NCBI RefSeq assembly: GCF_000497125.1
Contig: NC_090598.1
Span: forward strand, 1,550,001 to 1,614,000
Source of the DNA: Spironucleus salmonicida
Taxonomy: Eukaryota
Length of the DNA stretch: 64,000 nt
Reading direction: 5' to 3'
Numbering within the stretch: position 1 is the first letter of the stretch; every line of letters begins with the position of its first letter. Shown here piece after piece: positions 1 through 64,000 of the stretch. A model generated the notes under the pieces. That model searched no databases and was not told where the DNA came from. It saw only the letters and a list, made by a program, of their open reading frames with translations. A program made the translations under genes and the position numbers.

Positions 1-1
1 G

Positions 2-877
2 GACTCATTGTCAATTTTAATATTAGTTTTATCTTAGTGTAGTACCATTTAATATAAATATTCTAACGAAATTATCAATTCAGATTTACTCAATCTATTG
101 CATAGTAAATAAAATAATTTTCAGTTTGATGCATTGTAAGCATATTGCAAGTTGTTGTTTAATTTACTAAATGATTTTAAATAGATTGAGAATATTGCAT
201 TTTAATTTTTGCAGTAAAATTATGAAAATACAAGATTAGCAAGTCTGTATTCTTGGGCATTATATATTTTTTCTAAAAGTTATAGTTACGAGTACCATGA
301 AGGGTTATTCAAACTTATTTCTAAGTTTTTATAGAAAAATTCAATTCGATTTCAAATTTCATTTAGTTTAAGCATACCTAGATAAGATAAAGTTATTAGC
401 TTTATTTCATCTACTTTTATTAATATTGTTAAATAATACGGTGCTTAGATATTTAGTATATATTAATTATTACCATTAATTTATAAATTTTTGTATTTTA
501 AGTAAATATAAGTGTAGACAATAGTACTTATCAGTAATATTGTAATAGAGTATGAAAAGTTAAATATACACGAGCTATAATAATATCTTTCGGAATTAAT
601 TTTAACAAGAAATTATGACTTAACTATTAATGCATTAAATTTAATTAAAGTATCATTAGAGTATGATATCCCAATTAATTTATTTGAATTCCTCTTTGAC
701 CAGCTAAATTTTATTACAAAAGAGGATTAATTAGATTGTATTTTAAGTATATTTGAGTATTCTAGCATCTAACTAAATAAATAATAAGTATAAGATACTG
801 TTTATAGTCTTAAAAAAAAATTTACAAGCTTATAAAATAAGATTGAAAAGTTCTATAAACAAAGCAAACAATAATGA
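2..877 (+). CDS. 3' part of a helical-repeat protein, possibly condensin CAP-G/Cnd3-like (5' end outside window)
   Basis: Code-6 frame ending TGA 875-877; DALQAYCKLLFNLL and EGLFKLISKF loosely resemble the Cnd3/Ycg1 C-terminal region. Confidence 0.4.
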
Positions 878-878
878 A

Positions 879-1568
879 TCAATTTTCTTCCACTTCATCA
901 TCACCAAACTACCCTCCGATCAAATTAGCTACCACTAATGCTGCGATTTTTCTGTCAGAATCTTAGCACGTTTTTAACATTCCTTATAACCCCTCAATAA
1001 GAATAAATGCATTGGCAAAATCTTCCATATTGTCATTTTCTTAATTTTTAAGATAAGACTAAACCTTTATTACTTCAAATTTAATAGTTTCATTTTAAAT
1101 TTATTGAATTAAATTATCAATATCCATTGCTTCATTTTATTCCTAATCTAATTTTATAACTGATTTCTTAAGATTCGAATTTTCTAATTTAGAAAAATAG
1201 GGCCAAGCAGTTTGCATAATAAGTTCTGCCAACTCATCAAAATCTAAAACATAATCAAATATATTATCATTGAAATCATAACAACCGTCTTCTCCACTCT
1301 TTACCAATGCAGCAACAAATTATAAAGATTCTGAGTCAGATATCTTAAAATCCTCTGTTGGTTTTTAAAGGAAAATACATGCCTAAAATTTCAATGCTTC
1401 TAATGAACTAGCTACTTAAAAATTTAAATTAGTTTCGAAGTATTTATTTTTAACAGTTATTGTTGACAAATTTGATTCAATATAATAATTTCCAAATTTA
1501 AACCCGCTAATTAGCTATTGAGTAAACTTTTACAATTCTTTACAACCAATAACTGCCACTTAATTCAT
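879..1568 (-). CDS. Adaptin-binding protein p34/Irc6-like (229 aa)
   Basis: Code-6 ORF ATG 1568 to TGA 879; ITVKNKYFET near the N-terminus, QTAWP, C-terminal EDFANAF...KIAALVV helix, as in AAGAB/Irc6. Confidence 0.55.
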
Positions 1569-1629
1569 TAATTAATAACTAATCTAATATAAATAATATT
1601 TATAAATATTATTTTTAATTATAGTAATA

Positions 1630-2421
1630 ATGCCATAATGTAAAAAAATTAGAATTATTAACTTCACTGCTTTTGATGATTTGCAATAAGTCCTTATTAG
1701 TTATAAAAATGACATTTAATAACATTAATTTGGTATATAATCAGATAATACACCGTTTTGTGATGTGCAGTTTTATTATTCAGGATAATTAAAGGCATTT
1801 GCCACTAGTTAACAGATATTTGATTTTTATCCTATAATTTTTAAAAATGAAGTGCTACCTTATAAATTATATCCACTATATACCACTTGTTAAATAAAAA
1901 GATTAGAGTTTAAGTTAGTTTTTCCCTCAATTACGTGCATAAGATAAGTATCAAAATCTGCTTATATAGTAGAACTTACAAACTGTGAAGACGCAAATAT
2001 TATAGCGTAAAATTCATTCGGAAAATTTAGGCCAGCCGATTTTATTTATACATATAAATTTGTAGATTCTTTTTCTTGGAATTCAATTATTCTAGAAAAG
2101 CGTGGATTATGTATTAAAGGTCTCACGTTTGATAGATTATATTAAGTATTAGGGTCTAGAAATATATCTGAAATTTATTTTTACAAGATAATATAAGATG
2201 GTGATTTGGATAATCTACAATAATGTCTACTAAATTCATACTAGAATATAAACGAAGTTGAAATTATTATATTAGATAATCCATTAAAAGAATTATTATA
2301 AAAAGAATAGATATAACTTGATAAAGATAAGATATTAAATTATGAAACGTTTAGTATAATTACTGGATTCAATAAAGAAATATGTCTATTTAATTTTTCA
2401 GATTTCACTATGTTATAATGA
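1630..2421 (+). CDS. Hypothetical protein (263 aa)
   Basis: Code-6 ORF ATG 1630 to TGA 2419-2421; 3' end overlaps the convergent helicase gene by 24 nt. Confidence 0.7.
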
Positions 2422-3462
2422 TAGTTTAGAATAAAAATCTTACAATATTGACATTTCTTCATCAGATTAACATATACCAACTACTTTTCCTTAACGTCCA
2501 AATCTACCAGAACGCCCAGATCTATGTTCAAAAGATTCTATCTCTTAAGGGATGTCATAATGAACCACTAATGTTACTTAGCGAACATCCATGCCTCTTC
2601 CAAACACATCAGTTGTCACTAATACACGAAATTCTCCATTATAAAACTATTACACAGTATTTGTTCTGATTTCCTAATTAATAGATGAATGTAAAGGTTA
2701 TGATTTAAATTTTTACTTTTATAAAAATGTAGATACAATATTGACTGCTTTTTTTGTATTACAAAAGACTATAGCCTAAACAAATAAAAATGATGATAAC
2801 ACAGATGAAACAATTGAATTTTTAATATCTTCTTATACCTATACATAATAATGATTATTATTTGCTTTCTAATTTAATTTGTTTTGAATAAATATTTTTT
2901 AATCAATTTTAAAGAGTTGGTTAATTAGATCTAAATTTTTGACTGAAAAAGTAGCTGAAAATAATCCAACCTATTTATCCTTACATAACTGACTAATTTA
3001 TTAAATTTAATCAAAATTCTCAGTTAACATTTAATCAACCTCATCAAAAATAACTACCTTAACTGTTTTTGGGTCAAAAATTTTATTAAATTTATCCAAA
3101 GTTGTACATATAAGCTAGTACTTACTTTTTCTAAAATTAAACAAGTCAACTTAAGATATTACTTATTGGCATTTTAAATCCGTTAATATTTAAGCTACCC
3201 TATAAGTTTAATTTGAAAGTTCCCGTGTAGGAGAAACTATAATTATTTATAAATTTGCAGAATTTATATTAATGGATAAATATCCACCAATAATAAAAGC
3301 TGCAGTTTTTCCAGTTCCTGGCGAAGCCTATACCAAAACCGATTTCTTCTCTCTCATGACAGGTATAGTATTTTATTATGGTATACTCGGTGTTTAATAA
3401 CCATATAGATAAGTATTTTTAGCAATAATATAAGGAAGCTCTTCAAAATTATTTAATGTCAT
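2398..3462 (-). CDS. DEAD-box RNA helicase, eIF4A-like (354 aa)
   Basis: Q motif GYQTPSIPQQ, motif I ASPGTGKT, motif II DEVD, motif III SAT, motif VI HRSGRSGRFG. Confidence 0.92.
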
Positions 3463-3510
3463 TAAAGCGAAAAATAAACAATATATATTACAATTAAATA
3501 TAATAAAATT

Positions 3511-4635
3511 TCACTTTTACTTGATAAGGTGCTTAATTTTGTTTAAGTGACTATGTATTTTTTATTTGTTTTTTATTTCTTCTAAAGCTTTATCCGCTAT
3601 CTTAGCCTCATATTGTTTCTTCTTCCAAATAAAAACAACTGAGATAAAAATAAAAAGTGCTAAACTTGTACCAAATATAAAAAGCTATAATAATAAACCA
3701 TATAGCTAACTCTAGTGGCGCAAACATAATCTAGGAAGTTCGTGAATTAAGTTGCTTTTCACTAATGGTTTTAATAGTAACCATGGAGTTTCTCTCCAAG
3801 AATTAATAGTATTAACAGGAACATACCAGCAATCATCGTTTATTTCAAAAACATCTAATGTTAACTCTAATACAAAATCTAAATAGATAGTTTCTATTGA
3901 TCTTTCAAATAACATATAAACTTTATATGTACATGCTGTATCGGAAGTACATTAAAAAAGAGTATTAAATTAAGATGATGTATTCTAAATAAGTTAAATT
4001 ATAGGTATACATAATGATTATCTCGAAGACTATTATGATTCATTTTCATCATCATGCTTTTTAGATCCTGAAAAATCTCTCTCTATACAAAATTTATCTG
4101 TTAGTAAAAGTTCTTATACTTTATCAAAATTTATAGTAATCGATGATTTTTTAGGAGAAGATTTCGCAGGAATGGTAAATTTAGTAGCAGAAATACCATT
4201 TTAATTTGTGTACGAAAAAGAATATTTTTAAGTAATTGATGAAATCGGTAAAGGTTCTGACGAACAACGATATAAATCATATCTTAAATCATGCCAATGC
4301 CAATATTCATCTAATGTAGCGGAAATTGTCTCTTGTTAGATTGGTGTAAAATAACTACGAAGATCAGTCTTAAAATCATTTACAAGTAATATCTATGGAA
4401 TGTAAACAGATTAATCTATTTTTTATACAAATATTTTTGAAGTAGAAACTGCTAAAAATAAGATAAAGATGAAAAATAATGACAAAAAAGTAATACTTTA
4501 TGAAAAAAACTATCCTACAATTGTATTCTATTTCGCCGTTAATACGGCATCATCTATTTATTTCTTTTCTGACTCTGTAAGAACCCTTGTCTATGCTGCT
4601 TAATCTGAATTTGTAATCTATTCTGTAGAAGACAT
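3511..4635 (-). CDS. Membrane protein with N- and C-terminal hydrophobic segments (374 aa)
   Basis: Code-6 ORF; hydrophobic stretches FLSLFFIFILFLAV and LALFIFISVVFIW followed by a basic tail; AAG-TGA stop. Confidence 0.75.
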
Positions 4636-4693
4636 TATAATTTATGATAAAATGTAGTTTACCTAAAATATCATATATTAATATAAAATAAAT

Positions 4694-7600
4694 TCACTCA
4701 TTAAACTCATTTTCATCTTATAACGGAAAGACCTCAAATTCATCCATTTTTAATATACCTAAAAGAAACAAGGAGTTAATAATAGGTTCGAATTAGTCGT
4801 ATGCATCAAGTTTAAAGTCAGTTACATATATTTCTAACTACGATTTAGTAAATTAATAAAATAATTTTGAATAAAAAAGTATAGTTAAATGTTCTATACC
4901 TTCTTCAAATAGTTTCTTCTCAAAAGTAAAAATAGTATTAGAAATTCTACCGAAGGAATCTTTAAAAGGAGATGGATAAACTAATAATGGATTTATTAGT
5001 ATATCTAAAGTTTATAAGCAGAAAAATCCTAGGCTTTATCCGCAATGACAAGATAAAGATAAATTATAATTAATATTTATACAAGTACTATGAAAATATT
5101 TTTTACAATGTAAGCACTAATATACATTTTATGATTCATTTATTTATATTTTACAATTTTAGCAAGTAACTCCTGTATTTAGAATTTTTAAATAATTAAA
5201 GGTGCTATTTTCAAAAAATTCTTAGAATCTAAATACTTTTTATTATTCAAAGGTGTATTAATACGGTACAGTAAGTAAATTTTTCAATTAATCCAACCGT
5301 GTTTAAATTTTTTATTAATTAATTTTACTAAAAATAACACTAGATAATTAATAGAGAATACCTATCTGTTATTTAATACATGTGCTAATATCATCATTAT
5401 CATTGTTATATATGTGAGTAAATTATTGCTAACAAAGAGGACAGTTAAGCAAAGTATTTTCCTAACTAAGTTGTATAATACAGCTCTTATGGAATAAATG
5501 TCCACATGAAAATATTTATCCTAAGTTATAATTAAAATAAACTGGCGCCTAATCTAACAGTTAACTATTTTCAGGTTCATGACAGATAGAACAGATAGGT
5601 GTTTAACATTACTATTAATGAGTATTTTATGATTGTAAATTAGATATGACTAAAATATTACCATTTTGGGTACTAATTAAATTGTTCTTAAAATTTTAAT
5701 ATCTATCAAATATATTAATTTTTTTAATAACTTTTGTTTCAGCCTATATAGTTTGTAAAAATAAATACTAATTTAGAAAAAGTGTCTAATTCTTAATACT
5801 AATATCTTATGAACTAAGTAATCTGTAAATACAAATTTAAATAGTAAATGAGGATTCATTCTACAAATTTTCCTATAAAAAATTAATTACTTTTTATTCA
5901 TAAAGAAACTATAATTTTGAATTAATCTTTTAACCAAAGCTTGGCAAATTAATGGTCTATTGATTACTGATTCTTTATTCTATAAATTAATCAAAATGAC
6001 TCCATTACAAAGACAGTTCAATGTATTAGTCTGATGTAAGAGTTGCTATATCTGACTTTAGTAATTACTTAGAAAATGTATTTAATTCTTTATATATCTG
6101 TAAAGCTTTAGATGGGTATAGTTATGTAGCGTTTAAAAATTGTTCAAATTCATATTCATCTAGCTTGAGATTATTTTTGGTGTTAATCATATATTAATAA
6201 AAATTTTATTCATTAATATTAGGCTGAAATGCTATGATATGTAAATACTAAATTAATATACTGATGTTTTAAAAGAATATTGATAAAAATGCGTATGGAT
6301 CAGAATGAAAATTTAGTAATTATTAAACTACGAATACTTGTTCAAAAATAATAATGTTGATTTAAATAATATTTTCTTATTATGTAACTATATCCTATAA
6401 TTCCAATAAGTTTTGCTTTTCACATTCCCCTGCATAAATTCTAAGCCTTTAACAGTGGTAATTAACAATATCATATAATAATAATTCCACTAGTTAATCA
6501 ACAGAATATTATATTTCCCATCTTTGTATTAGCGCATTTAAACTAATATTAGAAAAATAACATATTTATGCTACTATAAAAGAAACTAAATAATTTCCCA
6601 CTAATTAAAATTAGTGCAAATCAGTTATTTTTAAAAATTGTAAATTAATTAATGGTAATACGGCATCTTTAAATTTATCAATGTCAAAGTTTTAATCACA
6701 TTATTTCTAAAAATTATTTAATAGTAAGTCATCTAAAGATAAAGTATCTTTTAAGTAAACACGATTGATGTATCTAGATAATTAAAAAATAATTAGAATG
6801 TACGCATTTGAAAAATTATACCAATTATTGATAAAAATATTACTATTATCATACTTATTTGTTAATGATAGGCTGAACTTCTAGCCTAAGAGTTTATGCA
6901 ATCTAGTCAATATTTCTAAAAACTTAATTTGTCCATTAACTAAAGAATAATCCGACTAAATTCTTTAAAAAAATGAAAACAATTAAAAGCCATCAAACTA
7001 TTATAAGATAAACTTAGCTAAGTCCTCTTGGTTTAAATTAATACTAATACAATCATAAATACATTAAAGTATAGATATTAATGAATCTTAATCTTTTGCA
7101 TTGTATAGTGCTCTAGGTTCATTCAAAACTTATATCATAGCCTCAAATACAGCTTCATTTTTGCAGTCTATTAACATATCAGTTTAATATTTAATAATTT
7201 ACATTGTATGAACTCTAAAATGGTAACTATTTAATAATATTCCGCCGTAAATTTTCTTTTCTTCATCTGTAATAAGTTATTTTTTCATAAATTAGTAATA
7301 ATATGATAATGAAGCTTCGTCTTATGATATATTATAATCTATATTACCCATTACATACATATTATAAATATCTTTAATTGTAATATTACATGCGTTAAAA
7401 ATAACTACTATAGCCAATCCATCAAATAAAAACTAATTTTCAGGTATTTCAAAAATAAGTGTGTTATTAGTAAGCTTTTCAATTAAATCATAAGAGTGAA
7501 TAATAATTTAATAGAACTATTCATATGATAATTGAATATCTTTTTATTTTGAATGCTTTTAACAAAATCCAGATGATGAAATTGCGGTATCATCTCCACA

Positions 7601-7843
7601 ATCACATTATCCAATACTAGAGTTTTTACTATACCAATAATGATTATTATGATTTGAATCGAAAAAGCATTATCCACAATAAACTGATGTCGTATCATTT
7701 GAGCATGTATGACATGTGAAAGCAATATTATTCTATTAAATAGAATTAGAACAAGTTTTTAAAGGAAATTTTGGCAATAGATTTATAAACTGAATTAGTT
7801 ATTTATGTCGTATTGACTAATTAATAGAAAAATGAGCAAGCAT
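4694..7843 (-). CDS. UBR1: UBR1-type N-recognin E3 ubiquitin ligase (about 1049 aa)
   Basis: N-terminal UBR box (FTCHTCSNDTTSVYCGQCFFDSNHNNH...GQCDCGD...GFCQKH); C-terminal Cys-rich domain ending GFFCL...VYPSPFKDSFG; start and stop in frame. Confidence 0.85.
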
Positions 7844-7905
7844 TCTTGAGGAGTGAAAAATTCTTATATAATAATATTTTAAAATATTTATATATAGGTT
7901 GTTAA

Positions 7906-8341
7906 TCATTTCTTGGTCATCTGGAGCTTAGCTTTCTCTTGTCCGCGCTTAGTAGCAAGTTTGTTCTTGAAATTCTTGAGCATCTTACGAGAAACGGGCT
8001 TCTTCTTTTCAATGAGACCACTACGGACAAGTCTGTGCTTAGGCTCAAATTTCTTGGCAGCATCAGCAGATTCGTAAACGTTAACGTGGGTCTTGGTAAA
8101 ACTACCACCAAAAGAAGTGTGAGTATCTTTTAATATAATGGTAGAGATATCCTTAACCTTTAACTTGTCAGCAACAATGGCTTTAAGGGCCTTGCTATCA
8201 GGGCAAGCTTTTCCAGTATGGAAAACTTTAACCATCTAGTTTGTTAGTATAAGTTATTTTTTAATTGTTAAAACATACTATTTATTGGCGCTTGAGAATA
8301 GGGTTGTTGATAGGAGTAGAGAATACCACGGAGCCGGACAT
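7906..8341 (-). CDS. RPS24: 40S ribosomal protein S24 (eS24); exons 8341-8279 and 8235-7906; 130 aa
   Basis: Spliced product MSGSVVFSTPINNPILKRQQI|MVKVFHTG...TSFGGS...KKFEPKHRLVRSGL aligns to eS24 without gaps. Confidence 0.96.
8236..8278 (-). other. 43-nt phase-0 spliceosomal intron in RPS24
   Basis: GTATGT 5' splice site and fused branch point/3' site ACTAACAAACTAG; removal restores the eS24 frame. Confidence 0.95.
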
Positions 8342-8421
8342 TCACGAGGAGTGGAAATAATTATTTTTATTCAAATTGTTAATTTAATTTATTATTTAAC
8401 TAATCATAGAATGTATAATTT

Positions 8422-9819
8422 ATGGAGCCGAAGTTGCTATCATATAAACCATTAACCTAAACAATTTTACATTCTGATACAGAAATGAATTCACTTAAAT
8501 AATAGCTTAAAAAGTAAATACAGTAATTTGAAGAATTTTAAAAAGAGAAAGATATTATGGAATAGTCATTTAAATAAAAAGAATTACTGCTATAAAGCCA
8601 ATTTGAAAGCTAACAATAGTTATAATAATTCTCTAATAATTCACTCAAATTATCAAACTTTATGCTCAAGGCAATTTAGATTTCTTAAAAATAGATATAT
8701 GATCTGTAAACAGATTTAAATTTAGCAAAGTAATAGATTTCATCATACTATCAGAAAGAGCGTTAAACAATGCTTTTTATCGCATAATTTAATCCAAGTA
8801 TTATGGTTAAAAAAATACCTTATAAAAGTAGACTATAATCTGTTAAATTTGTTTTGATATTCTCAGTAAGAATTAAAAGACTAGGAAAGCTATTCAAAAA
8901 TGTTACAATAAATAAATTAATATTGCCAGGTGCTAATCCAGATAAAGATCTTATTTAATTTAATGATTTTTTGAAAGTTAATTACATTGATAATATTTCT
9001 GCATTAAACAACATCATTATTACTCAAAAATAGCCTATATCTATTTACCTTAATTTCTAAAATGATAAAATATATATTTCTTTGTGTGAAATTTTAAATA
9101 AAATTAATTCTGAAAACTCAATTTTAAAGTCATAAACATCTGAATACCAATCATAAATTTAAATATTATAGGATAAGCTTCAGTAACTCCTTCTTGAGAA
9201 TAACACATTAAAAATATAACTCAATGGCAAAAATAGTGTCGTAGAAATAAATTCATTAAAATAATTGGCAATTGAAAACTAGTTACTTCTGTAAAAATAT
9301 GAATAAGAAAAACAAAGTAGAATTAAACTTTAAATAGAAAATTAAGAATTAGAAAAAGAAAATTAAGAATTTAAAGATGCTTTAGGTGGCATGTAAACCT
9401 ATATTATTGAAAATAGTCAGAAATCAGTAAAGATTTCAGAGTTGTTGGACGAAATAAATAATCTAAAGTCAAAATTTGATGTTAAAAACGATTTTAATTT
9501 ATTACCAAATAATTAATATCATAAAAATTAAGAGTAATAGCATCTTCATGAAATGTAGTTAAAAACAGGGTAAAAATTATTCAATAATAATTCGTCATCA
9601 ATAAATAAAATTCGTAGTATTGAAGATTTTAACTTAGATTAATAAGAACATTAATAATAAAATGAAGATTTATTGATTTAAAATATGTATTCGAAGTATA
9701 TTACTAATAATAATATGGCTAAAGGAATTTCAGCCAGAGTTAATCAACTTGAAGAAAGAGTTAAGCTTGTCAAAGACGCCCGATTAGGGGCAAAAATTTA
9801 AGATTTATTAGACTTCTGA
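8422..9819 (+). CDS. Coiled-coil protein (465 aa)
   Basis: Code-6 ORF, Q/E/K/L-rich heptads, TGA 9817-9819. Confidence 0.8.
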
Positions 9820-10343
9820 ATTAACTTATTTAACTTATTTAATATTTTTAAACTTAAAAACTTATAGTTTTCGATATATGTACCAATCTTCTTTACTACA
9901 TAGTATCGAAAATGTAATTCATACATGATATACAAAATATACAGTTATACACAGTATTATTATATAAACCAGAATGTATCAACTTAAAAAATCGACAAAT
10001 CTTTAAAGTAATAACCAATTACTCTATGATTATATATAACTAGTGTGTAGCTAGTGTCGTTATAAACTATTGATTTCTAAAATTTACATAAATAACTCTC
10101 ATTGTTTCAAATATTAAAATACGTTTTGTTATGATTTTTTAGACATAACTACTATTTATAATTTTAGTATAACTATATATTTCTCTATATTAATTTAATA
10201 TATTGATTAATTTTAGTGAAATATTATTTATGCCCATCTAAGTTTAACATATAATTAACTAGATTATGTTCACTGTGATTCCTTTCATTCAGATAATAAA
10301 TATTTTACTATCTTTTAATCATAATTAATATAATACTTATAAA

Positions 10344-10553
10344 ATGAGAATAATTTATATTGAAGACTATTGCGTTCATTGTGGAGCTTGCGTAAGAGCT
10401 TGTGAACCAGGTGCTATTGAATAAGATCCAATTACGAAATAAGTAAAGTTTGATAAAAAATATCTGTGTGTCAATTGTTGTTAATGCATTTATGCATGCC
10501 GGTTTAACTCTATGAAAATAGGTGATGCCTATGAGTTGCAGACAGATATATGA
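10344..10553 (+). CDS. 2[4Fe-4S] ferredoxin (69 aa)
   Basis: CVHCGACVRACEPGAI and CVNCCQCIYAC motifs. Confidence 0.93.
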
Positions 10554-10588
10554 AAATTTTATGAATAAATTTCTTTTACCACTTTAAA

Positions 10589-10906
10589 ATGCTCTTTTGC
10601 CCTACATGTTCATCAGTTTTACTAATAGATAAAGCAACCTCTACAAAGTTTGCATGCCCGCGATGCCCTTATATTTATTATGTGGATGGTTAGGCAACAT
10701 TATAACTTTAAAATGAACCTTTACCAGTAAATCCAGTAATTACTGGAGAATAATTATAAGATGGAGCAAAAGTTAAAGAAGAGTGTCCTAACTGTAATCA
10801 TGACATGGCATATTGTATTATGTTTTAAACTCGCAGTTCAGATGAACCGATGACAAGATTTTTCATGTGTTGCGATTGCAAAAATAGATGGAAAAATGAT
10901 TAATGA
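10589..10906 (+). CDS. RPC11: RNA polymerase III subunit C11 (105 aa)
   Basis: MLFCPTC...CPRCPY zinc ribbon and TFIIS-like CPNC...QTRSSDEPMTRFFMCCDCKNRW. Confidence 0.9.
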
Positions 10907-10980
10907 ATATTATATAAATTATTAAATATCATTAACATATAACTTTTTATTTATATAATATATCATCTGTAAATTTTAAA

Positions 10981-13374
10981 ATGCCTAAACGAATCCTATC
11001 AAAAAAGATTGAACCAGCAGGTCTAGATGTTGATTTAGAAAAACGTATTTTATTGGTTAAATTCAAATAAACTATTAATTATTAATTAGATGATAATACA
11101 ACAGAAGAAGATGCATCTTTTGGTGTCAAGTAAGTACCGCTAAATTTATTTAAAGAGGAAGATATTGATGAACTTGCCAGCGAGCTTATTAAGGTGAGTC
11201 CATTAATTGACCCATCTAAAAAGACTATGTTAAAAAAGTGTTTAAAATCATTATGTAATAATACATAATTAAATTCAATAGGCGATGCAAATATCAAGGA
11301 TTTGGATAAATATATAGAAGGTTTATATGATGACCTACCTGTTAAATTAGATGTTACTAATAAAATTGCTTAACTAACACAGGATGAAAAAAATTTATAA
11401 AAGATTGCAAAAAACGACGTTTTATTATCTGCATTAGCGAGAACTTTAAGAGAAGATGGTATGAAAAATATTGGTCTTGGAACAAATATTACTTAAACAT
11501 TTTTCGCATTATCTTTCTATGAAAGCTTCGGGTAAATATTATTAACCCATAAAGCCCCAGATTCATTGATTAAAATGATTGATTAGGAAAATAAAAGATA
11601 TTCAGTTATTTATAAGGAGCTATCTGATGCCAAGAAATCACTTGGTGATGATCCTAAAAAGAAATCTGTTTATATTACAGAATATGAAAAATTTAAAATA
11701 CTTATAACAACATAAGATAGATTATTATTTGTCGCACTTTCTACATTGATTAATCTTATTGAAACTGCTTCTAGTAAATCTGGATCAATGTAATTTTTTA
11801 TGGGTGTTAATAAACTTGTACCAATGCTCGCATCCGTTATTAAAAGAAAGCCAATTAATGCTTAATTAGTAAATATAGTTGTTAATTTTTTAAAAATGGT
11901 TTCTCTTATGGATCATGGACCAGATCTTATTAAGAAAGCAAGTATTCTTTAGATTTTAATCAAATTAGTATAAGATGATAAAACTAACTCAGTTGAACCT
12001 GTGATCAAACTACTATACAATCTTACTTTTGACCCAGCACTTTTAACTGAAATGGCTAGTTTAGGCTTAGGCTCTGCTATTATCTAATAAATTTCTAATA
12101 CTAAATAGTAAATTCTTGATAAATTTACATAAGACTATGATTAAAAGGATTCAGAAACCACCAAAATTGAAAAAATTGCTAAAAATCATTAAAATCATAA
12201 TGAAGATTAAGATATGTAAAACTTTTAGTAGACATCCGAGCTTTATTCTAAAATAATTTATTAACTATTTGATGATAAAAACTCTGTGGATTAACTAAAT
12301 CTTACAGATGTAGCTCTTGAATTAACCTCTTTAACATGCCTATTAAAAACTCCTCCATCTAATCTTGTTGCAACTTTAATAACCTTGACTTAACAAACAA
12401 AAATTGCTTCCAAAATTGCGCAATCTAACCTTTTAAATGCTCTTTCAGCCTAATTTGCAGCTACAAAGTAAGAAAACATCGCAAAAATATTTTCTAATGC
12501 TACAGCCTCAATTTCTTCGGAATCCAAGAAAGCAGATGCTGTTTTTGAATCAGTGAACCAAATTGCTGAAATCGCGCTAGAAACAAACAATGAAGCACTG
12601 CAAGACGAAGCACTGGCTATGATGGCAAATGTACCTGCAAAATCGATTAAGAAATCGTAGGCTCAGCAGTTAACTAAATTAGCAATATTAAAATTAGAGC
12701 AAAATAGCTCTATTTAAGCAAAAATTAACGCTGTTTCTGTTATTGATAATTTGATGAAAAAATAGTCTCATTTGTAGTAAATTTCAGATGAAGGAAACCT
12801 CAAGTAGCTGCCAGATTTAATGATCAAAAACTTGATATTCAGCTAAAATGCAAGGGGGCAAAGCGTATTTGAAGCGAATATCAGTTAGTTTGGCCTTGAG
12901 TTTGAAATGATGGAGTATGACTACGCAATTAGTAGTTTATTATGCATTTTACGTGGGTGTACATATAAAGCGCTGAGGACAAAATATGTAAAGAAAGAAA
13001 ACTTTTTAGAGCTCCTGGTTCGATTTTTGTATAATGTGAAACGGGGTTATACTGAAGAAAGTACATCTGAGGTTAGTGAAAAAACTGCAAGCAGAGTTGG
13101 TTCTGAAAACTCCACACCATTTGACAAAATGGGAAGCGTTAAAAAAACTATTCCTCCAAAACATATCCCATCTTCTGGAAAGAAGAAGTCTTAACTTATA
13201 ATTTAAAGCAAACTTAGTAGTCCCGAAGAGCGCGCGGCACATATTTTAGAGATTTTAGCTGATTTATGCTTGGATATCATTATGTATACCGAAGAAAAAT
13301 ACACGGAAAAAATTAAAATGTTGAAGTGGTAAAGGTATAATTGGTAGTTTTTCAAGTAAAAACTTTACAAGTGA
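10981..13374 (+). CDS. KAP3: Kinesin-associated protein 3 (kinesin-II accessory subunit, ARM repeats; 797 aa)
   Basis: ANIKDLDKYIEGLYDD and LLSALARTLRED...LGTNI match KAP3; AAG-TGA stop. Confidence 0.88.
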
Positions 13375-13411
13375 GAGAATTTACGAGGCTTTACGAACTA
13401 TAAGAAAAATA

Positions 13412-13831
13412 ATGTATACCTTATTTTTAGGTGCATAATGTCTATAAATTATAATTGGTGTGCCGTTATTTACACTAACACTCAGGTTTAAACCCAGTAA
13501 TAGTTAGTGGTATATGGTTAATTTAGTACTAGGAATGATTTTGATCGCATCATGTCCTTTATATTATATTGCTTTGCATGAAAATCGATAAAATTATAGT
13601 AAATAAACACTTATTCTTAATGGTATTATAAAATTAGGCAGCGCCGTAACTTTTATTTTATTTTGGATATAGTATTTTTTATCGTTAAGTATTCTGGCCA
13701 TTATTTTTAATATTTACTTAACCATCTAATAATTTTTGCGCTTTCTTATTAAAAATAATATTTACTTAATACATTAAAAGATATCTATTATGAAAATTGA
13801 ATAAGACATAAAAGAGATAATTATAAAGTGA
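13412..13831 (+). CDS. Small multi-pass membrane protein (139 aa, about 4 TM)
   Basis: Code-6 ORF with four hydrophobic segments; AAG-TGA stop. Confidence 0.7.
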
Positions 13832-13897
13832 ACGGTATAACAGTATTATTATACTATTTAATATACATTAGTAATCTTTTCACTTTCTTTTAAGAAA

Positions 13898-14758
13898 ATG
13901 AATAGAATAGCGATCGTTACCAATGATGGTACACTAGCTTTATTTGAGTTCAATTTTCCAAATTTGATTTAAATTTTAGCAACATAGATTTCTTCTTCAT
14001 CGTTATTTAATATTAAATTTCATGGCTAAAAGTTTGTGATATCTGATAAAAAAACAATATAGGTATATAATTAAAATAAGTAATAATATGAGTATCCTGT
14101 AGATGCAGTATCATCTTTAGCTTCTATCAATAATTTCCTAATTATTTCATCTCCAAGCTAAACATTTATTTATGATTAAGAGAATGCATTCACAACTACA
14201 GATTCTTCAATACTTGTTAGAATTATTTAAAATGTCCCAATTTTGGCTGATAATAAGAATTTCATGATATATTAACTTCCAGATAAAATTTTATCTAAAG
14301 TAAATTATTAAAAACACCTAGGAGAGTATTTAGTAGACTATGATCTTATTAACAATAACTTATTGGTTATTGGGCAGAGAAAAATTATCAAATTATCATC
14401 ATAACAGGACGAAATTATATAAAGTTTTGTCTTAGAAAATGAAAAAATAATATGCTATTGCAAATTTAAAAACTTAATATATATAGGTTGTGAAAGTGGT
14501 AAAATAATTTAATTAAGCTTAGAATTACAAGTTTTAAGAAAGAGTGGAGTAAGCAACCAAAGAATTAAGTCTTTAAAATAATTTGGCGACTTTATAGTGT
14601 ATGCAACTACTTCGGGTAAAATTGGTGTATTAAGTATTGACGAAGATGATACTATTTTAAGAATTAGCGAGATTGATATTAAAAGAAGAATTAATGACTT
14701 AGATATCTGTGGTGGATGTTATATTTAAGAAGAAGGTTGTGGTGAAGGGGAGGAGTGA
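13898..14758 (+). CDS. WD40/beta-propeller protein, Mak11/PAK1IP1-like (286 aa)
   Basis: Beta-rich repeats; C-terminal QRIKSL...IVYATTSGKIGV...RRINDL resembles Mak11; GAG-TGA stop. Confidence 0.55.
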
Positions 14759-14983
14759 TAAATACAGCTTCAATTTAGTTTTGAATTAAAAGAACTTCAT
14801 AATCCTTTAACTTCTCAACACAACAATGTTTTGTTTCCGACTTTAAATTTATAATCAATAGTTCTTACACAGAATAGAACTTAATAGCAATAAGATTTAC
14901 TACTGTGCAAACATGTGTAGATATAAATATATAAATTATACTCAAAATTAAAAATACTATAAAATATATAAATTGAATATAAC

Positions 14984-15751
14984 CCTTATTTTTTAATTCT
15001 AAAGACCGTCACTTCATATCTCGCGTTCAGTCGGTTCAAAGCATTGCTGCAGTAGCTACCAGTGTCCCCTTCTCATATTTTCGTGTTCAACTGGTCTTTT
15101 GCGAGTCACGGCGACTTTACGCTGCCTCCCAATGTTGCGCGAGCACTGACCTCGGCTAACCTCTTGCAGGAGGTGGTGCGGACTCATCACCCTAACACAA
15201 GGCTCGTGTTGGGACCCATAGGCGATGTATGCGTTACCGATACTAGAGTATTTCCCCAGGTGCCCAACGATGAGCTGTAGGCTCTTTTCCCGTACGATAT
15301 CATACAGGATCCGACTGTCTTCAGCTATGGAAAGAGCCGTATTTTGATCCATGGTGTCCAGATCACGCAGCAGGTCAGATGCAGCGCTCAAAATGAGCGG
15401 CTGGAATCCACTGTCAAGCTGGGCGCGTATGAGCAGGTTGATCAGGTTTCTGAATTCCCGGCTAACCAGACTGTTCACCCGGAGGACCGCAATATCATCG
15501 CTGAGTCGCTGCTGCAAACCATAATCGTACAACAGAATTGCACGCCGGCCCCTTCATCTAGCTTCCTGAAGCTCACGGACTCTATGTGCAACTTTCACTT
15601 CGATACACTAATTTTGATCTAGGAGGACCTGCAGCAGTACAACTGCCAGATTCACGGCAAGCGGTGCGCCGTAGTCCCAGATTTTGGAAAGGGAGCGTAC
15701 TGCACTGTGGCAGGCTGCCACGGCGTGAGTAGCATCGCGTTCTACGAGTGA
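14984..15751 (+). pseudogene. POLE2: 5'-truncated POLE2 fragment (C-terminal domain only)
   Basis: Same frame as the POLE2 3' half at 37205-37972; no in-frame ATG between the upstream TGA (14756) and the repeat start. Confidence 0.8.
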
Positions 15752-17319
15752 CTGAACTTTTTTGGGGCATACATCAGCAGGGAACGCCGTTTGAAAATTC
15801 ACATCACTAGGGGTCTAAGAATAGGAAATATAACCTCACTGGCCGTGGCCAAACTTGCTTCCCAGCAGCTTGACTCCCTTCTTGGCGCTCTCCTTCCCGG
15901 CAAGCTTCGGCATCAATCTTGCCAGGATCAGCTCAATGAAGCCAAACTTGCTGCCGAACCCGCGCACCTTCAGGGCTATAACGAACTCGCAGTACCTTGA
16001 GTCTGTCTCTGTAATCGCAGAGTTCTGGATCTTCTCCATGAGCACGGCCGAATCCTCCCAGGCCGTTCTAATTTCCAGCAAGGTTGTGTTGTACTGATCG
16101 AGTACCCCAAAATCTCCCTACTCTAGGGCATTGGCGACACTGTCGTTGAACTTTGTGATCTTCTGGTCACGCGAATCGCAGATGAACTGCCGCACGGCCT
16201 CCTTCAACTGTTACTGTAGCGACTCCAGCGCCTTCGGAAGAGTGGGAAGCAGCATATCCGCAAGTTCAATATTGCCCTGGATGGTCTATATTGGAAGGCT
16301 GACCCAGCTCTCGGGGTCTTTGAACTCGAACTCTGTCACGGACGGCCGCATGTCAATCTAGCGCGACACAATAATCCGAGAGTTGTCAAACACCAGAATC
16401 AGTTTGGTCAAGAAAGGCGATATGAGACTGTACTGTATTGTCGAAACAGGGTCTATCAGTACCTAGGAGCCATCGTTGACGAGCAGCACATAATACTCAT
16501 TAACAAGCACCTGGGTGCAGAGACGCGCTACGAACGCCTGGTAGCCGCAACCACTGAGCAGTGCCTGGAGCAACATGGCGTGCTCGAAATAGTCTCCGCC
16601 GCACACGCTGAACACCTGGTCCAGGCTCATCCGAGTCTCCAGCTGGAAACTGCCTAGTTACTGTTCGGTGTAGTACCGGACTAGCGTATCCGGTATGAAT
16701 GGCACGCTAGCCGCAAAGGCTATACAGTCGTCGATTTTCTTAATACTAAACTATAGTATCAGCTTCTACGTCTGTATCTCCGAGGGAAGGAGCTAATTTA
16801 TGAACACCTGGTCACCTTTCAGGTTGTTCACGAACAAGGTAATACCCCGCTGCTCGTAGGACTACCTGATAGAATACTTTTTGAGGTACGCTCTTTTCTG
16901 CCGAGTGGTCATCTGCTGCATCAGCTCCTGTTCGTAGATACTCGATTCTGCGCTTAGCTACCCAGTTCGTGTCTAGATCTGCTCAATTCTCTGCATTTTT
17001 TGTCCAAACTCTGAGGGGAGCTACCCTGTATACTAGCTACTATCAAGGTTGCAGAAATAAACATCCCCCTTCTTGCTTTCCTACTACTGCGAAACAGGGG
17101 TGCGAGGTGGATCAAAGGTGAGAATTATTTGGATAGATGCTGTCTGCAGGTAGATTTCTCCTTCCACCGATTATTTTAAAAACAAGCTACGGAGAGGTAT
17201 CGTCACTTGCGATTCTGCGATATATGAGTTATCGTTGGGGTTGTGCTCATAGAGGATAAGCTTGACAGCATATGGGAACGATGCGATAGCTTCATCTGAT
17301 GCATCATATCCTAAAAACT
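14984..17319. repeat. 2,336-bp GC-rich direct repeat, copy 1 (POLE2 3' fragment plus the 3' end of intact CC2D2A)
   Basis: Matches 37205-39540 at a constant offset of 22,221; starts CCTTATTTTTTAATTC, ends CCTAAAAACT; 7 substitutions seen by eye. Confidence 0.97.
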
Positions 17320-19963
17320 CTTTCTCTTTAAATAATTTTGGCAGCGGTGCAGAAAATTCTAGTTTCTCGCTAAAAAATACTTCGTCATTTAAAGGTGACT
17401 AAAGTTCTGTTGATTATGCTTCGCATCCTGAACCTGTTAATTTTGCTGCTATTTAAAATAATGATGTAGTTATTGGAGTTTCATAAAGTTATAATCTGAT
17501 AACACTTAAAGATACTTAAACAAACTCTCCTTCAACAATATTTTCGTGAATCTCATTTTCCAATAGATTATCTTATTTTTAGAACTATTTTAAATATAAT
17601 GAATGTAATGTTCTACCTTTAGAACGTTATAGAATCTTAACAGGATATAATGATCGAGATTTCCATAAAAATGGTTATAATATGAATGGATTTATCCATT
17701 TTCCAGATGGCCATAAAATAACTAATTTTTCCTAAATGAAATCTGTCTAAAAATTTTAATAAATTTATTTCATTGCTGCTAAATATTACGAAAGAAACAA
17801 TGGTTCATTTAAAGGAGCTTTCCATACATCATCATATTACAATCTTGTTTTTCTATTGACTTATGTTATACTTTAATGTAGCTATATTTTTTATTTTTAC
17901 GATTTTTTACCTTCTATTATTGATAACTTGACTCCTGTTGCTAATTCTCCCAAATTAATAAAATTAGTTGGATCATATTTTTTGACTGCTGTTTTTTCTA
18001 AATTATAAAATTATGTAAGTTCCTATTTATATTTATTAAAGTCTCCTCCTTTATATTACGATTACCCTATTGGTGTCTGGATCTTACTATCAAGCTACTA
18101 AATATTTTCTAAGCTATAATTCATATTTGGGTCGAAGTTTTACTTTTTAAATGGTTAAACATTATCAGATTTTGAGTCCAAACTATTACATTATAAAAGA
18201 TAACCAATAGAATAATTTAGTGAATCTGAAGAATAATCTAATATATTTTTATCCTCTCCGGACTTTAAAGGAACAATAACTTCCCCAGTATGAGACCCTA
18301 TTTAAACTGAAATTCTAATTTTAGGTAGAACTTATGAAAATGGTTAGGTAATTTATATAGCTAATGGTTTAGCTAACTCTACTGATAGGTCTGCACCTAA
18401 TCTAATAGTTTACCCAGAACTAGAAACTTTCATAGTTTTTATTAATCCTATTGTATTTGATTAAAGCACTTATGAATTTTTTAATAGTGAAACCTTAATT
18501 TATTGTTTATCTACCAGGTTACCTAAGCTTTAATCAATTGTTGATACTTTAAATTCGAACGGTAAGTTAAGTTCAGAAGTAAGTAATTGTTTCTCATAAA
18601 GTAATTGCGACTAACGTTATATATTAAAGATATCTTGACAATTATAATCATCATTACAACCATCATTTTCTTATTATTTTAGTATAAAATTCTATTATAA
18701 CTTATCTATTGCTTGTATATATGCAAGGTTTTAAGCTAAATCTATTATTTGCAAAATTTCATCTTCGCTATTTGATTACTTTGTATCAATAGATTATATA
18801 TTTATACCGATAGCAGTACCATTATCCCTTTATACGTATTGATTCAATAATTTTCTAACAGATCTATATCTTTTAACATTTTAAAAATCAATCTATAGTT
18901 TTTATAATGTTTCTTAAATGATTTCTACAAATTTCCTATTATCTAATACATTAATATTATTGTAAATACTGCTAAATAAATCTTCCAATGTTAAAAATTT
19001 TGTATCAATCTTATCAAGTTCACTAGATTAATTAAATTTTTCAAATAGTTTGATGCTATAGTTAATTATCGCTGAAACTGAAACTTAAGCATCTCCTTTA
19101 GAAATATTAACAGGTGATATAATTTCTCCATCTATATTAATGGCAGATACTAGTCTGCAAACATATAATCCCGTTTATAATGATTCAGCAATTAGATTTT
19201 ATTTTTATATAAATAATCTTCCCAAAATAAGTGTTATATTTATGTTTTCTTAAGTTTGCTACTAATTCTACTATTTTTAAATAATAATATTATCTATTCT
19301 AGGTACCCAATTACCATACTCTCTCTTAAATATTTATCCTGCAAATAAATATTTTGGATAAACAGTAAATGGGGCACTATTTGGAATATAGTCAGTATTA
19401 AGTAATCGAGCAAATTACCTACAAGCATATCTTGGAATAATTTTCAGTTATCTAATACCTAGTATTGATTAAGTTAATTAATCTAAGAAAGTTTGTAAAT
19501 TTAAAGATTAAAGTTTAAATAATAATTTACTAAATGGTTATCTAATAATGACTTATAAAGTTGCACTTACTTCTTGTTATAGGGTTTAAACTGGAGTTTA
19601 TTATATTTAAATTAGTTACTAATATCCTGTTTAAAAAATTTAGTCAATTTAACCTAATAAAAAATTAGAAAATCTATTTTCAATAAGAATTAAAAATTCG
19701 TTGCTAATAAACGCACCACTTTTCTATCCTAACCAAAAAATTTCCGATAATTATCTATAATATATATCTGGAATTTGTGTATCAGATTCTAATGATTTGA
19801 TATTCTATTGTAAAAATAATAAATTTTCGTAAACGATACTTAAAAATAAAATAGCATCCTATTTTTATTATTATAATGATTCATTTTCAAAATTAAGTGC
19901 TTTTAACTATGTAACCATTTGATGATTGGCTTAAATGGCTTCAGAAATATATTTTGATGCCAT
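15836..19963 (-). CDS. CC2D2A: CC2D2A/MKS6-like ciliary transition-zone protein (C2 plus transglutaminase-like domain; 1375 aa)
   Basis: Frame checked free of TGA across the repeat boundary; YDPTN, a C2-like region, then SVPFIPD...GDYFEHAMLL...LIDPVS...KITKFN...FVIALKV matching the CC2D2A/CEP76 C-terminus. Confidence 0.75.
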
Positions 19964-20019
19964 TAATTAAATTGAGGATGAATATTTGGATATTTTATTA
20001 ATATATATTTTTTTGAATA

Positions 20020-23000
20020 ATGAACTAGTAACTTTTGGATTTACAATGTTTACTAAAACAGAATATATTTAATAATAAAACTCTTAACTTATCATATGAA
20101 ATTTGTTTATACTAGGATGAAAAATTTGTTTTATAGATTCTTAAAATCTTCGCTTAGCGTCCAGAATTTTCCTATCTACTATTAGCTTCGTTCTTAAATA
20201 AATCAATTAATGTAAATAGTTTATTTCATTACACTAAAAATGCATCTAAAGAACCGCTTGTTTTAATAGGTTGTTTTCTTTAGTAGTATACAGTATTTAT
20301 TTAAACTTTAATTCCAACCTAGACAATATTAGACACTGTGAAAAGTTAGTTAGCAACTAATTCCTATTAAGATTTTGTTTATAATGTAAATTAAATATAA
20401 ATTACTTAATTTCAAGAATAGATGATTAATGATTTAGCATAATAATTATTATTTAATCGAAAACAATTAGCATAATTTACCAGCTCTAGATAAATTGATT
20501 AATTTGTTAATTGTTTGCTTATGACAAATTAGCTCTAGTAATAATAGATAATATTAAATAAAAACTATGCATTAGCTTCAAAAAAGTTAAATTTTTCAGT
20601 ATCAAAATATAGCTTATTTTAAAAAATTAACCTTGATAATTAACTAAAGAAATAAATATCTCTAATTAATGATACATTAACAATACTATTTTAATTTGAT
20701 TAGTAATTATTGCTTTAAGGTCCATTCTATTTTATTAATTCGTATTCGTCTAAAGATTTTTAATATAACATAATATAGTTAATAGATATGGAAATTTTAT
20801 AGCCAGATTGTATGTTAAAACTTATTATTAACCTATATGGAGATTATTCTATGGATACTAATAAAAAGTAAGTTATTGAAGTATTGTCTCTATTTTACTA
20901 TTAGTACCTAGTAGCATATTCTAGTATTAAAATAATATTATAACATGATAATTATCAGTTGATTCTTAAAGATATTTCTAGTCATCTTATAGGATTTATG
21001 CTAAATGTTACTGAATATTCGTCTATTTTAATAGGTATATAGGTTAAATTGAGTTTTTATAATATTTAAGTCGCTATTTACTCTTAGTAATTTATATAAA
21101 TAATATTTAACTTGAGAAAATTATCAGAAATAAAAATAATAAATTAGTCTTAGTTAGATTAATAAATATTGGTATATCACTAGTTATATTTATTTACAAG
21201 TCTTTCAATGGTATAATAGGGACAATAACTTTTTGCAGCAAAACATATAAACAGTTTGTTATCTACAGATAAATAAATATTAAAAATATAAAATCTCATT
21301 TTTATGATAAAAGATAATAATTCAGAATTTATTTAATTATATTTCAACCTTCTATTAATTGAATTATTATTTTTTGATATTAATTATTTTTACGGCTAAA
21401 TTATATTTTAAACTTCTAAATAACTTCAAATTTACATAGTTAAATTATTTAATTAGCATACAGTCCATTAAACATGTATAGTATTACTTAAATAAGTATA
21501 AATTTATGCACAAAAGTAACCTTAATATTCTAATATATTTTTATTATAAAGATTTAAAATGATTGAATATCAACTAGGGAATCAAATAAATAAAGCTTTA
21601 GTCAATACTATCATCGGTGATCCAATTAAATAAATGATTTAATTATATCTATAATAGGAGAATTAATTCATTTACAAAAAAATTTACAAATAAAATTAAC
21701 CAGTAACAGCAAAATTATGTCGTGCAACATTATAAAAAACTCATGATTATATGATTCTATAAAATATTGATAGTTTGCTTGATACAGTAGATTCGTCCTC
21801 ATTTAAAATTGTATTATCAAATGAATACTTTTCAAAAAATACTTATTTGTTTATATCAATCTAAAATACGTTATTGTTTAAATTGTCTTTGTAAACATAA
21901 GCATAATCTATATAAATACCAGTGCAATATACAAATACGTAGCCTTAAAATTTATCATTGGAAATTGAAGCAATAAAGTAACTTTAGCTCGGTAATATTA
22001 TCGGATTTATTTTTAATAGATTTTAATCACTTTCATCTACTTTAGAAACTTCTTTAGCGTCATATAGCCAATCATAAATTCAAGATTTATAAAAATTAGA
22101 TAACTTTTATATGTAATTTTATAATGCATTACCATTTTTATTATTTGGGCCCTTAGTTGGACTAACACGTTATAGTTAAACGAAATAAAATACTGAGAAT
22201 AATATAGAATCTAATTTAGATCAAAATTTATATACTATTGCTAAACTCTCATTCTAATCTATAAACTAATTTAAACTATTCAACTTTAACATTTAGCAAG
22301 ATTAGATATTAAAAATTATATTTATTCTATTATCAAATGAACATGTATTCAATTTTAAAATTAAATAAAAAGTATATGATAATTTTACTAATTATTTAAT
22401 ACCAATTTTAATTAAGCCTACATTTCTCCCATTTTCACTGAATCGAATTCCTTTTGCTACCTTGGAATTAAGTTATATTTAACAGCAAAATCTAGATACC
22501 TTTATCCTATTTTACGATAAGCTCAATCTTATAACAGATATAACACATGTATAAAGAATATCGATTGACCCCATATTGAACTAAATACCACTAGAAAACA
22601 CATTTTCTTTTATAAATACCATAAGATATTTGAAAACGTCACAAAAAATGCATATAACAGCATCTGAGTAACTCCCACCCTCTACAAATTTATTTTTTGT
22701 AGATTCTTCGCTCCCCTAGACTTAGATTCGCATCAGAGAACTTCTGAACAACTAAAAATAGTCATGGGTCGAAATCACAAAACCGCAGGCCATTATAGAC
22801 TCAATTAAGTCTACATAACATTTTATTTTTGCAGGCCATGGAGGTGCCGAAAATCTGCTTCCACATCACAAAATTTTACAGCTAGAAAGCCTCCCAGAAG
22901 CTGCAATTCTGGGATGCTCATCACTGTGTGGAAATTATTTTTCCGGTGGAAGAATTCGCTATACACCGGAGAAAAATTGGCGGCATGGTAGCATTGTAAT

Positions 23001-23151
23001 TGGCTGTTTGTGGGACATGCTCAGCGGAGAATTAGACAGGTTTGCACAAGGTTACGTAGATGGTGGAATGGGTATTTAGGGAAGCTTTTAAGGACGAAAG
23101 AAAATGTTATTGAAATCAGTTTTCGGCGTCGGAATCGTTGTTTATGGGTGA
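20020..23151 (+). CDS. ESP1: Separase (peptidase C50; about 1043 aa)
   Basis: Catalytic FAGHGGAE and ILGCSS; VIGCLWD...ELDRF; C-terminal VVYG. Confidence 0.88.
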
Positions 23152-23164
23152 GAAAATATGTGAT

Positions 23165-26100
23165 TCAGTAAAATTTGCATGATTATTCAAACTAATTAGG
23201 GGTCAAAAACAGCGCTTTAAGCGTATATAAATCTTCGGATACGGCTCCTGAAAGTGATAAAATAGATTTATTATTACTGCGAATTTCGACTAAAAAATCG
23301 TATGACAATATGTTGAGAATTCGTATAATAATGGATGGCAAAAGTGGATGAAAATTATTAAAAAGTTTCTTAACTGATATCCCTGGGTTAATATAAATAA
23401 ACATTGAAATGTCCTTGCGTAGTTATTATATTAATTAGGCGTCTAGAGTAGTAGTTTATAACACGATTTCTCTAGAATACAGCAAAAGTTCATTTGTGTT
23501 AGAATGCTAGTTAAAATACCCTAATTTAGCTATAAATTTTTATTCAGGATTTAAATCTGAATATTTAATATAATCTTTTTTCTTTTATATTGTTAAAAAT
23601 TATTTAAATATTTGTTACTCGGTTTGATTTTTGCAAAGCTAAATAAAATATGATACTAATTAGTTTGATTTTTAAGTAGGATATATATGAGTTACTTATG
23701 TTTAATTTTCAAATGACTCAGAATCTAATATAGACTTCTACTCTATTCTGATTATTTAAGGTTTATTACATGAACTAATGGGGTTTTCAAAAAATTCATC
23801 ATATTCAGAAATTATACTGATGTCAGTCTAAATTGAGTGTAAAGATGTAGAAATACCTTTATATGATGATGTTTTATTGTATTTAATATTATCAGAAATT
23901 TGAAAGGGATAATTATCAAACATACATATATCATCTTCAAAATTATCTCTCTAATTATCAGTATAATAAATAAAGGTTGCTAATTATGAACTATTATTAA
24001 CTTACTTTTAAATATGGGAATTTTGAGAATATAAAGTAGCAATCTATTTATTATTATTCAAGTTATATTTTTAGCAAAACAAAAATAATTAATTGTCAAC
24101 TATTTCATCTTGTAATATATAATATTGTAGCACCTTGTTAAAAAACTAATAATACGCCATGGATTGTTTATCTGAGTATCTTAAATTTACATAATTACTA
24201 GCTTAAATTATTTTAGAGGATTGATCAAGGTTAATCTATTACTCCAAAGTATTCAGATTCTCGTTTATTATTAATTAGTCTTTAAAAAAAGGTGATTACT
24301 ATTAATACGTTTATTAAATATTAGTTACAATATCATTCCTAATTGATAAAATTGATTACTGAAACTTATAACTTCTTTTCTAATAGGCAAATTTAGGATA
24401 CACTAAATTTAAAGGTACAATAGTATAAGGTATATACCTTTATTTTTTGTAAATAAATATTTTAGATTTTATATTAAAGGTTATAATTGAGTAAATAGAA
24501 TATGCTAGAAATTATTAAATTGTAAAATTAATTTATTATTATGTTATAAACTCCTAAAACGTATTTTCTATAGCAATGCATTTATTAGGAGAGCTTAAAA
24601 TTAATTTTTTAATAAGTATTAATATACTAAGTTAAGGTATTGCGTAATTTTTAATGAACTCATGTAATTTTGAATTTGTTTAAATAAATGTTCTATCAAT
24701 TATTATTTCTTTTAAAATATTATAATCAACCTCTGGCTTTTATAATAAAAATTTAGTAATATTTATATCTTTAATATCATGAAAAGATCTCAATCTAAAA
24801 ATAAAATCCTAAACTAATAAAAATGGTATAATCAAGTCCTATTACTCATAGTTATAATTTATAGAACAAAAATAGCTTATATTATCATATTATAAATAAG
24901 ATAAATCTTTAAGATATTACGATATACCATTATCTGCAAAAATATAAGCTGATAGTATTTCAACATTCAAATAATATGGAGTGTTTATGACATACACTTA
25001 TTTATTTTTCTATAAATATGACAGTTTCTTATAATAATGTGGCTTAAAAGCTAGCTACAATGATACTTCTGTTATATATCCTGCATTCTCTAATACTTTC
25101 AATTAAGCAGAAATACTTTATTTTACTTTTCCCAATTTGTTTCCAATAAATTATTTAAATATGTCTTCAGATAAATATATTAGCTAACAGTCAAATTTTT
25201 AATCATTTTAAAGGTCATAAAAAACAGATTCAAATTATACCCCAAAATCTTTAACGAGTTTCAGTAACTATCTAACTGTAAACTACATTATCATTTAATC
25301 AACTGATATAAATCCTACATTTAATGTTTGATAGATTTAATTATTAGTTATTTAAATTAACACTTTTAATAGATATAGTGTTCTGTTAACATTATTTTCA
25401 ATAAAATAATAGGTTTTGATATACGTATCCTATTAATTTGGCACACAAGAATTATTATTGCGTTATAAATTTAATACATCCTATTAAATAGAATCTCTAC
25501 ACCAAATTAAATCATTTTCTATTATAATATATTTAAATATAACCAAAAAGTTTAAACTTTTATTTATAAGATACTCTAATAGTTGAATATTCTTTATTAT
25601 TGAACCTAATTATATAATTTATGTAGTTATGTTTGATATATTCATTTACATAGTTTTACTTATCACAAAAACTAAATAATTCATTTAAAATTAATTAAAG
25701 CTACAACCAGGGTCATTTATAATGGATTGCTACTATATATTCGATATATCATCCAACTAAGTATCAGTTTCATTTTAAATACTGGGTTGCTATGGTACCC
25801 ATTCTTACTTTTTTTAGCAATAAAACCATGGTAACTAAAATCCAATATATTATTTTATATTTTTACTAGACAAAAATAAACTTTAAATAAGGTTAGAATC
25901 TTCTTTAATCTTTAAACTATAAACTGGTGTCAGTGGTTAAATTCTACTTTAAACTAAATGATCAGCGTTGATATATCTTAAAAAACGTGAAGATTTAAAT
26001 TTGCATTCTTATAAAATATTTAATTTACATAAATGTTCTAAAACTTTATTAATCATCTATTTATCATAACTCAAAGCCCCATATATTTGACAATTCTATA

Positions 26101-26638
26101 AAACTAAACATTATGTTAAAAATAAGTTAATAATTTCAGTTCTTAATAGTCTAAGCTAAATCAATAGTGAAAATACTGGAGTTAATGAAAAATATTTAGA
26201 TGTAGTAAAATGAAATAGGCAAGCATCAAATTCCTGTCTAGATAATTATGCATTATAATATATTTAATTGTACTATATTATGTGATTAAATTTTAAAAGG
26301 TAATCTAAATGCATGTTTACCTACTTTTTTTATTCGCCTTTAATCTCAGTTAACTTTATACCACGAAAGCAATTCCTTGAAACCTAATCATAAATTAAAA
26401 CTTATTATAGATTTAATAAACTAATTTTTAAAAACCTTTACCTATATTCATTATTAATTAATATTACCCCATTTGCAAGTGAACCGTTATCAGTTACCCA
26501 TTTATTAATAATCTAAAATAGAATTTATTAATTGTTTTGTTACATTTCTAATGAATCTATATATTCATTTATCTCTGATAACGATATATTAATTTTACAG
26601 CATGCAACAACTTTAAGAAGGTGAATATTTTTTATCAT
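23165..26638 (-). CDS. Probable TFIIIC B-block-binding subunit (GTF3C1/Tfc3-like; about 1157 aa)
   Basis: Winged-helix-like IYDQVSRNCFRGIKLTEIK...VNMHLDYLLKFNHI near the N-terminus; C-terminal IYINPGISVKKLFNNFHPLLPSIIIRILNIL resembles the last WH domain of GTF3C1; start codon uncertain (alternative ATG 26803). Confidence 0.5.
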
Positions 26639-26669
26639 TTTAATAATACAAAGAATTAGTATATAATAT

Positions 26670-27137
26670 TCATTCAAATATAAGTCTTTCTAATAAATTA
26701 CTTACACGGTTGTCAATATCTATATTGGATTAATACTTTTTGTCAAATGATTTTTCGATAATAATTTGCTATTTGAAGTCCTGGTTTTATTTAATAAGTT
26801 CATTTATAGTTTGGAACTATTATTCTAGATTTTATTCTGCTCTCTCAATTTAATAATTTAAATCTTATAATCTGTATTACAAACTCTCATTTGTTTAGGT
26901 CTTATCTATAGTGGATCTCGATGTTGGAAATACTTCGACTTGTGCTTGCTCTGAATACTCCTCATCCTCAATTTAATGTCTGATTTATGAAATTTTGCGA
27001 TCCAATGAATCTCTATTTCTATCTAAATATTCATGTTCTAAACCAACAACCATTTATTTAAGAGCTAAATCTGACAAGTCGCTTTAACCAGATTTTGCTC
27101 GATTAATATATTTTTATTTGGTTTCAGAATCTGTCAT
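26670..27137 (-). CDS. Small coiled-coil protein (155 aa)
   Basis: Code-6 ORF ATG 27137 to TGA 26670. Confidence 0.75.
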
Positions 27138-27178
27138 TTATGTATTACATAATTTTTATGTAATATATTAATATAAGA

Positions 27179-28837
27179 TCACTATATTTCACTTTTTCGT
27201 GATTACAAATATTATTCAAACTATGCGTATTTTTGACTAATATCATCACATAAAAATTAAAATTATTCTTTGAGATCTGGGCTTAAATATTCTTTAAGTT
27301 TAATGCAATAAGTAATATAAATATTGAATTAACCACTTTCTTATAATTGTGCATTCGTAATTTATATCTCTAATATTTTTTACATGAGTGTATTCACTAT
27401 AGATATGAGATCAGATAATGAAATTAGGAGATATTCTATTAAATTTGGTATAGCCTATAAGAGTTCTGAAAACAACTAATTGCTAAGTTTATTAATCAAC
27501 ATTTCTTAAATTTATGCTTTAAATAAGTAGTTAAAACTATTTTATGATTTTTCGAAATCTTTACACTTAGTTTGCTTTGTTATTTAAATAAGAGGTAAAT
27601 TATTAACAGTAAGTAACTATAAAAATTAAATTCCCTTCAAATTTAACCTATAAAAATTATCCTGAAAATATTATGATAAAGAAAAAATTATTTATATCTA
27701 AGTATAACCATTAGAAATAAACTTATTAACAAGAACATATAATAGCATTTACAGTTCTAATACATTAATTGACTATAGTATATAATCAATAAGATTAGAC
27801 TAAAGTGCTTAAAATCTTATTTAATCAAATTTTACTGTATTTTTCTTAATTTATAATAATATAACTTCATTATCATCATAATACACTAAAAGCTAATCTA
27901 GATCATAAAAATGATCAACAATTATATCATCTTGTAAACCTTTTAATTTAATCTTTGGAAAATTTTAACACTTAATAATAACATCAGTGACAAGTCTTTT
28001 TAATAAAACTGTTTATTATTTTTTTATTTTTTATTTTTTAACATCGATCATATCAAAGTATTGTAGCGAAAATTCTTCTTGATACTTCGTCATAGTACGC
28101 TTCAGACCATAATATTTCGATACTTGACTAGAGCTCTATTATAATTATATTGTCTTTCCAAATCTTTAAATTTCTGAGTTAATTTTAGAAGATTAATTTT
28201 TGAAATTTCTGTAAAATACCACTAATTCCTCTTATGAACTCTCAATATCTTATACATTTTATTTATTTACTGGGTATTTGTAGTTAAAGCCAAATAAATA
28301 TTTCAAAAATATTTAATTACACGCTATAACTGTATCACAAACTTCCTAAACATCTGATTTAATACAAAAACGATCTACTTCTGATGATAGTTATTATACA
28401 TATGTCTCTAAAAAACTATTCATTGCTTCAAATACAAATTCGAAGCACTCATTGTTAATAATAAGACCTTATGCATATAATGTGAAAATTTTCTGTATCA
28501 ATCTTTAAATCTTTACCATATTATCCCATTCTTCTAATTATAGCTCTTTAATAAATTCTAAATCAAAATCAATACAATGTTCTGAACATTTTTAAAATGT
28601 ATATAGAAAATTCTTGGAAAACCAATTATCAATAAACATCTTGGATACTTAAAATGCAACATCATATAGATCCTCTTTATTTGGGAATTATGCATTCTTC
28701 TTACCATCTAAAATATATTTAATTTAATTAACAGTATTTGGACCAGCTCTATCATAATTTGGAAAATTCTAATAGATTTTAAGCAAAGCATTTCGCTGTG
28801 CATACGCCATATCTGGATCAATTTATGCTATATTCAT
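27179..28837 (-). CDS. Hypothetical protein (552 aa)
   Basis: Code-6 ORF; TAG-TGA stop. Confidence 0.7.
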
Positions 28838-28889
28838 TAAGAAAAGAAAATAAAAGTTACATATATTATTAAATATAAAATGAACTGAC

Positions 28890-30809
28890 TCATTTGTACT
28901 GATCATATACCTTAATATATTCTTTAATCATTATGCTCCAATCAACCACTATAGAATTTCTGCTCATTCTGTTTCTCAACGCAATTCTCTAATGAACGCT
29001 CATTTTTAAATAATCCAACATCATTTCGTGTAATTATAAGACAGTATCCCAGTATGGTTTATAGATTCTATCGACAACTTAAACACCATATTTATTTGAC
29101 ATCCAGGAATTGTTTTCATTCTCCTGCGTTGGATACTAAGCCCCTTATTCTTCAATATAGTTACCAAAACCACACATGTTGGAAACGACACTAGCAGTAC
29201 CGACGCACATACACTCAGGAGACGTATAACCGAATGGTTCATAAAGAGATGCGAAAACGCCCAAATGAGCACCTCTAGTGAAATCAGAGTAATCAAGGCC
29301 AAAAATAGAAGTTTTAGACAAAAACTCAGGAACCCATACCATTTTGCAGCGGTCGCTAAAGTTGTTTGTTAAATGCAGTTCTCTCAAACGGCACAGCAAA
29401 TCGGAGTTCTAATCTGCTAACTTATGAGTCGTAACTGGAGACTGATTTGCAGATTTCTACATTGACTGATGGAAGCGCTTTAATAGCATTAAATCATCAG
29501 AACCGCAGAGCTGGTTAAGAGACAGCTCTGAGAAATCGCTATCTAAACATTCGCAAAGTTTGTTTCCTAGAGATTCTGTGATATTTTCAGATATCTTTCC
29601 AACTGATGACTATATTTCCTTCATCAAGTTAGTAACAAACAGGCTATGTTCTGTAAAACCATTGTTAGGGGCAGGTGCTATGATAATACCAACAACAAAT
29701 TTGTTCGCTAATTCTGGGTGAGAATCGCGATACTACTAAGATGTAAGCTTCTTATTTACCTCATATAATGCATCAATGAAAAGATCATATCCTTTATTTT
29801 TGTATTCATATCTACCAGCACTAAAGAATACGAAAGTGTTATCAATATCAATACCGTAAAAGTGGGATTTTACGAATTCCAAAATTTTGTCTCTTTCGAT
29901 TTTATGTTTAAAATTGAGTTCGTGGTCGTCAATAAGCCCCTTCTATGAATCAACGTGCAAACCGTTCCAGGTAACTGCGTCAACCTTTCTTCCCAAAAAT
30001 GCTTCGCACTCAACACTTGTAATTGTGCTCACTGTTGTAAACTAGTCTGCTAAATTAGCGCATGCGCGTTCAATTCTATGTTCAAATTCAACGCTTCTCT
30101 TACATGCCTCTGCATCCCAAACTCCAGCGTCGGTCTATTTGAAGCACTAGTTGAGGTCGGCATCACCAGCACTCAAATGCCTTCCCAGCGTAGTTGCATG
30201 AGTTGTGAATATGAACTTAACCCTATCGAAATCCTCAGGACTCTTCTGCCTGAAATACTTCTATGCTGGGCCCAGTTTTTTGTACGCAAATAGACCTACG
30301 CCAGCCAACCATTCATGTGTCTGTACAATTATAGTTTCGTGGTTTTTTGCATATTCTACTAAGAAAAACGAGTAAAATGCCCATTACATCGCGCCAAAAG
30401 TTATCGCATTAAGTTTGAAATCCTCAGGATGTTGATGTGGTTATTCTGACAAATTGGATTCCTCCCACAGAAGTGTTTTCACAACATTAACAAGTTTCCC
30501 ACCAATGAGTGGGAGTAAAAAACATTAAGGACCGCCTGGAATAAGCCATTAGCCATATCTAACAGAGTTGAGTGGTAGCTCGAAAGAGCGTTCAAAATTG
30601 CTTAAAAAGTCGTCCCAGAACGAATTTGGTGTTCTTTTATCCTCAAAATTTGTGGCATACTTATCATCGCCAATAACATTCATACCGATCATAAAGAAAT
30701 GGTCGCCATATTTTTTAACAAGCTCAGGTGCTTTGGAACGAACAACTGTTTCCACACCTCCAACTTTATGAATAACCTCATAAGAAGCTTCTAAAATAAA
30801 CTGAGACAT
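28890..30809 (-). CDS. GSY: Glycogen synthase, eukaryotic GT3 family (639 aa)
   Basis: EASYEVIHKVGG, THEWLAG, FTTHATTLGR, AGRYEYKNKG, GVFASLYEPFGYTSPEC. Confidence 0.95.
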
Positions 30810-30913
30810 GATTTGTGGAGGGGTCAACAAATTTATTCATATATTATATATTAATTAGTTATAATTAGTTCTATTAGTTACTACTTCAAAAAGTCTGAAA
30901 TAAATACAAATTA

Positions 30914-31906
30914 TCACTTAATTTTATTAGAATTTAAGATTTATAATAGTAAATCAGACATAACTGATAATTTTTAGTTTATTTCTTAGAGGAGTAAGAT
31001 ATTATCTGACCCAGTAGCCTTATTTTCTGATTCTGAAAAAGTAAAACTAGACGACATTTCTACTCCTACTAAGCTAGATAATGTTTCATTAGTTAAATTA
31101 CCTGTTTTTGAAAAATCAATTTTATTCTTTGAAGTCGGTAATACCAATTCATTCTTGTTGTTATTAGAATAATTAAACGACTAACTGAACAGTTTCTTTT
31201 TAATATTAGATGTAAAGGACTGGAATTGCTATCTTAAAGAAATATGAAATAAATGAATATCAAAATTAGTATTGGTTTATTTCGCCACACACCAACCAAA
31301 ATTATGTGGTTGTATAACTAAATTTTAATATGAAAACTGACATTTAGTAATTAAATTTGTTATAGTACTTGATGATAAATGCAGCATAGAATCTAATAAG
31401 ATTGTATCTCTCACATTTGTAACTAAATGTTTACTAAAATTAAATGATTGATAAATTAACTAAAATATGTGTAGGCTTGATATTAAAAAAACTTTATCTA
31501 ACAATGAATATATACTATTTTAACAATTTTATTCTAACTCTAAATCTTACTAATATGCAAAGTTAATACCGGTAAATACATACAAATAACCATTATGTTA
31601 CTCAATTCCATATAATGATCCCTAAAAACCAAAACATAATAATTAGAGCACATTTTTGCAATAAATTGTACTTTAATTACCTTCCAATTTATAAATATTA
31701 CTTTCATATTAACAAAACCAAGAAGTAGCACAATAAAAACACTTGAATTTACTACTTAGCTATGTCTTCTAAATTTTAATATCACTAATTTTAATATCGA
31801 CAATATTATAATCTTTGTCAAACTCAATACCCTTACCATCATTAAAACAGTACTACTTCCCATTTTATGAATAATAAAATGTCATATCATCTAAATCAAC
31901 TTTCAT
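30914..31906 (-). CDS. Hypothetical protein (330 aa)
   Basis: Code-6 ORF; AAG-TGA stop. Confidence 0.7.
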
Positions 31907-31937
31907 TTTTATATACAAATAATTTGAGATGCAAATA

Positions 31938-33347
31938 TCACTATCTATAAAACTAGATAGTATTTTATTGCTTAATTTAATTTGTAGCAGCTCTAGTCAT
32001 TTCAATAGCTTGCATTCGTTATTGCAGATCTGGACTGGCTGCTAATTTTCTAGCTTGTGTAATAATTTCATAAGGTTTTTAATTTTTTATATTCAATTGC
32101 TTCTGATTTATAAGATATTCAATAAATATATCAGGGTCATCCTTAGGTATAAATTTTTCACCTTAGCTGGGCTTTGGTATTCTAAATGTTTATTTAACAG
32201 GTGATGTTGGTCTTGATAAAGTTTAAATAAGTTAAAATTCACGTTTTCTTTCATACTATTCTCTATTTAATGTAGCTTAAAATTATCTTACTTCTATGTT
32301 AGCAGCATTTTCTTTCCGTTTTAATAATAATTGGTTTCTTTGCTGCGCAGCACTTTAAATCTTTTCAGCTTATTTAGAAATAGTCTCTGATTGGCGTTAT
32401 AATAGTTAATTCTATATATCAATATTTGCTTTTTCTTAAGTTCTACTTAATTTTTATTATTATTCATGGATTCTTGACTATTTTTCAAAATTAATTTTTT
32501 TTCTTTAAACTTCAGAATGCTATAGCTTTTCTTATTAAATTTATTAATAATAATCGCTTCTATCTTATATTGACTGACAGTACGTAGTGTGTCGTAACTA
32601 TTATTACAATGCACGATCATAATTCTCTTTTTATTTTAATCGTTCTTGACTTCTTTTATTTTATCTTAGAACTGCGGTTCTTTATTCTTTTTCAATATAT
32701 TATTTTTCAAACTCTTTGAGTTTTTCTTGTTATTATAATTAATAATTATTATAAGTTTATTAAAGTTTTATTGTATCGTTTTCTTATTTAACTAATAAGT
32801 GTCTCTATTTCTCTGTTAAGTTTTTTTCTATTATTTTTTGAGCCTATTATTAACCATTAAATGTTTGCTATAATTACTTTAAAGCTTTCTAGTTTTAATC
32901 TTGTATATGCTAGTCTTTCTTCTGCTAATATTACTAAAACATCTCTCTACTCAGTGTTAGACGCTATTTGCAATTAACAGTCTAGGTCACTACATTGGAA
33001 TCCAATTTAAATTGATTATATTAATAGTTTTCTTACTAAATATCCTTTTTGACACCATTTACTTTAACCGGACTTTAAGTTTACTTAATCTACTTCTATC
33101 TAGTATTATTAAAAATTACATATTTTTTTAAATTTTACGGTTTATTTAGCGCTTTCCATTCTAATTATGGTATACCATTTTCTATTATCGTTAATCGTTC
33201 TTTTTCAATTAACTATTTAATATTCTCTAATTCTATTTCTAACTTTTATTATAGTTCATATGTTGGTGCAAATTATTCAAAAAATTCTTAAACTACTCCT
33301 AAACGTTTCATAGCTAATTAATATCTTGGTGAATTTTAGCGTTTCAT
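31938..33347 (-). CDS. Q/E/K/R-rich coiled-coil protein (469 aa), possibly cytoskeletal or flagellar
   Basis: Code-6 ORF with long charged heptads; TAG-TGA stop. Confidence 0.75.
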
Positions 33348-33396
33348 TTGATAATTAATATTATTATTCTTATATAATATACTTAAGGCGTATCAA

Positions 33397-34317
33397 ATGA
33401 TTGCAACATATCAAGGTTTAATAAACTTGTAAGGAAATTACTTTCGAATACCACTAAATATTCTGTAGCATAGGAAAACTCAAGATTTATTAATTTTATA
33501 ATTGGATGATAATTATTTATATCTCTTAAATTTTGTCACTTTTAAAATAAATAAAACACGTTTTTCTAGTCTTTAAGCATCTTAATTAATCCCATAAAAA
33601 TTATTAGATAAATATTTTTAGACACTAGACCCTGAGATAGCATTCTAAATTTAAAAATATAAATAAAATCTTTTTGTATAAATGAATGAACTTATTTTAG
33701 AAAATAATTATTTCTTCCTCACTTAATTGAATGCTTCATTTAGTTATAATGATTTTGAATTTACTGATTATGTATTTAAATTAGATTATTAGCATGATTT
33801 AGTTTATAATTACGCTAATGATACATTTGTTTTAATTGCTGATAAGTTATTTAAATTATAACAATATAATATTGTTCTCTACCAAGATCATACTATAGAT
33901 ATTCAAATTATAAATAATAATTTTATTGTGTTTAAATAAAACGACTCAGCTTTTTTAGATTAAACTATAATCCACACGTATTAAGATTTTAAACTTTAAT
34001 TGGATAAAAATATATTATTATTTAATGATGGTATAAACTATTCGTTAACATAAGATGAGTTATTATACTTCAAATGTAACTTAATTTCTTCAAGAAATTT
34101 AAACTTATTTTTTATTTCAGCTGATACTTTTTTAAATCTATAAGGTGATGTTTTTGTTTTAGAATTAGGTTTTGCTGGAATTTTTACAACGTCATCTTTT
34201 AACGTTACCCTATCAAATAATATATTTGTTATAAACAAATAATTTTTTCATAATGTTTCAAATTTTGATTACAATAAAAATTATTTTGACTTATTATATA
34301 AGAAGATAAAATAGTGA
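33397..34317 (+). CDS. Hypothetical protein (306 aa)
   Basis: Code-6 ORF; TAG-TGA stop at 34315-34317. Confidence 0.7.
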
Positions 34318-34326
34318 TTTATAAAA

Positions 34327-36408
34327 TCATTTTATATACCGTAGTTTATTTTTCAAGATATGAATGTTCATTTAATTGCTAAACTACGAGTTAATATTAT
34401 GCAACGACTCAAGATTATTACTTATTGCTAACTAGCAGCCTAAAAATTAAACAAGATCGTCCTATAAATTAATATCCAATTAACTAATTTCTTTACCTAA
34501 AACATTTATATTAGAAAAATTAATAATATTCTTTGATAATAATTTACTGTCTTTCTAAATAGGTTCTATAAAATTAATTCTTTTATTACACTTAATATTA
34601 AGTTTCATATTATCGATACATATATTGTTTCTGTTTAATCCAAAATTGACCTATATCTAAAAACTAATAATTGTTTAAATTTAAACTTTTTTTGAAGATT
34701 ATTCTAACAAAATTTACAAATTCTATAACAAATTGTCTTAATTGCAATGTTATGAAAACTATTGAGTTTAAGTTGTCGAATTTTTTTTCACATTCAAGAA
34801 TAGTATAATTTTAGTAATATTTAGATTAGCAGAGTATTATATGATCTGTTATTAACAGTGATTAAACATTAGTTAATACTGATTCATATTAATTAAAGAA
34901 AATATAATTTTATTCGAAAAGACTGTTATTTATCGTATATTATCATCTGACTTTACAGGATCGAATTTAAATATTAGATCAAACCCACGTAAAGCTTAAA
35001 ATAATTTTTTTCCTTAACTTTCACCTATAATAGATTATATTCTTTATATCTATAATTATTAAATATCTTACAATTTAAATAAATTTTCATTTTTTAACTT
35101 CTATATTTCAATATTGGATAACAAAGGTATAAAATCTAAATTTTGACTAGATATTTTTGTATAAAATATATTTTATGCAATAAAATTTAAATGGGTAGAT
35201 GAAGATAACTTATTCGATAAGTATGATATCAATGGATTTGAACCTGCACCAATAGTGATAGAAATCGATAATTGTTTTTACAAATCTTATTAAATTTTTT
35301 ACATGTATGCATAAATAGACTATTCTGAAACAAATCCTGAAATATTAATAAAACATTCAAAGCAAGAATAAGGCATTACTTCAGCAGATATTTATCTAAT
35401 ATATTCATAAAAACAATTAGATATTAAACTATATCTTTGATTATTATAGGATATAATCTAAAGATTAATCTAAACTTATAATTTTTTCAAGGACTAAATA
35501 TGTTATCCAATCTAAATTTAATATTTTGCAGCAATCTAGTTAAAATATAATATCTTTTCATTCTCTATAACAACTATTGGAAAGCCAGAATATTTTTCAA
35601 GATTATCAAATATTAGGGATGAAATATAAAAATTATCAATTGATATAAAAATATAGAACTAAGAAACACCTTTGCTAGGCTATTATCCATAAGGTCTATT
35701 GTAAATAAGGTACTAAACCGCATTTAATTTTTATTTGTATTCTAAATTGTCCTATTCAATGAGCTAAAATTAGGGTAATAACTACTAATTACTTATACTA
35801 ACAATATTAGGTGACAAAGACAGTTATTTAACAGGTGAATATAAAGCAGATTATTAAGAAAGCTATAAATATTATATTTAAGTTTACACTAAGTCAGGTT
35901 AAGATTAAATAGATTTTATATCTACAACTTCTGGTATGGATATGAGCGTGTCTAAGGTTTAGTCTATGTCTATTTAAAAAGGCTTACATAATATTTCATA
36001 ATTATAATTATAATCATATTAAAATTGAATAGTATTATGTTAATATCTAAACTTCTATAAGTCTAAAATTTCGTGACTGTTTATTGATTCCAATATCCAT
36101 CCCGGTAATAATATAGGATACTTTGTTCCATATTTTTAAAATGTGCTAGACGATAAATTTTACGCAATTATATGAGTTATTTTTGGACTAAATTAGAATA
36201 CAATCAATCCACTATGCAAACCAATTATTTAACGGAGATATGTAGTCGGTGGATCTAGCCTGCCATTCAGCCAAAATAGAAATCCAGTAAATAAATTAGA
36301 AATTTTATGTTATTATAATTATTAATCTTGTTTATTTTATTTCTTTTTTCTGTAGTCTTTATAATTAGATCCTAGAGGATCTAATTACTCAGATCTAATT
36401 CTATACAT
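34327..36408 (-). CDS. REV1: REV1-like Y-family polymerase with BRCT domain and degenerate active site (693 aa)
   Basis: BRCT LFTGFLFWLNGRLDP...ITHIIAQNL...PGWILES; Y-family core FISIDNFYIS, PYSCFEC, ITIGAGSNPLIS, LRGFD; CTD-like tail. Confidence 0.85.
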
Positions 36409-36454
36409 TAAATTTTTATTACTTTAATTATATATAAGTATCATTATTATATAA

Positions 36455-37972
36455 ATGAGTCTTAAAGCTTAAATTTTGTAGTAGCTTAATTTTATGTAAA
36501 TTAGGATCACCCCTGATGGTAAATAACTACTGGAGAAGATACTTATTGATATTGTCGATCCAATCTAGTATATAAAATAAATTTTTTCTATAGCATCAGC
36601 AGATATATTAGATGCTAAATAAATTTAATTACTAATTCTTTAAAATTAGCCATCTTCTGCGTTTAATATTTAATCTTATTCCGTGTTTCAAACAATGTTC
36701 TTAATATAAACCATTTAACATTATAATGGTACTTTTACCTATCGCTAAAAATAAAAATTTGATAATAATCTTAAATTTTATTATTAAATGTATAGCAATG
36801 TTACTAGCTTTGAGGATAAATTTTTAAGTCTACTTGCATCCTAATATGGCATTACGAATTAGAGTTGTACAAAATCCCATTAGTATAAATAAATTATTCA
36901 AGCCTTATTTCATCTTCAATCATTATCATATAGTGTTAATAATCCAGACTAATTAATTGGAACCATTTGTATATTATAGGGATAGTATTTAACTGATAGC
37001 TAGACATCTATTTTATTTAACTTATAGCAAAATATTTTTACGTCTCTTTCATACATATATACTGATTCAATAGTTTTAGTTTTAGGAACTTATTAAAATA
37101 ATATCTTTAATATTATTGGTATCGCACCACCAGTGTATGATACAAAATTTATTCATAAAGTTTAATATGTAAATCCAAAGATAGCTATACCAAGCCAAGC
37201 AAAACCTTATTTTTTAATTCTAAAGACCGTCACTTCATATCTCGCGTTCAGTCGGTTCAAAGCATTGCTGCAGTAGCTACCAGTGTCCCCTTCTCATATT
37301 TTCGTGTTCAACTGGTCTTTTGCGAGTCACGGCGATTTTACGCTGCCTCCCAATGTTGCGCGAGCACTGACCTCGGCTAACCTCTTGCAGGAGGTGGTGC
37401 GGATTCATCACCCTAACACAAGGCTCGTGTTGGGACCCATAGGCGATGTATGCGTTACCGATACTAGAGTATTTCCCCAGGTGCCCAACGATGAGCTGTA
37501 GGCTCTTTTCCCGTGCGATATCATACAGGATCCGACTGTCTTCAGCTATGGAAAGAGCCGTATTTTGATCCATGGTGTCCAGATCACGCAGCAGGTCAGA
37601 TGCAGCGCTCAAAATGAGCGGCTGGAATCCACTGTCAAGCTGGGCGCGTATGAGCAGGTTGATCAGGTTTCTGAATTCCCGGCTAACCAGACTGTTCACC
37701 CGGAGGACCGCAATATCATCGCTGAGTCGCTGCTGCAAACCATAATCGTACAACAGAATTGCACGCCGGCCCCTTCATCTAGCTTCCTGAAGCTCACGGA
37801 CTCTATGTGCAACTTTCACTTCGATACACTAATTTTGATCTAGGAGGACCTGCAGCAGTACAACTGCCAGATTCACGGCAAGCGGTGCGCCGTAGTCCCA
37901 GATTTTGGAAAGGGAGCGTACTGCACTGTGGCAGGCTGCCACGGCGTGAGTAGCATCGCGTTCTACGAGTGA
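36455..37972 (+). CDS. POLE2: DNA polymerase epsilon subunit B (Dpb2; 505 aa), full-length copy
   Basis: N-terminal helical domain, OB-fold (LIGTICILQGQYLTD...VLVLGTY...IGIAPP), phosphoesterase-like domain (IFVFNWSF, LVLGPIGD, FPQVP, QDPTVF, LLQTIIVQQNCTP); 3' half lies inside repeat copy 2. Confidence 0.85.
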
Positions 37973-39540
37973 CTGAACTTTTTTGGGGCATACATCAGCC
38001 GGGAACGCCGTTTGAAAATTCACATCACTAGGGGTCTAAGAATAGGAAATATAACCTCACTGGCCGTGGCCAAACTTGCTTCCCAGCAGCTTGACTCCCT
38101 TCTTGGCGCTCTCCTTCCCGGCAAGCTTCGGCATCAATCTTGCCAGGATCAGCTCAATGAAGCCAAACTTGCTGCCGAACCCGCGCACCTTCAGGGCTAT
38201 AACGAACTCGCAGTACCTTGAGTCTGTCTCTGTAATCGCAGAGTTCTGGATCTTCTCCATGAGCACGGCCGAATCCTCCCAGGCCGTTCTAATTTCCAGC
38301 AAGGTTGTGTTGTACTGATCGAGTACCCCAAAATCTCCCTACTCTAGGGCATTGGCGACACTGTCGTTGAACTTTGTGATCTTCTGGTCACGCGAATCGC
38401 AGATGAACTGCCGCACGGCCTCCTTCAACTGTTACTGTAGCGACTCCAGCGCCTTCGGAAGAGTGGGAAGCAGCATATCCGCAAGTTCAATATTGCCCTG
38501 GATGGTCTATATTGGAAGGCTGACCCAGCTCTCGGGGTCTTTGAACTCGAACTCTGTCACGGACGGCCGCATGTCAATCTAGCGCGACACAATAATCCGA
38601 GAGTTGTCAAACACCAGAATCAGTTTGGTCAAGAAAGGCGATATGAGACTGTACTGTATTGTCGAAACAGGGTCTATCAGTACCTAGGAGCCATCGTTGA
38701 CGAGCAGCACATAATACTCATTAACAAGCACCTGGGTGCAGAGACGCGCTACGAACGCCTGGTAGCCGCAACCACTGAGCAGTGCCTGGAGCAACATGGC
38801 GTGCTCGAAATAGTCTCCGCCGCACACGCTGAACACCTGGTCCAGGCTCATCCGAGTCTCCAGCTGGAAACTGCCTAGTTACTGTTCGGTGTAGTACCGG
38901 ACTAGCGTATCCGGTATGAATGGCACGCTAGCCGCAAAGGCTATACAGTCGTCGATTTTCTTAATACTAAACTATAGTATCAGCTTCTACGTCTGTATCT
39001 CCGAGGGAAGGAGCTAATTTATGAACACCTGGTCACCTTTCACGTTGTTCACGAACAAGGTAATACCCCGCTGCTCGTAGGACTACCTGATAGAATACTT
39101 TTTGAGGTACGCTCTTTTCTGCCGAGTGGTCATCTGCTGCATCCGCTCCTGTTCGTTGATACTCGATTCTGCGCTTAGCTACCCAGTTCGTGTCTAGATC
39201 TGCTCAATTCTCTGCATTTTTTGTCCAAACTCTGAGGGGAGCTACCCTGTATACTAGCTACTATCAAGGTTGCAGAAATAAACATCCCCCTTCTTGCTTT
39301 CCTACTACTGCGAAACAGGGGTGCGAGGTGGATCAAAGGTGAGAATTATTTGGATAGATGCTGTCTGCAGGTAGATTTCTCCTTCCACCGATTATTTTAA
39401 AAACAAGCTACGGAGAGGTATCGTCACTTGCGATTCTGCGATATATGAGTTATCGTTGGGGTTGTGCTCATAGAGGATAAGCTTGACAGCATATGGGAAC
39501 GATGCGATAGCTTCATCTGATGCATCATATCCTAAAAACT
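37205..39540. repeat. 2,336-bp GC-rich direct repeat, copy 2 (3' end of intact POLE2 plus CC2D2A 3' fragment)
   Basis: Matches 14984-17319; flanks diverge immediately on both sides. Confidence 0.97.
38057..39540 (-). pseudogene. CC2D2A: 5'-truncated CC2D2A-like fragment
   Basis: Frame open within the repeat, but beyond 39540 it reaches a TGA (about 39683) with no in-frame ATG and no similarity to 17320 onward. Confidence 0.75.
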
Positions 39541-39897
39541 ATTTTTAAGGTTTTGTTAATTTTACGATATTAGTAAAATTTTAATATTATGATTAAATAC
39601 ATTAGCTTTTAATATTAGTGTTTTCAATTATATCTTAAATTATATGATGTATTAGGAAAATAGAGGAAGTATTGTAGAAAAATCAATAAAATTTGAAATA
39701 ATATCATTACTTCGTTATAACTACTAGCAGTAGATATATATAGTTACCTTTCAGTAAAATATTTATATATTATTTAATCAGTTATAATTATATAAACAAT
39801 AAATATAAAGTGAAATGCCACAATAATAATTTAGGATTTTAATAAAGTGATAAATATACTTAATCTAATTGAATTCTTAGTATGATAACGTATTACA

Positions 39898-41715
39898 TCA
39901 CTTGAGCCCCATTCTATTAAAATATGGATCGAGTGAGCACTCACCTGCATAATTATAAATAGAGATTGCTGGGTCTTATGCATTTCCTACACTTAAAATA
40001 TTTTCAACAAATGTTTATAGGTCTTATTCTTATAAAAATGCATCAAATAAAAAACTTGAGAAGACATTTGACCATAAATAACTATAATATCCACATGTGT
40101 AATCATGACTATTGCCAAAAATATGATTAAAACTGCGTACAATAGATTTTTTTTATATTTAAGGAAAAATATTATACTTATTGGTTATATCCTTGATAAA
40201 TTCATCTAAATCTCCACCTTTAAAATTTTCATGTAATTCTAGGTCTAATTATCCTAATTCTATTTAACGCATTATAGATATTGAATTTCTAAATTTATTA
40301 CGTTTAATAATATTATTTAATTGTTAGCTTGTTAGTTTTTGTCCATCATCATCTTAAGATAATTACAATAGGAATTATTCGTTTTCTAAAAAATTTTCAA
40401 AAAATTAAGATGGAATCTCTACAAAATCCCATGGAATATCTAATGATGTTTACGATTTAAATATAGACTCACCGTACATACCATGTAGTGCATGACCCAG
40501 TTCATGTAAAATGGTATGAGCCTCATTATATTCAAAATATTTTGTTTAAGAAGGAAAGTTAGCTTAAATAGAAAATATCTTACTAGATATTTATTAAAAC
40601 CAACCTCCTTATTATTTTTTATCACGCTAATATAGATCAAAATATAACTATACATTCTTGACATCATTTATTTTTATATTATAGCCAAAGACATCGTCTG
40701 CCCAGGCAAGGTCAGTAATAAGATCGAAAATAATATTAAGTTTTGACTGCAAAAATAATATAATATTATTTATGAATTTCTTTTTAGGAAAAAATTTAAG
40801 AACTGATTTAATATCAAATATTTCTTTTTATATAAGTTTTTCAAAATAATATGTTAGATTCCAAGGCTGAAGATTATTATTTGAAATTAATTACAGGTCA
40901 AGGATGTCCTTATCAAACGATGGTTTAATTTTATCGTAAATATTATTATAAAAATTCGTTAATTATTATTTTGATGAAACCATTCTACCTTATAGCATAT
41001 AATCTATTGTTGAATCAAAACCATGTTATTAGGACATTTTTTGTTTTAGAACTATTTACTTTTTAATATTTTACTCATTGTCTAAATTTTTATTCTATAA
41101 AAATAACCAATATTATTTTCTTAAATTTTCATCTGAAGCATAAGTCATAACTTAAGTACTGACCGACAACGAAGCATTTAAAATGATAATGCTATTTTTT
41201 ATAAATTAACACTAATAAATTTCATCTAATCCATCTAGATTGAATTTACTTGCATCTAAAATAAGTTGGCGAATATGTAACTCTTAGACAATATTTTATG
41301 AAAATTAATTTTTTAATTATTAAAGTTATAATATATCAAAAGAGTTTAATTTTTATAATTATAGGCGCTAAATTTGCAAAAATCTGGATTCCTCAGTATT
41401 TTTTGATTTGTAATTCTTAATAAATTAACTATATTAAGTTAGTGTATCTTTTTCTAGTTGTAATAAAATAACTGAACTAAATGCAAAAAATTTTATATAT
41501 CCTAAAACTTAGTTAAGATGTAGAGAAAACAAAAATAGTGTTTTAACTTAAGCTAGTAACTCATCTAGATCAAAAATAGATTCAATTATTTAGATCGAAT
41601 TAAGTTTATTGACAAAATACTATTCAAACATGTTGAGTGATTAAATAAGATTGTCTTCATCTAATAATTTCCAATTAATATTATTATTGTAAACATTTTT
41701 AAGTAAATCATCCAT
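39898..41715 (-). CDS. M3A metallo-oligopeptidase (thimet oligopeptidase/oligopeptidase A family; 605 aa)
   Basis: LHELGHALH, WDFVEIPSQFFENF, FNHIFG...GYYSYLWS. Confidence 0.93.
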
Positions 41716-41756
41716 TTAAAATGGAGATGAATAATAAATAATATATAATAACATTA

Positions 41757-43685
41757 TCATTTAAAATCAACTACACAAACTAATGGGGCATGATCAGATA
41801 CACAAATACAGTTTGGTATGATTTCATTATATACTTCACAATAAGGTGTACACTTTTCTTTAATTAACATATCAGTCATGATGTAGTCTAAGCAATCTTT
41901 AAATCCTGGTACATTAACTGTAATAGGTTCTTTACCTTAGAGTTAACCTTCAATATTATTTTCAATATAATGAACAAAAGCACTAGACAACCCTTGGATC
42001 TATAATTCATTAATATAACTCTTAAAATATAATCTTTGAGCATAACTTCTATCATTTGATGCGTCTTTAATCATTTAATCAGTAATATTATCCGCCATCT
42101 CACATGATATAATTCTATCAAAAGATTTATAAATTGCTGAATTGGGAGTAATATTAAAATCTCCAGCTATTATCTTACCTTTACAACCGAACTAGTTATA
42201 AAGATCATCCGTGCGTTTACATGAAAGTTTTATCTATAAATATTTGACAACCTCAGTCATAAACTACCAATTTGGATAAATAGCACAACATGCTAAGCGT
42301 TTATCATTAATCTCAATAACTACAAAAGTTGCACTATTAAATGTTAAAAATGGTTATAGTTTTTCAAAATTTGGAGTAATAATACCAACTTCACGCGCAA
42401 TTGATATACTATAAGCAATTTTGGAAAATGGAAGATTTTCTTGATGAATCAATTTATGCTTTTTGAGTGTTAATATCGCCGTATATATAGAAACACCAGG
42501 TGATAATTTTGTAACTGTATCTATGGCACATTTAGTCAATGTATATAGTTAGTTTAGCTATTTATTATTTTTATATATTTCGTCTATTGGTCCAGCTTCG
42601 GAAAAACAACATATATCTGCATTTGAATTAATTATTAGATCTGCAATTTTAGGAAATTTGTACGCACGCCAAGAAGTAAACGGAAAGGATATATTTAAAG
42701 AGTTAGGAAATGTTAGTGTTGATTAATTTTATAAATTCCAAGACAAAATTTTTATTCCTTCTGAATTTGTTTCAGTTGAAATTTGAGGAGGATTTAACAT
42801 GTTCTCATACTCCTAGAACGTAACAAAATTGTTTAAATATGGAAAATAAGATGGTAAAAATGATTAGTTATCATGTAAATAAATACAAGGCAAAAATCCT
42901 AAATTTGTATTTGCCCAAGTTTTAACTTACTCAAGTTCATCAACATTACACTTAATACAGAAAAATGATGCGCACGCAATTTACAGTTCAACGTTAAATT
43001 ATTAATCAACTAACGGCAAAATTGCACACCATCCTTTAATATTAGCAATATTTGATTACTTGAGTTTTTGAACAGTATTTGAAATATCTGAAAATATATT
43101 ATTTTATCTCATAAATTAGAAATGAGAGCAAAGATCTGGATGAATAAAAATATGTTACTCGGTAAAATTATAAATTGCTGAAAATGGAAATTCATCTACT
43201 AGAAATTATACTATGTTTGTTTCAGTGGCTCTAATATTTAGGTTATTTCTATTAGCAAGTGCTAATGTATTTTTAATTAGCCCTATTTGGTCTTTAAGCA
43301 TAATAGTAAACTTATTCTTTTCTTTAAATTATGAACAATCAATTTTTTTAATAAATTGAGGAAAATTTTTGTATAATGGCCATGTATCATTCTTATAATC
43401 TGAAGATAAAATAATTCTTTCAATCTCTGAAAAATTAATTGATAACGCCATTTAATTGGCTATAATAAGATTAAAATTTCTATCAAATCTTAAATTCCTT
43501 ATTAAATACCCTGAAGATATAGAATACAATGGTTCTTTTAATATTTTCCCCAACATATTAGAATGATATTATTATAATGGTTAGACCTTAAAATTACCAT
43601 TCTCAAATAATTGATCAATTTCTTCTTTACCATAGAATTATAACCATTCATGTAAGGTTTTAAACAATGGTACCTGGTTGTACAT
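41757..43685 (-). CDS. CCR4/nocturnin-like EEP-family nuclease (642 aa)
   Basis: ILSWNL, NADICCFSE, IAGDFNITP, CLDYIM, SDHAPL. Confidence 0.8.
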
Positions 43686-43856
43686 TTGGTGAAAAGTAAT
43701 CTATATACATATTAATAGATAATAATTTAAAATATAATTTAAAATAAAACGAATATAGATAGTATAAAATTTTTAAATATATTTTTTAAATATTTATAAT
43801 CAAGTAGAATATATTTTATATAATATTCCATATTAATCATAAAATTCATACTTTGA

Positions 43857-45176
43857 ATGGATAACAATCATCATAGAATGCGTGCATTAGAAGTTTCGCA
43901 ACTCAATCCAATTTATCCTTAAATAACCTGTATGAATTGCTTAAAATTTATTACTGAAAAGTATAGGTGTTCTTAATGCTAAAAAGTTTATTATTGTTCT
44001 CAATAGTGTTAGGAATTAAATTGGAAAACTCATTTAAAAAGCTGTAATTTACTAATAGATATTGTAGATTAGTATTTTATGGTTCAGGTTCCTGCACCAA
44101 TTCCGGTTTTTGTATTAACTAATAGTATTACTAAATTTTAGTTGCCAAGGTTTTCTTTTTCGTGTTAGAATGCATAGCTATAGTTTTCAAATTCGCCAGA
44201 TTCTTTTTGTAAACTAGAAGGATAATTAATTCGAGTAGCTAAGTATAAATCTACATCTGAAAATGATAATGTTTATTTACTTCCTGAACAATATGGAATA
44301 TATGAAAGTTTTAAGTCAACCTATTGTGGAATATGTTTTGTATGTGATTGTAAAGGACCTACTAAGAATGGCTCATGTTGTAAGTGTAATACAGTATAAA
44401 GTATGGATGAAATTATTATTAAAGAGGCCGAAACGTTATAATAAAATGCACTTATACATCTATTATTTATTAAAAATAATAGACCATTGATGAAGAAATT
44501 TAATTTTGATAATGTTGAATAACTTATAAATGAGTAATTTTTGAAAAGGGCAGAGGTATTATTAAAAAAAAATATTCTGCATCATTTATGCCTACCAGTA
44601 CTACATATAAATATGAGAATCCTGTAAATTCTATCATATATAACAACATCTTCATTTGTAACTTTTAATAAAAGTATTAATATTTCTATCTTTTCCTTAT
44701 GTTATAGTGCATTTAAATCGGCACTGCATCATTTTGGTGTTTCTGATACAACTTTTCAAACGTTGCTTCTTTGTACAAAGCTTCTTAATGCATATACATT
44801 ATCTGAATTAGAATCAATTGGCCCACCTCCATTGTAATAAAACTATGATCCAGAAACGCATGAGCCGTAAATGAGTATATCAGATGAAAGGTTTTATGAA
44901 ATTTAATCAGCTGCAGGGCCATTACTTGATACACACTAATAGGCATTAGTGTTTGGGAATGAATTATATGCAATGGCTAAAACGCTTTAGGATGAGAAAA
45001 TCATATTAGAGGTCGAGAATTTAATAGGGTAAATTGATTGTAGAATTGAAAATTTAGAGAGCTGGCTTGAAGGTGATAGTTATGAAAATACAGATGATAA
45101 TTTAGTGGTATATGGTGAATAATTTAATGAAAAATAGTCGAATTTACATAAATAAGAGGTTGATATTTTTAAGTGA
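43857..45176 (+). CDS. MYND zinc-finger protein, SMYD-like layout (about 439 aa)
   Basis: CMNC...CSQC...YYCSQQCQ...WKTH...C; second Cys cluster downstream; AAG-TGA stop; alternative start 43878. Confidence 0.8.
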
Positions 45177-45184
45177 TAATAATT

Positions 45185-45790
45185 TCATCTTAATCTAATT
45201 TTACCACCACAACATTTCATAGTTTACCCTTCGTTGTGAGATAAGTAGATCCATAAATTAAAGTCAACAACGCCATGAGGACTTTTATTTTTATCTGCTA
45301 ATTCTTTTATCTTTAGCTATACAAATTCATTATCACTTTATTAAAATAATTTTTCAATAATTTTGACAAGGTGTAAATCTGGTTTTACACTACTACAAAG
45401 ACCAATATTTCTAGCTAAATGAAAACATGTTACGCTGCCTATAAATGGTAAACTTTATAAGTCAGATGGGACCTTCCAATTTTTGGAAACAGATTAATAG
45501 TTTGTAGATAAATTAGAATAACAACTACAAATAGCTTTTATCTTTTATTTATTTTTAAATATTGCTATAGATTTTTCAAAATTTCCCTTTTAGGCAGCTA
45601 ATAATGGTGCTAATTTTCCAGCAGTAGAACCTCTGAAGCCAGATGCTACAACACAGTAACAATACTCTTCAAAAAAGTCATCGAAGGAAGTTACTAATGT
45701 CAACCTATTATTCAACCATTTTAAATCATCTGGATGATTGGCATTAGTAAAAGTTATAGATGATTCATATATTTATTAAAGTTTTAACAT
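45185..45790 (-). CDS. HhH-GPD superfamily DNA glycosylase-like protein (201 aa)
   Basis: FFEEYCYCVVASGF, HhH motif LQSLPFIGSVT, HLARNIG...KPDLHL, VVDFNLW. Confidence 0.65.
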
Positions 45791-45839
45791 TTTAATTTCA
45801 TTATATTTATTATAAATTATATAATCAATCTTCAAATTA

Positions 45840-47027
45840 ATGGCAGATTTCGAGGAAATTTTATCATTGATTGGCACGAATCATAGGCGTGCTGTACCAG
45901 ATGCTTAAATTTCTATACCATACGCATCAGTTTCTAAATAATCTTAGATGTTATCAATATAGAAGGATAATATACCGCATTAAAGTAGTGCGTTATAAAG
46001 AATTTAATAAATGTAATAAAAGCTTACAAAATCTAATGGAATACGATCTCCTTAAGTAAAATCTCAATATGATTAAGTTTAGCCAGCGTAATTAATACAG
46101 CCAGATTTATTTTCTAAAATTTAACCATAAAAAAGTAATGATATTATAAGTAATGGAACGGGCGCATTAGATGAAGATTTAACCTTTAAATTTGACATAT
46201 AGCAAAAAGAGATTAAATTAGATAAGTAAACTATTGAATCATTAGAGAAATAAATTATTAGTTTACGGTAAGATTAGTAGATTAATAAAGACAGAATATC
46301 ACATTTAGAGCATGAAAATATGATACAAAGAAAAGAAAATGAGTTAATTTAAAAATAATATGATGCATTAGTGGAAAAGTTTTCATCTATAACTAATAGG
46401 TAGAATAATAATTTCGTATCATAAAAGGAATTATTTTCTAAACCTAATGCAGGTAGTAGTCCATCCAGTCCATAGAATAATTATAGAGTAAAAGATTCTC
46501 CAGATTTTGGAAAATCTCCTAGTATGTATCGTCATGAATCTCCTTAATAAACATAAAAAGATTATCTTTCATCAAAACCATAAGAGGTGCTTTCTATTAA
46601 TAATGTTTAAGCTAACTGCTTAAAAATAATTATACCAGAGGGAACATCATAACGTGAATCTGCAGCGAAAAGAATTTTCAGTGTATCATTAGAGTAAAAC
46701 TAAAAACTAATTATTTGGTCTAGATTTTAAAATGATTAGTTGTCACCTTCTGGATCTATTTCACTAAGCTCTATTATATAATGCTTATTTGGCGATGAGG
46801 CTGCCTTATTTAGAAGCAAAGTGTTGGCTGCTAGAAGAGCAGGTTACGTTAACACAATTTTTGAGTTAATTGAATCAGGAATTTTGGATAGTATTACACC
46901 AAAATAGATAGTTACATCAAAATTAAGTATAGTATTATTTACTAGAACAAAAGTTGTAGTATTTGAATTTGATAAAATCCAAGATTTTGATTAGATTTGT
47001 GATTTTGCAACGAATGAAGGATTGTGA
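45840..47027 (+). CDS. Coiled-coil protein with PH-like C-terminal domain (395 aa)
   Basis: Code-6 ORF; central heptads; C-terminal LIIW...SISLSSIIQCLFG...IVLFTRTK resembles a PH fold. Confidence 0.6.
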
Positions 47028-47042
47028 ACAATTTGTTTTATA

Positions 47043-48347
47043 TCACTCTTAAAGTAACTTATATATATCCTATCCTATGTTATTTCTAGCAGGTCGCAAT
47101 GCAATTTCACGAAGTTCGCACTCATTTTAATTGTAAAGAAAAACTACTGCTTTTTCTCCACCATTTACAACTTCTATTTTATCATAAATATAATCCAGAT
47201 TTGATTTAAAATAAGGTCTATTTACTGTAATTCCACTAAAAAGCTCAAAACATAAAATTTCACGTTAAGTTAACATAATAACATTATTATCTATATAATC
47301 AAAACTAATAACACCTTAACTTTCATAAGCACAGATAAACTACCCTCCACAGTATAATTTAACTTGATTTTATCCATCTAGAGCTAATACTCCTGAATTT
47401 AGAATTGCTTACATAAATTATGGACTGTTTTCATATAATTTTACGGATTTAACTTGAAGAGCTGGAGGTTTAATATTAAATTAACTGCTGATTATCATTC
47501 CTGCTGCATTGTTATCACTAAGCTCTTCTATACGCTGAATCTCAATATTTCTTTGCTAATTAAATTAAAATGTTATTACTGTCCCATCAAATCCACTAAT
47601 GGCTGCATAAATATAATTTTTACGTATAATGTTTAATGAAAATGATGATGTAAAAATACCTTCTTCAAAGTCTCTTTTAATGGATTTATCACGTATAATT
47701 ACACCAGAAATTAATTTATTATCTTTAATAACTAATATTCTACCTAAATTATCACACGAGATTGTTAAATCATTAAAATGATATATTTATATTATTTTAG
47801 AAACATGCAATGAGGGAAGAAGCTTACTATTTTATAATAAGGCACCAGATATTGTTCCTATAGTTTATTAAGTAATGAAAGAAATATTTTTAAGTGTAAT
47901 TTAATTTTATATAAATTACAAATTACGGGATTAAGGATAGAATGGATATATTTCTGTATATAATAAATCTTCATAAATTTTGAGTTTTCCTTGATAATAA
48001 GAAAAAGTTCTATTATTTGAAGATAATTAACCAAGAACCAACCGAAGAGATATATAATGATGCTATAGTATTTAGTCTTTTTACTAAAAAATTATTTTGA
48101 GTGGTTTTTCTTGGAGCAAAATGAAGACTTTATCAAGTGAATTTTATAAATGTGATAAGTCGGCATTTTAAATTTTAGGGTAAGGATCATAAAATTCATT
48201 AGCTTAAGTCTGCTAAGTTTTTCTCCTAATAGTTTAAATTGAAACAGATTGAGAGGATAATTATTCAGTTTAGCTATCTTTGACATAGTTTTACGTAAAT
48301 ATTTTATCGACTATAGAAACATAAGTAATATTACTATCACCAAACAT
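47043..48347 (-). CDS. WD40 protein, possibly dynein-2 intermediate chain (WDR34-like; 434 aa)
   Basis: N-terminal SQT/IQT/TQQT motifs typical of LC8-binding intermediate chains, then beta-rich repeats; GAG-TGA stop. Confidence 0.45.
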
Positions 48348-48390
48348 TCAAAAAGATATTTTATAATATAAATAATAAGATATAATAATA

Positions 48391-50607
48391 TCATTTAGTT
48401 TTTTTCTTTCCAGTTAAATTAATCCAAATACCAGAATATTGATCTAACCAATTTATCAATTCTTTTTTACTTCTCCCCGAGCAAGAATTTTATTCATAAA
48501 TATCAATTAGATCTAAATATTACTACCCTGATAATTTTAATCCTATACTTTCATCTCCAGACTAAATTCCAAATGCGAAAGATCCGTCGATGATTTATAG
48601 AATTGATTAGATATAATTCACATATTCTGCTTCACATAATACTTATTCTGAATTTATTACTCTATATTTGTTTAAAATTGCTTAGCATTATTTATTTAAT
48701 CCTATAATTGAGTATGGTAATTTCAAAAATCCAAATTATTTTAATTTACATTTGTTTGGGCAAATCTATGATAATAAAGCAGGAATACCAATCTCAAATA
48801 ATTAAGCAGATTTTGCCCCACTCCAGTCACCTTAGGAATACATTTTATATATTTGACAATCTGCCAATGAAAAAATATCTGCAAAAAACTAAGTTTGTTT
48901 TGTTTAGTAATTATTCAGTTCTTGATAATTGGCCAAAGATGAGCAATGAATCATTTATGGATCTATAAAATAGTGATCACAAAGTTATGAAAGATTTGTT
49001 GTTAATTTATTTTCAGTATAAGAGTATGCTTTTTAGAGAATTTCTTAGCTATTCAATTATTTCACAATTTTTGTACATTTTTGACCGTAAAATTGAAGAT
49101 TTAGTATCAACTATCTAATATCACCATCAAATGCGCTTATTAAATATTTTTTAGCTTCATTTTTGACTTAATATGTATCACAAAATTCCGTAATCTATTA
49201 AGTAGTAGGTTTTTATAACTTAATTTCATTACAATACTTTTTAAGTATCCTAAGCTTTTAATTTGAGCTATCTGATGTAGCTAAAATAATTGGAAAAGAA
49301 ATTTTATTATTTTTTGCTAAATACGATGTAAGAGATTAAATTTACTTTGAGTCTAGAAATTCTATTTCTTTAATATAAAGAATTCGCTTCGTGTAAGTAT
49401 TAAATAATATAGAATTAAATTATTATACTGTTTAAACAAGGGGGAGGTTATCTTTATACATTACTATTGAATAGTTTAATAACTGTGATAAAAATGAAGC
49501 AATAGTAAATTTTCCACTTCCAGTACATCCAGAAAGAATAATAGGTTTAGATGGAAATTTAAGTTCATTTTAAAGAGTAGCTATAGGTACCTTAGAATGA
49601 AATATATCTGCAAGTGAGGATGCTTCATACATCTCAGTAACATTATACTTAATTGGAGATTCATTTCTAATAAATATATTTTAACTTAAGTTTTAACAAC
49701 ATAGATTTTATATTTATGGAGCAGATTTTGTGATTTTTTATTAAACTTACAGAGTTGATTTTAATACCTGATCTGTATGATTAACAGTTAAGACTTAATG
49801 ATTATCTATTTCAGGATTTTATTCTTTCAAAGACTGAACAATTTCTAAAATACTTATAGGTTATAATGATTCATTAAAAGAAACCCAATTCAGGTTATTT
49901 ATATATTCTGAAATTTCAGTTTCTTTAATTATCTTTTTAACTGAATTACCTTAAATAAGTGAATTAATTGATTTGGTAACAATCCAGTTGAAAAATCCAT
50001 CAATTGTAAGTCTCTTTGCAAATTTTGATTAGGCGATATTTAAGTGATTTTAGTTATATGAATTGCCCATAATAAACACATTAAAACTTGTAGTAGCACT
50101 ACTTACTAATTTTCCACCAAGAATTTGAATATATTTTTTGAATTCTTCATCCGTGAAGTAAGGATTTTGTCCAGATAGAAAAATCACATGTTGATCTAAG
50201 CACGACGAAAACCCTCTTGGCCTTAGTAATGAATGATTCGCTATCTGCTTTTTCTTCTTCTGTTAGATTTAATTATTATCTAACTTGCTGAACTCATCAT
50301 TAAATGGATCAATAGAGTTTTCATCAATAGTTTCTTTAGTATTAAATATGTCAATTCCTAATTCTAAGTCATTTGTATCATATTTTGAATTTAAACTTTT
50401 TCCTATTAATATTTCATTGATTTTAACATTGCCATCAGAGATTTATTACGATTTCATCTTTGTTTTCAATAGTTACTATTCGATTATAGATACTGATCTT
50501 TTATTTAATATATCATCTTCAATATCTAGATAATTAAGTTCTTATATTTCAAGGTTATTAAAATCAAGAACATCTTCATCAAAAGCAGTGAATTTAATTT
50601 ACTTCAT
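48391..50607 (-). CDS. RFC1: Replication factor C large subunit (738 aa)
   Basis: Acidic N-terminus, BRCT (CLDQHVIFLSG...IIQILGGKLVSS), AAA+ domain with ILSGCTGSGKFT, RFC1-like C-terminal region. Confidence 0.8.
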
Positions 50608-50703
50608 ATATTAATATTAGCAAGTTATTTTTAATATAATATTAAGAGTGATTTGATAGTTAATTAAAATAAATATCGAATTATATTTATAAATATGTTA
50701 AGG

Positions 50704-50770
50704 TAATTCTTGGCGTAAAGGTTAGACTATTTATTTTTATTTAAAGATAAGGGTTCGATTCCAGAAGTTG
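50704..50770 (+). promoter_or_regulatory. Pol III A-box/B-box element (degenerate tRNA-like)
   Basis: A box TGGCGTAAAGG (50711) and consensus B box GGTTCGATTCC (50752) at tRNA-like spacing in an AT-rich spacer; stems do not pair properly. Confidence 0.5.
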
Positions 50771-51262
50771 GTAATATTTATTATAATATTTTGGCTAGCT
50801 ATATATCTATATAATTATAGTTTAAGTACATAATTTCAATAGTAAAGTTTTAAGTGGATTATAATTTATTCTTACATTAATAGTAGTTATCAGTTGAATT
50901 AATTTATACACATAGAACATATGTATATTAATAATTATAATTAATTTTTATTAATTACTTATTAATATTAGTGAGATTGGTTATCATAATTTTATTTAAA
51001 ATACTGAATTAGGTTCGCTGTTTAATCAGATATAATATATTTCTTTTTTAAAAATATAATTTTATTATATTTAAGTATAAATAGTAATTTTGCTACTAAT
51101 CTTTAAGAAATATTAAGATAGAAACTATATAGTGTCAAATTTAATTAAATAAATAATTATAAAATTTATGTCAATTATTAGGTTAAATATAATTTATATA
51201 AAGTGTCAAAATTAAATTCAGAATTATATTAATAATATTAATATTAATTAAATAAAATAAAA

Positions 51263-52582
51263 ATGATATTTCTTCACACAGAGTTTGATAAACATAACTT
51301 CTTTAATAAACGTTTTAAAATATTTAAGATTATAAAAACTGGATCCTAAACAAAGAAAATTTTCATGATTTATGATCATGATGAGGTTAGATTTTTAGCA
51401 TTGTATGTTTTTGCTGCTAATTTATAAAATTTTGAGAGACTTTTATTTGAATACGATGTCTAGTTAATCACAAATAGATATATTAGGCATATTTTCTTTT
51501 GTTCTTCTGTAAATTTCATATTTGAAGATTTTAATGAGTTTGCATTTGCGAGCGACTGGTGTAATGGAAAAGATTTATTTATTTAATCGGAAAAGTATAT
51601 TCTTTAATAATATTTTTAACATATCTTCTAATTAGTGTAACAAATACACCTATTGCATTAATAAAATATATATCATTTAGATATAAAAGAAGAAAATATT
51701 TTATTCCTAAACAATAGTCCTATTTTAACAGATTTTGGTTCAGCAAAAAGTAAAATAACATTAGCATTATCAAGATAACCTAGTTCAGAATGCTTATCAG
51801 AAGATGATAATAATTTGCAACATATTGATAGTTGTTCAAAGTTTGAGATTTCATCTACAGATGCATATAGACCACCGGAACCAATAGTTATTTTAGAGTT
51901 ACATGATTCATATTAATTAGGTCAGGTACTTTATCATAGCTTAACAGGTGAATATTATACTAATCTAAAGAAATAAATATTAAATAAATAATTTAATGAA
52001 TTTTTTAGTGACAATATCACAGATTTAGTTTTTGGACTCTTAGATAATAAACCACATAGATATTACATCTATGAAATAATTGATCATCCATGTTTTTCAA
52101 AAAAATATACATTGGATTAGTTCAAGTAACAGCTAGAAGAGAAAAGATAATCTAAATATCTTAATGATAATTTATTTAATATTTAAAATAAATTCTTGAT
52201 TTCAAAAATTCCCAATTTTTCTAAGCCTAAAATTTTAGTTAACAATAGTAAAGAAAATTAAAGTTAAGAAATTTCAATATAAGATTAAAGATTTATATAA
52301 TTTGAAAATTATACACTATCATAATTTAGAATAGGATATTAACGAGCGACTATTAAGAGAACCTAATCGTTAGAGACCTCTGATTCAGAAGGTTATAGCG
52401 ATGATCTTACAAATAATAGTTCGTATTCAATTTTTATGGGGTCTGCAACTACAATAAAAAGATAAACAATAAATATAGATCTGTCTTTAAGTAATTCTGC
52501 AGAATTCGATGAAATTCATTCTGTGAATAATGATTTAGACGGGTTATTTTTTTAAGAAAATCCTAACATAGAGTATGAGTGA
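51263..52582 (+). CDS. Ser/Thr protein kinase-like protein (439 aa), possibly a pseudokinase
   Basis: IYHLDIKEENIL, TDFGSA, YRPPE; LALY in place of VAIK; GAG-TGA stop. Confidence 0.85.
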
Positions 52583-52620
52583 TTATTTATATTATATAAT
52601 ATAAGACTTATTTTTTTAGA

Positions 52621-53136
52621 ATGCCAGAATTAAATTTTTAATCACATAGAAAAATAATCACTCAATCTTTTATTAAATAGTTAAACAAGGCTAAAATAGA
52701 ATTAAAATAACCACTTTCGACATTAAGTTCAGCAGAAAGATAGATATTTTATAAATATTTTACATAATAATTCAAATAGGCAGCATTTAATGCATTTGAT
52801 GCTACTGAACATTTTACAAAGAAAAATGTATTTTATGCAGATTAAGATTTATAGACTAATGAAAGTATTTCTCATAATGATCCTTACTTTTAAGAAAAAA
52901 TCGAATAAAAATTTATTATATTTTTCGAAAAATAAACATAGATATAATAATAGTTAGAACGTATTTCATAAAAAAGAAGAGAAATTTAAATTTTGATTGA
53001 TATTAAAAATGAATTTGCTGAGAAGAGTAAGTTAAATTATTAAGCAATTCCTAAAGACGAAACTAAGTAAGTAATAACCTAAATGAAACTCTTGTAAAAT
53101 AAAATAAATGAAATTTAGAATTTATTTGATAAGTGA
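52621..53136 (+). CDS. Hypothetical coiled-coil protein (171 aa)
   Basis: Code-6 ORF; AAG-TGA stop. Confidence 0.7.
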
Positions 53137-53145
53137 TTTTATTAA

Positions 53146-53790
53146 TCATTCTAATTTGATCGCACCCTCGCAACATTTTTTAAGAAGAAGCAAAAAATCA
53201 TTAGATTAATTGAGTCCAAGGTTATATATTTTAGCTGGGATATTTCCATTAGGGTCAATCCAAAAATACTAACTAACAGTAGTTTAATCTCCTTATTTAA
53301 CAAATTTGATAATAATTCCTTTACAGTTTCCTGTCACTGCATTTTTTTGAGCATCGCAGAAATCATTATCAATAGATTTCATTGAGAATAATATTTAGTC
53401 GCCATGATTTTAAAGATCTACTTATAGAAATAATTATCTATGTGCTACTATTAAAGGCACAGGTGATTTTGCAACCTGATGTAGCTTGTATGTAACTGAT
53501 TACTAATTACTAAACAGGTTCTAATCAGAATCAATGCTAAAATATTTTTTAGCAAATATAAATTGTTATTGCAAGACTTTGTGAGATTAACTATTGACAT
53601 TTTGGAAATAGGTAGAATAAATTTACGCAACAGATTCTAACTCTCTATTAATAGTAATCTTTCCATATATCACATTATTTGGATCTGAGTTTAATTAAAA
53701 CTAGCAAGTTTCAACATGTGTTTCATATATTGACAGGTTTGGCAAATCTTTTGACATAAACATCTCTTAGACTTGCATCATACAAGTCAT
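53146..53790 (-). CDS. START-domain lipid-binding protein (214 aa)
   Basis: KSPVPLIVAHRQLF and WIDPNGNIPAKIYN match START motifs. Confidence 0.75.
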
Positions 53791-53943
53791 TTTGACCTTA
53801 ATATTATCATTAATATTTATGTATATATATAAATATTACGTTTTTTTCATTAATAATTCTATAGTATATTATTTTATAATAGTGACTAGATTAAATTATT
53901 AAAATAATGAACATATTTATATAGTATTATAAAAATTTACAAA

Positions 53944-54369
53944 ATGCCTTCAGATGAATTACTTAAGCTTAGAGCAAAAACTTTAAAACTTAGATAAGAC
54001 ACAGACTAAATGGAATAAAATTTATAATAACATTTTACCTAACTTGGACTTAACAAAGATATAATTTCCATCGATGAAAATGAAGTAATGGCAGGGATGT
54101 AAGCTATGGCGGAAAAATATAAGATAACACAACCATAGCCTCGTTTGCCTTTCTCATAAATAAAACCAAAGCCATTATCAAAACCAAATTCTGCATCTAG
54201 TACACCATAAAGAGTTCCATTTACTGAAAAATCTGAGCCTACAAAGTCAATCTCTAAAATCATATAGAAACCGCCTATGAAGCCTGTTAGACCATTATCT
54301 GCCAAAACACAAGATAACAATATGTAGGGTTTGAGTATTTCAGGAATTTAAATTAGCGGGAAAAAGTGA
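53944..54369 (+). CDS. Hypothetical protein with P/K/S-rich tail (141 aa)
   Basis: Code-6 ORF; AAG-TGA stop. Confidence 0.7.
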
Positions 54370-54380
54370 AAATTTCTTCA

Positions 54381-57300
54381 TCATTCAAGCTCACCTTCAA
54401 GCAGTTATTTAACACTTGATTTATCAGCAGCAGGTTCAACAGGCTAAATTGGTTAAGGTTCACTAACAACTCCAGGAGCTGGGGTTATATTTTCAGCCTT
54501 TTGTGGTGCAGGAGTTTTTCCTTCACCCTTTCGGATACCAGCATTTCCTGTTAGAATACGTTCATCCATTTAGTCTGGACCTGTTAAAACAGATGTTTAT
54601 TATAGATTAGTTTGGAAATTTCCTGCTTATGTTCTGGCTAAAGAAGCAGATGTTTTTTAAAGGAATAAATCATCGGAGATTAATTCTTCTGGTCTTTCAT
54701 TTCCTTCAATATTAAATGTCATATTTCTACGTATTTAGAATGACATATTATTAAGTCCACCTTCAGCTAGTCCTCCAGGTTTTCTTTCTTAACCACCAAT
54801 AAAGCAATCATCTTGATATAAAACCATAGCAGCGTCTTTAACTTTTTGTGGATCTTGATGAGTTTCCGATTCGATTCTTTCTTTATACACTTCAAGTGAG
54901 GTAATATGATGGATTCTAATATTTGTAATTGCAGAAGCAGATGAATTTTATGTATCTTTGTCAACATGCCCTACTAAAGTAAGTAAACCATAAACAGCAC
55001 CATGCTACCTTAAAAGCAAAGCACATTTTTTATTTTTACTTATTTCGCTCATTGCTTTACATGCAGCTCGATTAACCACAAAGTATGGATTTCTTGTAGC
55101 TTATGGATCACGGTCCACAGGAGGCTCACGTTAAGAATAAGCGGGTTCTTTAAAGTTAACTTCTGATCCAAATTTATTAGGACAAGGCTATAACGCAATA
55201 CCAACAGCTTCAATGTAAGTAAGATTTGCATTTCTATGCTTCTATAAACTTTAGGAATCAAATACTGAACATCCATCTGGTGATTAAATTGATCTAACTA
55301 AAGCGGGAATAGTGCCCATATCAGCGGTGCATGCCATATTATCATTAATTTTAGATAAAGTGGCTATTGCAAGGCATGATTTTTCTTTGATTAATAAGTC
55401 AATATAAAAATCATATGAACGTTCAGTTCTAGAATTTACTTTGGAATGTTGCTTTAATAATTCGCAAATTACTGGTAGTACCTCATATTCAGTTAACACC
55501 TTTGCATTTTCACGATCTTACGCCAACTCAGCTACCACACCCATTAACCAACCGCGGGTTTCTAAAACAAGTCGTGGTGCATATTAATCAGTAGGGTCAG
55601 CTTCGAATTTTCTCTTTAATAATGTAGCAATAACTTCTAATGAAGTTGTTAATGAACGACCAACTTTAAATGAACGAGTCTTATCTCTTAAAACAGGTGT
55701 CAGTGCTTTAGCTGCAGCACACACCACCTATAGATTATTATGTCTAAGTAAAGTAAACATATATCTTAAACCTTCTGATTCACCAATCTTTTTACAAATA
55801 TCAGAATCATTTTCAGAAGCTGTTGATAAAGAGAAAAGAGTAGCAACTAATATATCGACGTCAGCTACCTAAAGATGAGAAATAAGAGCTTTGAACAAAC
55901 CAGCATTCCCTTTCAGTGCCTTTCTTCCATCAACTGAAGAAAGAAGTGGCACTAAAGCATTCGTAGCCTATACAGCTAGGTCACGTAAGTGCTATGCAGG
56001 TTTGATATTTTATGGCTGAACTTAACCAGTAACGAGTAAATTATTAGCATCAGAACAGCATAATAAATCAATAGGAACATCAATATGACTAGTTAAATTA
56101 CCAACAGCTCCAATCTTGCATAGTTCTAATATATTTTCTTCATTTCTTTCATTGAATGATAGAAAATCTGTTTCGTCATGCTCTAAACAAGTTTGAACTC
56201 CACCAAAATATGGGCCACTTCTACAGACGCTTACAATTGTTCTACAAATGGCCATTGTAGTTTCGTGATCACCTGTTGTTAATAATGAAGACAAATATTT
56301 AAGGCCGCCGGCTGTTCTTACAGTTTAATCAACACCTGAATCTTATGCACAATTTGCTAAAATAGCCACTGCACGTTAAGTTATTCTAGCAGATTATGTT
56401 TTTTTAAAGAGATTAACAACACTGTTAATACCTTTTGTAACCTATATTTCAGCACGACCAGTTTATAGAAGACTTAATTATCTTAATGTATTTGTGATGC
56501 TTTCTATACATAAATCATTCTAATCTAAATTTCTCTTTTATCCTCCACACTATTCAATAAGATCAGTAGTAATAGGTACATTAACAGGGAGTTCGTTAAG
56601 AGCCTACACTAACATACCTACACCTCCAGTTTTAATCATAGTATTTTTGCAGCGATTACTTTTCATTAATTATTCAAAGACTTAAGATATCGCACAAATA
56701 ACACTTCCATTTTCGGCATTTTGATTCATTTAAAAGTCTTTGATAGACTGTTTAAATTAACGTTAAAGTAATTGGATTGCTTAAATTCTTCTCATAAAAT
56801 TCCTTGCCTTCGAATCTTTAGCACAACCTGCTACCATTCTTAAGGCTCTTGCTCTAAGCAAAGCTTAAAATCCAACATTCGATGCAAATTAGGTCTTACA
56901 AAGTGTTAAACCGATACGAATTGCATCTTCTGCTAACAAAGCTGAACGTGAATCTTTTGCTAATTCTGAAAGAGTAGCTAAAATTAATAAAGATTCATAA
57001 CCATACTTAGGATCTACTCTTGGGAGATACTATTAAACGTACTACATACGCTTTTCTGGAGATAGTAGGGTAAAGGTCATATTATTTATTGCACGGAATA
57101 AGGCTTTAACCCCACCATGCTGAATGAACAAAGTTCTTAATTTTGTGGAAGAAAAATCAATTGAAGAATTAATAGTTGACACTGCTAATGCTGCTTATAA
57201 TGTTGAAATATCATTAATTGCGGTAACAAGTTTAGAAAATAATTAAGTATTACCTGGATCTTTTTGGTCACCCTCAACGTGTTCTAGTTCTGAGTCAGAA

Positions 57301-57398
57301 GGTATTTTATCATCTTAACCTTCTGACATTTCTATGAATAGTTCAGGTGAAAATATATCAGTAGCCTTGTTTTGATCTTAATCTTATTGTTAGGTCAT
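54381..57398 (-). CDS. ARMC4: Armadillo-repeat protein, ARMC4/ODAD2-like (1005 aa)
   Basis: Many ARM repeats; C-terminal VNRAACKAMSEISKNKKC...HGAVYGLLTLVG...SASAITNIR matches the last ARMC4 repeats. Confidence 0.7.
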
Positions 57399-57508
57399 TT
57401 TGCGGAATTTGATAGAAGTGACTAATTTATTATATGATAAAAATTATTATCAATTATTTGCAGTGCTAAATTATTTATATATTATATATATAATATTATT
57501 TTTATATA

Positions 57509-58426
57509 ATGGACTCATCATAGTTAACATAAACACCTATTCATGAAATTCCTATTGATTCTAGTAGGAATTAAAACCATATAGAGTAATTAGTAGATAT
57601 ATTAATATCAGGATAAACCGTAGTTTTCTTAACAGGTGCTGGCTTATCTGTCTCATCAGGTATTACCCCTTATCGATATTCATCGCAGGCTATTTGGTCA
57701 AAATTTATACAAGATTAAGGTACAAGAAAATAGTTCAAAAGAGACCCTGCCTCATACTGGAATGATTTTTGGCTTAGAACACATGAAAAATCAGAGTTTT
57801 TAAAAGCGAAGCCAAATCCTGGACATTTTGCAATTTCTGCAATTTTAAGGCTTTGTCCTAATACAAGAATTGTTACCTAAAACATTGATACATTACATAC
57901 AAAAGCAGGAGTAGATTAAGATCGACTTGCTGAAGTACATGGATCACTAGGAAAATACAAATGTATAAATAATAGATGTTAGATAGCAACTTCCAAATAT
58001 GCATCAATAAGATCTTTAGATGATTTGGCTATTGATAATACATCTATGAAAGCTGGAAATCTTAGAATTCGCCCTCCAAGATGTCCAATTTGTCAGGCAC
58101 CAATGATGCCATTAACGCTGATGTTTGACGAAAATTACAATTCACACGATATGTTTGGGTATTCTAAAGCCGAGCGGTGGTTTTAAAAAGCAGCAGCAAT
58201 TGTCTTTGTGGGAACTAGTTTAAGTGTTCGAATTACAAGTGACGCAGTCCGACTAAGTGAGCGCAACAAAGCGTAATATTTTAACTTTAATGTAATGGAT
58301 GATGATAGAGTGTAAAACTAGAAATGGGTTCTAGGCAAAGCAGAAAATACCTTGGAATAAGTTCGTACCATCTTAATTGAAAAGACGCGAACGGTGTCTG
58401 GAAAGCCGAGAATGTGCATTTGGTGA
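57509..58426 (+). CDS. Sirtuin (Sir2 family NAD-dependent deacylase; 305 aa)
   Basis: VFLTGAGLSVSSGITPYR, TQNIDTLH, EVHGS, Zn-binding cysteines, VGTSL. Confidence 0.93.
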
Positions 58427-58435
58427 CGAATTTTT

Positions 58436-60193
58436 TCACTTTCCCCTGGGAATTACGGCATTTTTATTCTCTAGTTCCAATGCTTTTCCATAGTCTGCCA
58501 TTGCACTATCATAACATCCAATTGCGTCCAGGCTCGCACCCCTAGAAAAGTACGCTGCTGAATCCTATGGATTTGCCTCAATTGCCTTTGTAAAATCTTC
58601 TATAGCATCCTGCTGCTTCCCGATCTTGTCTAAAGATATACCGCGGTTGTGCAGCGCATGTTGATTCTAAGGGTCTATTTTCAACACTTTAGAATAATCC
58701 TAAATGGCAAGTTCGAATTACTATAGTTTTGCATAAGCATAACCTCTATTAATTAGTAATTTCACATCACTGGGATTTGCTAAAAGAGCCTTACTAGAGT
58801 CGGCAAGGCTCTCCTTAAACATTTATAATTTTCTATAAACTTAAGCCCTTTAGGCGTAAATTTCGATTGATGACGAGTTATGATCAGTTAACAGATGATT
58901 GTAGATTTTTAGGGCCTCTTTGTACATCTAGTTTCCACGCATAATTTCAGCTAACATAAGGCCGTGCTCAACAGATTAGCTAATGTCGTATGCAATTTAA
59001 AAGTCCATAAGAGCTTCACCTCGCTTTTTAAGTGATAAATAACTTTAACCACGAGCAGAGTAGCTTTCACTGGCATTATTATTTAATTAAATCGCATTTG
59101 TGAAATCTTAAACTGCTAATAGATGTTAGTTTAGCCTTGCTAAAACACTACCTCTGTTATGATATGCAAATTACTTTTCTTCGAGCTTTAAACACTTATT
59201 GTAATCATTAAGGGCTTTCTATAGTTCGTTGTTGAGTTCGAAGCAGTATGCTCTTGCAAATAGTAACTGGTATGTTTCTCCACTAATTTTTAAGGCTTAA
59301 TTGTAATCTTCAATAGCTCCTTAATAATTACCCATTCGTCTTTTACTTAAACCTCTAGAGCATAAAAATTCACTATTCGCATCTATTTCTATAGACTTAT
59401 TAAAGCACTATATTGCATCATCAAAATATTCCATTTTATCATAGCAAACACCTAGGTTATGATGTGCAAGAGAATTATTTTCATCTAATTAAATAACACT
59501 TTTATAATCAGAAATAGCGTTTTATAAAAATGACAGTTTATCATAACAAAATGCTCTATTAAGTAATGGTGATATAGCATTTTAATCTGATGATAACGCA
59601 CTTGTAAATGCTTCTGCAGCCTCTGTTAATTTATTTTGTTTTCGAAGATCTAAACCTAATTATGTATAATAGGTTGAGTCAAACGATTGAGGAGTTGACT
59701 TAACACGCTATCTAATGATATCTAAAGGTGATTTTTAAGATAAGTGAATTTCAAAATTAGGATGTTTATAAGGAGAATATAGTCTAGAAAAATTGGAAGA
59801 AATTGAGCTTTCGGAACATTTTGAAACATGCTCTGATTCTATAGCCTGTTAAAATATTTATATTGCAGCTTCACGGTTACTAGATTATGCTAATATTTAC
59901 GCCTTAAGATAAAGTGCTTATGCATGTGATGGACAAAATTACAATATCTAGTTAATATCAAATAAGGCTTTTTCATCATTTTTTAATTCTATGTACGCAT
60001 TAGACCTAAGAAGTCTCGCAGAAGTATCAGAAGCATGCAGTTTAAGCAATATATCTAAATCTTTGATTGCTTACTGATATTACCCTAATCTAAAACTAGC
60101 AGATGCTCTTGTCTATAACAGTCTTGGATTGTTAGGTTATTGATTAAGCTTTACATTAGTAATGTCAAAAATTTATTATGCTGAAATAGACAT
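58436..60193 (-). CDS. TPR-repeat protein (585 aa)
   Basis: Repeated HNRG...A..D...A TPR units; AAG-TGA stop. Confidence 0.9.
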
Positions 60194-60271
60194 TTTTAAT
60201 AAAATGAAATGAAATATTATGTATCATTACTCTATTTATAAGTATTAATTTCAAATCATTCAATAATTAAA

Positions 60272-60610
60272 ATGGAGTATATTATTTTTAAGGCAACCTG
60301 GCTTAATGATACTCTCGTATTTTATCAAGGCGATTAAAATATGAAGCCTAATATTTTCTCATTGCTTGAATAGTGCAAGTAACTATATAGTTCACTCTTA
60401 GATAAAGATTCAGACTATCAAGGATGCTCTCTAAAATATAATGATGTCAAAATGAATTTAGGATTTCATGACGATGAATTATTAATATTTACTGAGAAGC
60501 ATTAAGATAAAACTATCATGTTTTTAGTAAGAGATCTGACTTTCTCGATCATATTTTCACAGTCATCCACACGTCCTATCCTCCAATATTTGTTGAATTA
60601 GCTACTTTGA
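60272..60610 (+). CDS. Hypothetical protein (112 aa)
   Basis: Code-6 ORF ATG 60272 to TGA 60608-60610. Confidence 0.6.
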
Positions 60611-60716
60611 ATGTTTTATCGAAATGAAGTTTTTGATTATCATTTTTAGTGCATAAGTTAAAGCTCATACCATTTTTATTTAAATATAATAATGTTTAAT
60701 AAACAATACTCTTAAA

Positions 60717-62174
60717 TCACCCAAAAAGTTTACCCACATCATCTCGAAGCATCCCTCCAAATCTCTACTGAACTTCACGGCCACGTAACTCACGCAATGC
60801 CTGGCTGGCCGCTTCAGTCCCTAAAAGACCTCTTTCTGCCAGTAAATTCATCGCTACAAAACTTTCCTTACTATCATCTTTTCCAGCGCTAAATTAGTTA
60901 TACCCCTTAAACTCTCCATCAAATATCAAGCCATTTTAAAGTTATTTCCGATTCTCATTTTCTTTAAGTCGCGAAACTTAATTTTTGCTTAATTAAAGTA
61001 GTTTTTCTTCATCAAATTCAACCTTAGGGCGAACTTTTTCAGCATCTTTCTCCGCTGCTAAAATACGATTCTACATTAATTTAAGCCTTTCCTGAGATAT
61101 TTATTTTTTTTGACCCGTTTCGAAGTCTGTTTTGAGTTTTCGTAATTATGTAATTTTTTAATTAAAAATAATAGTCGATGGGTCTGCCTTAGTGCGAGTA
61201 CTCAGTGTGTCAAGTGCCTATTAATATTCTTTTTCTGCCTACTTCTATGCTTGAAATAAAAAAATATCTGTATTTAGTGATTTTGGTTAGTTATTTTTGT
61301 GTATGATTTCTTGCTTTTTTGGGATTATTGGTTTTGCTGAAAATATATGGTTTTGATTTGCTAATTTTTATTTGAGTTTATCACTGTTATCCTCATAAAT
61401 TATTTACTCATCTGGAATATAATTTTCGAACATTTCTAAAATATTTATAATGGCCGATTAAATAGCATTCATTAAATGTTAAATTTCATTATTTTATCTC
61501 TTTTTATCCGCAAAAGCATTAAAATTTGCAGTAAGATTTGCTTCTGGAATTTTAAATGCAATTGAAAATATCTTAATAAAACTTTTGTCAGGAATTATTG
61601 ATGATACTTGCAATTAAAAATTTTCTTATATATTTTATGGGGGTTTCCTATTTGATTCAAGTTTGTCAAATAGTGAAAAAGTGGCTGTAGAAATAGGTAA
61701 GTTATTTATCAGATTTGAACATTAAAATTAGATCAATGTTGCTTATTACTAAAGAGCTTTTAATCTTTGCTGATAAATGTCATATTCGTTATTAGATAAA
61801 ACTCGAGGAGGAAAGAAAATTTACTTTGGATCTTCTTATACTTAAGAAAGAGTTATGAGAAGTTCTGATTTTTAGTCTAAATTTGCATATAACTATGCTA
61901 AGCCAATTTAAAGCTGCTACTCTTCTACAAAAAGCTAGAAAAAGGATGAAAGTGATGGATTATCCACTAATGGCTGTTCAATACACAGTTGGTTTGATAG
62001 TATTTTTTCTATTCTTTAATAATCTGGAAATTTTTTCTTCATGTAATCAAAATATTTTTATTTAAGTGAATTCTTTTCAAATTATTACTTATTCTCAATA
62101 AATAGACTCAGCTCTGTCTTTGTATCTCTAGATTTCATTTTTTCTAAAAATTCTCTACCTTTTTTTGAATTCAT
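60717..62174 (-). CDS. Hypothetical protein (485 aa)
   Basis: Frame checked free of TGA from ATG 62174 to stop 60717. Confidence 0.75.
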
Positions 62175-62332
62175 TTATTAAATAATTTATATAATTATTT
62201 TTATTTATTTATCTATATACCCAGAATATCAAAATTTAGTATTATATAAACCTATACATAGTTGAATAAAATTTAATACAACTTAATTTTATATCTAATA
62301 ACATTAAATTAGAGTTATTTCATTTATTTAAA

Positions 62333-63286
62333 ATGGGTATCATGGCTTTTGATACTAAATTCTCTGGGATGAGATTCTTTTAGCAAAATTTATAGCATGC
62401 TGTACCTTTTGTTCACTCAGGGGTGTTAATAGTCACATTTTCTATTATATCTGCCTTTCTTTTAGGTCTAGGCTCATTTTTATTAACGGAATCTAATACC
62501 ATATTATATGAGGAATTACTACATTAGAATTCACCTACATAAAAATAATAGCATCTAAATTTAGAAAACCTAGATCCGAACAAACCATTATATATTTACT
62601 ACAAAGTGAATGATTTTCATTAATGTGTTCGTTCTTATGTTCTCGGATATAGTTGGTCCTAAATAACACATGAAACTTCAATATCAGATTTGAAACTTAA
62701 TTATAATTGCTTAACGGCTTAATCTCAGGCTGACATTGTGGATTATCCATGTGGAATTTAGTATAGAACAATTAACAAAGACTCTTATTCTTTAAAAAAA
62801 TCAGATGGAACAACAATTGATATTCAAAGAACTAACATAACTCTACCTTCTGACCGGGAGACTAATTTATATTTCGGACCAGCCTTCAAATCTTTTGATT
62901 TTTAATCTTAATTGAATGTAGCAGGAATAACTTGGGAAGATGTCGCAAATTGGATGCGTCCCTCCACTTTTACAAATGCTATTAAATTATACGGTGTAAT
63001 TACTCCTGCCATATTGTAAACTCTTAGAGATGAGTAAATAATTTTTTATTCTATTGGTGAACACAAAGATTCTCGTGAAGTGTTTTCCGAATAAAGATCT
63101 ATTATTTTTAGTTAAATTGGTATTATGGCTGGCAAAAAAGAAACACTTTAACTTAGCTATTACTGCTGGTTTGTGGGCTTTGTTACTGGAGTTTTCTCTA
63201 TTGTTTTTTCTATTATATTAGGAATGTGTGGAGCAAGGGGAAGAAAATATAAGGAAATTAGAAGTAAATATTCTCTTAAAATCTGA
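62333..63286 (+). CDS. CDC50: CDC50/LEM3 family P4-ATPase beta subunit (317 aa)
   Basis: RFFQQNL, TM segment, LYIYYKVNDFHQ...SY, YPCG, NWMRPS...KLYG, C-terminal TM. Confidence 0.9.
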
Positions 63287-63491
63287 TTTATCTTGTATTC
63301 TCTTATAAACCTAGTTACTTATACACTTATATAGTGGACTATAAACAATTGTATTAAACAACCAGAAAATTAATTTAAAATATTAACTTGTATTTAAGAT
63401 CAATTAAATAATTACTTTGATTTATATTAATGTTTTAAAGATAACGTTAATATTAAATTTATAATATATTATTTATATTATTTGATAAGAA

Positions 63492-64000
63492 ATGGGATTG
63501 ATCTCAATTGATGCGAAAGCAGCTAATCAACGTTTTTTCCAGTAAACTCTCCATCACTGTATACCAATATCACATCCTGGTATTGTTATTATAGTACTTT
63601 CGATTTTTGGTGGCTTTTTGGTTGTGATAGGGGGATTTTTTTATCAATAGGCACTTGGTTTATCCTATATCGAAGTGGAGCATACAAATTCTAATACACC
63701 CCAGGAACACTAATTTACATTAGATAACTTTAACCCTAATCAGCTCGTTCATGTGTATTATAGAGTTCCGAATTTCTTTTAAAATATCAGATCTTATGTC
63801 CAATCATTTTCGTTAGATCAACTAAAGGCTAAAAATACTATGCTATAAGCGAAAGTAAATGAAGATTGTGATAAACCGACCACTGCCAAACCTATAGTGT
63901 AATATCCATGCGGAATGCAATTTAAATCTATGAACAGAGATACCTACTCCTTTAAGTATCAAAATAGTACTCAAATCGTCCTAAACAAGGATAATATAGC
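63492..64000 (+). CDS. CDC50: Second CDC50/LEM3 paralog (runs off window)
   Basis: RFFQQTL, TM segment, VYYRVPNFFQNIRSY, YPCG; tandem with the previous gene. Confidence 0.88.

What the first reader, a model, noticed from the sequence alone, without database searches (positions are those of the whole stretch)
14984..39540. Reciprocally split gene pair: a 22,221-bp circularly permuted unit bounded by direct repeats made of POLE2 and CC2D2A 3' ends
Seen: the 2,336-bp repeat holds the convergent 3' ends of POLE2 (+) and CC2D2A (-). At copy 1 the CC2D2A frame continues to ATG 19963 while POLE2 has no 5' half. At copy 2 POLE2 continues to ATG 36455 while CC2D2A has no 5' part. I saw no transposase, TIR or TSD. 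Inference: this is the layout expected if a circle carrying an intact POLE2-><-CC2D2A junction integrated, or after tandem duplication and loss of the outer parts. Recombination between the copies would loop out a 22,221-bp circle with both genes whole, plus separase, the TFIIIC-like gene, glycogen synthase and REV1, leaving only stumps behind. Unequal crossover would amplify the unit. Each copy completes a different gene, so neither should be dispensable: a self-locking duplication.
Basis: partly seen in the sequence, partly recalled or inferred. Interest (0 to 1): 0.9.

Follow-up and report, generated by a model that had tools for sequence, protein, structure and literature searches.

The report
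Reciprocally split GC-rich direct duplication
A fish-parasite protist carries a real 2.3-kb stretch twice, 22 kb apart, each copy finishing a different gene; it looks like an old rearrangement scar kept identical by copy correction, with no evidence yet that the block between the copies loops out as a circle.

Summary
The layout is real. A 2,343-bp direct repeat (14981-17323, 37202-39544; 9 mismatches) has two copies in G000. Copy 1 completes a 1,375-aa CC2D2A/CEP76-family gene, copy 2 a 505-aa DNA polymerase B subunit, probably POLE2. DNA-run contigs show a double-depth repeat and a single-depth spacer: not a mis-assembly, not amplified. That points to an old duplication homogenised by GC-biased gene conversion. 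Such GC-rich pairs are common here (25 in 1,024 kb), and this scan found them before, mostly inverted. Reciprocal gene splitting also occurs in 3 of 18 inverted pairs; the direct, inward-facing form appeared once in 7. Two overlapping inversions give this layout as readily as circle insertion or tandem duplication with loss; no outgroup order was obtained. The lock is partial: both stumps could be deleted. Excision to a circle is untested. Side result: a candidate for the PolE2 listed as missing in Spironucleus.

The parts
14981..17323 (.). Direct repeat, copy 1 (2,343 bp, GC 0.50): POLE2-like 3' stump + 84-bp convergent gap + working 3' end of the CC2D2A-like gene
37202..39544 (.). Direct repeat, copy 2: working 3' end of the POLE2-like gene + CC2D2A-like 3' stump
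36455..37972 (+). Intact 505-aa DNA polymerase B subunit, probably POLE2/Dpb2; codons 250-505 lie in copy 2
14981..15751 (+). POLE2-like stump (codons 250-505), no 5' half; 2 non-synonymous and 1 synonymous interior differences from the intact copy
15836..19963 (-). Intact 1,375-aa CC2D2A/CEP76-family gene; codons 881-1375 lie in copy 1
   Evidence: (PF24656, E 1.7e-10)
38057..39544 (-). CC2D2A-like stump (last 495 codons; an internal ATG at 39217 would give 386 aa); 3 non-synonymous interior differences
17324..37201 (.). Single-copy AT-rich spacer, 19,878 bp, holding both 5' halves and nine or ten tightly packed genes
20020..23151 (+). Separase (peptidase C50), in the spacer
28890..30809 (-). 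Glycogen synthase, in the spacer
34327..36444 (-). REV1-like (BRCT + IMS), head-to-head with the POLE2-like gene; start codon between 36408 and 36444
14759..14980 (.). 222-bp gap between the left WD40 gene (13898-14758 +) and copy 1; no significant similarity to the POLE2 5' half
39545..39897 (.). 353-bp gap between copy 2 and the M3 peptidase gene (39898-41760 -); no significant similarity to upstream CC2D2A

Best explanation
This is an old, stable, two-copy chromosomal duplication left by a local rearrangement that broke a convergent gene pair on both sides of their shared 3' region. Shown: two copies, each completing one gene, a single-copy spacer, and a GC step at the repeat edges. Inferred: the copies have corrected each other by non-crossover gene conversion with a G/C bias for a long time, which kept them 99.6% identical and rewrote codon use in exactly the duplicated parts. 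Inferred: crossovers (pop-out) occur at some rate, but the products are purged because the spacer carries single-copy genes such as separase and the polymerase subunit. For the origin I favour two overlapping inversions (about 0.4): a reciprocally split inverted pair, as found elsewhere in this genome, had one arm flipped by a second short inversion. Tandem duplication with loss (about 0.3) and circle re-insertion (about 0.25) come next.
For: Repeat GC 0.498 vs 0.259 for the rest of the window. GC3 49/249 vs 158/256 (p 2e-22) and 132/880 vs 318/495 (p 2e-77); change-points at codons 254-262 and 890-899, just inside edges at 250 and 881. Four-fold GC shifts by 0.35 and 0.52, about 90-170 times the present copy divergence. 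Repeat is one contig at depth 19.5 and 22.4 against 9.2-11.4 for the listed left-flank and spacer contigs of 600 bp or more, with two contigs meeting each end in run X3. No remnant homology beside the stumps. In 1,024 kb, 23 of 25 two-copy pairs of at least 95% identity have GC of 0.42 or more, and all 25 lie within 24 kb. Three of 18 inverted pairs are reciprocally split. Direct pairs are fewer (7 vs 18) and rarely closer than 10 kb (1 of 7 vs 12 of 18, Fisher p 0.03). Duplicated regions of S. salmonicida average 44.7% GC vs 30.7% (PMC9509377).
Against: Conversion and its bias were not observed directly; the nine differences could not be polarised. No outgroup gene order was obtained (searches found no outside homologues), so the origin route is untested. 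X3 and X4 are one sample, the one flagged as a possible source, and the tool warns that contig depth is not a copy number. The spacer-length contrast is weak (Mann-Whitney p 0.07) and biased, because tandem arrays were filtered out. Census gene calls come from my own codon model. Why the dispensable stumps persist is only partly explained.
Confidence: 0.7

Rival explanations
1. Active excision cassette: recombination between the copies regularly releases a 22,221-bp circle with both genes whole, plus separase, REV1 and glycogen synthase. The circle is kept because it carries needed genes, and it re-integrates or amplifies.
For: The geometry allows it. The copies evidently recombine. Contigs and depth cannot separate the linear form from excised chromosome plus one circle. 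Leishmania makes such circles constitutively at direct repeats (PMC4028189 abstract). Episomal vectors are stable in Spironucleus vortens (PMC2386477, title and listing only).
Against: Spacer depth equals flank depth, so no amplification or net loss. G000 holds the linear form and no other contig with the repeat. The same GC-rich converted pairs occur at ordinary parent/daughter duplicates with no such geometry. No recombinase site, TIR or TSD was seen.
Confidence: 0.08
2. Recent duplication of a stretch that was already GC-rich for another reason, with little conversion since.
For: 99.6% identity; single-copy GC islands exist in the region (8 of 18 islands not covered by a repeat within the 464 kb examined); 5 of 6 interior coding differences are non-synonymous, as for new neutral changes in the stumps.
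Against: Both GC steps coincide with the repeat edges within about 5-19 codons, inside two unrelated reading frames. Flanks share no homology. The coincidence recurs across 23 of 25 pairs.
Confidence: 0.1
3. Assembly artefact: a single locus, or two haplotypes joined in tandem or in the wrong phase.
For: The phase across the repeat (which left flank goes with which right flank) could not be read from contigs; the DNA runs are from the possible source sample.
Against: Double depth over exactly the repeat, two contigs meeting each end, single-depth spacer, and copy-specific alleles seen in the runs. A composition shift confined to the repeat is not produced by mis-assembly.
Confidence: 0.05
4. 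Gene-capturing mobile element, with the repeats as long terminal repeats.
For: A block bounded by direct repeats.
Against: Two copies only; spacer single-copy; repeats consist of host gene ends; no TSD or TIR; no transposase or reverse transcriptase among 28 ORFs.
Confidence: 0.02

Closest known systems
GC-rich duplicated regions of Spironucleus salmonicida (PMC9509377, parts 1-2 of 3 read; PMC1805757, passages read)
   Same: Duplicates of at least 95% identity are GC-rich (44.7% vs 30.7%); sharp GC shifts along contigs; table-6 code.
   Different: In the text I read, neither paper describes steps inside genes at repeat edges, reciprocal gene splitting or direct-repeat geometry; the 2007 paper ascribes the shifts to regional mutational bias.
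Primate X-chromosome palindromes with GC-biased arm-to-arm conversion (PMC8981503, abstract and outline read)
   Same: Over 99% identity kept by intrachromosomal conversion; arms richer in GC than flanks.
   Different: Here the repeat is direct, 2.3 kb, cuts through two genes, and GC roughly doubles; a crossover would delete rather than flip the spacer.
Staggered-break inversions with breakpoint duplications in Drosophila (PMC1885836, passages read)
   Same: Non-repetitive, often genic sequence duplicated at rearrangement breakpoints, up to about 1.9 kb, with no transposon; predicts the reciprocally split inverted pairs seen elsewhere in G000.
   Different: Gives inverted copies that then decay (about 88% identity); this pair is direct and homogenised, so a second event and lasting conversion are needed.
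Circle re-insertion with permuted order (tilapia vasa, cattle KIT; bioRxiv 10.1101/2022.06.22.497135, passages read) and tandem duplication-random loss (search listing only)
   Same: Same permuted order of the block.
   Different: Both are recognised by comparison with an outgroup order, which I lack. The passages read describe no multi-kb terminal duplication at the re-opening point.
Repeat-mediated circular amplicons of Leishmania (PMC4028189, abstract read)
   Same: Low-copy direct repeats flanking several genes in a parasite; recombination would give a circle and a deletion.
   Different: No circle or copy gain shown here; the repeats are gene halves, so excision would rebuild two genes on the circle and strip them from the chromosome.

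Membership tests
Segmental duplication under GC-biased interlocus gene conversion | Two genuine copies at very high identity | tested here: met
   99.6%, two copies, double-depth contig
Segmental duplication under GC-biased interlocus gene conversion | GC excess confined to the duplicated bases, strongest at synonymous sites | tested here: met
   GC3 0.20 to 0.62 and 0.15 to 0.64; change-points just inside the edges; 84-bp gap 0.42 vs mean 0.23 for 20 convergent gaps
Segmental duplication under GC-biased interlocus gene conversion | Copies more alike within than between lineages; AT-to-GC fixation bias against an outgroup | not testable with these tools
   No related genome held; Hexamita homologue only 25% identical
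Staggered-break inversion duplication | Duplicates in inverted orientation at the two breakpoints | tested here: not met
   Copies are direct; fits only with a second inversion
Staggered-break inversion duplication | Outgroup order shows the breakpoints | tested here: inconclusive
   No outside homologues of the CC2D2A-like protein or separase were found
Circle re-insertion / tandem duplication-random loss | Permuted order relative to the ancestral state | tested here: inconclusive
   Both intact genes run from the spacer into the repeat, and the Hexamita homologue aligns across the POLE2 edge, which implies POLE2-5'/repeat/CC2D2A-5' was once contiguous; flank order in an outgroup unknown
Circle re-insertion / tandem duplication-random loss | Decayed remnants of lost duplicate genes beside the retained copies | tested here: inconclusive
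   222- and 353-bp gaps are long for this genome but show no significant similarity (38 of 300 and 156 of 300 shuffles reach the score)
Leishmania-type repeat-mediated circular amplicon | Homologous direct repeats flanking a gene block | tested here: met
Leishmania-type repeat-mediated circular amplicon | Novel junction or circle detected in DNA | not testable with these tools
   Only contigs available; they break at the 2.3-kb repeat
Leishmania-type repeat-mediated circular amplicon | Copy gain of the enclosed block | tested here: not met
   Spacer contig depth 10.5-11.4 vs left flank 9.2-11.4 in two runs of one sample
LTR or composite mobile element | Dispersed copies, TSD/TIR, transposase or integrase | tested here: not met
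DNA polymerase B subunit (POLE2/POLA2/POLD2) | PF04042 phosphoesterase-like domain | tested here: inconclusive
   No hit for the window protein; 3 Hexamita homologues hit at best E 1e-5, 25.5 bits, under the 29.1 cut-off
DNA polymerase B subunit (POLE2/POLA2/POLD2) | Helical N-terminal domain, OB fold, then phosphoesterase-like domain | tested here: met
   Model (mean pLDDT 39): residues 1-65 match the POLE2 N-terminal domain 2v6z (Z 8.3, rmsd 2.2, 65 aligned); 150-230 match OB folds; Foldseek hits with E under 0.001 are nearly all B-subunit-containing complexes
POLE2 rather than POLA2 | Closer to epsilon than to alpha B subunits | tested here: inconclusive
   Top 8 Foldseek hits are Pol-epsilon or replisome entries (E 5e-8 to 4e-6), first Pol-alpha entry E 4e-5; N-terminal domain Z 8.3 vs 7.2; low-confidence model
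CC2D2A (MKS6) | C-terminal CEP76-type peptidase-like domain | tested here: met
   PF24656, 41.5 bits vs cut-off 27.8
CC2D2A (MKS6) | C2 domains and orthology separating it from CEP76 | tested here: inconclusive
   No C2 hit, no homologues found; the length argument for CC2D2A is recalled

The most novel reading that the evidence does not exclude
The two repeats work as a reversible recombination cassette. In part of the population the 22,221-bp block exists as a circle on which both split genes are rebuilt, and because it then carries separase and a replicative polymerase subunit it selects for its own maintenance: a natural essential-gene episome in equilibrium with its integrated form.
Probability: 0.08. 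Interest if true: 0.85.

Novelty: new variant of a known kind. Interest (0 to 1): 0.45.

Why it matters
It shows that in this genome copy correction acts strongly between direct as well as inverted repeats, rewriting halves of working genes. A direct pair is the informative case: crossover would delete or circularise single-copy genes, so the locus allows the ratio of crossover to non-crossover repair to be measured in a diplomonad with one junction assay. The census suggests a route by which short inversions with breakpoint duplications shuffle gene order, which may bear on the reported lack of synteny with Giardia (PMC3916229, passages read). The 505-aa gene is a candidate for PolE2 (or PolA2), both listed as not found in S. 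salmonicida (PMC8516963, Supplementary Data 2 rows read).

Tried and rejected
Outgroup gene order through Hexamita accession numbers: obtained for the POLE2-like gene only; searches with the CC2D2A-like protein and separase found no outside homologue, so the test failed. Word-based, PDB-sequence and Pfam searches with the 505-aa protein found nothing outside the genome. The single-sequence model was unusable (pLDDT 34). One hit of the full search (P0003, repetitive, 3,445 aa) was dropped as spurious. No language-model look-alike search was obtained for this protein. Remnants beside the stumps: not significant. The POLE2 stump frame is open for 75 codons back to the WD40 stop; I judge this within chance, and listed RNA-type contigs of the WD40 gene end at 14767-14773. 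RNA-type contigs give little cover over the AT-rich 5' part of the CC2D2A-like gene; other genes show the same 3'-end pattern, so I draw nothing from it. No listed run is on record as RNA. Earlier-findings search for reciprocal truncation with circle excision returned nothing. Paper searches listed no description of this layout in a diplomonad; only listings were seen for most, and subscription journals are not covered. Dropped from the census: 2 of 27 pairs under 95% identity, and all overlapping or multi-copy hits.
Full report
Verdict. The best-supported reading is an old chromosomal duplication kept identical by GC-biased gene conversion, in an unusual direct, inward-facing arrangement. Nothing shows that a circle forms.

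Organism. The window reads under table 6. The one named homologue set is from Hexamita inflata. A 43-nt GT-AG intron in Rps24 ends in the motif published for Spironucleus salmonicida (PMC3916229 passages). I take the organism to be S. salmonicida or a very close relative. The window is G000:C3:1550001-1614000.

The repeat. 14981-17323 and 37202-39544 match over 2,343 bp with 9 mismatches and no gaps. G000 gave two matches, and 17324-37000 is single-copy. The 505-aa frame starts at 36455 and enters copy 2 at codon 250; the 1,375-aa frame starts at 19963 and enters copy 1 at codon 881. Each protein has one full match and one 3' stump in G000. There is no TSD or TIR and no transposase among 28 ORFs scanned.

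Is it an assembly error? In DNA runs X3 and X4 the repeat is one contig at depth 19.5 and 22.4, while listed left-flank and spacer contigs of 600 bp or more are at 9.2-11.4. In X3 two contigs meet each end. One at each end continues into the left flank or the spacer; the others continue on sequence outside the stretch laid, which I infer to be the copy-2 flanks. The X4 contig shows copy-2 letters at 7 of 7 interior sites; the X3 contig shows them at 2 of 7 and copy-1 letters at the other 5. Limits: both runs are one sample, the one flagged as a possible source; contig depth is not a strict copy number; contigs cannot phase across 2.3 kb. The linear form and an excised chromosome plus one circle give the same graph and depth. 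Amplification or net loss is not seen.

Each copy serves one gene. X5 and X6 are only guessed to be RNA, but X5 lacks the Rps24 intron. Their contigs carry copy-2 letters at the three POLE2 sites and copy-1 letters at the three CC2D2A sites. Contigs drop minor variants, so stump transcription is not excluded.

Gene names. The 505-aa protein has no direct Pfam or PDB-sequence hit. A Hexamita protein matches residues 87-387 at 25% (E 4e-8), across the repeat edge, and hits PF04042 below cut-off. A low-confidence model from six sequences (pLDDT 39) matches the POLE2 N-terminal domain (Z 8.3) and OB folds. Its top 8 Foldseek hits are Pol-epsilon or replisome entries; only one is titled as the B subunit, and I infer the rest from complex and chain length. 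So it is a B subunit, probably POLE2. PolE2 and PolA2 are both blank for S. salmonicida in PMC8516963 Supplementary Data 2 (matching rows only). The large protein has PF24656; CC2D2A rather than CEP76 rests on recalled length. Separase, glycogen synthase and REV1 are supported; 'TFIIIC-like' is not.

The missed clue. GC is 0.498 in the repeat and 0.259 in the rest of the window. GC3 goes from 49/249 to 158/256 in one gene and 132/880 to 318/495 in the other, with change-points at codons 254-262 and 890-899. Glutamine codons switch from mostly TAA to mostly CAG. Four-fold GC differs by 0.35 and 0.52, about 90-170 times the present difference between copies. If the 3' ends once resembled the 5' ends, or the reverse, both copies changed together over a long time. 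That is concerted evolution; a G/C repair bias is the known mechanism (PMC8981503, abstract). This step is inference: no outgroup polarises it. No GC excess lies just outside the edges, and the gaps beside the stumps keep no significant homology.

How common? I read 1,024 of 14,546 kb in three blocks of my choosing, one containing the window. After removing overlapping and multi-copy hits, 27 two-copy pairs of 300 bp or more remained, 25 at 95% identity or more. Of the 25, 23 have GC of 0.42 or more, all lie within 24 kb, 7 are direct and 18 inverted. By my own gene calls, 3 of 18 inverted pairs are reciprocally split (C1:711393, C3:1316519, C5:404759) and 2 more may be (C1:750034, C1:696824). 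Among the 7 direct pairs only this one has both 5' halves inside. Direct pairs under 10 kb apart are rarer (1 of 7 vs 12 of 18, p 0.03), though the rank test is weak (p 0.07) and tandem arrays were excluded. PMC9509377 reports duplicated regions at 44.7% GC vs 30.7%, and earlier notes of this scan describe the inverted cases.

Origin. Both intact genes imply an ancestral POLE2-5'/repeat/CC2D2A-5' junction. Three routes give today's order. (a) A staggered-break inversion (PMC1885836), or a crossover in an inverted parent/daughter pair, gives a reciprocally split inverted pair; a second inversion that flips one arm gives this layout. (b) Tandem duplication with loss of the outer parts. (c) Excision and re-insertion of a circle opened with a 2.3-kb overlap. 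I weight them about 0.4, 0.3 and 0.25, only because the precursor for (a) is present in the genome. The outgroup test failed.

How it persists. Neither whole copy can go, and pop-out removes single-copy genes, so crossover products should be purged unless the circle is maintained (inference). The lock is partial: the two stumps could be deleted without loss of coding sequence. Conversion can repair internal damage to them but not erosion from the outer edge, so their long survival is not fully explained.

Score. The process is known, reported in outline for this species, and found before by this scan. The direct, reciprocally split form was not in the listings I searched and gives a simple test of crossover and circle formation. 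Interest 0.45; the episome reading has probability about 0.08.

Noticed in passing
window 36455-37972 (+): Candidate for the Pol epsilon (or Pol alpha) B subunit that a published survey lists as not found in S. salmonicida; head-to-head with REV1.
   Followed up: partly
window 8236-8278 (-): 43-nt GT-AG intron in the Rps24 gene, skipped in a contig of run X5; matches a published intron of the species.
   Followed up: yes
G000 C3:1150001-1814000, C1:600001-800000, C5:400001-560000: All 25 two-copy pairs of at least 95% identity lie within 24 kb of each other and none joins two blocks, suggesting a distance limit on copy correction.
   Followed up: partly
L074-L075 (C1:711393-726475), L059-L061 (C3:1316519-1335913), L083-L085 (C5:404759-429236): Inverted pairs with reciprocal gene splitting; in all three the 3' ends lie inside the repeat, so the spare copies lack their 5' ends.
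   Followed up: partly
L083-L085 (C5:400160-429236): Two direct pairs and one inverted pair interlock; a 636-aa frame appears to join the middle of a 2,097-aa gene to another 3' end, a possible chimeric gene.
   Followed up: no
L025 and L027 (C3:1638158-1639142 vs 1654403-1655388): 986-bp GC-rich direct repeat that is an internal fragment of a Gcd10-family gene; a second glycogen synthase paralogue lies next to it.
   Followed up: partly
L014-L018 (C3:1468600-1504696): 36-kb GC-rich tandem array with a unit of about 1,585 bp, interrupted by other inserts.
   Followed up: no
window 14759-15751 (+): The POLE2 stump is in frame with the upstream WD40 gene, with 75 open codons after its stop; judged to be chance.
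   Followed up: partly
L014 (C3:1460438-1461231) and L028 (C3:1668669-1668986): Almost pure A/T simple-repeat tracts of about 800 and 320 bp.
   Followed up: no

Follow-up and report, generated by a model that had tools for sequence, protein, structure and literature searches.

Histone gene arrays evolve in concert and gain GC. Arrays of rDNA also show concerted evolution with a gain in GC (cited in PMC10123126). These arrays are composed of whole genes in many copies under selection for dosage or expression. In primate palindromes, the arms are more than 99% identical via non-allelic conversion and are GC-richer than their single-copy flanks; a preference of approximately 70% for G/C has been reported, and the bias was demonstrated by polarised substitutions in three species (PMC8981503). 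The mouse Fxy gene at the pseudoautosomal boundary provides an example within one gene: its 3′ part gains GC and amino-acid changes and its 5′ part does not, and the driver is described as meiotic recombination between alleles in a region where its rate is high (PMC2631073). In Giardia, genes in conversion events are enriched in GC (0.541 versus 0.488; PMC12669663).

Duplicated regions of Spironucleus salmonicida have a GC content of 44.7%, as compared with 30.7% (PMC9509377). A 2007 paper described sharp GC shifts and high-GC3 genes, which neither mutation nor selection easily explains (PMC1805757), and the S. barkhanus orthologues of high-GC3 genes have lower GC3 (PMC2874811). In its accessible sections, the 2022 S. 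salmonicida paper invokes conversion only for the expansion of surface proteins (PMC9509377), and the accessible text of the 2014 genome paper adds nothing on GC shifts (PMC3916229). These earlier papers deal with the same phenomenon as the present study; in their accessible parts they give genome averages and do not name GC-biased conversion. In the searchable literature, which leaves most subscription journals and supplements outside, no paper on Spironucleus and biased gene conversion was found, and diplomonads with GC-biased gene conversion gave a match only on Giardia rRNA. What is new relative to the earlier S. salmonicida papers is a match of GC steps to repeat edges within genes at near base level, an inward ramp, a reciprocal split of two genes and the presence of unpaired GC islands.

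The window analysed here is a stretch of 64,000 nucleotides of S. salmonicida contig NC_090598.1. Self-BLAST of the window detected a single repeat pair (14981-17323 and 37202-39544), which is direct, gapless and 2,343 bp long. The clean core of the repeat (Table 1) covers 2,336 bp with 7 differences and no indels (99.70% identity), and 2 further differences lie at the ragged ends. Five of the six coding differences in the core alter an amino acid; this is approximately the neutral share, and the numbers are too few to be informative. The whole assembly contains 2 copies. Each copy has a GC content of 0.498, as compared with 0.259 for the remaining window. An earlier note on this DNA had claimed an approximate doubling of GC within a duplicated segment, had listed seven differences between the copies (about 99.7% identity) and had described the orphan gene fragments as free of frameshifts. 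All of this was recovered: the seven listed positions are those of the core, and both orphan frames are open with no indels between the copies. The layout can be written as A-X-B-X-C, where X is the repeat, and each X finishes a different gene.

Table 1. Features of the repeat pair, of the genes that share it and of a second repeat in the same contig (window positions unless a contig is named)
Feature	Position	Strand	Remarks
Repeat copy A	14984..17319		GC 0.50; completes the CC2D2A-like gene and bears the orphan POLE2 3′ piece
Repeat copy B	37205..39540		GC 0.50; completes the POLE2-like gene and bears the orphan CC2D2A 3′ piece
Single-copy segment between the copies	17320..37204		19.9 kb; CC2D2A 5′ part, separase-like, glycogen synthase, REV1-like, POLE2 5′ part
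POLE2-like DNA polymerase B-subunit gene	36455..37972	+	505 aa under code 6; the repeat edge falls near residue 250
CC2D2A-like gene	15836..19963	-	About 1,375 aa; the repeat edge falls near residue 880
Orphan POLE2 3′ piece	14984..15751	+	Frame open; no ATG before the last 55 codons (55-aa ORF)
Orphan CC2D2A 3′ piece	38057..39540	-	Open frame; differs from the whole copy at 3 amino acids
Spacer between converging stops	37973..38056 (copy B); 15752..15835 (copy A)		84 bp, GC 0.42-0.43
4.2-kb inverted pair	NC_090598.1 1376361-1380593 / 1392205-1396437		99.9% identical, GC about 0.35

As in the primate palindromes, near-identical non-allelic copies are GC-richer than their single-copy flanks. 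The excess at near-neutral sites is confined to the homologous stretch. The repeat likely belongs to the class shaped by GC-biased non-allelic conversion. In contrast to the palindromes, the present case is a protist repeat, direct and 2.3 kb long, that is made up of gene halves; GC is doubled, and the bias is judged from composition. As in Fxy, the change occurs within a gene; however, the boundary here is the edge of a duplicate and is shared reciprocally by two genes. As in the histone and rDNA arrays, homogenised copies have gained GC; however, there are only two copies, and half of each has no evident use. The repeat does not resemble a mobile element or a terminal repeat: it is present in 2 copies, its contents are the ends of host genes, and no mobility domain was found among the 30 ORFs of the window that were scanned. 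No Rfam family matched in the window.

The long frames of the window are open under code 6, in which TAA and TAG encode Gln, and have no introns. The POLE2-like protein was assigned to PF04042 by Atlas features (0.95) and by structure (TM 0.62-0.65); the Pfam HMM search did not match PF04042 in this protein. Its best structure matches are to epsilon subunit 2 and its best feature matches are to alpha subunit B, and on these predictions the epsilon (POLE2) subtype is likely. Among named homologues, the closest comes from Hexamita inflata; this protein has a weak PF04042 match and is collinear with the POLE2-like protein across the repeat junction. The CC2D2A-like protein contains PF24656, a CEP76 peptidase-like domain, near its C-terminus (E=2e-10). 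From the protein length, we tentatively take this gene to be CC2D2A rather than CEP76. Its start was placed at the first ATG clear of an opposite-strand ORF, which puts the upstream end at about 19963. The protein is collinear with a homologue, P0012 (34% identical), and is in register with it across the junction. A PDB profile search gave no match. Because both proteins are in register with their homologues across the junctions, they are products of natural, continuous genes, and this counts against the chimera that the earlier note had entertained as an alternative. The identities to distant orthologues outside and inside the repeat were 0.31 versus 0.38 in one gene and 0.26 versus 0.30 in the other.

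In both genes, the composition changes at the repeat edge. In the POLE2-like gene, GC at 4-fold sites was 17/76 (0.22) before the edge and 68/118 (0.58) inside (p=1.6e-6), and in the CC2D2A-like gene it was 31/267 (0.12) outside and 132/209 (0.63) inside (p=5e-33). The Gln codons of the POLE2-like gene before the edge are TAA (18), TAG (10) and CAA (5), and those inside are CAG (14), TAG (3) and CAA (3). The best-fit change-point is at 37225 (37219-37243) for the POLE2-like gene, in which the edge is at 37205, and at 17303 (17281-17437) for the CC2D2A-like gene, in which the edge is at 17319. The crude chance of a match within about 20 bp inside both genes is approximately 6e-4. On the orphan sides, the change-points are at 15004 and 39524, an agreement that is expected at any junction. 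At the POLE2 edge, the log-likelihood of an abrupt step exceeds that of a 100-bp slope by 4.8 units. Thus, the switch near 37200 from an AT-rich gene with mostly TAA for Gln to GC-ending codons such as CAG, which had been reported from inspection, is reproduced. For the CC2D2A-like gene, a gradual change between about 17300 and 17000 had been described; the gradual part exists as a ramp, but the change is not only gradual, because synonymous GC first steps to about 0.5 at the edge. A spacer richer in GC than the others had also been noted between the two stops, and its GC is indeed 35/84 (0.42) versus 533/2716 (0.196) pooled over 11 other spacers (p=6e-6).

In genes that span the edge of a repeat, the gene itself, its promoter and its expression stay constant, and such genes thereby offer a direct test of unexplained GC patches. 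Because the step lies inside single genes and the spacer is raised as well, the pattern is not what gene-level selection predicts. Codon selection for expression, together with an assembly artefact (mis-join), is an explanation to which we give almost no credence. With regard to the artefact, it should be mentioned that no contig covers a whole copy with both flanks. The linear A-X-B-X-C order rests on the assembly, and A-X-B-X-C is indistinguishable by contigs from A-X-C plus an X-B circle. However, contig depth argues against a mis-join. In three DNA runs, which derive from one sample (possibly the window's own source) and have short-read-type contigs, the depth of the repeat versus the inter-copy segment was 22.4 versus 11.6, 19.5 versus 8.4-9.4 and 289-373 versus 158. 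Thus, the repeat has approximately twofold depth and the segment between the copies has single depth. Both alleles at 38000 are present at like depth (145 and 164). One 19,945-base contig of a single depth runs from repeat to repeat, and the single-copy status of the 19.9-kb segment rests on contig depth. If the copies crossed over, the inter-copy segment would be excised together with one of them in the form of a 22,221-bp circle. Within this circle (B and one X), both the POLE2-like and the CC2D2A-like genes are whole.

The rise at both coding and non-coding sites bears on another explanation, in which repeats have a distinct mutation spectrum (caused by chromatin, replication timing or repeat-directed repair) and conversion is unbiased and only homogenises the copies. 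A regional mutational bias has been raised for this genome (PMC1805757), and such a spectrum predicts like steps at coding and non-coding sites, both of which are raised here. However, a chromatin or timing domain would be unlikely to end within about 20 bp of a homology edge, and we consider this explanation distinctly unlikely.

Outside the repeat, synonymous GC is flat (0.10-0.25). Inside, it is 0.45, 0.56, 0.62, 0.70 and 0.71 at distances of 0-150, 150-300, 300-600, 600-900 and 900-1200 bp, respectively, from the edge. The trend of this ramp is significant over 736 codons (p=1.2e-5), in each gene separately (p=0.013 and 1e-4) and when permuted within codon families (p=2e-4). Inward coincides with 5′ to 3′ in both genes. 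A rise of GC toward the 3′ end was absent in 44 single-copy genes of at least 400 codons (0.18-0.21 over the last 400 codons), and convergent gene ends showed no GC excess (34 versus 23 ends, p=0.32). A general effect of 3′ or convergent ends was rejected: the median slope was 0.016 per kb (Wilcoxon p=0.04), which is much smaller than the rise in the repeat.

Amino acids were compared in the same way. Relative to the H. inflata orthologue, which is a single distant sequence, GC-richer and AT-richer residue changes in the POLE2-like protein numbered 42 and 74 outside the repeat and 78 and 33 inside (p=3e-7). Relative to P0012, the CC2D2A-like protein showed no shift (145/149 outside and 118/131 inside, p=0.67). 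The sequence comparison thus suggests that, in the weakly conserved part of POLE2, the amino acids have probably also shifted.

The earlier note had proposed to check whether other segmental repeats in the genome are GC-rich. We analysed 284 kb of one contig (the window and a further 220 kb), which is about 2% of the assembly. Besides an AT microsatellite, 3 repeats of at least 300 bp are present, and GC is raised in all three: 0.50 in X, 0.48-0.50 in an array of histone H4 genes and reverse-transcriptase (RT) inserts and about 0.35 in a 4.2-kb inverted pair. The check thus came out positive in this sample, in which most repeated bases come from one array. The repeated bases (49,251) have a GC content of 0.468 and the other 234,749 have 0.254. 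Among 81 windows of 500 bp with GC of at least 0.44, 76 are repeated, 1 is at an edge and 4 are single, and most of the 76 come from the one array.

In the inverted pair, the two genes that cross an edge step up inside, from 0.15 to about 0.24 (p=3e-6) and from 0.15 to 0.31 (p=0.001). These steps are smaller than those in the 2,336-bp repeat. Altogether, 4 of the 4 edge-crossing genes examined in the two repeats step up. One copy of the inverted pair holds both genes whole; therefore, the inverted pair is not locked in place. Because this pair is 99.9% identical and has a GC content of only 0.35, identity gives no clock. We assume that the inverted pair is younger than the 2,336-bp repeat.

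These results also bear on whether a segment from a GC-richer relative, acquired by hybridisation or transfer, replaced both native 3′ ends. The sharp compositional edges are compatible with such an introgression. However, code 6 is kept inside the repeat (TAG and TAA as Gln), the junctions are in register with the orthologues, the composition ramps inward instead of being flat, and the repeats span intermediate GC contents from 0.35 to 0.50. Furthermore, a donor with a 4-fold GC of about 0.6 would differ from the host at approximately half of such sites, which would make two exact in-frame replacements difficult. We regard an introgression as very unlikely.

We propose that the repeat is an old duplicate whose copies have been kept alike by GC-biased non-allelic conversion, and we give this reading a probability of roughly 0.6. 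In this model, the two genes would once have lain tail to tail at a single locus, and the A-X-B-X-C layout would have arisen by a rearrangement, either the re-entry of a circle or a tandem duplication whose outer parts were lost. Afterwards, neither copy could be lost whole, and a crossover would drop 22 kb with replication and mitosis genes. For these reasons, only non-crossover exchange would survive. Recurrent conversion from copy to copy may hold the identity of the copies at 99.7% and keep the frames of the orphan pieces open. If G/C were favoured at mismatches, synonymous GC would be driven from its background of about 0.15 to the value of about 0.7 seen in the repeat, which is a very large effect. 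Because conversion requires homology on both sides, its effect would begin at the edge and grow over the first several hundred bases.

The GC shift affects approximately half of the synonymous sites in both copies, yet the copies differ at only 0.3% of positions. Therefore, the shift was either made before the duplication or spread between the copies. The match of steps to edges and the ramp favour spread by conversion. The plateau GC corresponds to 13-fold odds over the background. In a toy model of a clonal cell with 4 copies becoming 8, a preference of about 66% for G/C per event would yield these odds, a value close to the 70% given for the primate palindromes. Metamonads are described as lacking NHEJ, and parasitic diplomonads as lacking alternative end joining (PMC8516963); breaks would therefore go to homologous repair. 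Related DNA was sought in two metagenome scans, which gave 143 and 499 pattern matches with 0 confirmed; only distant proteins were found. If the proposal is correct, biased conversion, and not selection or gene transfer, shapes codon choice in this parasite and also part of the amino-acid sequence of a replication gene that is probably essential; GC-rich patches in such genomes should in that case not be taken as signs of foreign DNA or high expression.

Not all GC-rich stretches have a partner. With our own heuristic for gene prediction, and with the array loci left out, 88 genes were predicted outside the repeats, and 6 of these contain a 100-codon stretch with GC3 of at least 0.4. Two single-copy islands reach GC3 of 0.72 and 0.78 over 100 codons, as compared with 0.73 in the repeat. 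A partner for five islands (L003, L012, L013, L005 and L018) was sought across the assembly and was found for 0 of 5; the same search recovered the partner of the inverted pair, which served as the positive control. The ectopic GC-biased conversion that had been suggested from the sequence is partly supported: it agrees with the edge steps, the ramp, the second repeat and the in-register proteins, and single-copy islands of like strength count against it.

These islands suggest a different order of events, in which a GC island was made first by local allelic recombination or repair and was recently copied with breakpoints near its edges, so that the 0.3% difference reflects youth. All five tested islands are unpaired and two are as GC-rich as the repeat, in agreement with this order, as is the absence of indels between the copies. 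Remnant homology past the repeat edges was also not significant (shuffle p 0.04-0.20 with 6 window sizes), and 19/328 and 15/178 natural controls scored as high. Accordingly, the argument that a recent duplication cannot give the compositional shift is weaker than it had been stated: islands of like strength lie in nearby single-copy genes (0 of 5 paired), so a ready-made island could in principle have been copied. However, if the island was made first, both breakpoints must have fallen no more than about 20-40 bp from its edges, and the same coincidence is needed in the two genes of the second repeat, and so in four genes. Moreover, the flank of a recombination hotspot should fade smoothly, whereas the POLE2 edge is abrupt. 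On balance, we consider it unlikely that the island preceded the duplication.

Under GC-biased conversion, the unpaired islands may have an origin of their own. In the L012 island, one edge is abrupt and GC rises inward, as in the 2,336-bp repeat, and this pattern fits a duplicate minus its partner, or a partner missing from the assembly; the edges of L003 and L013 showed no clear form. The unpaired islands could equally be allelic repair hotspots. As a tentative and rather doubtful extension, the GC landscape may arise from a cycle in which sequences are duplicated, converted and lost: a second copy would start a fast GC drive that includes amino acids, reciprocal gene-splitters would be locked and go furthest, and unpaired islands of about 1 kb would be ghosts of lost duplicates. 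If such a cycle operates, synonymous GC would be a datable record of vanished duplications.

Some 45 kb upstream of the window is the histone H4 array with its four reverse-transcriptase inserts, and a similar H4 array has been described for S. salmonicida (PMC9509377). Synonymous GC in this nearby array is 0.80; its 8 base variants are too few for a variant-frequency test. Two weaker GC bumps within the window sit on one unbroken contig of single depth.

The inverted pair upstream of the window consists of copies with 99.9% identity, a GC content of approximately 0.35 and a spacing of 11.6 kb. The pair carries a gene for a TRM13 methyltransferase and two for tRNA-Ile, as well as the ends of two genes. 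If the pair is young, as we assume, it possibly represents a younger stage of the process proposed for the window repeat, in which duplicates are homogenised by GC-biased non-allelic gene conversion. The GC content of the histone H4 array is 0.48-0.50 and the synonymous GC of H4 is 0.80; the array is interrupted by four 3.6-kb inserts with a motif, which we take to be reverse-transcriptase-like. A nearly pure AT microsatellite of ~800 bp (L014:438-1236; GC <0.02) is an example of a repeat without GC richness.

Regions of raised GC, H4 array and inverted pair (L003-L018, sampled 10-kb stretches of contig C3)
Feature	Position	Description
H4 array	L014:8600 to L018:4700 (C3:1468600-1504700)	36 kb; 14 H4 units, 1,585 bp each
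Inverted pair	L005:6361-10000 and L006:1-593 / L007:2205-6437 (C3:1376361-1380593 / 1392205-1396437)	4.2-kb copies
GC island	L012:5470-6500	otherwise AT-rich single-copy gene; unpaired
GC island	L003:7750-8500	as above
GC island	L013:5007-5960	as above
GC island	L005:1700-2600	as above
GC island	L018:6000-8100	as above
Milder GC bump	window 22500-23400	separase-like 3′ end
Milder GC bump	window 28900-30600	glycogen synthase
Milder GC bump	window 12400-13300	KAP 3′ end
Milder GC bump	window 58000-59000	SIR2/TPR ends

The GC islands are ~1 kb in size, with GC3 reaching 0.78, and a search of the genome found a partner copy for none of the five. They could be GC-rich duplicates whose partners were lost, have hidden copies or be allelic hotspots.

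The milder bumps in the window might be relics from parts of the segment duplicated for longer. Those in the separase-like and glycogen synthase genes both lie on one single-depth contig. A weaker bump (GC ~0.40) was also observed at the 3′ end of a gene at L010:5300-6100.

The final 55 codons of the orphan POLE2 piece (window 15584-15751) form a separate 55-aa entry in the public protein set (P0002), which is probably a by-product of annotation. Replication, repair and mitosis genes are clustered in window 20020-50607, namely separase-like, REV1-like and POLE2-like genes and that for a BRCT plus AAA-like protein, presumably RFC1-like.
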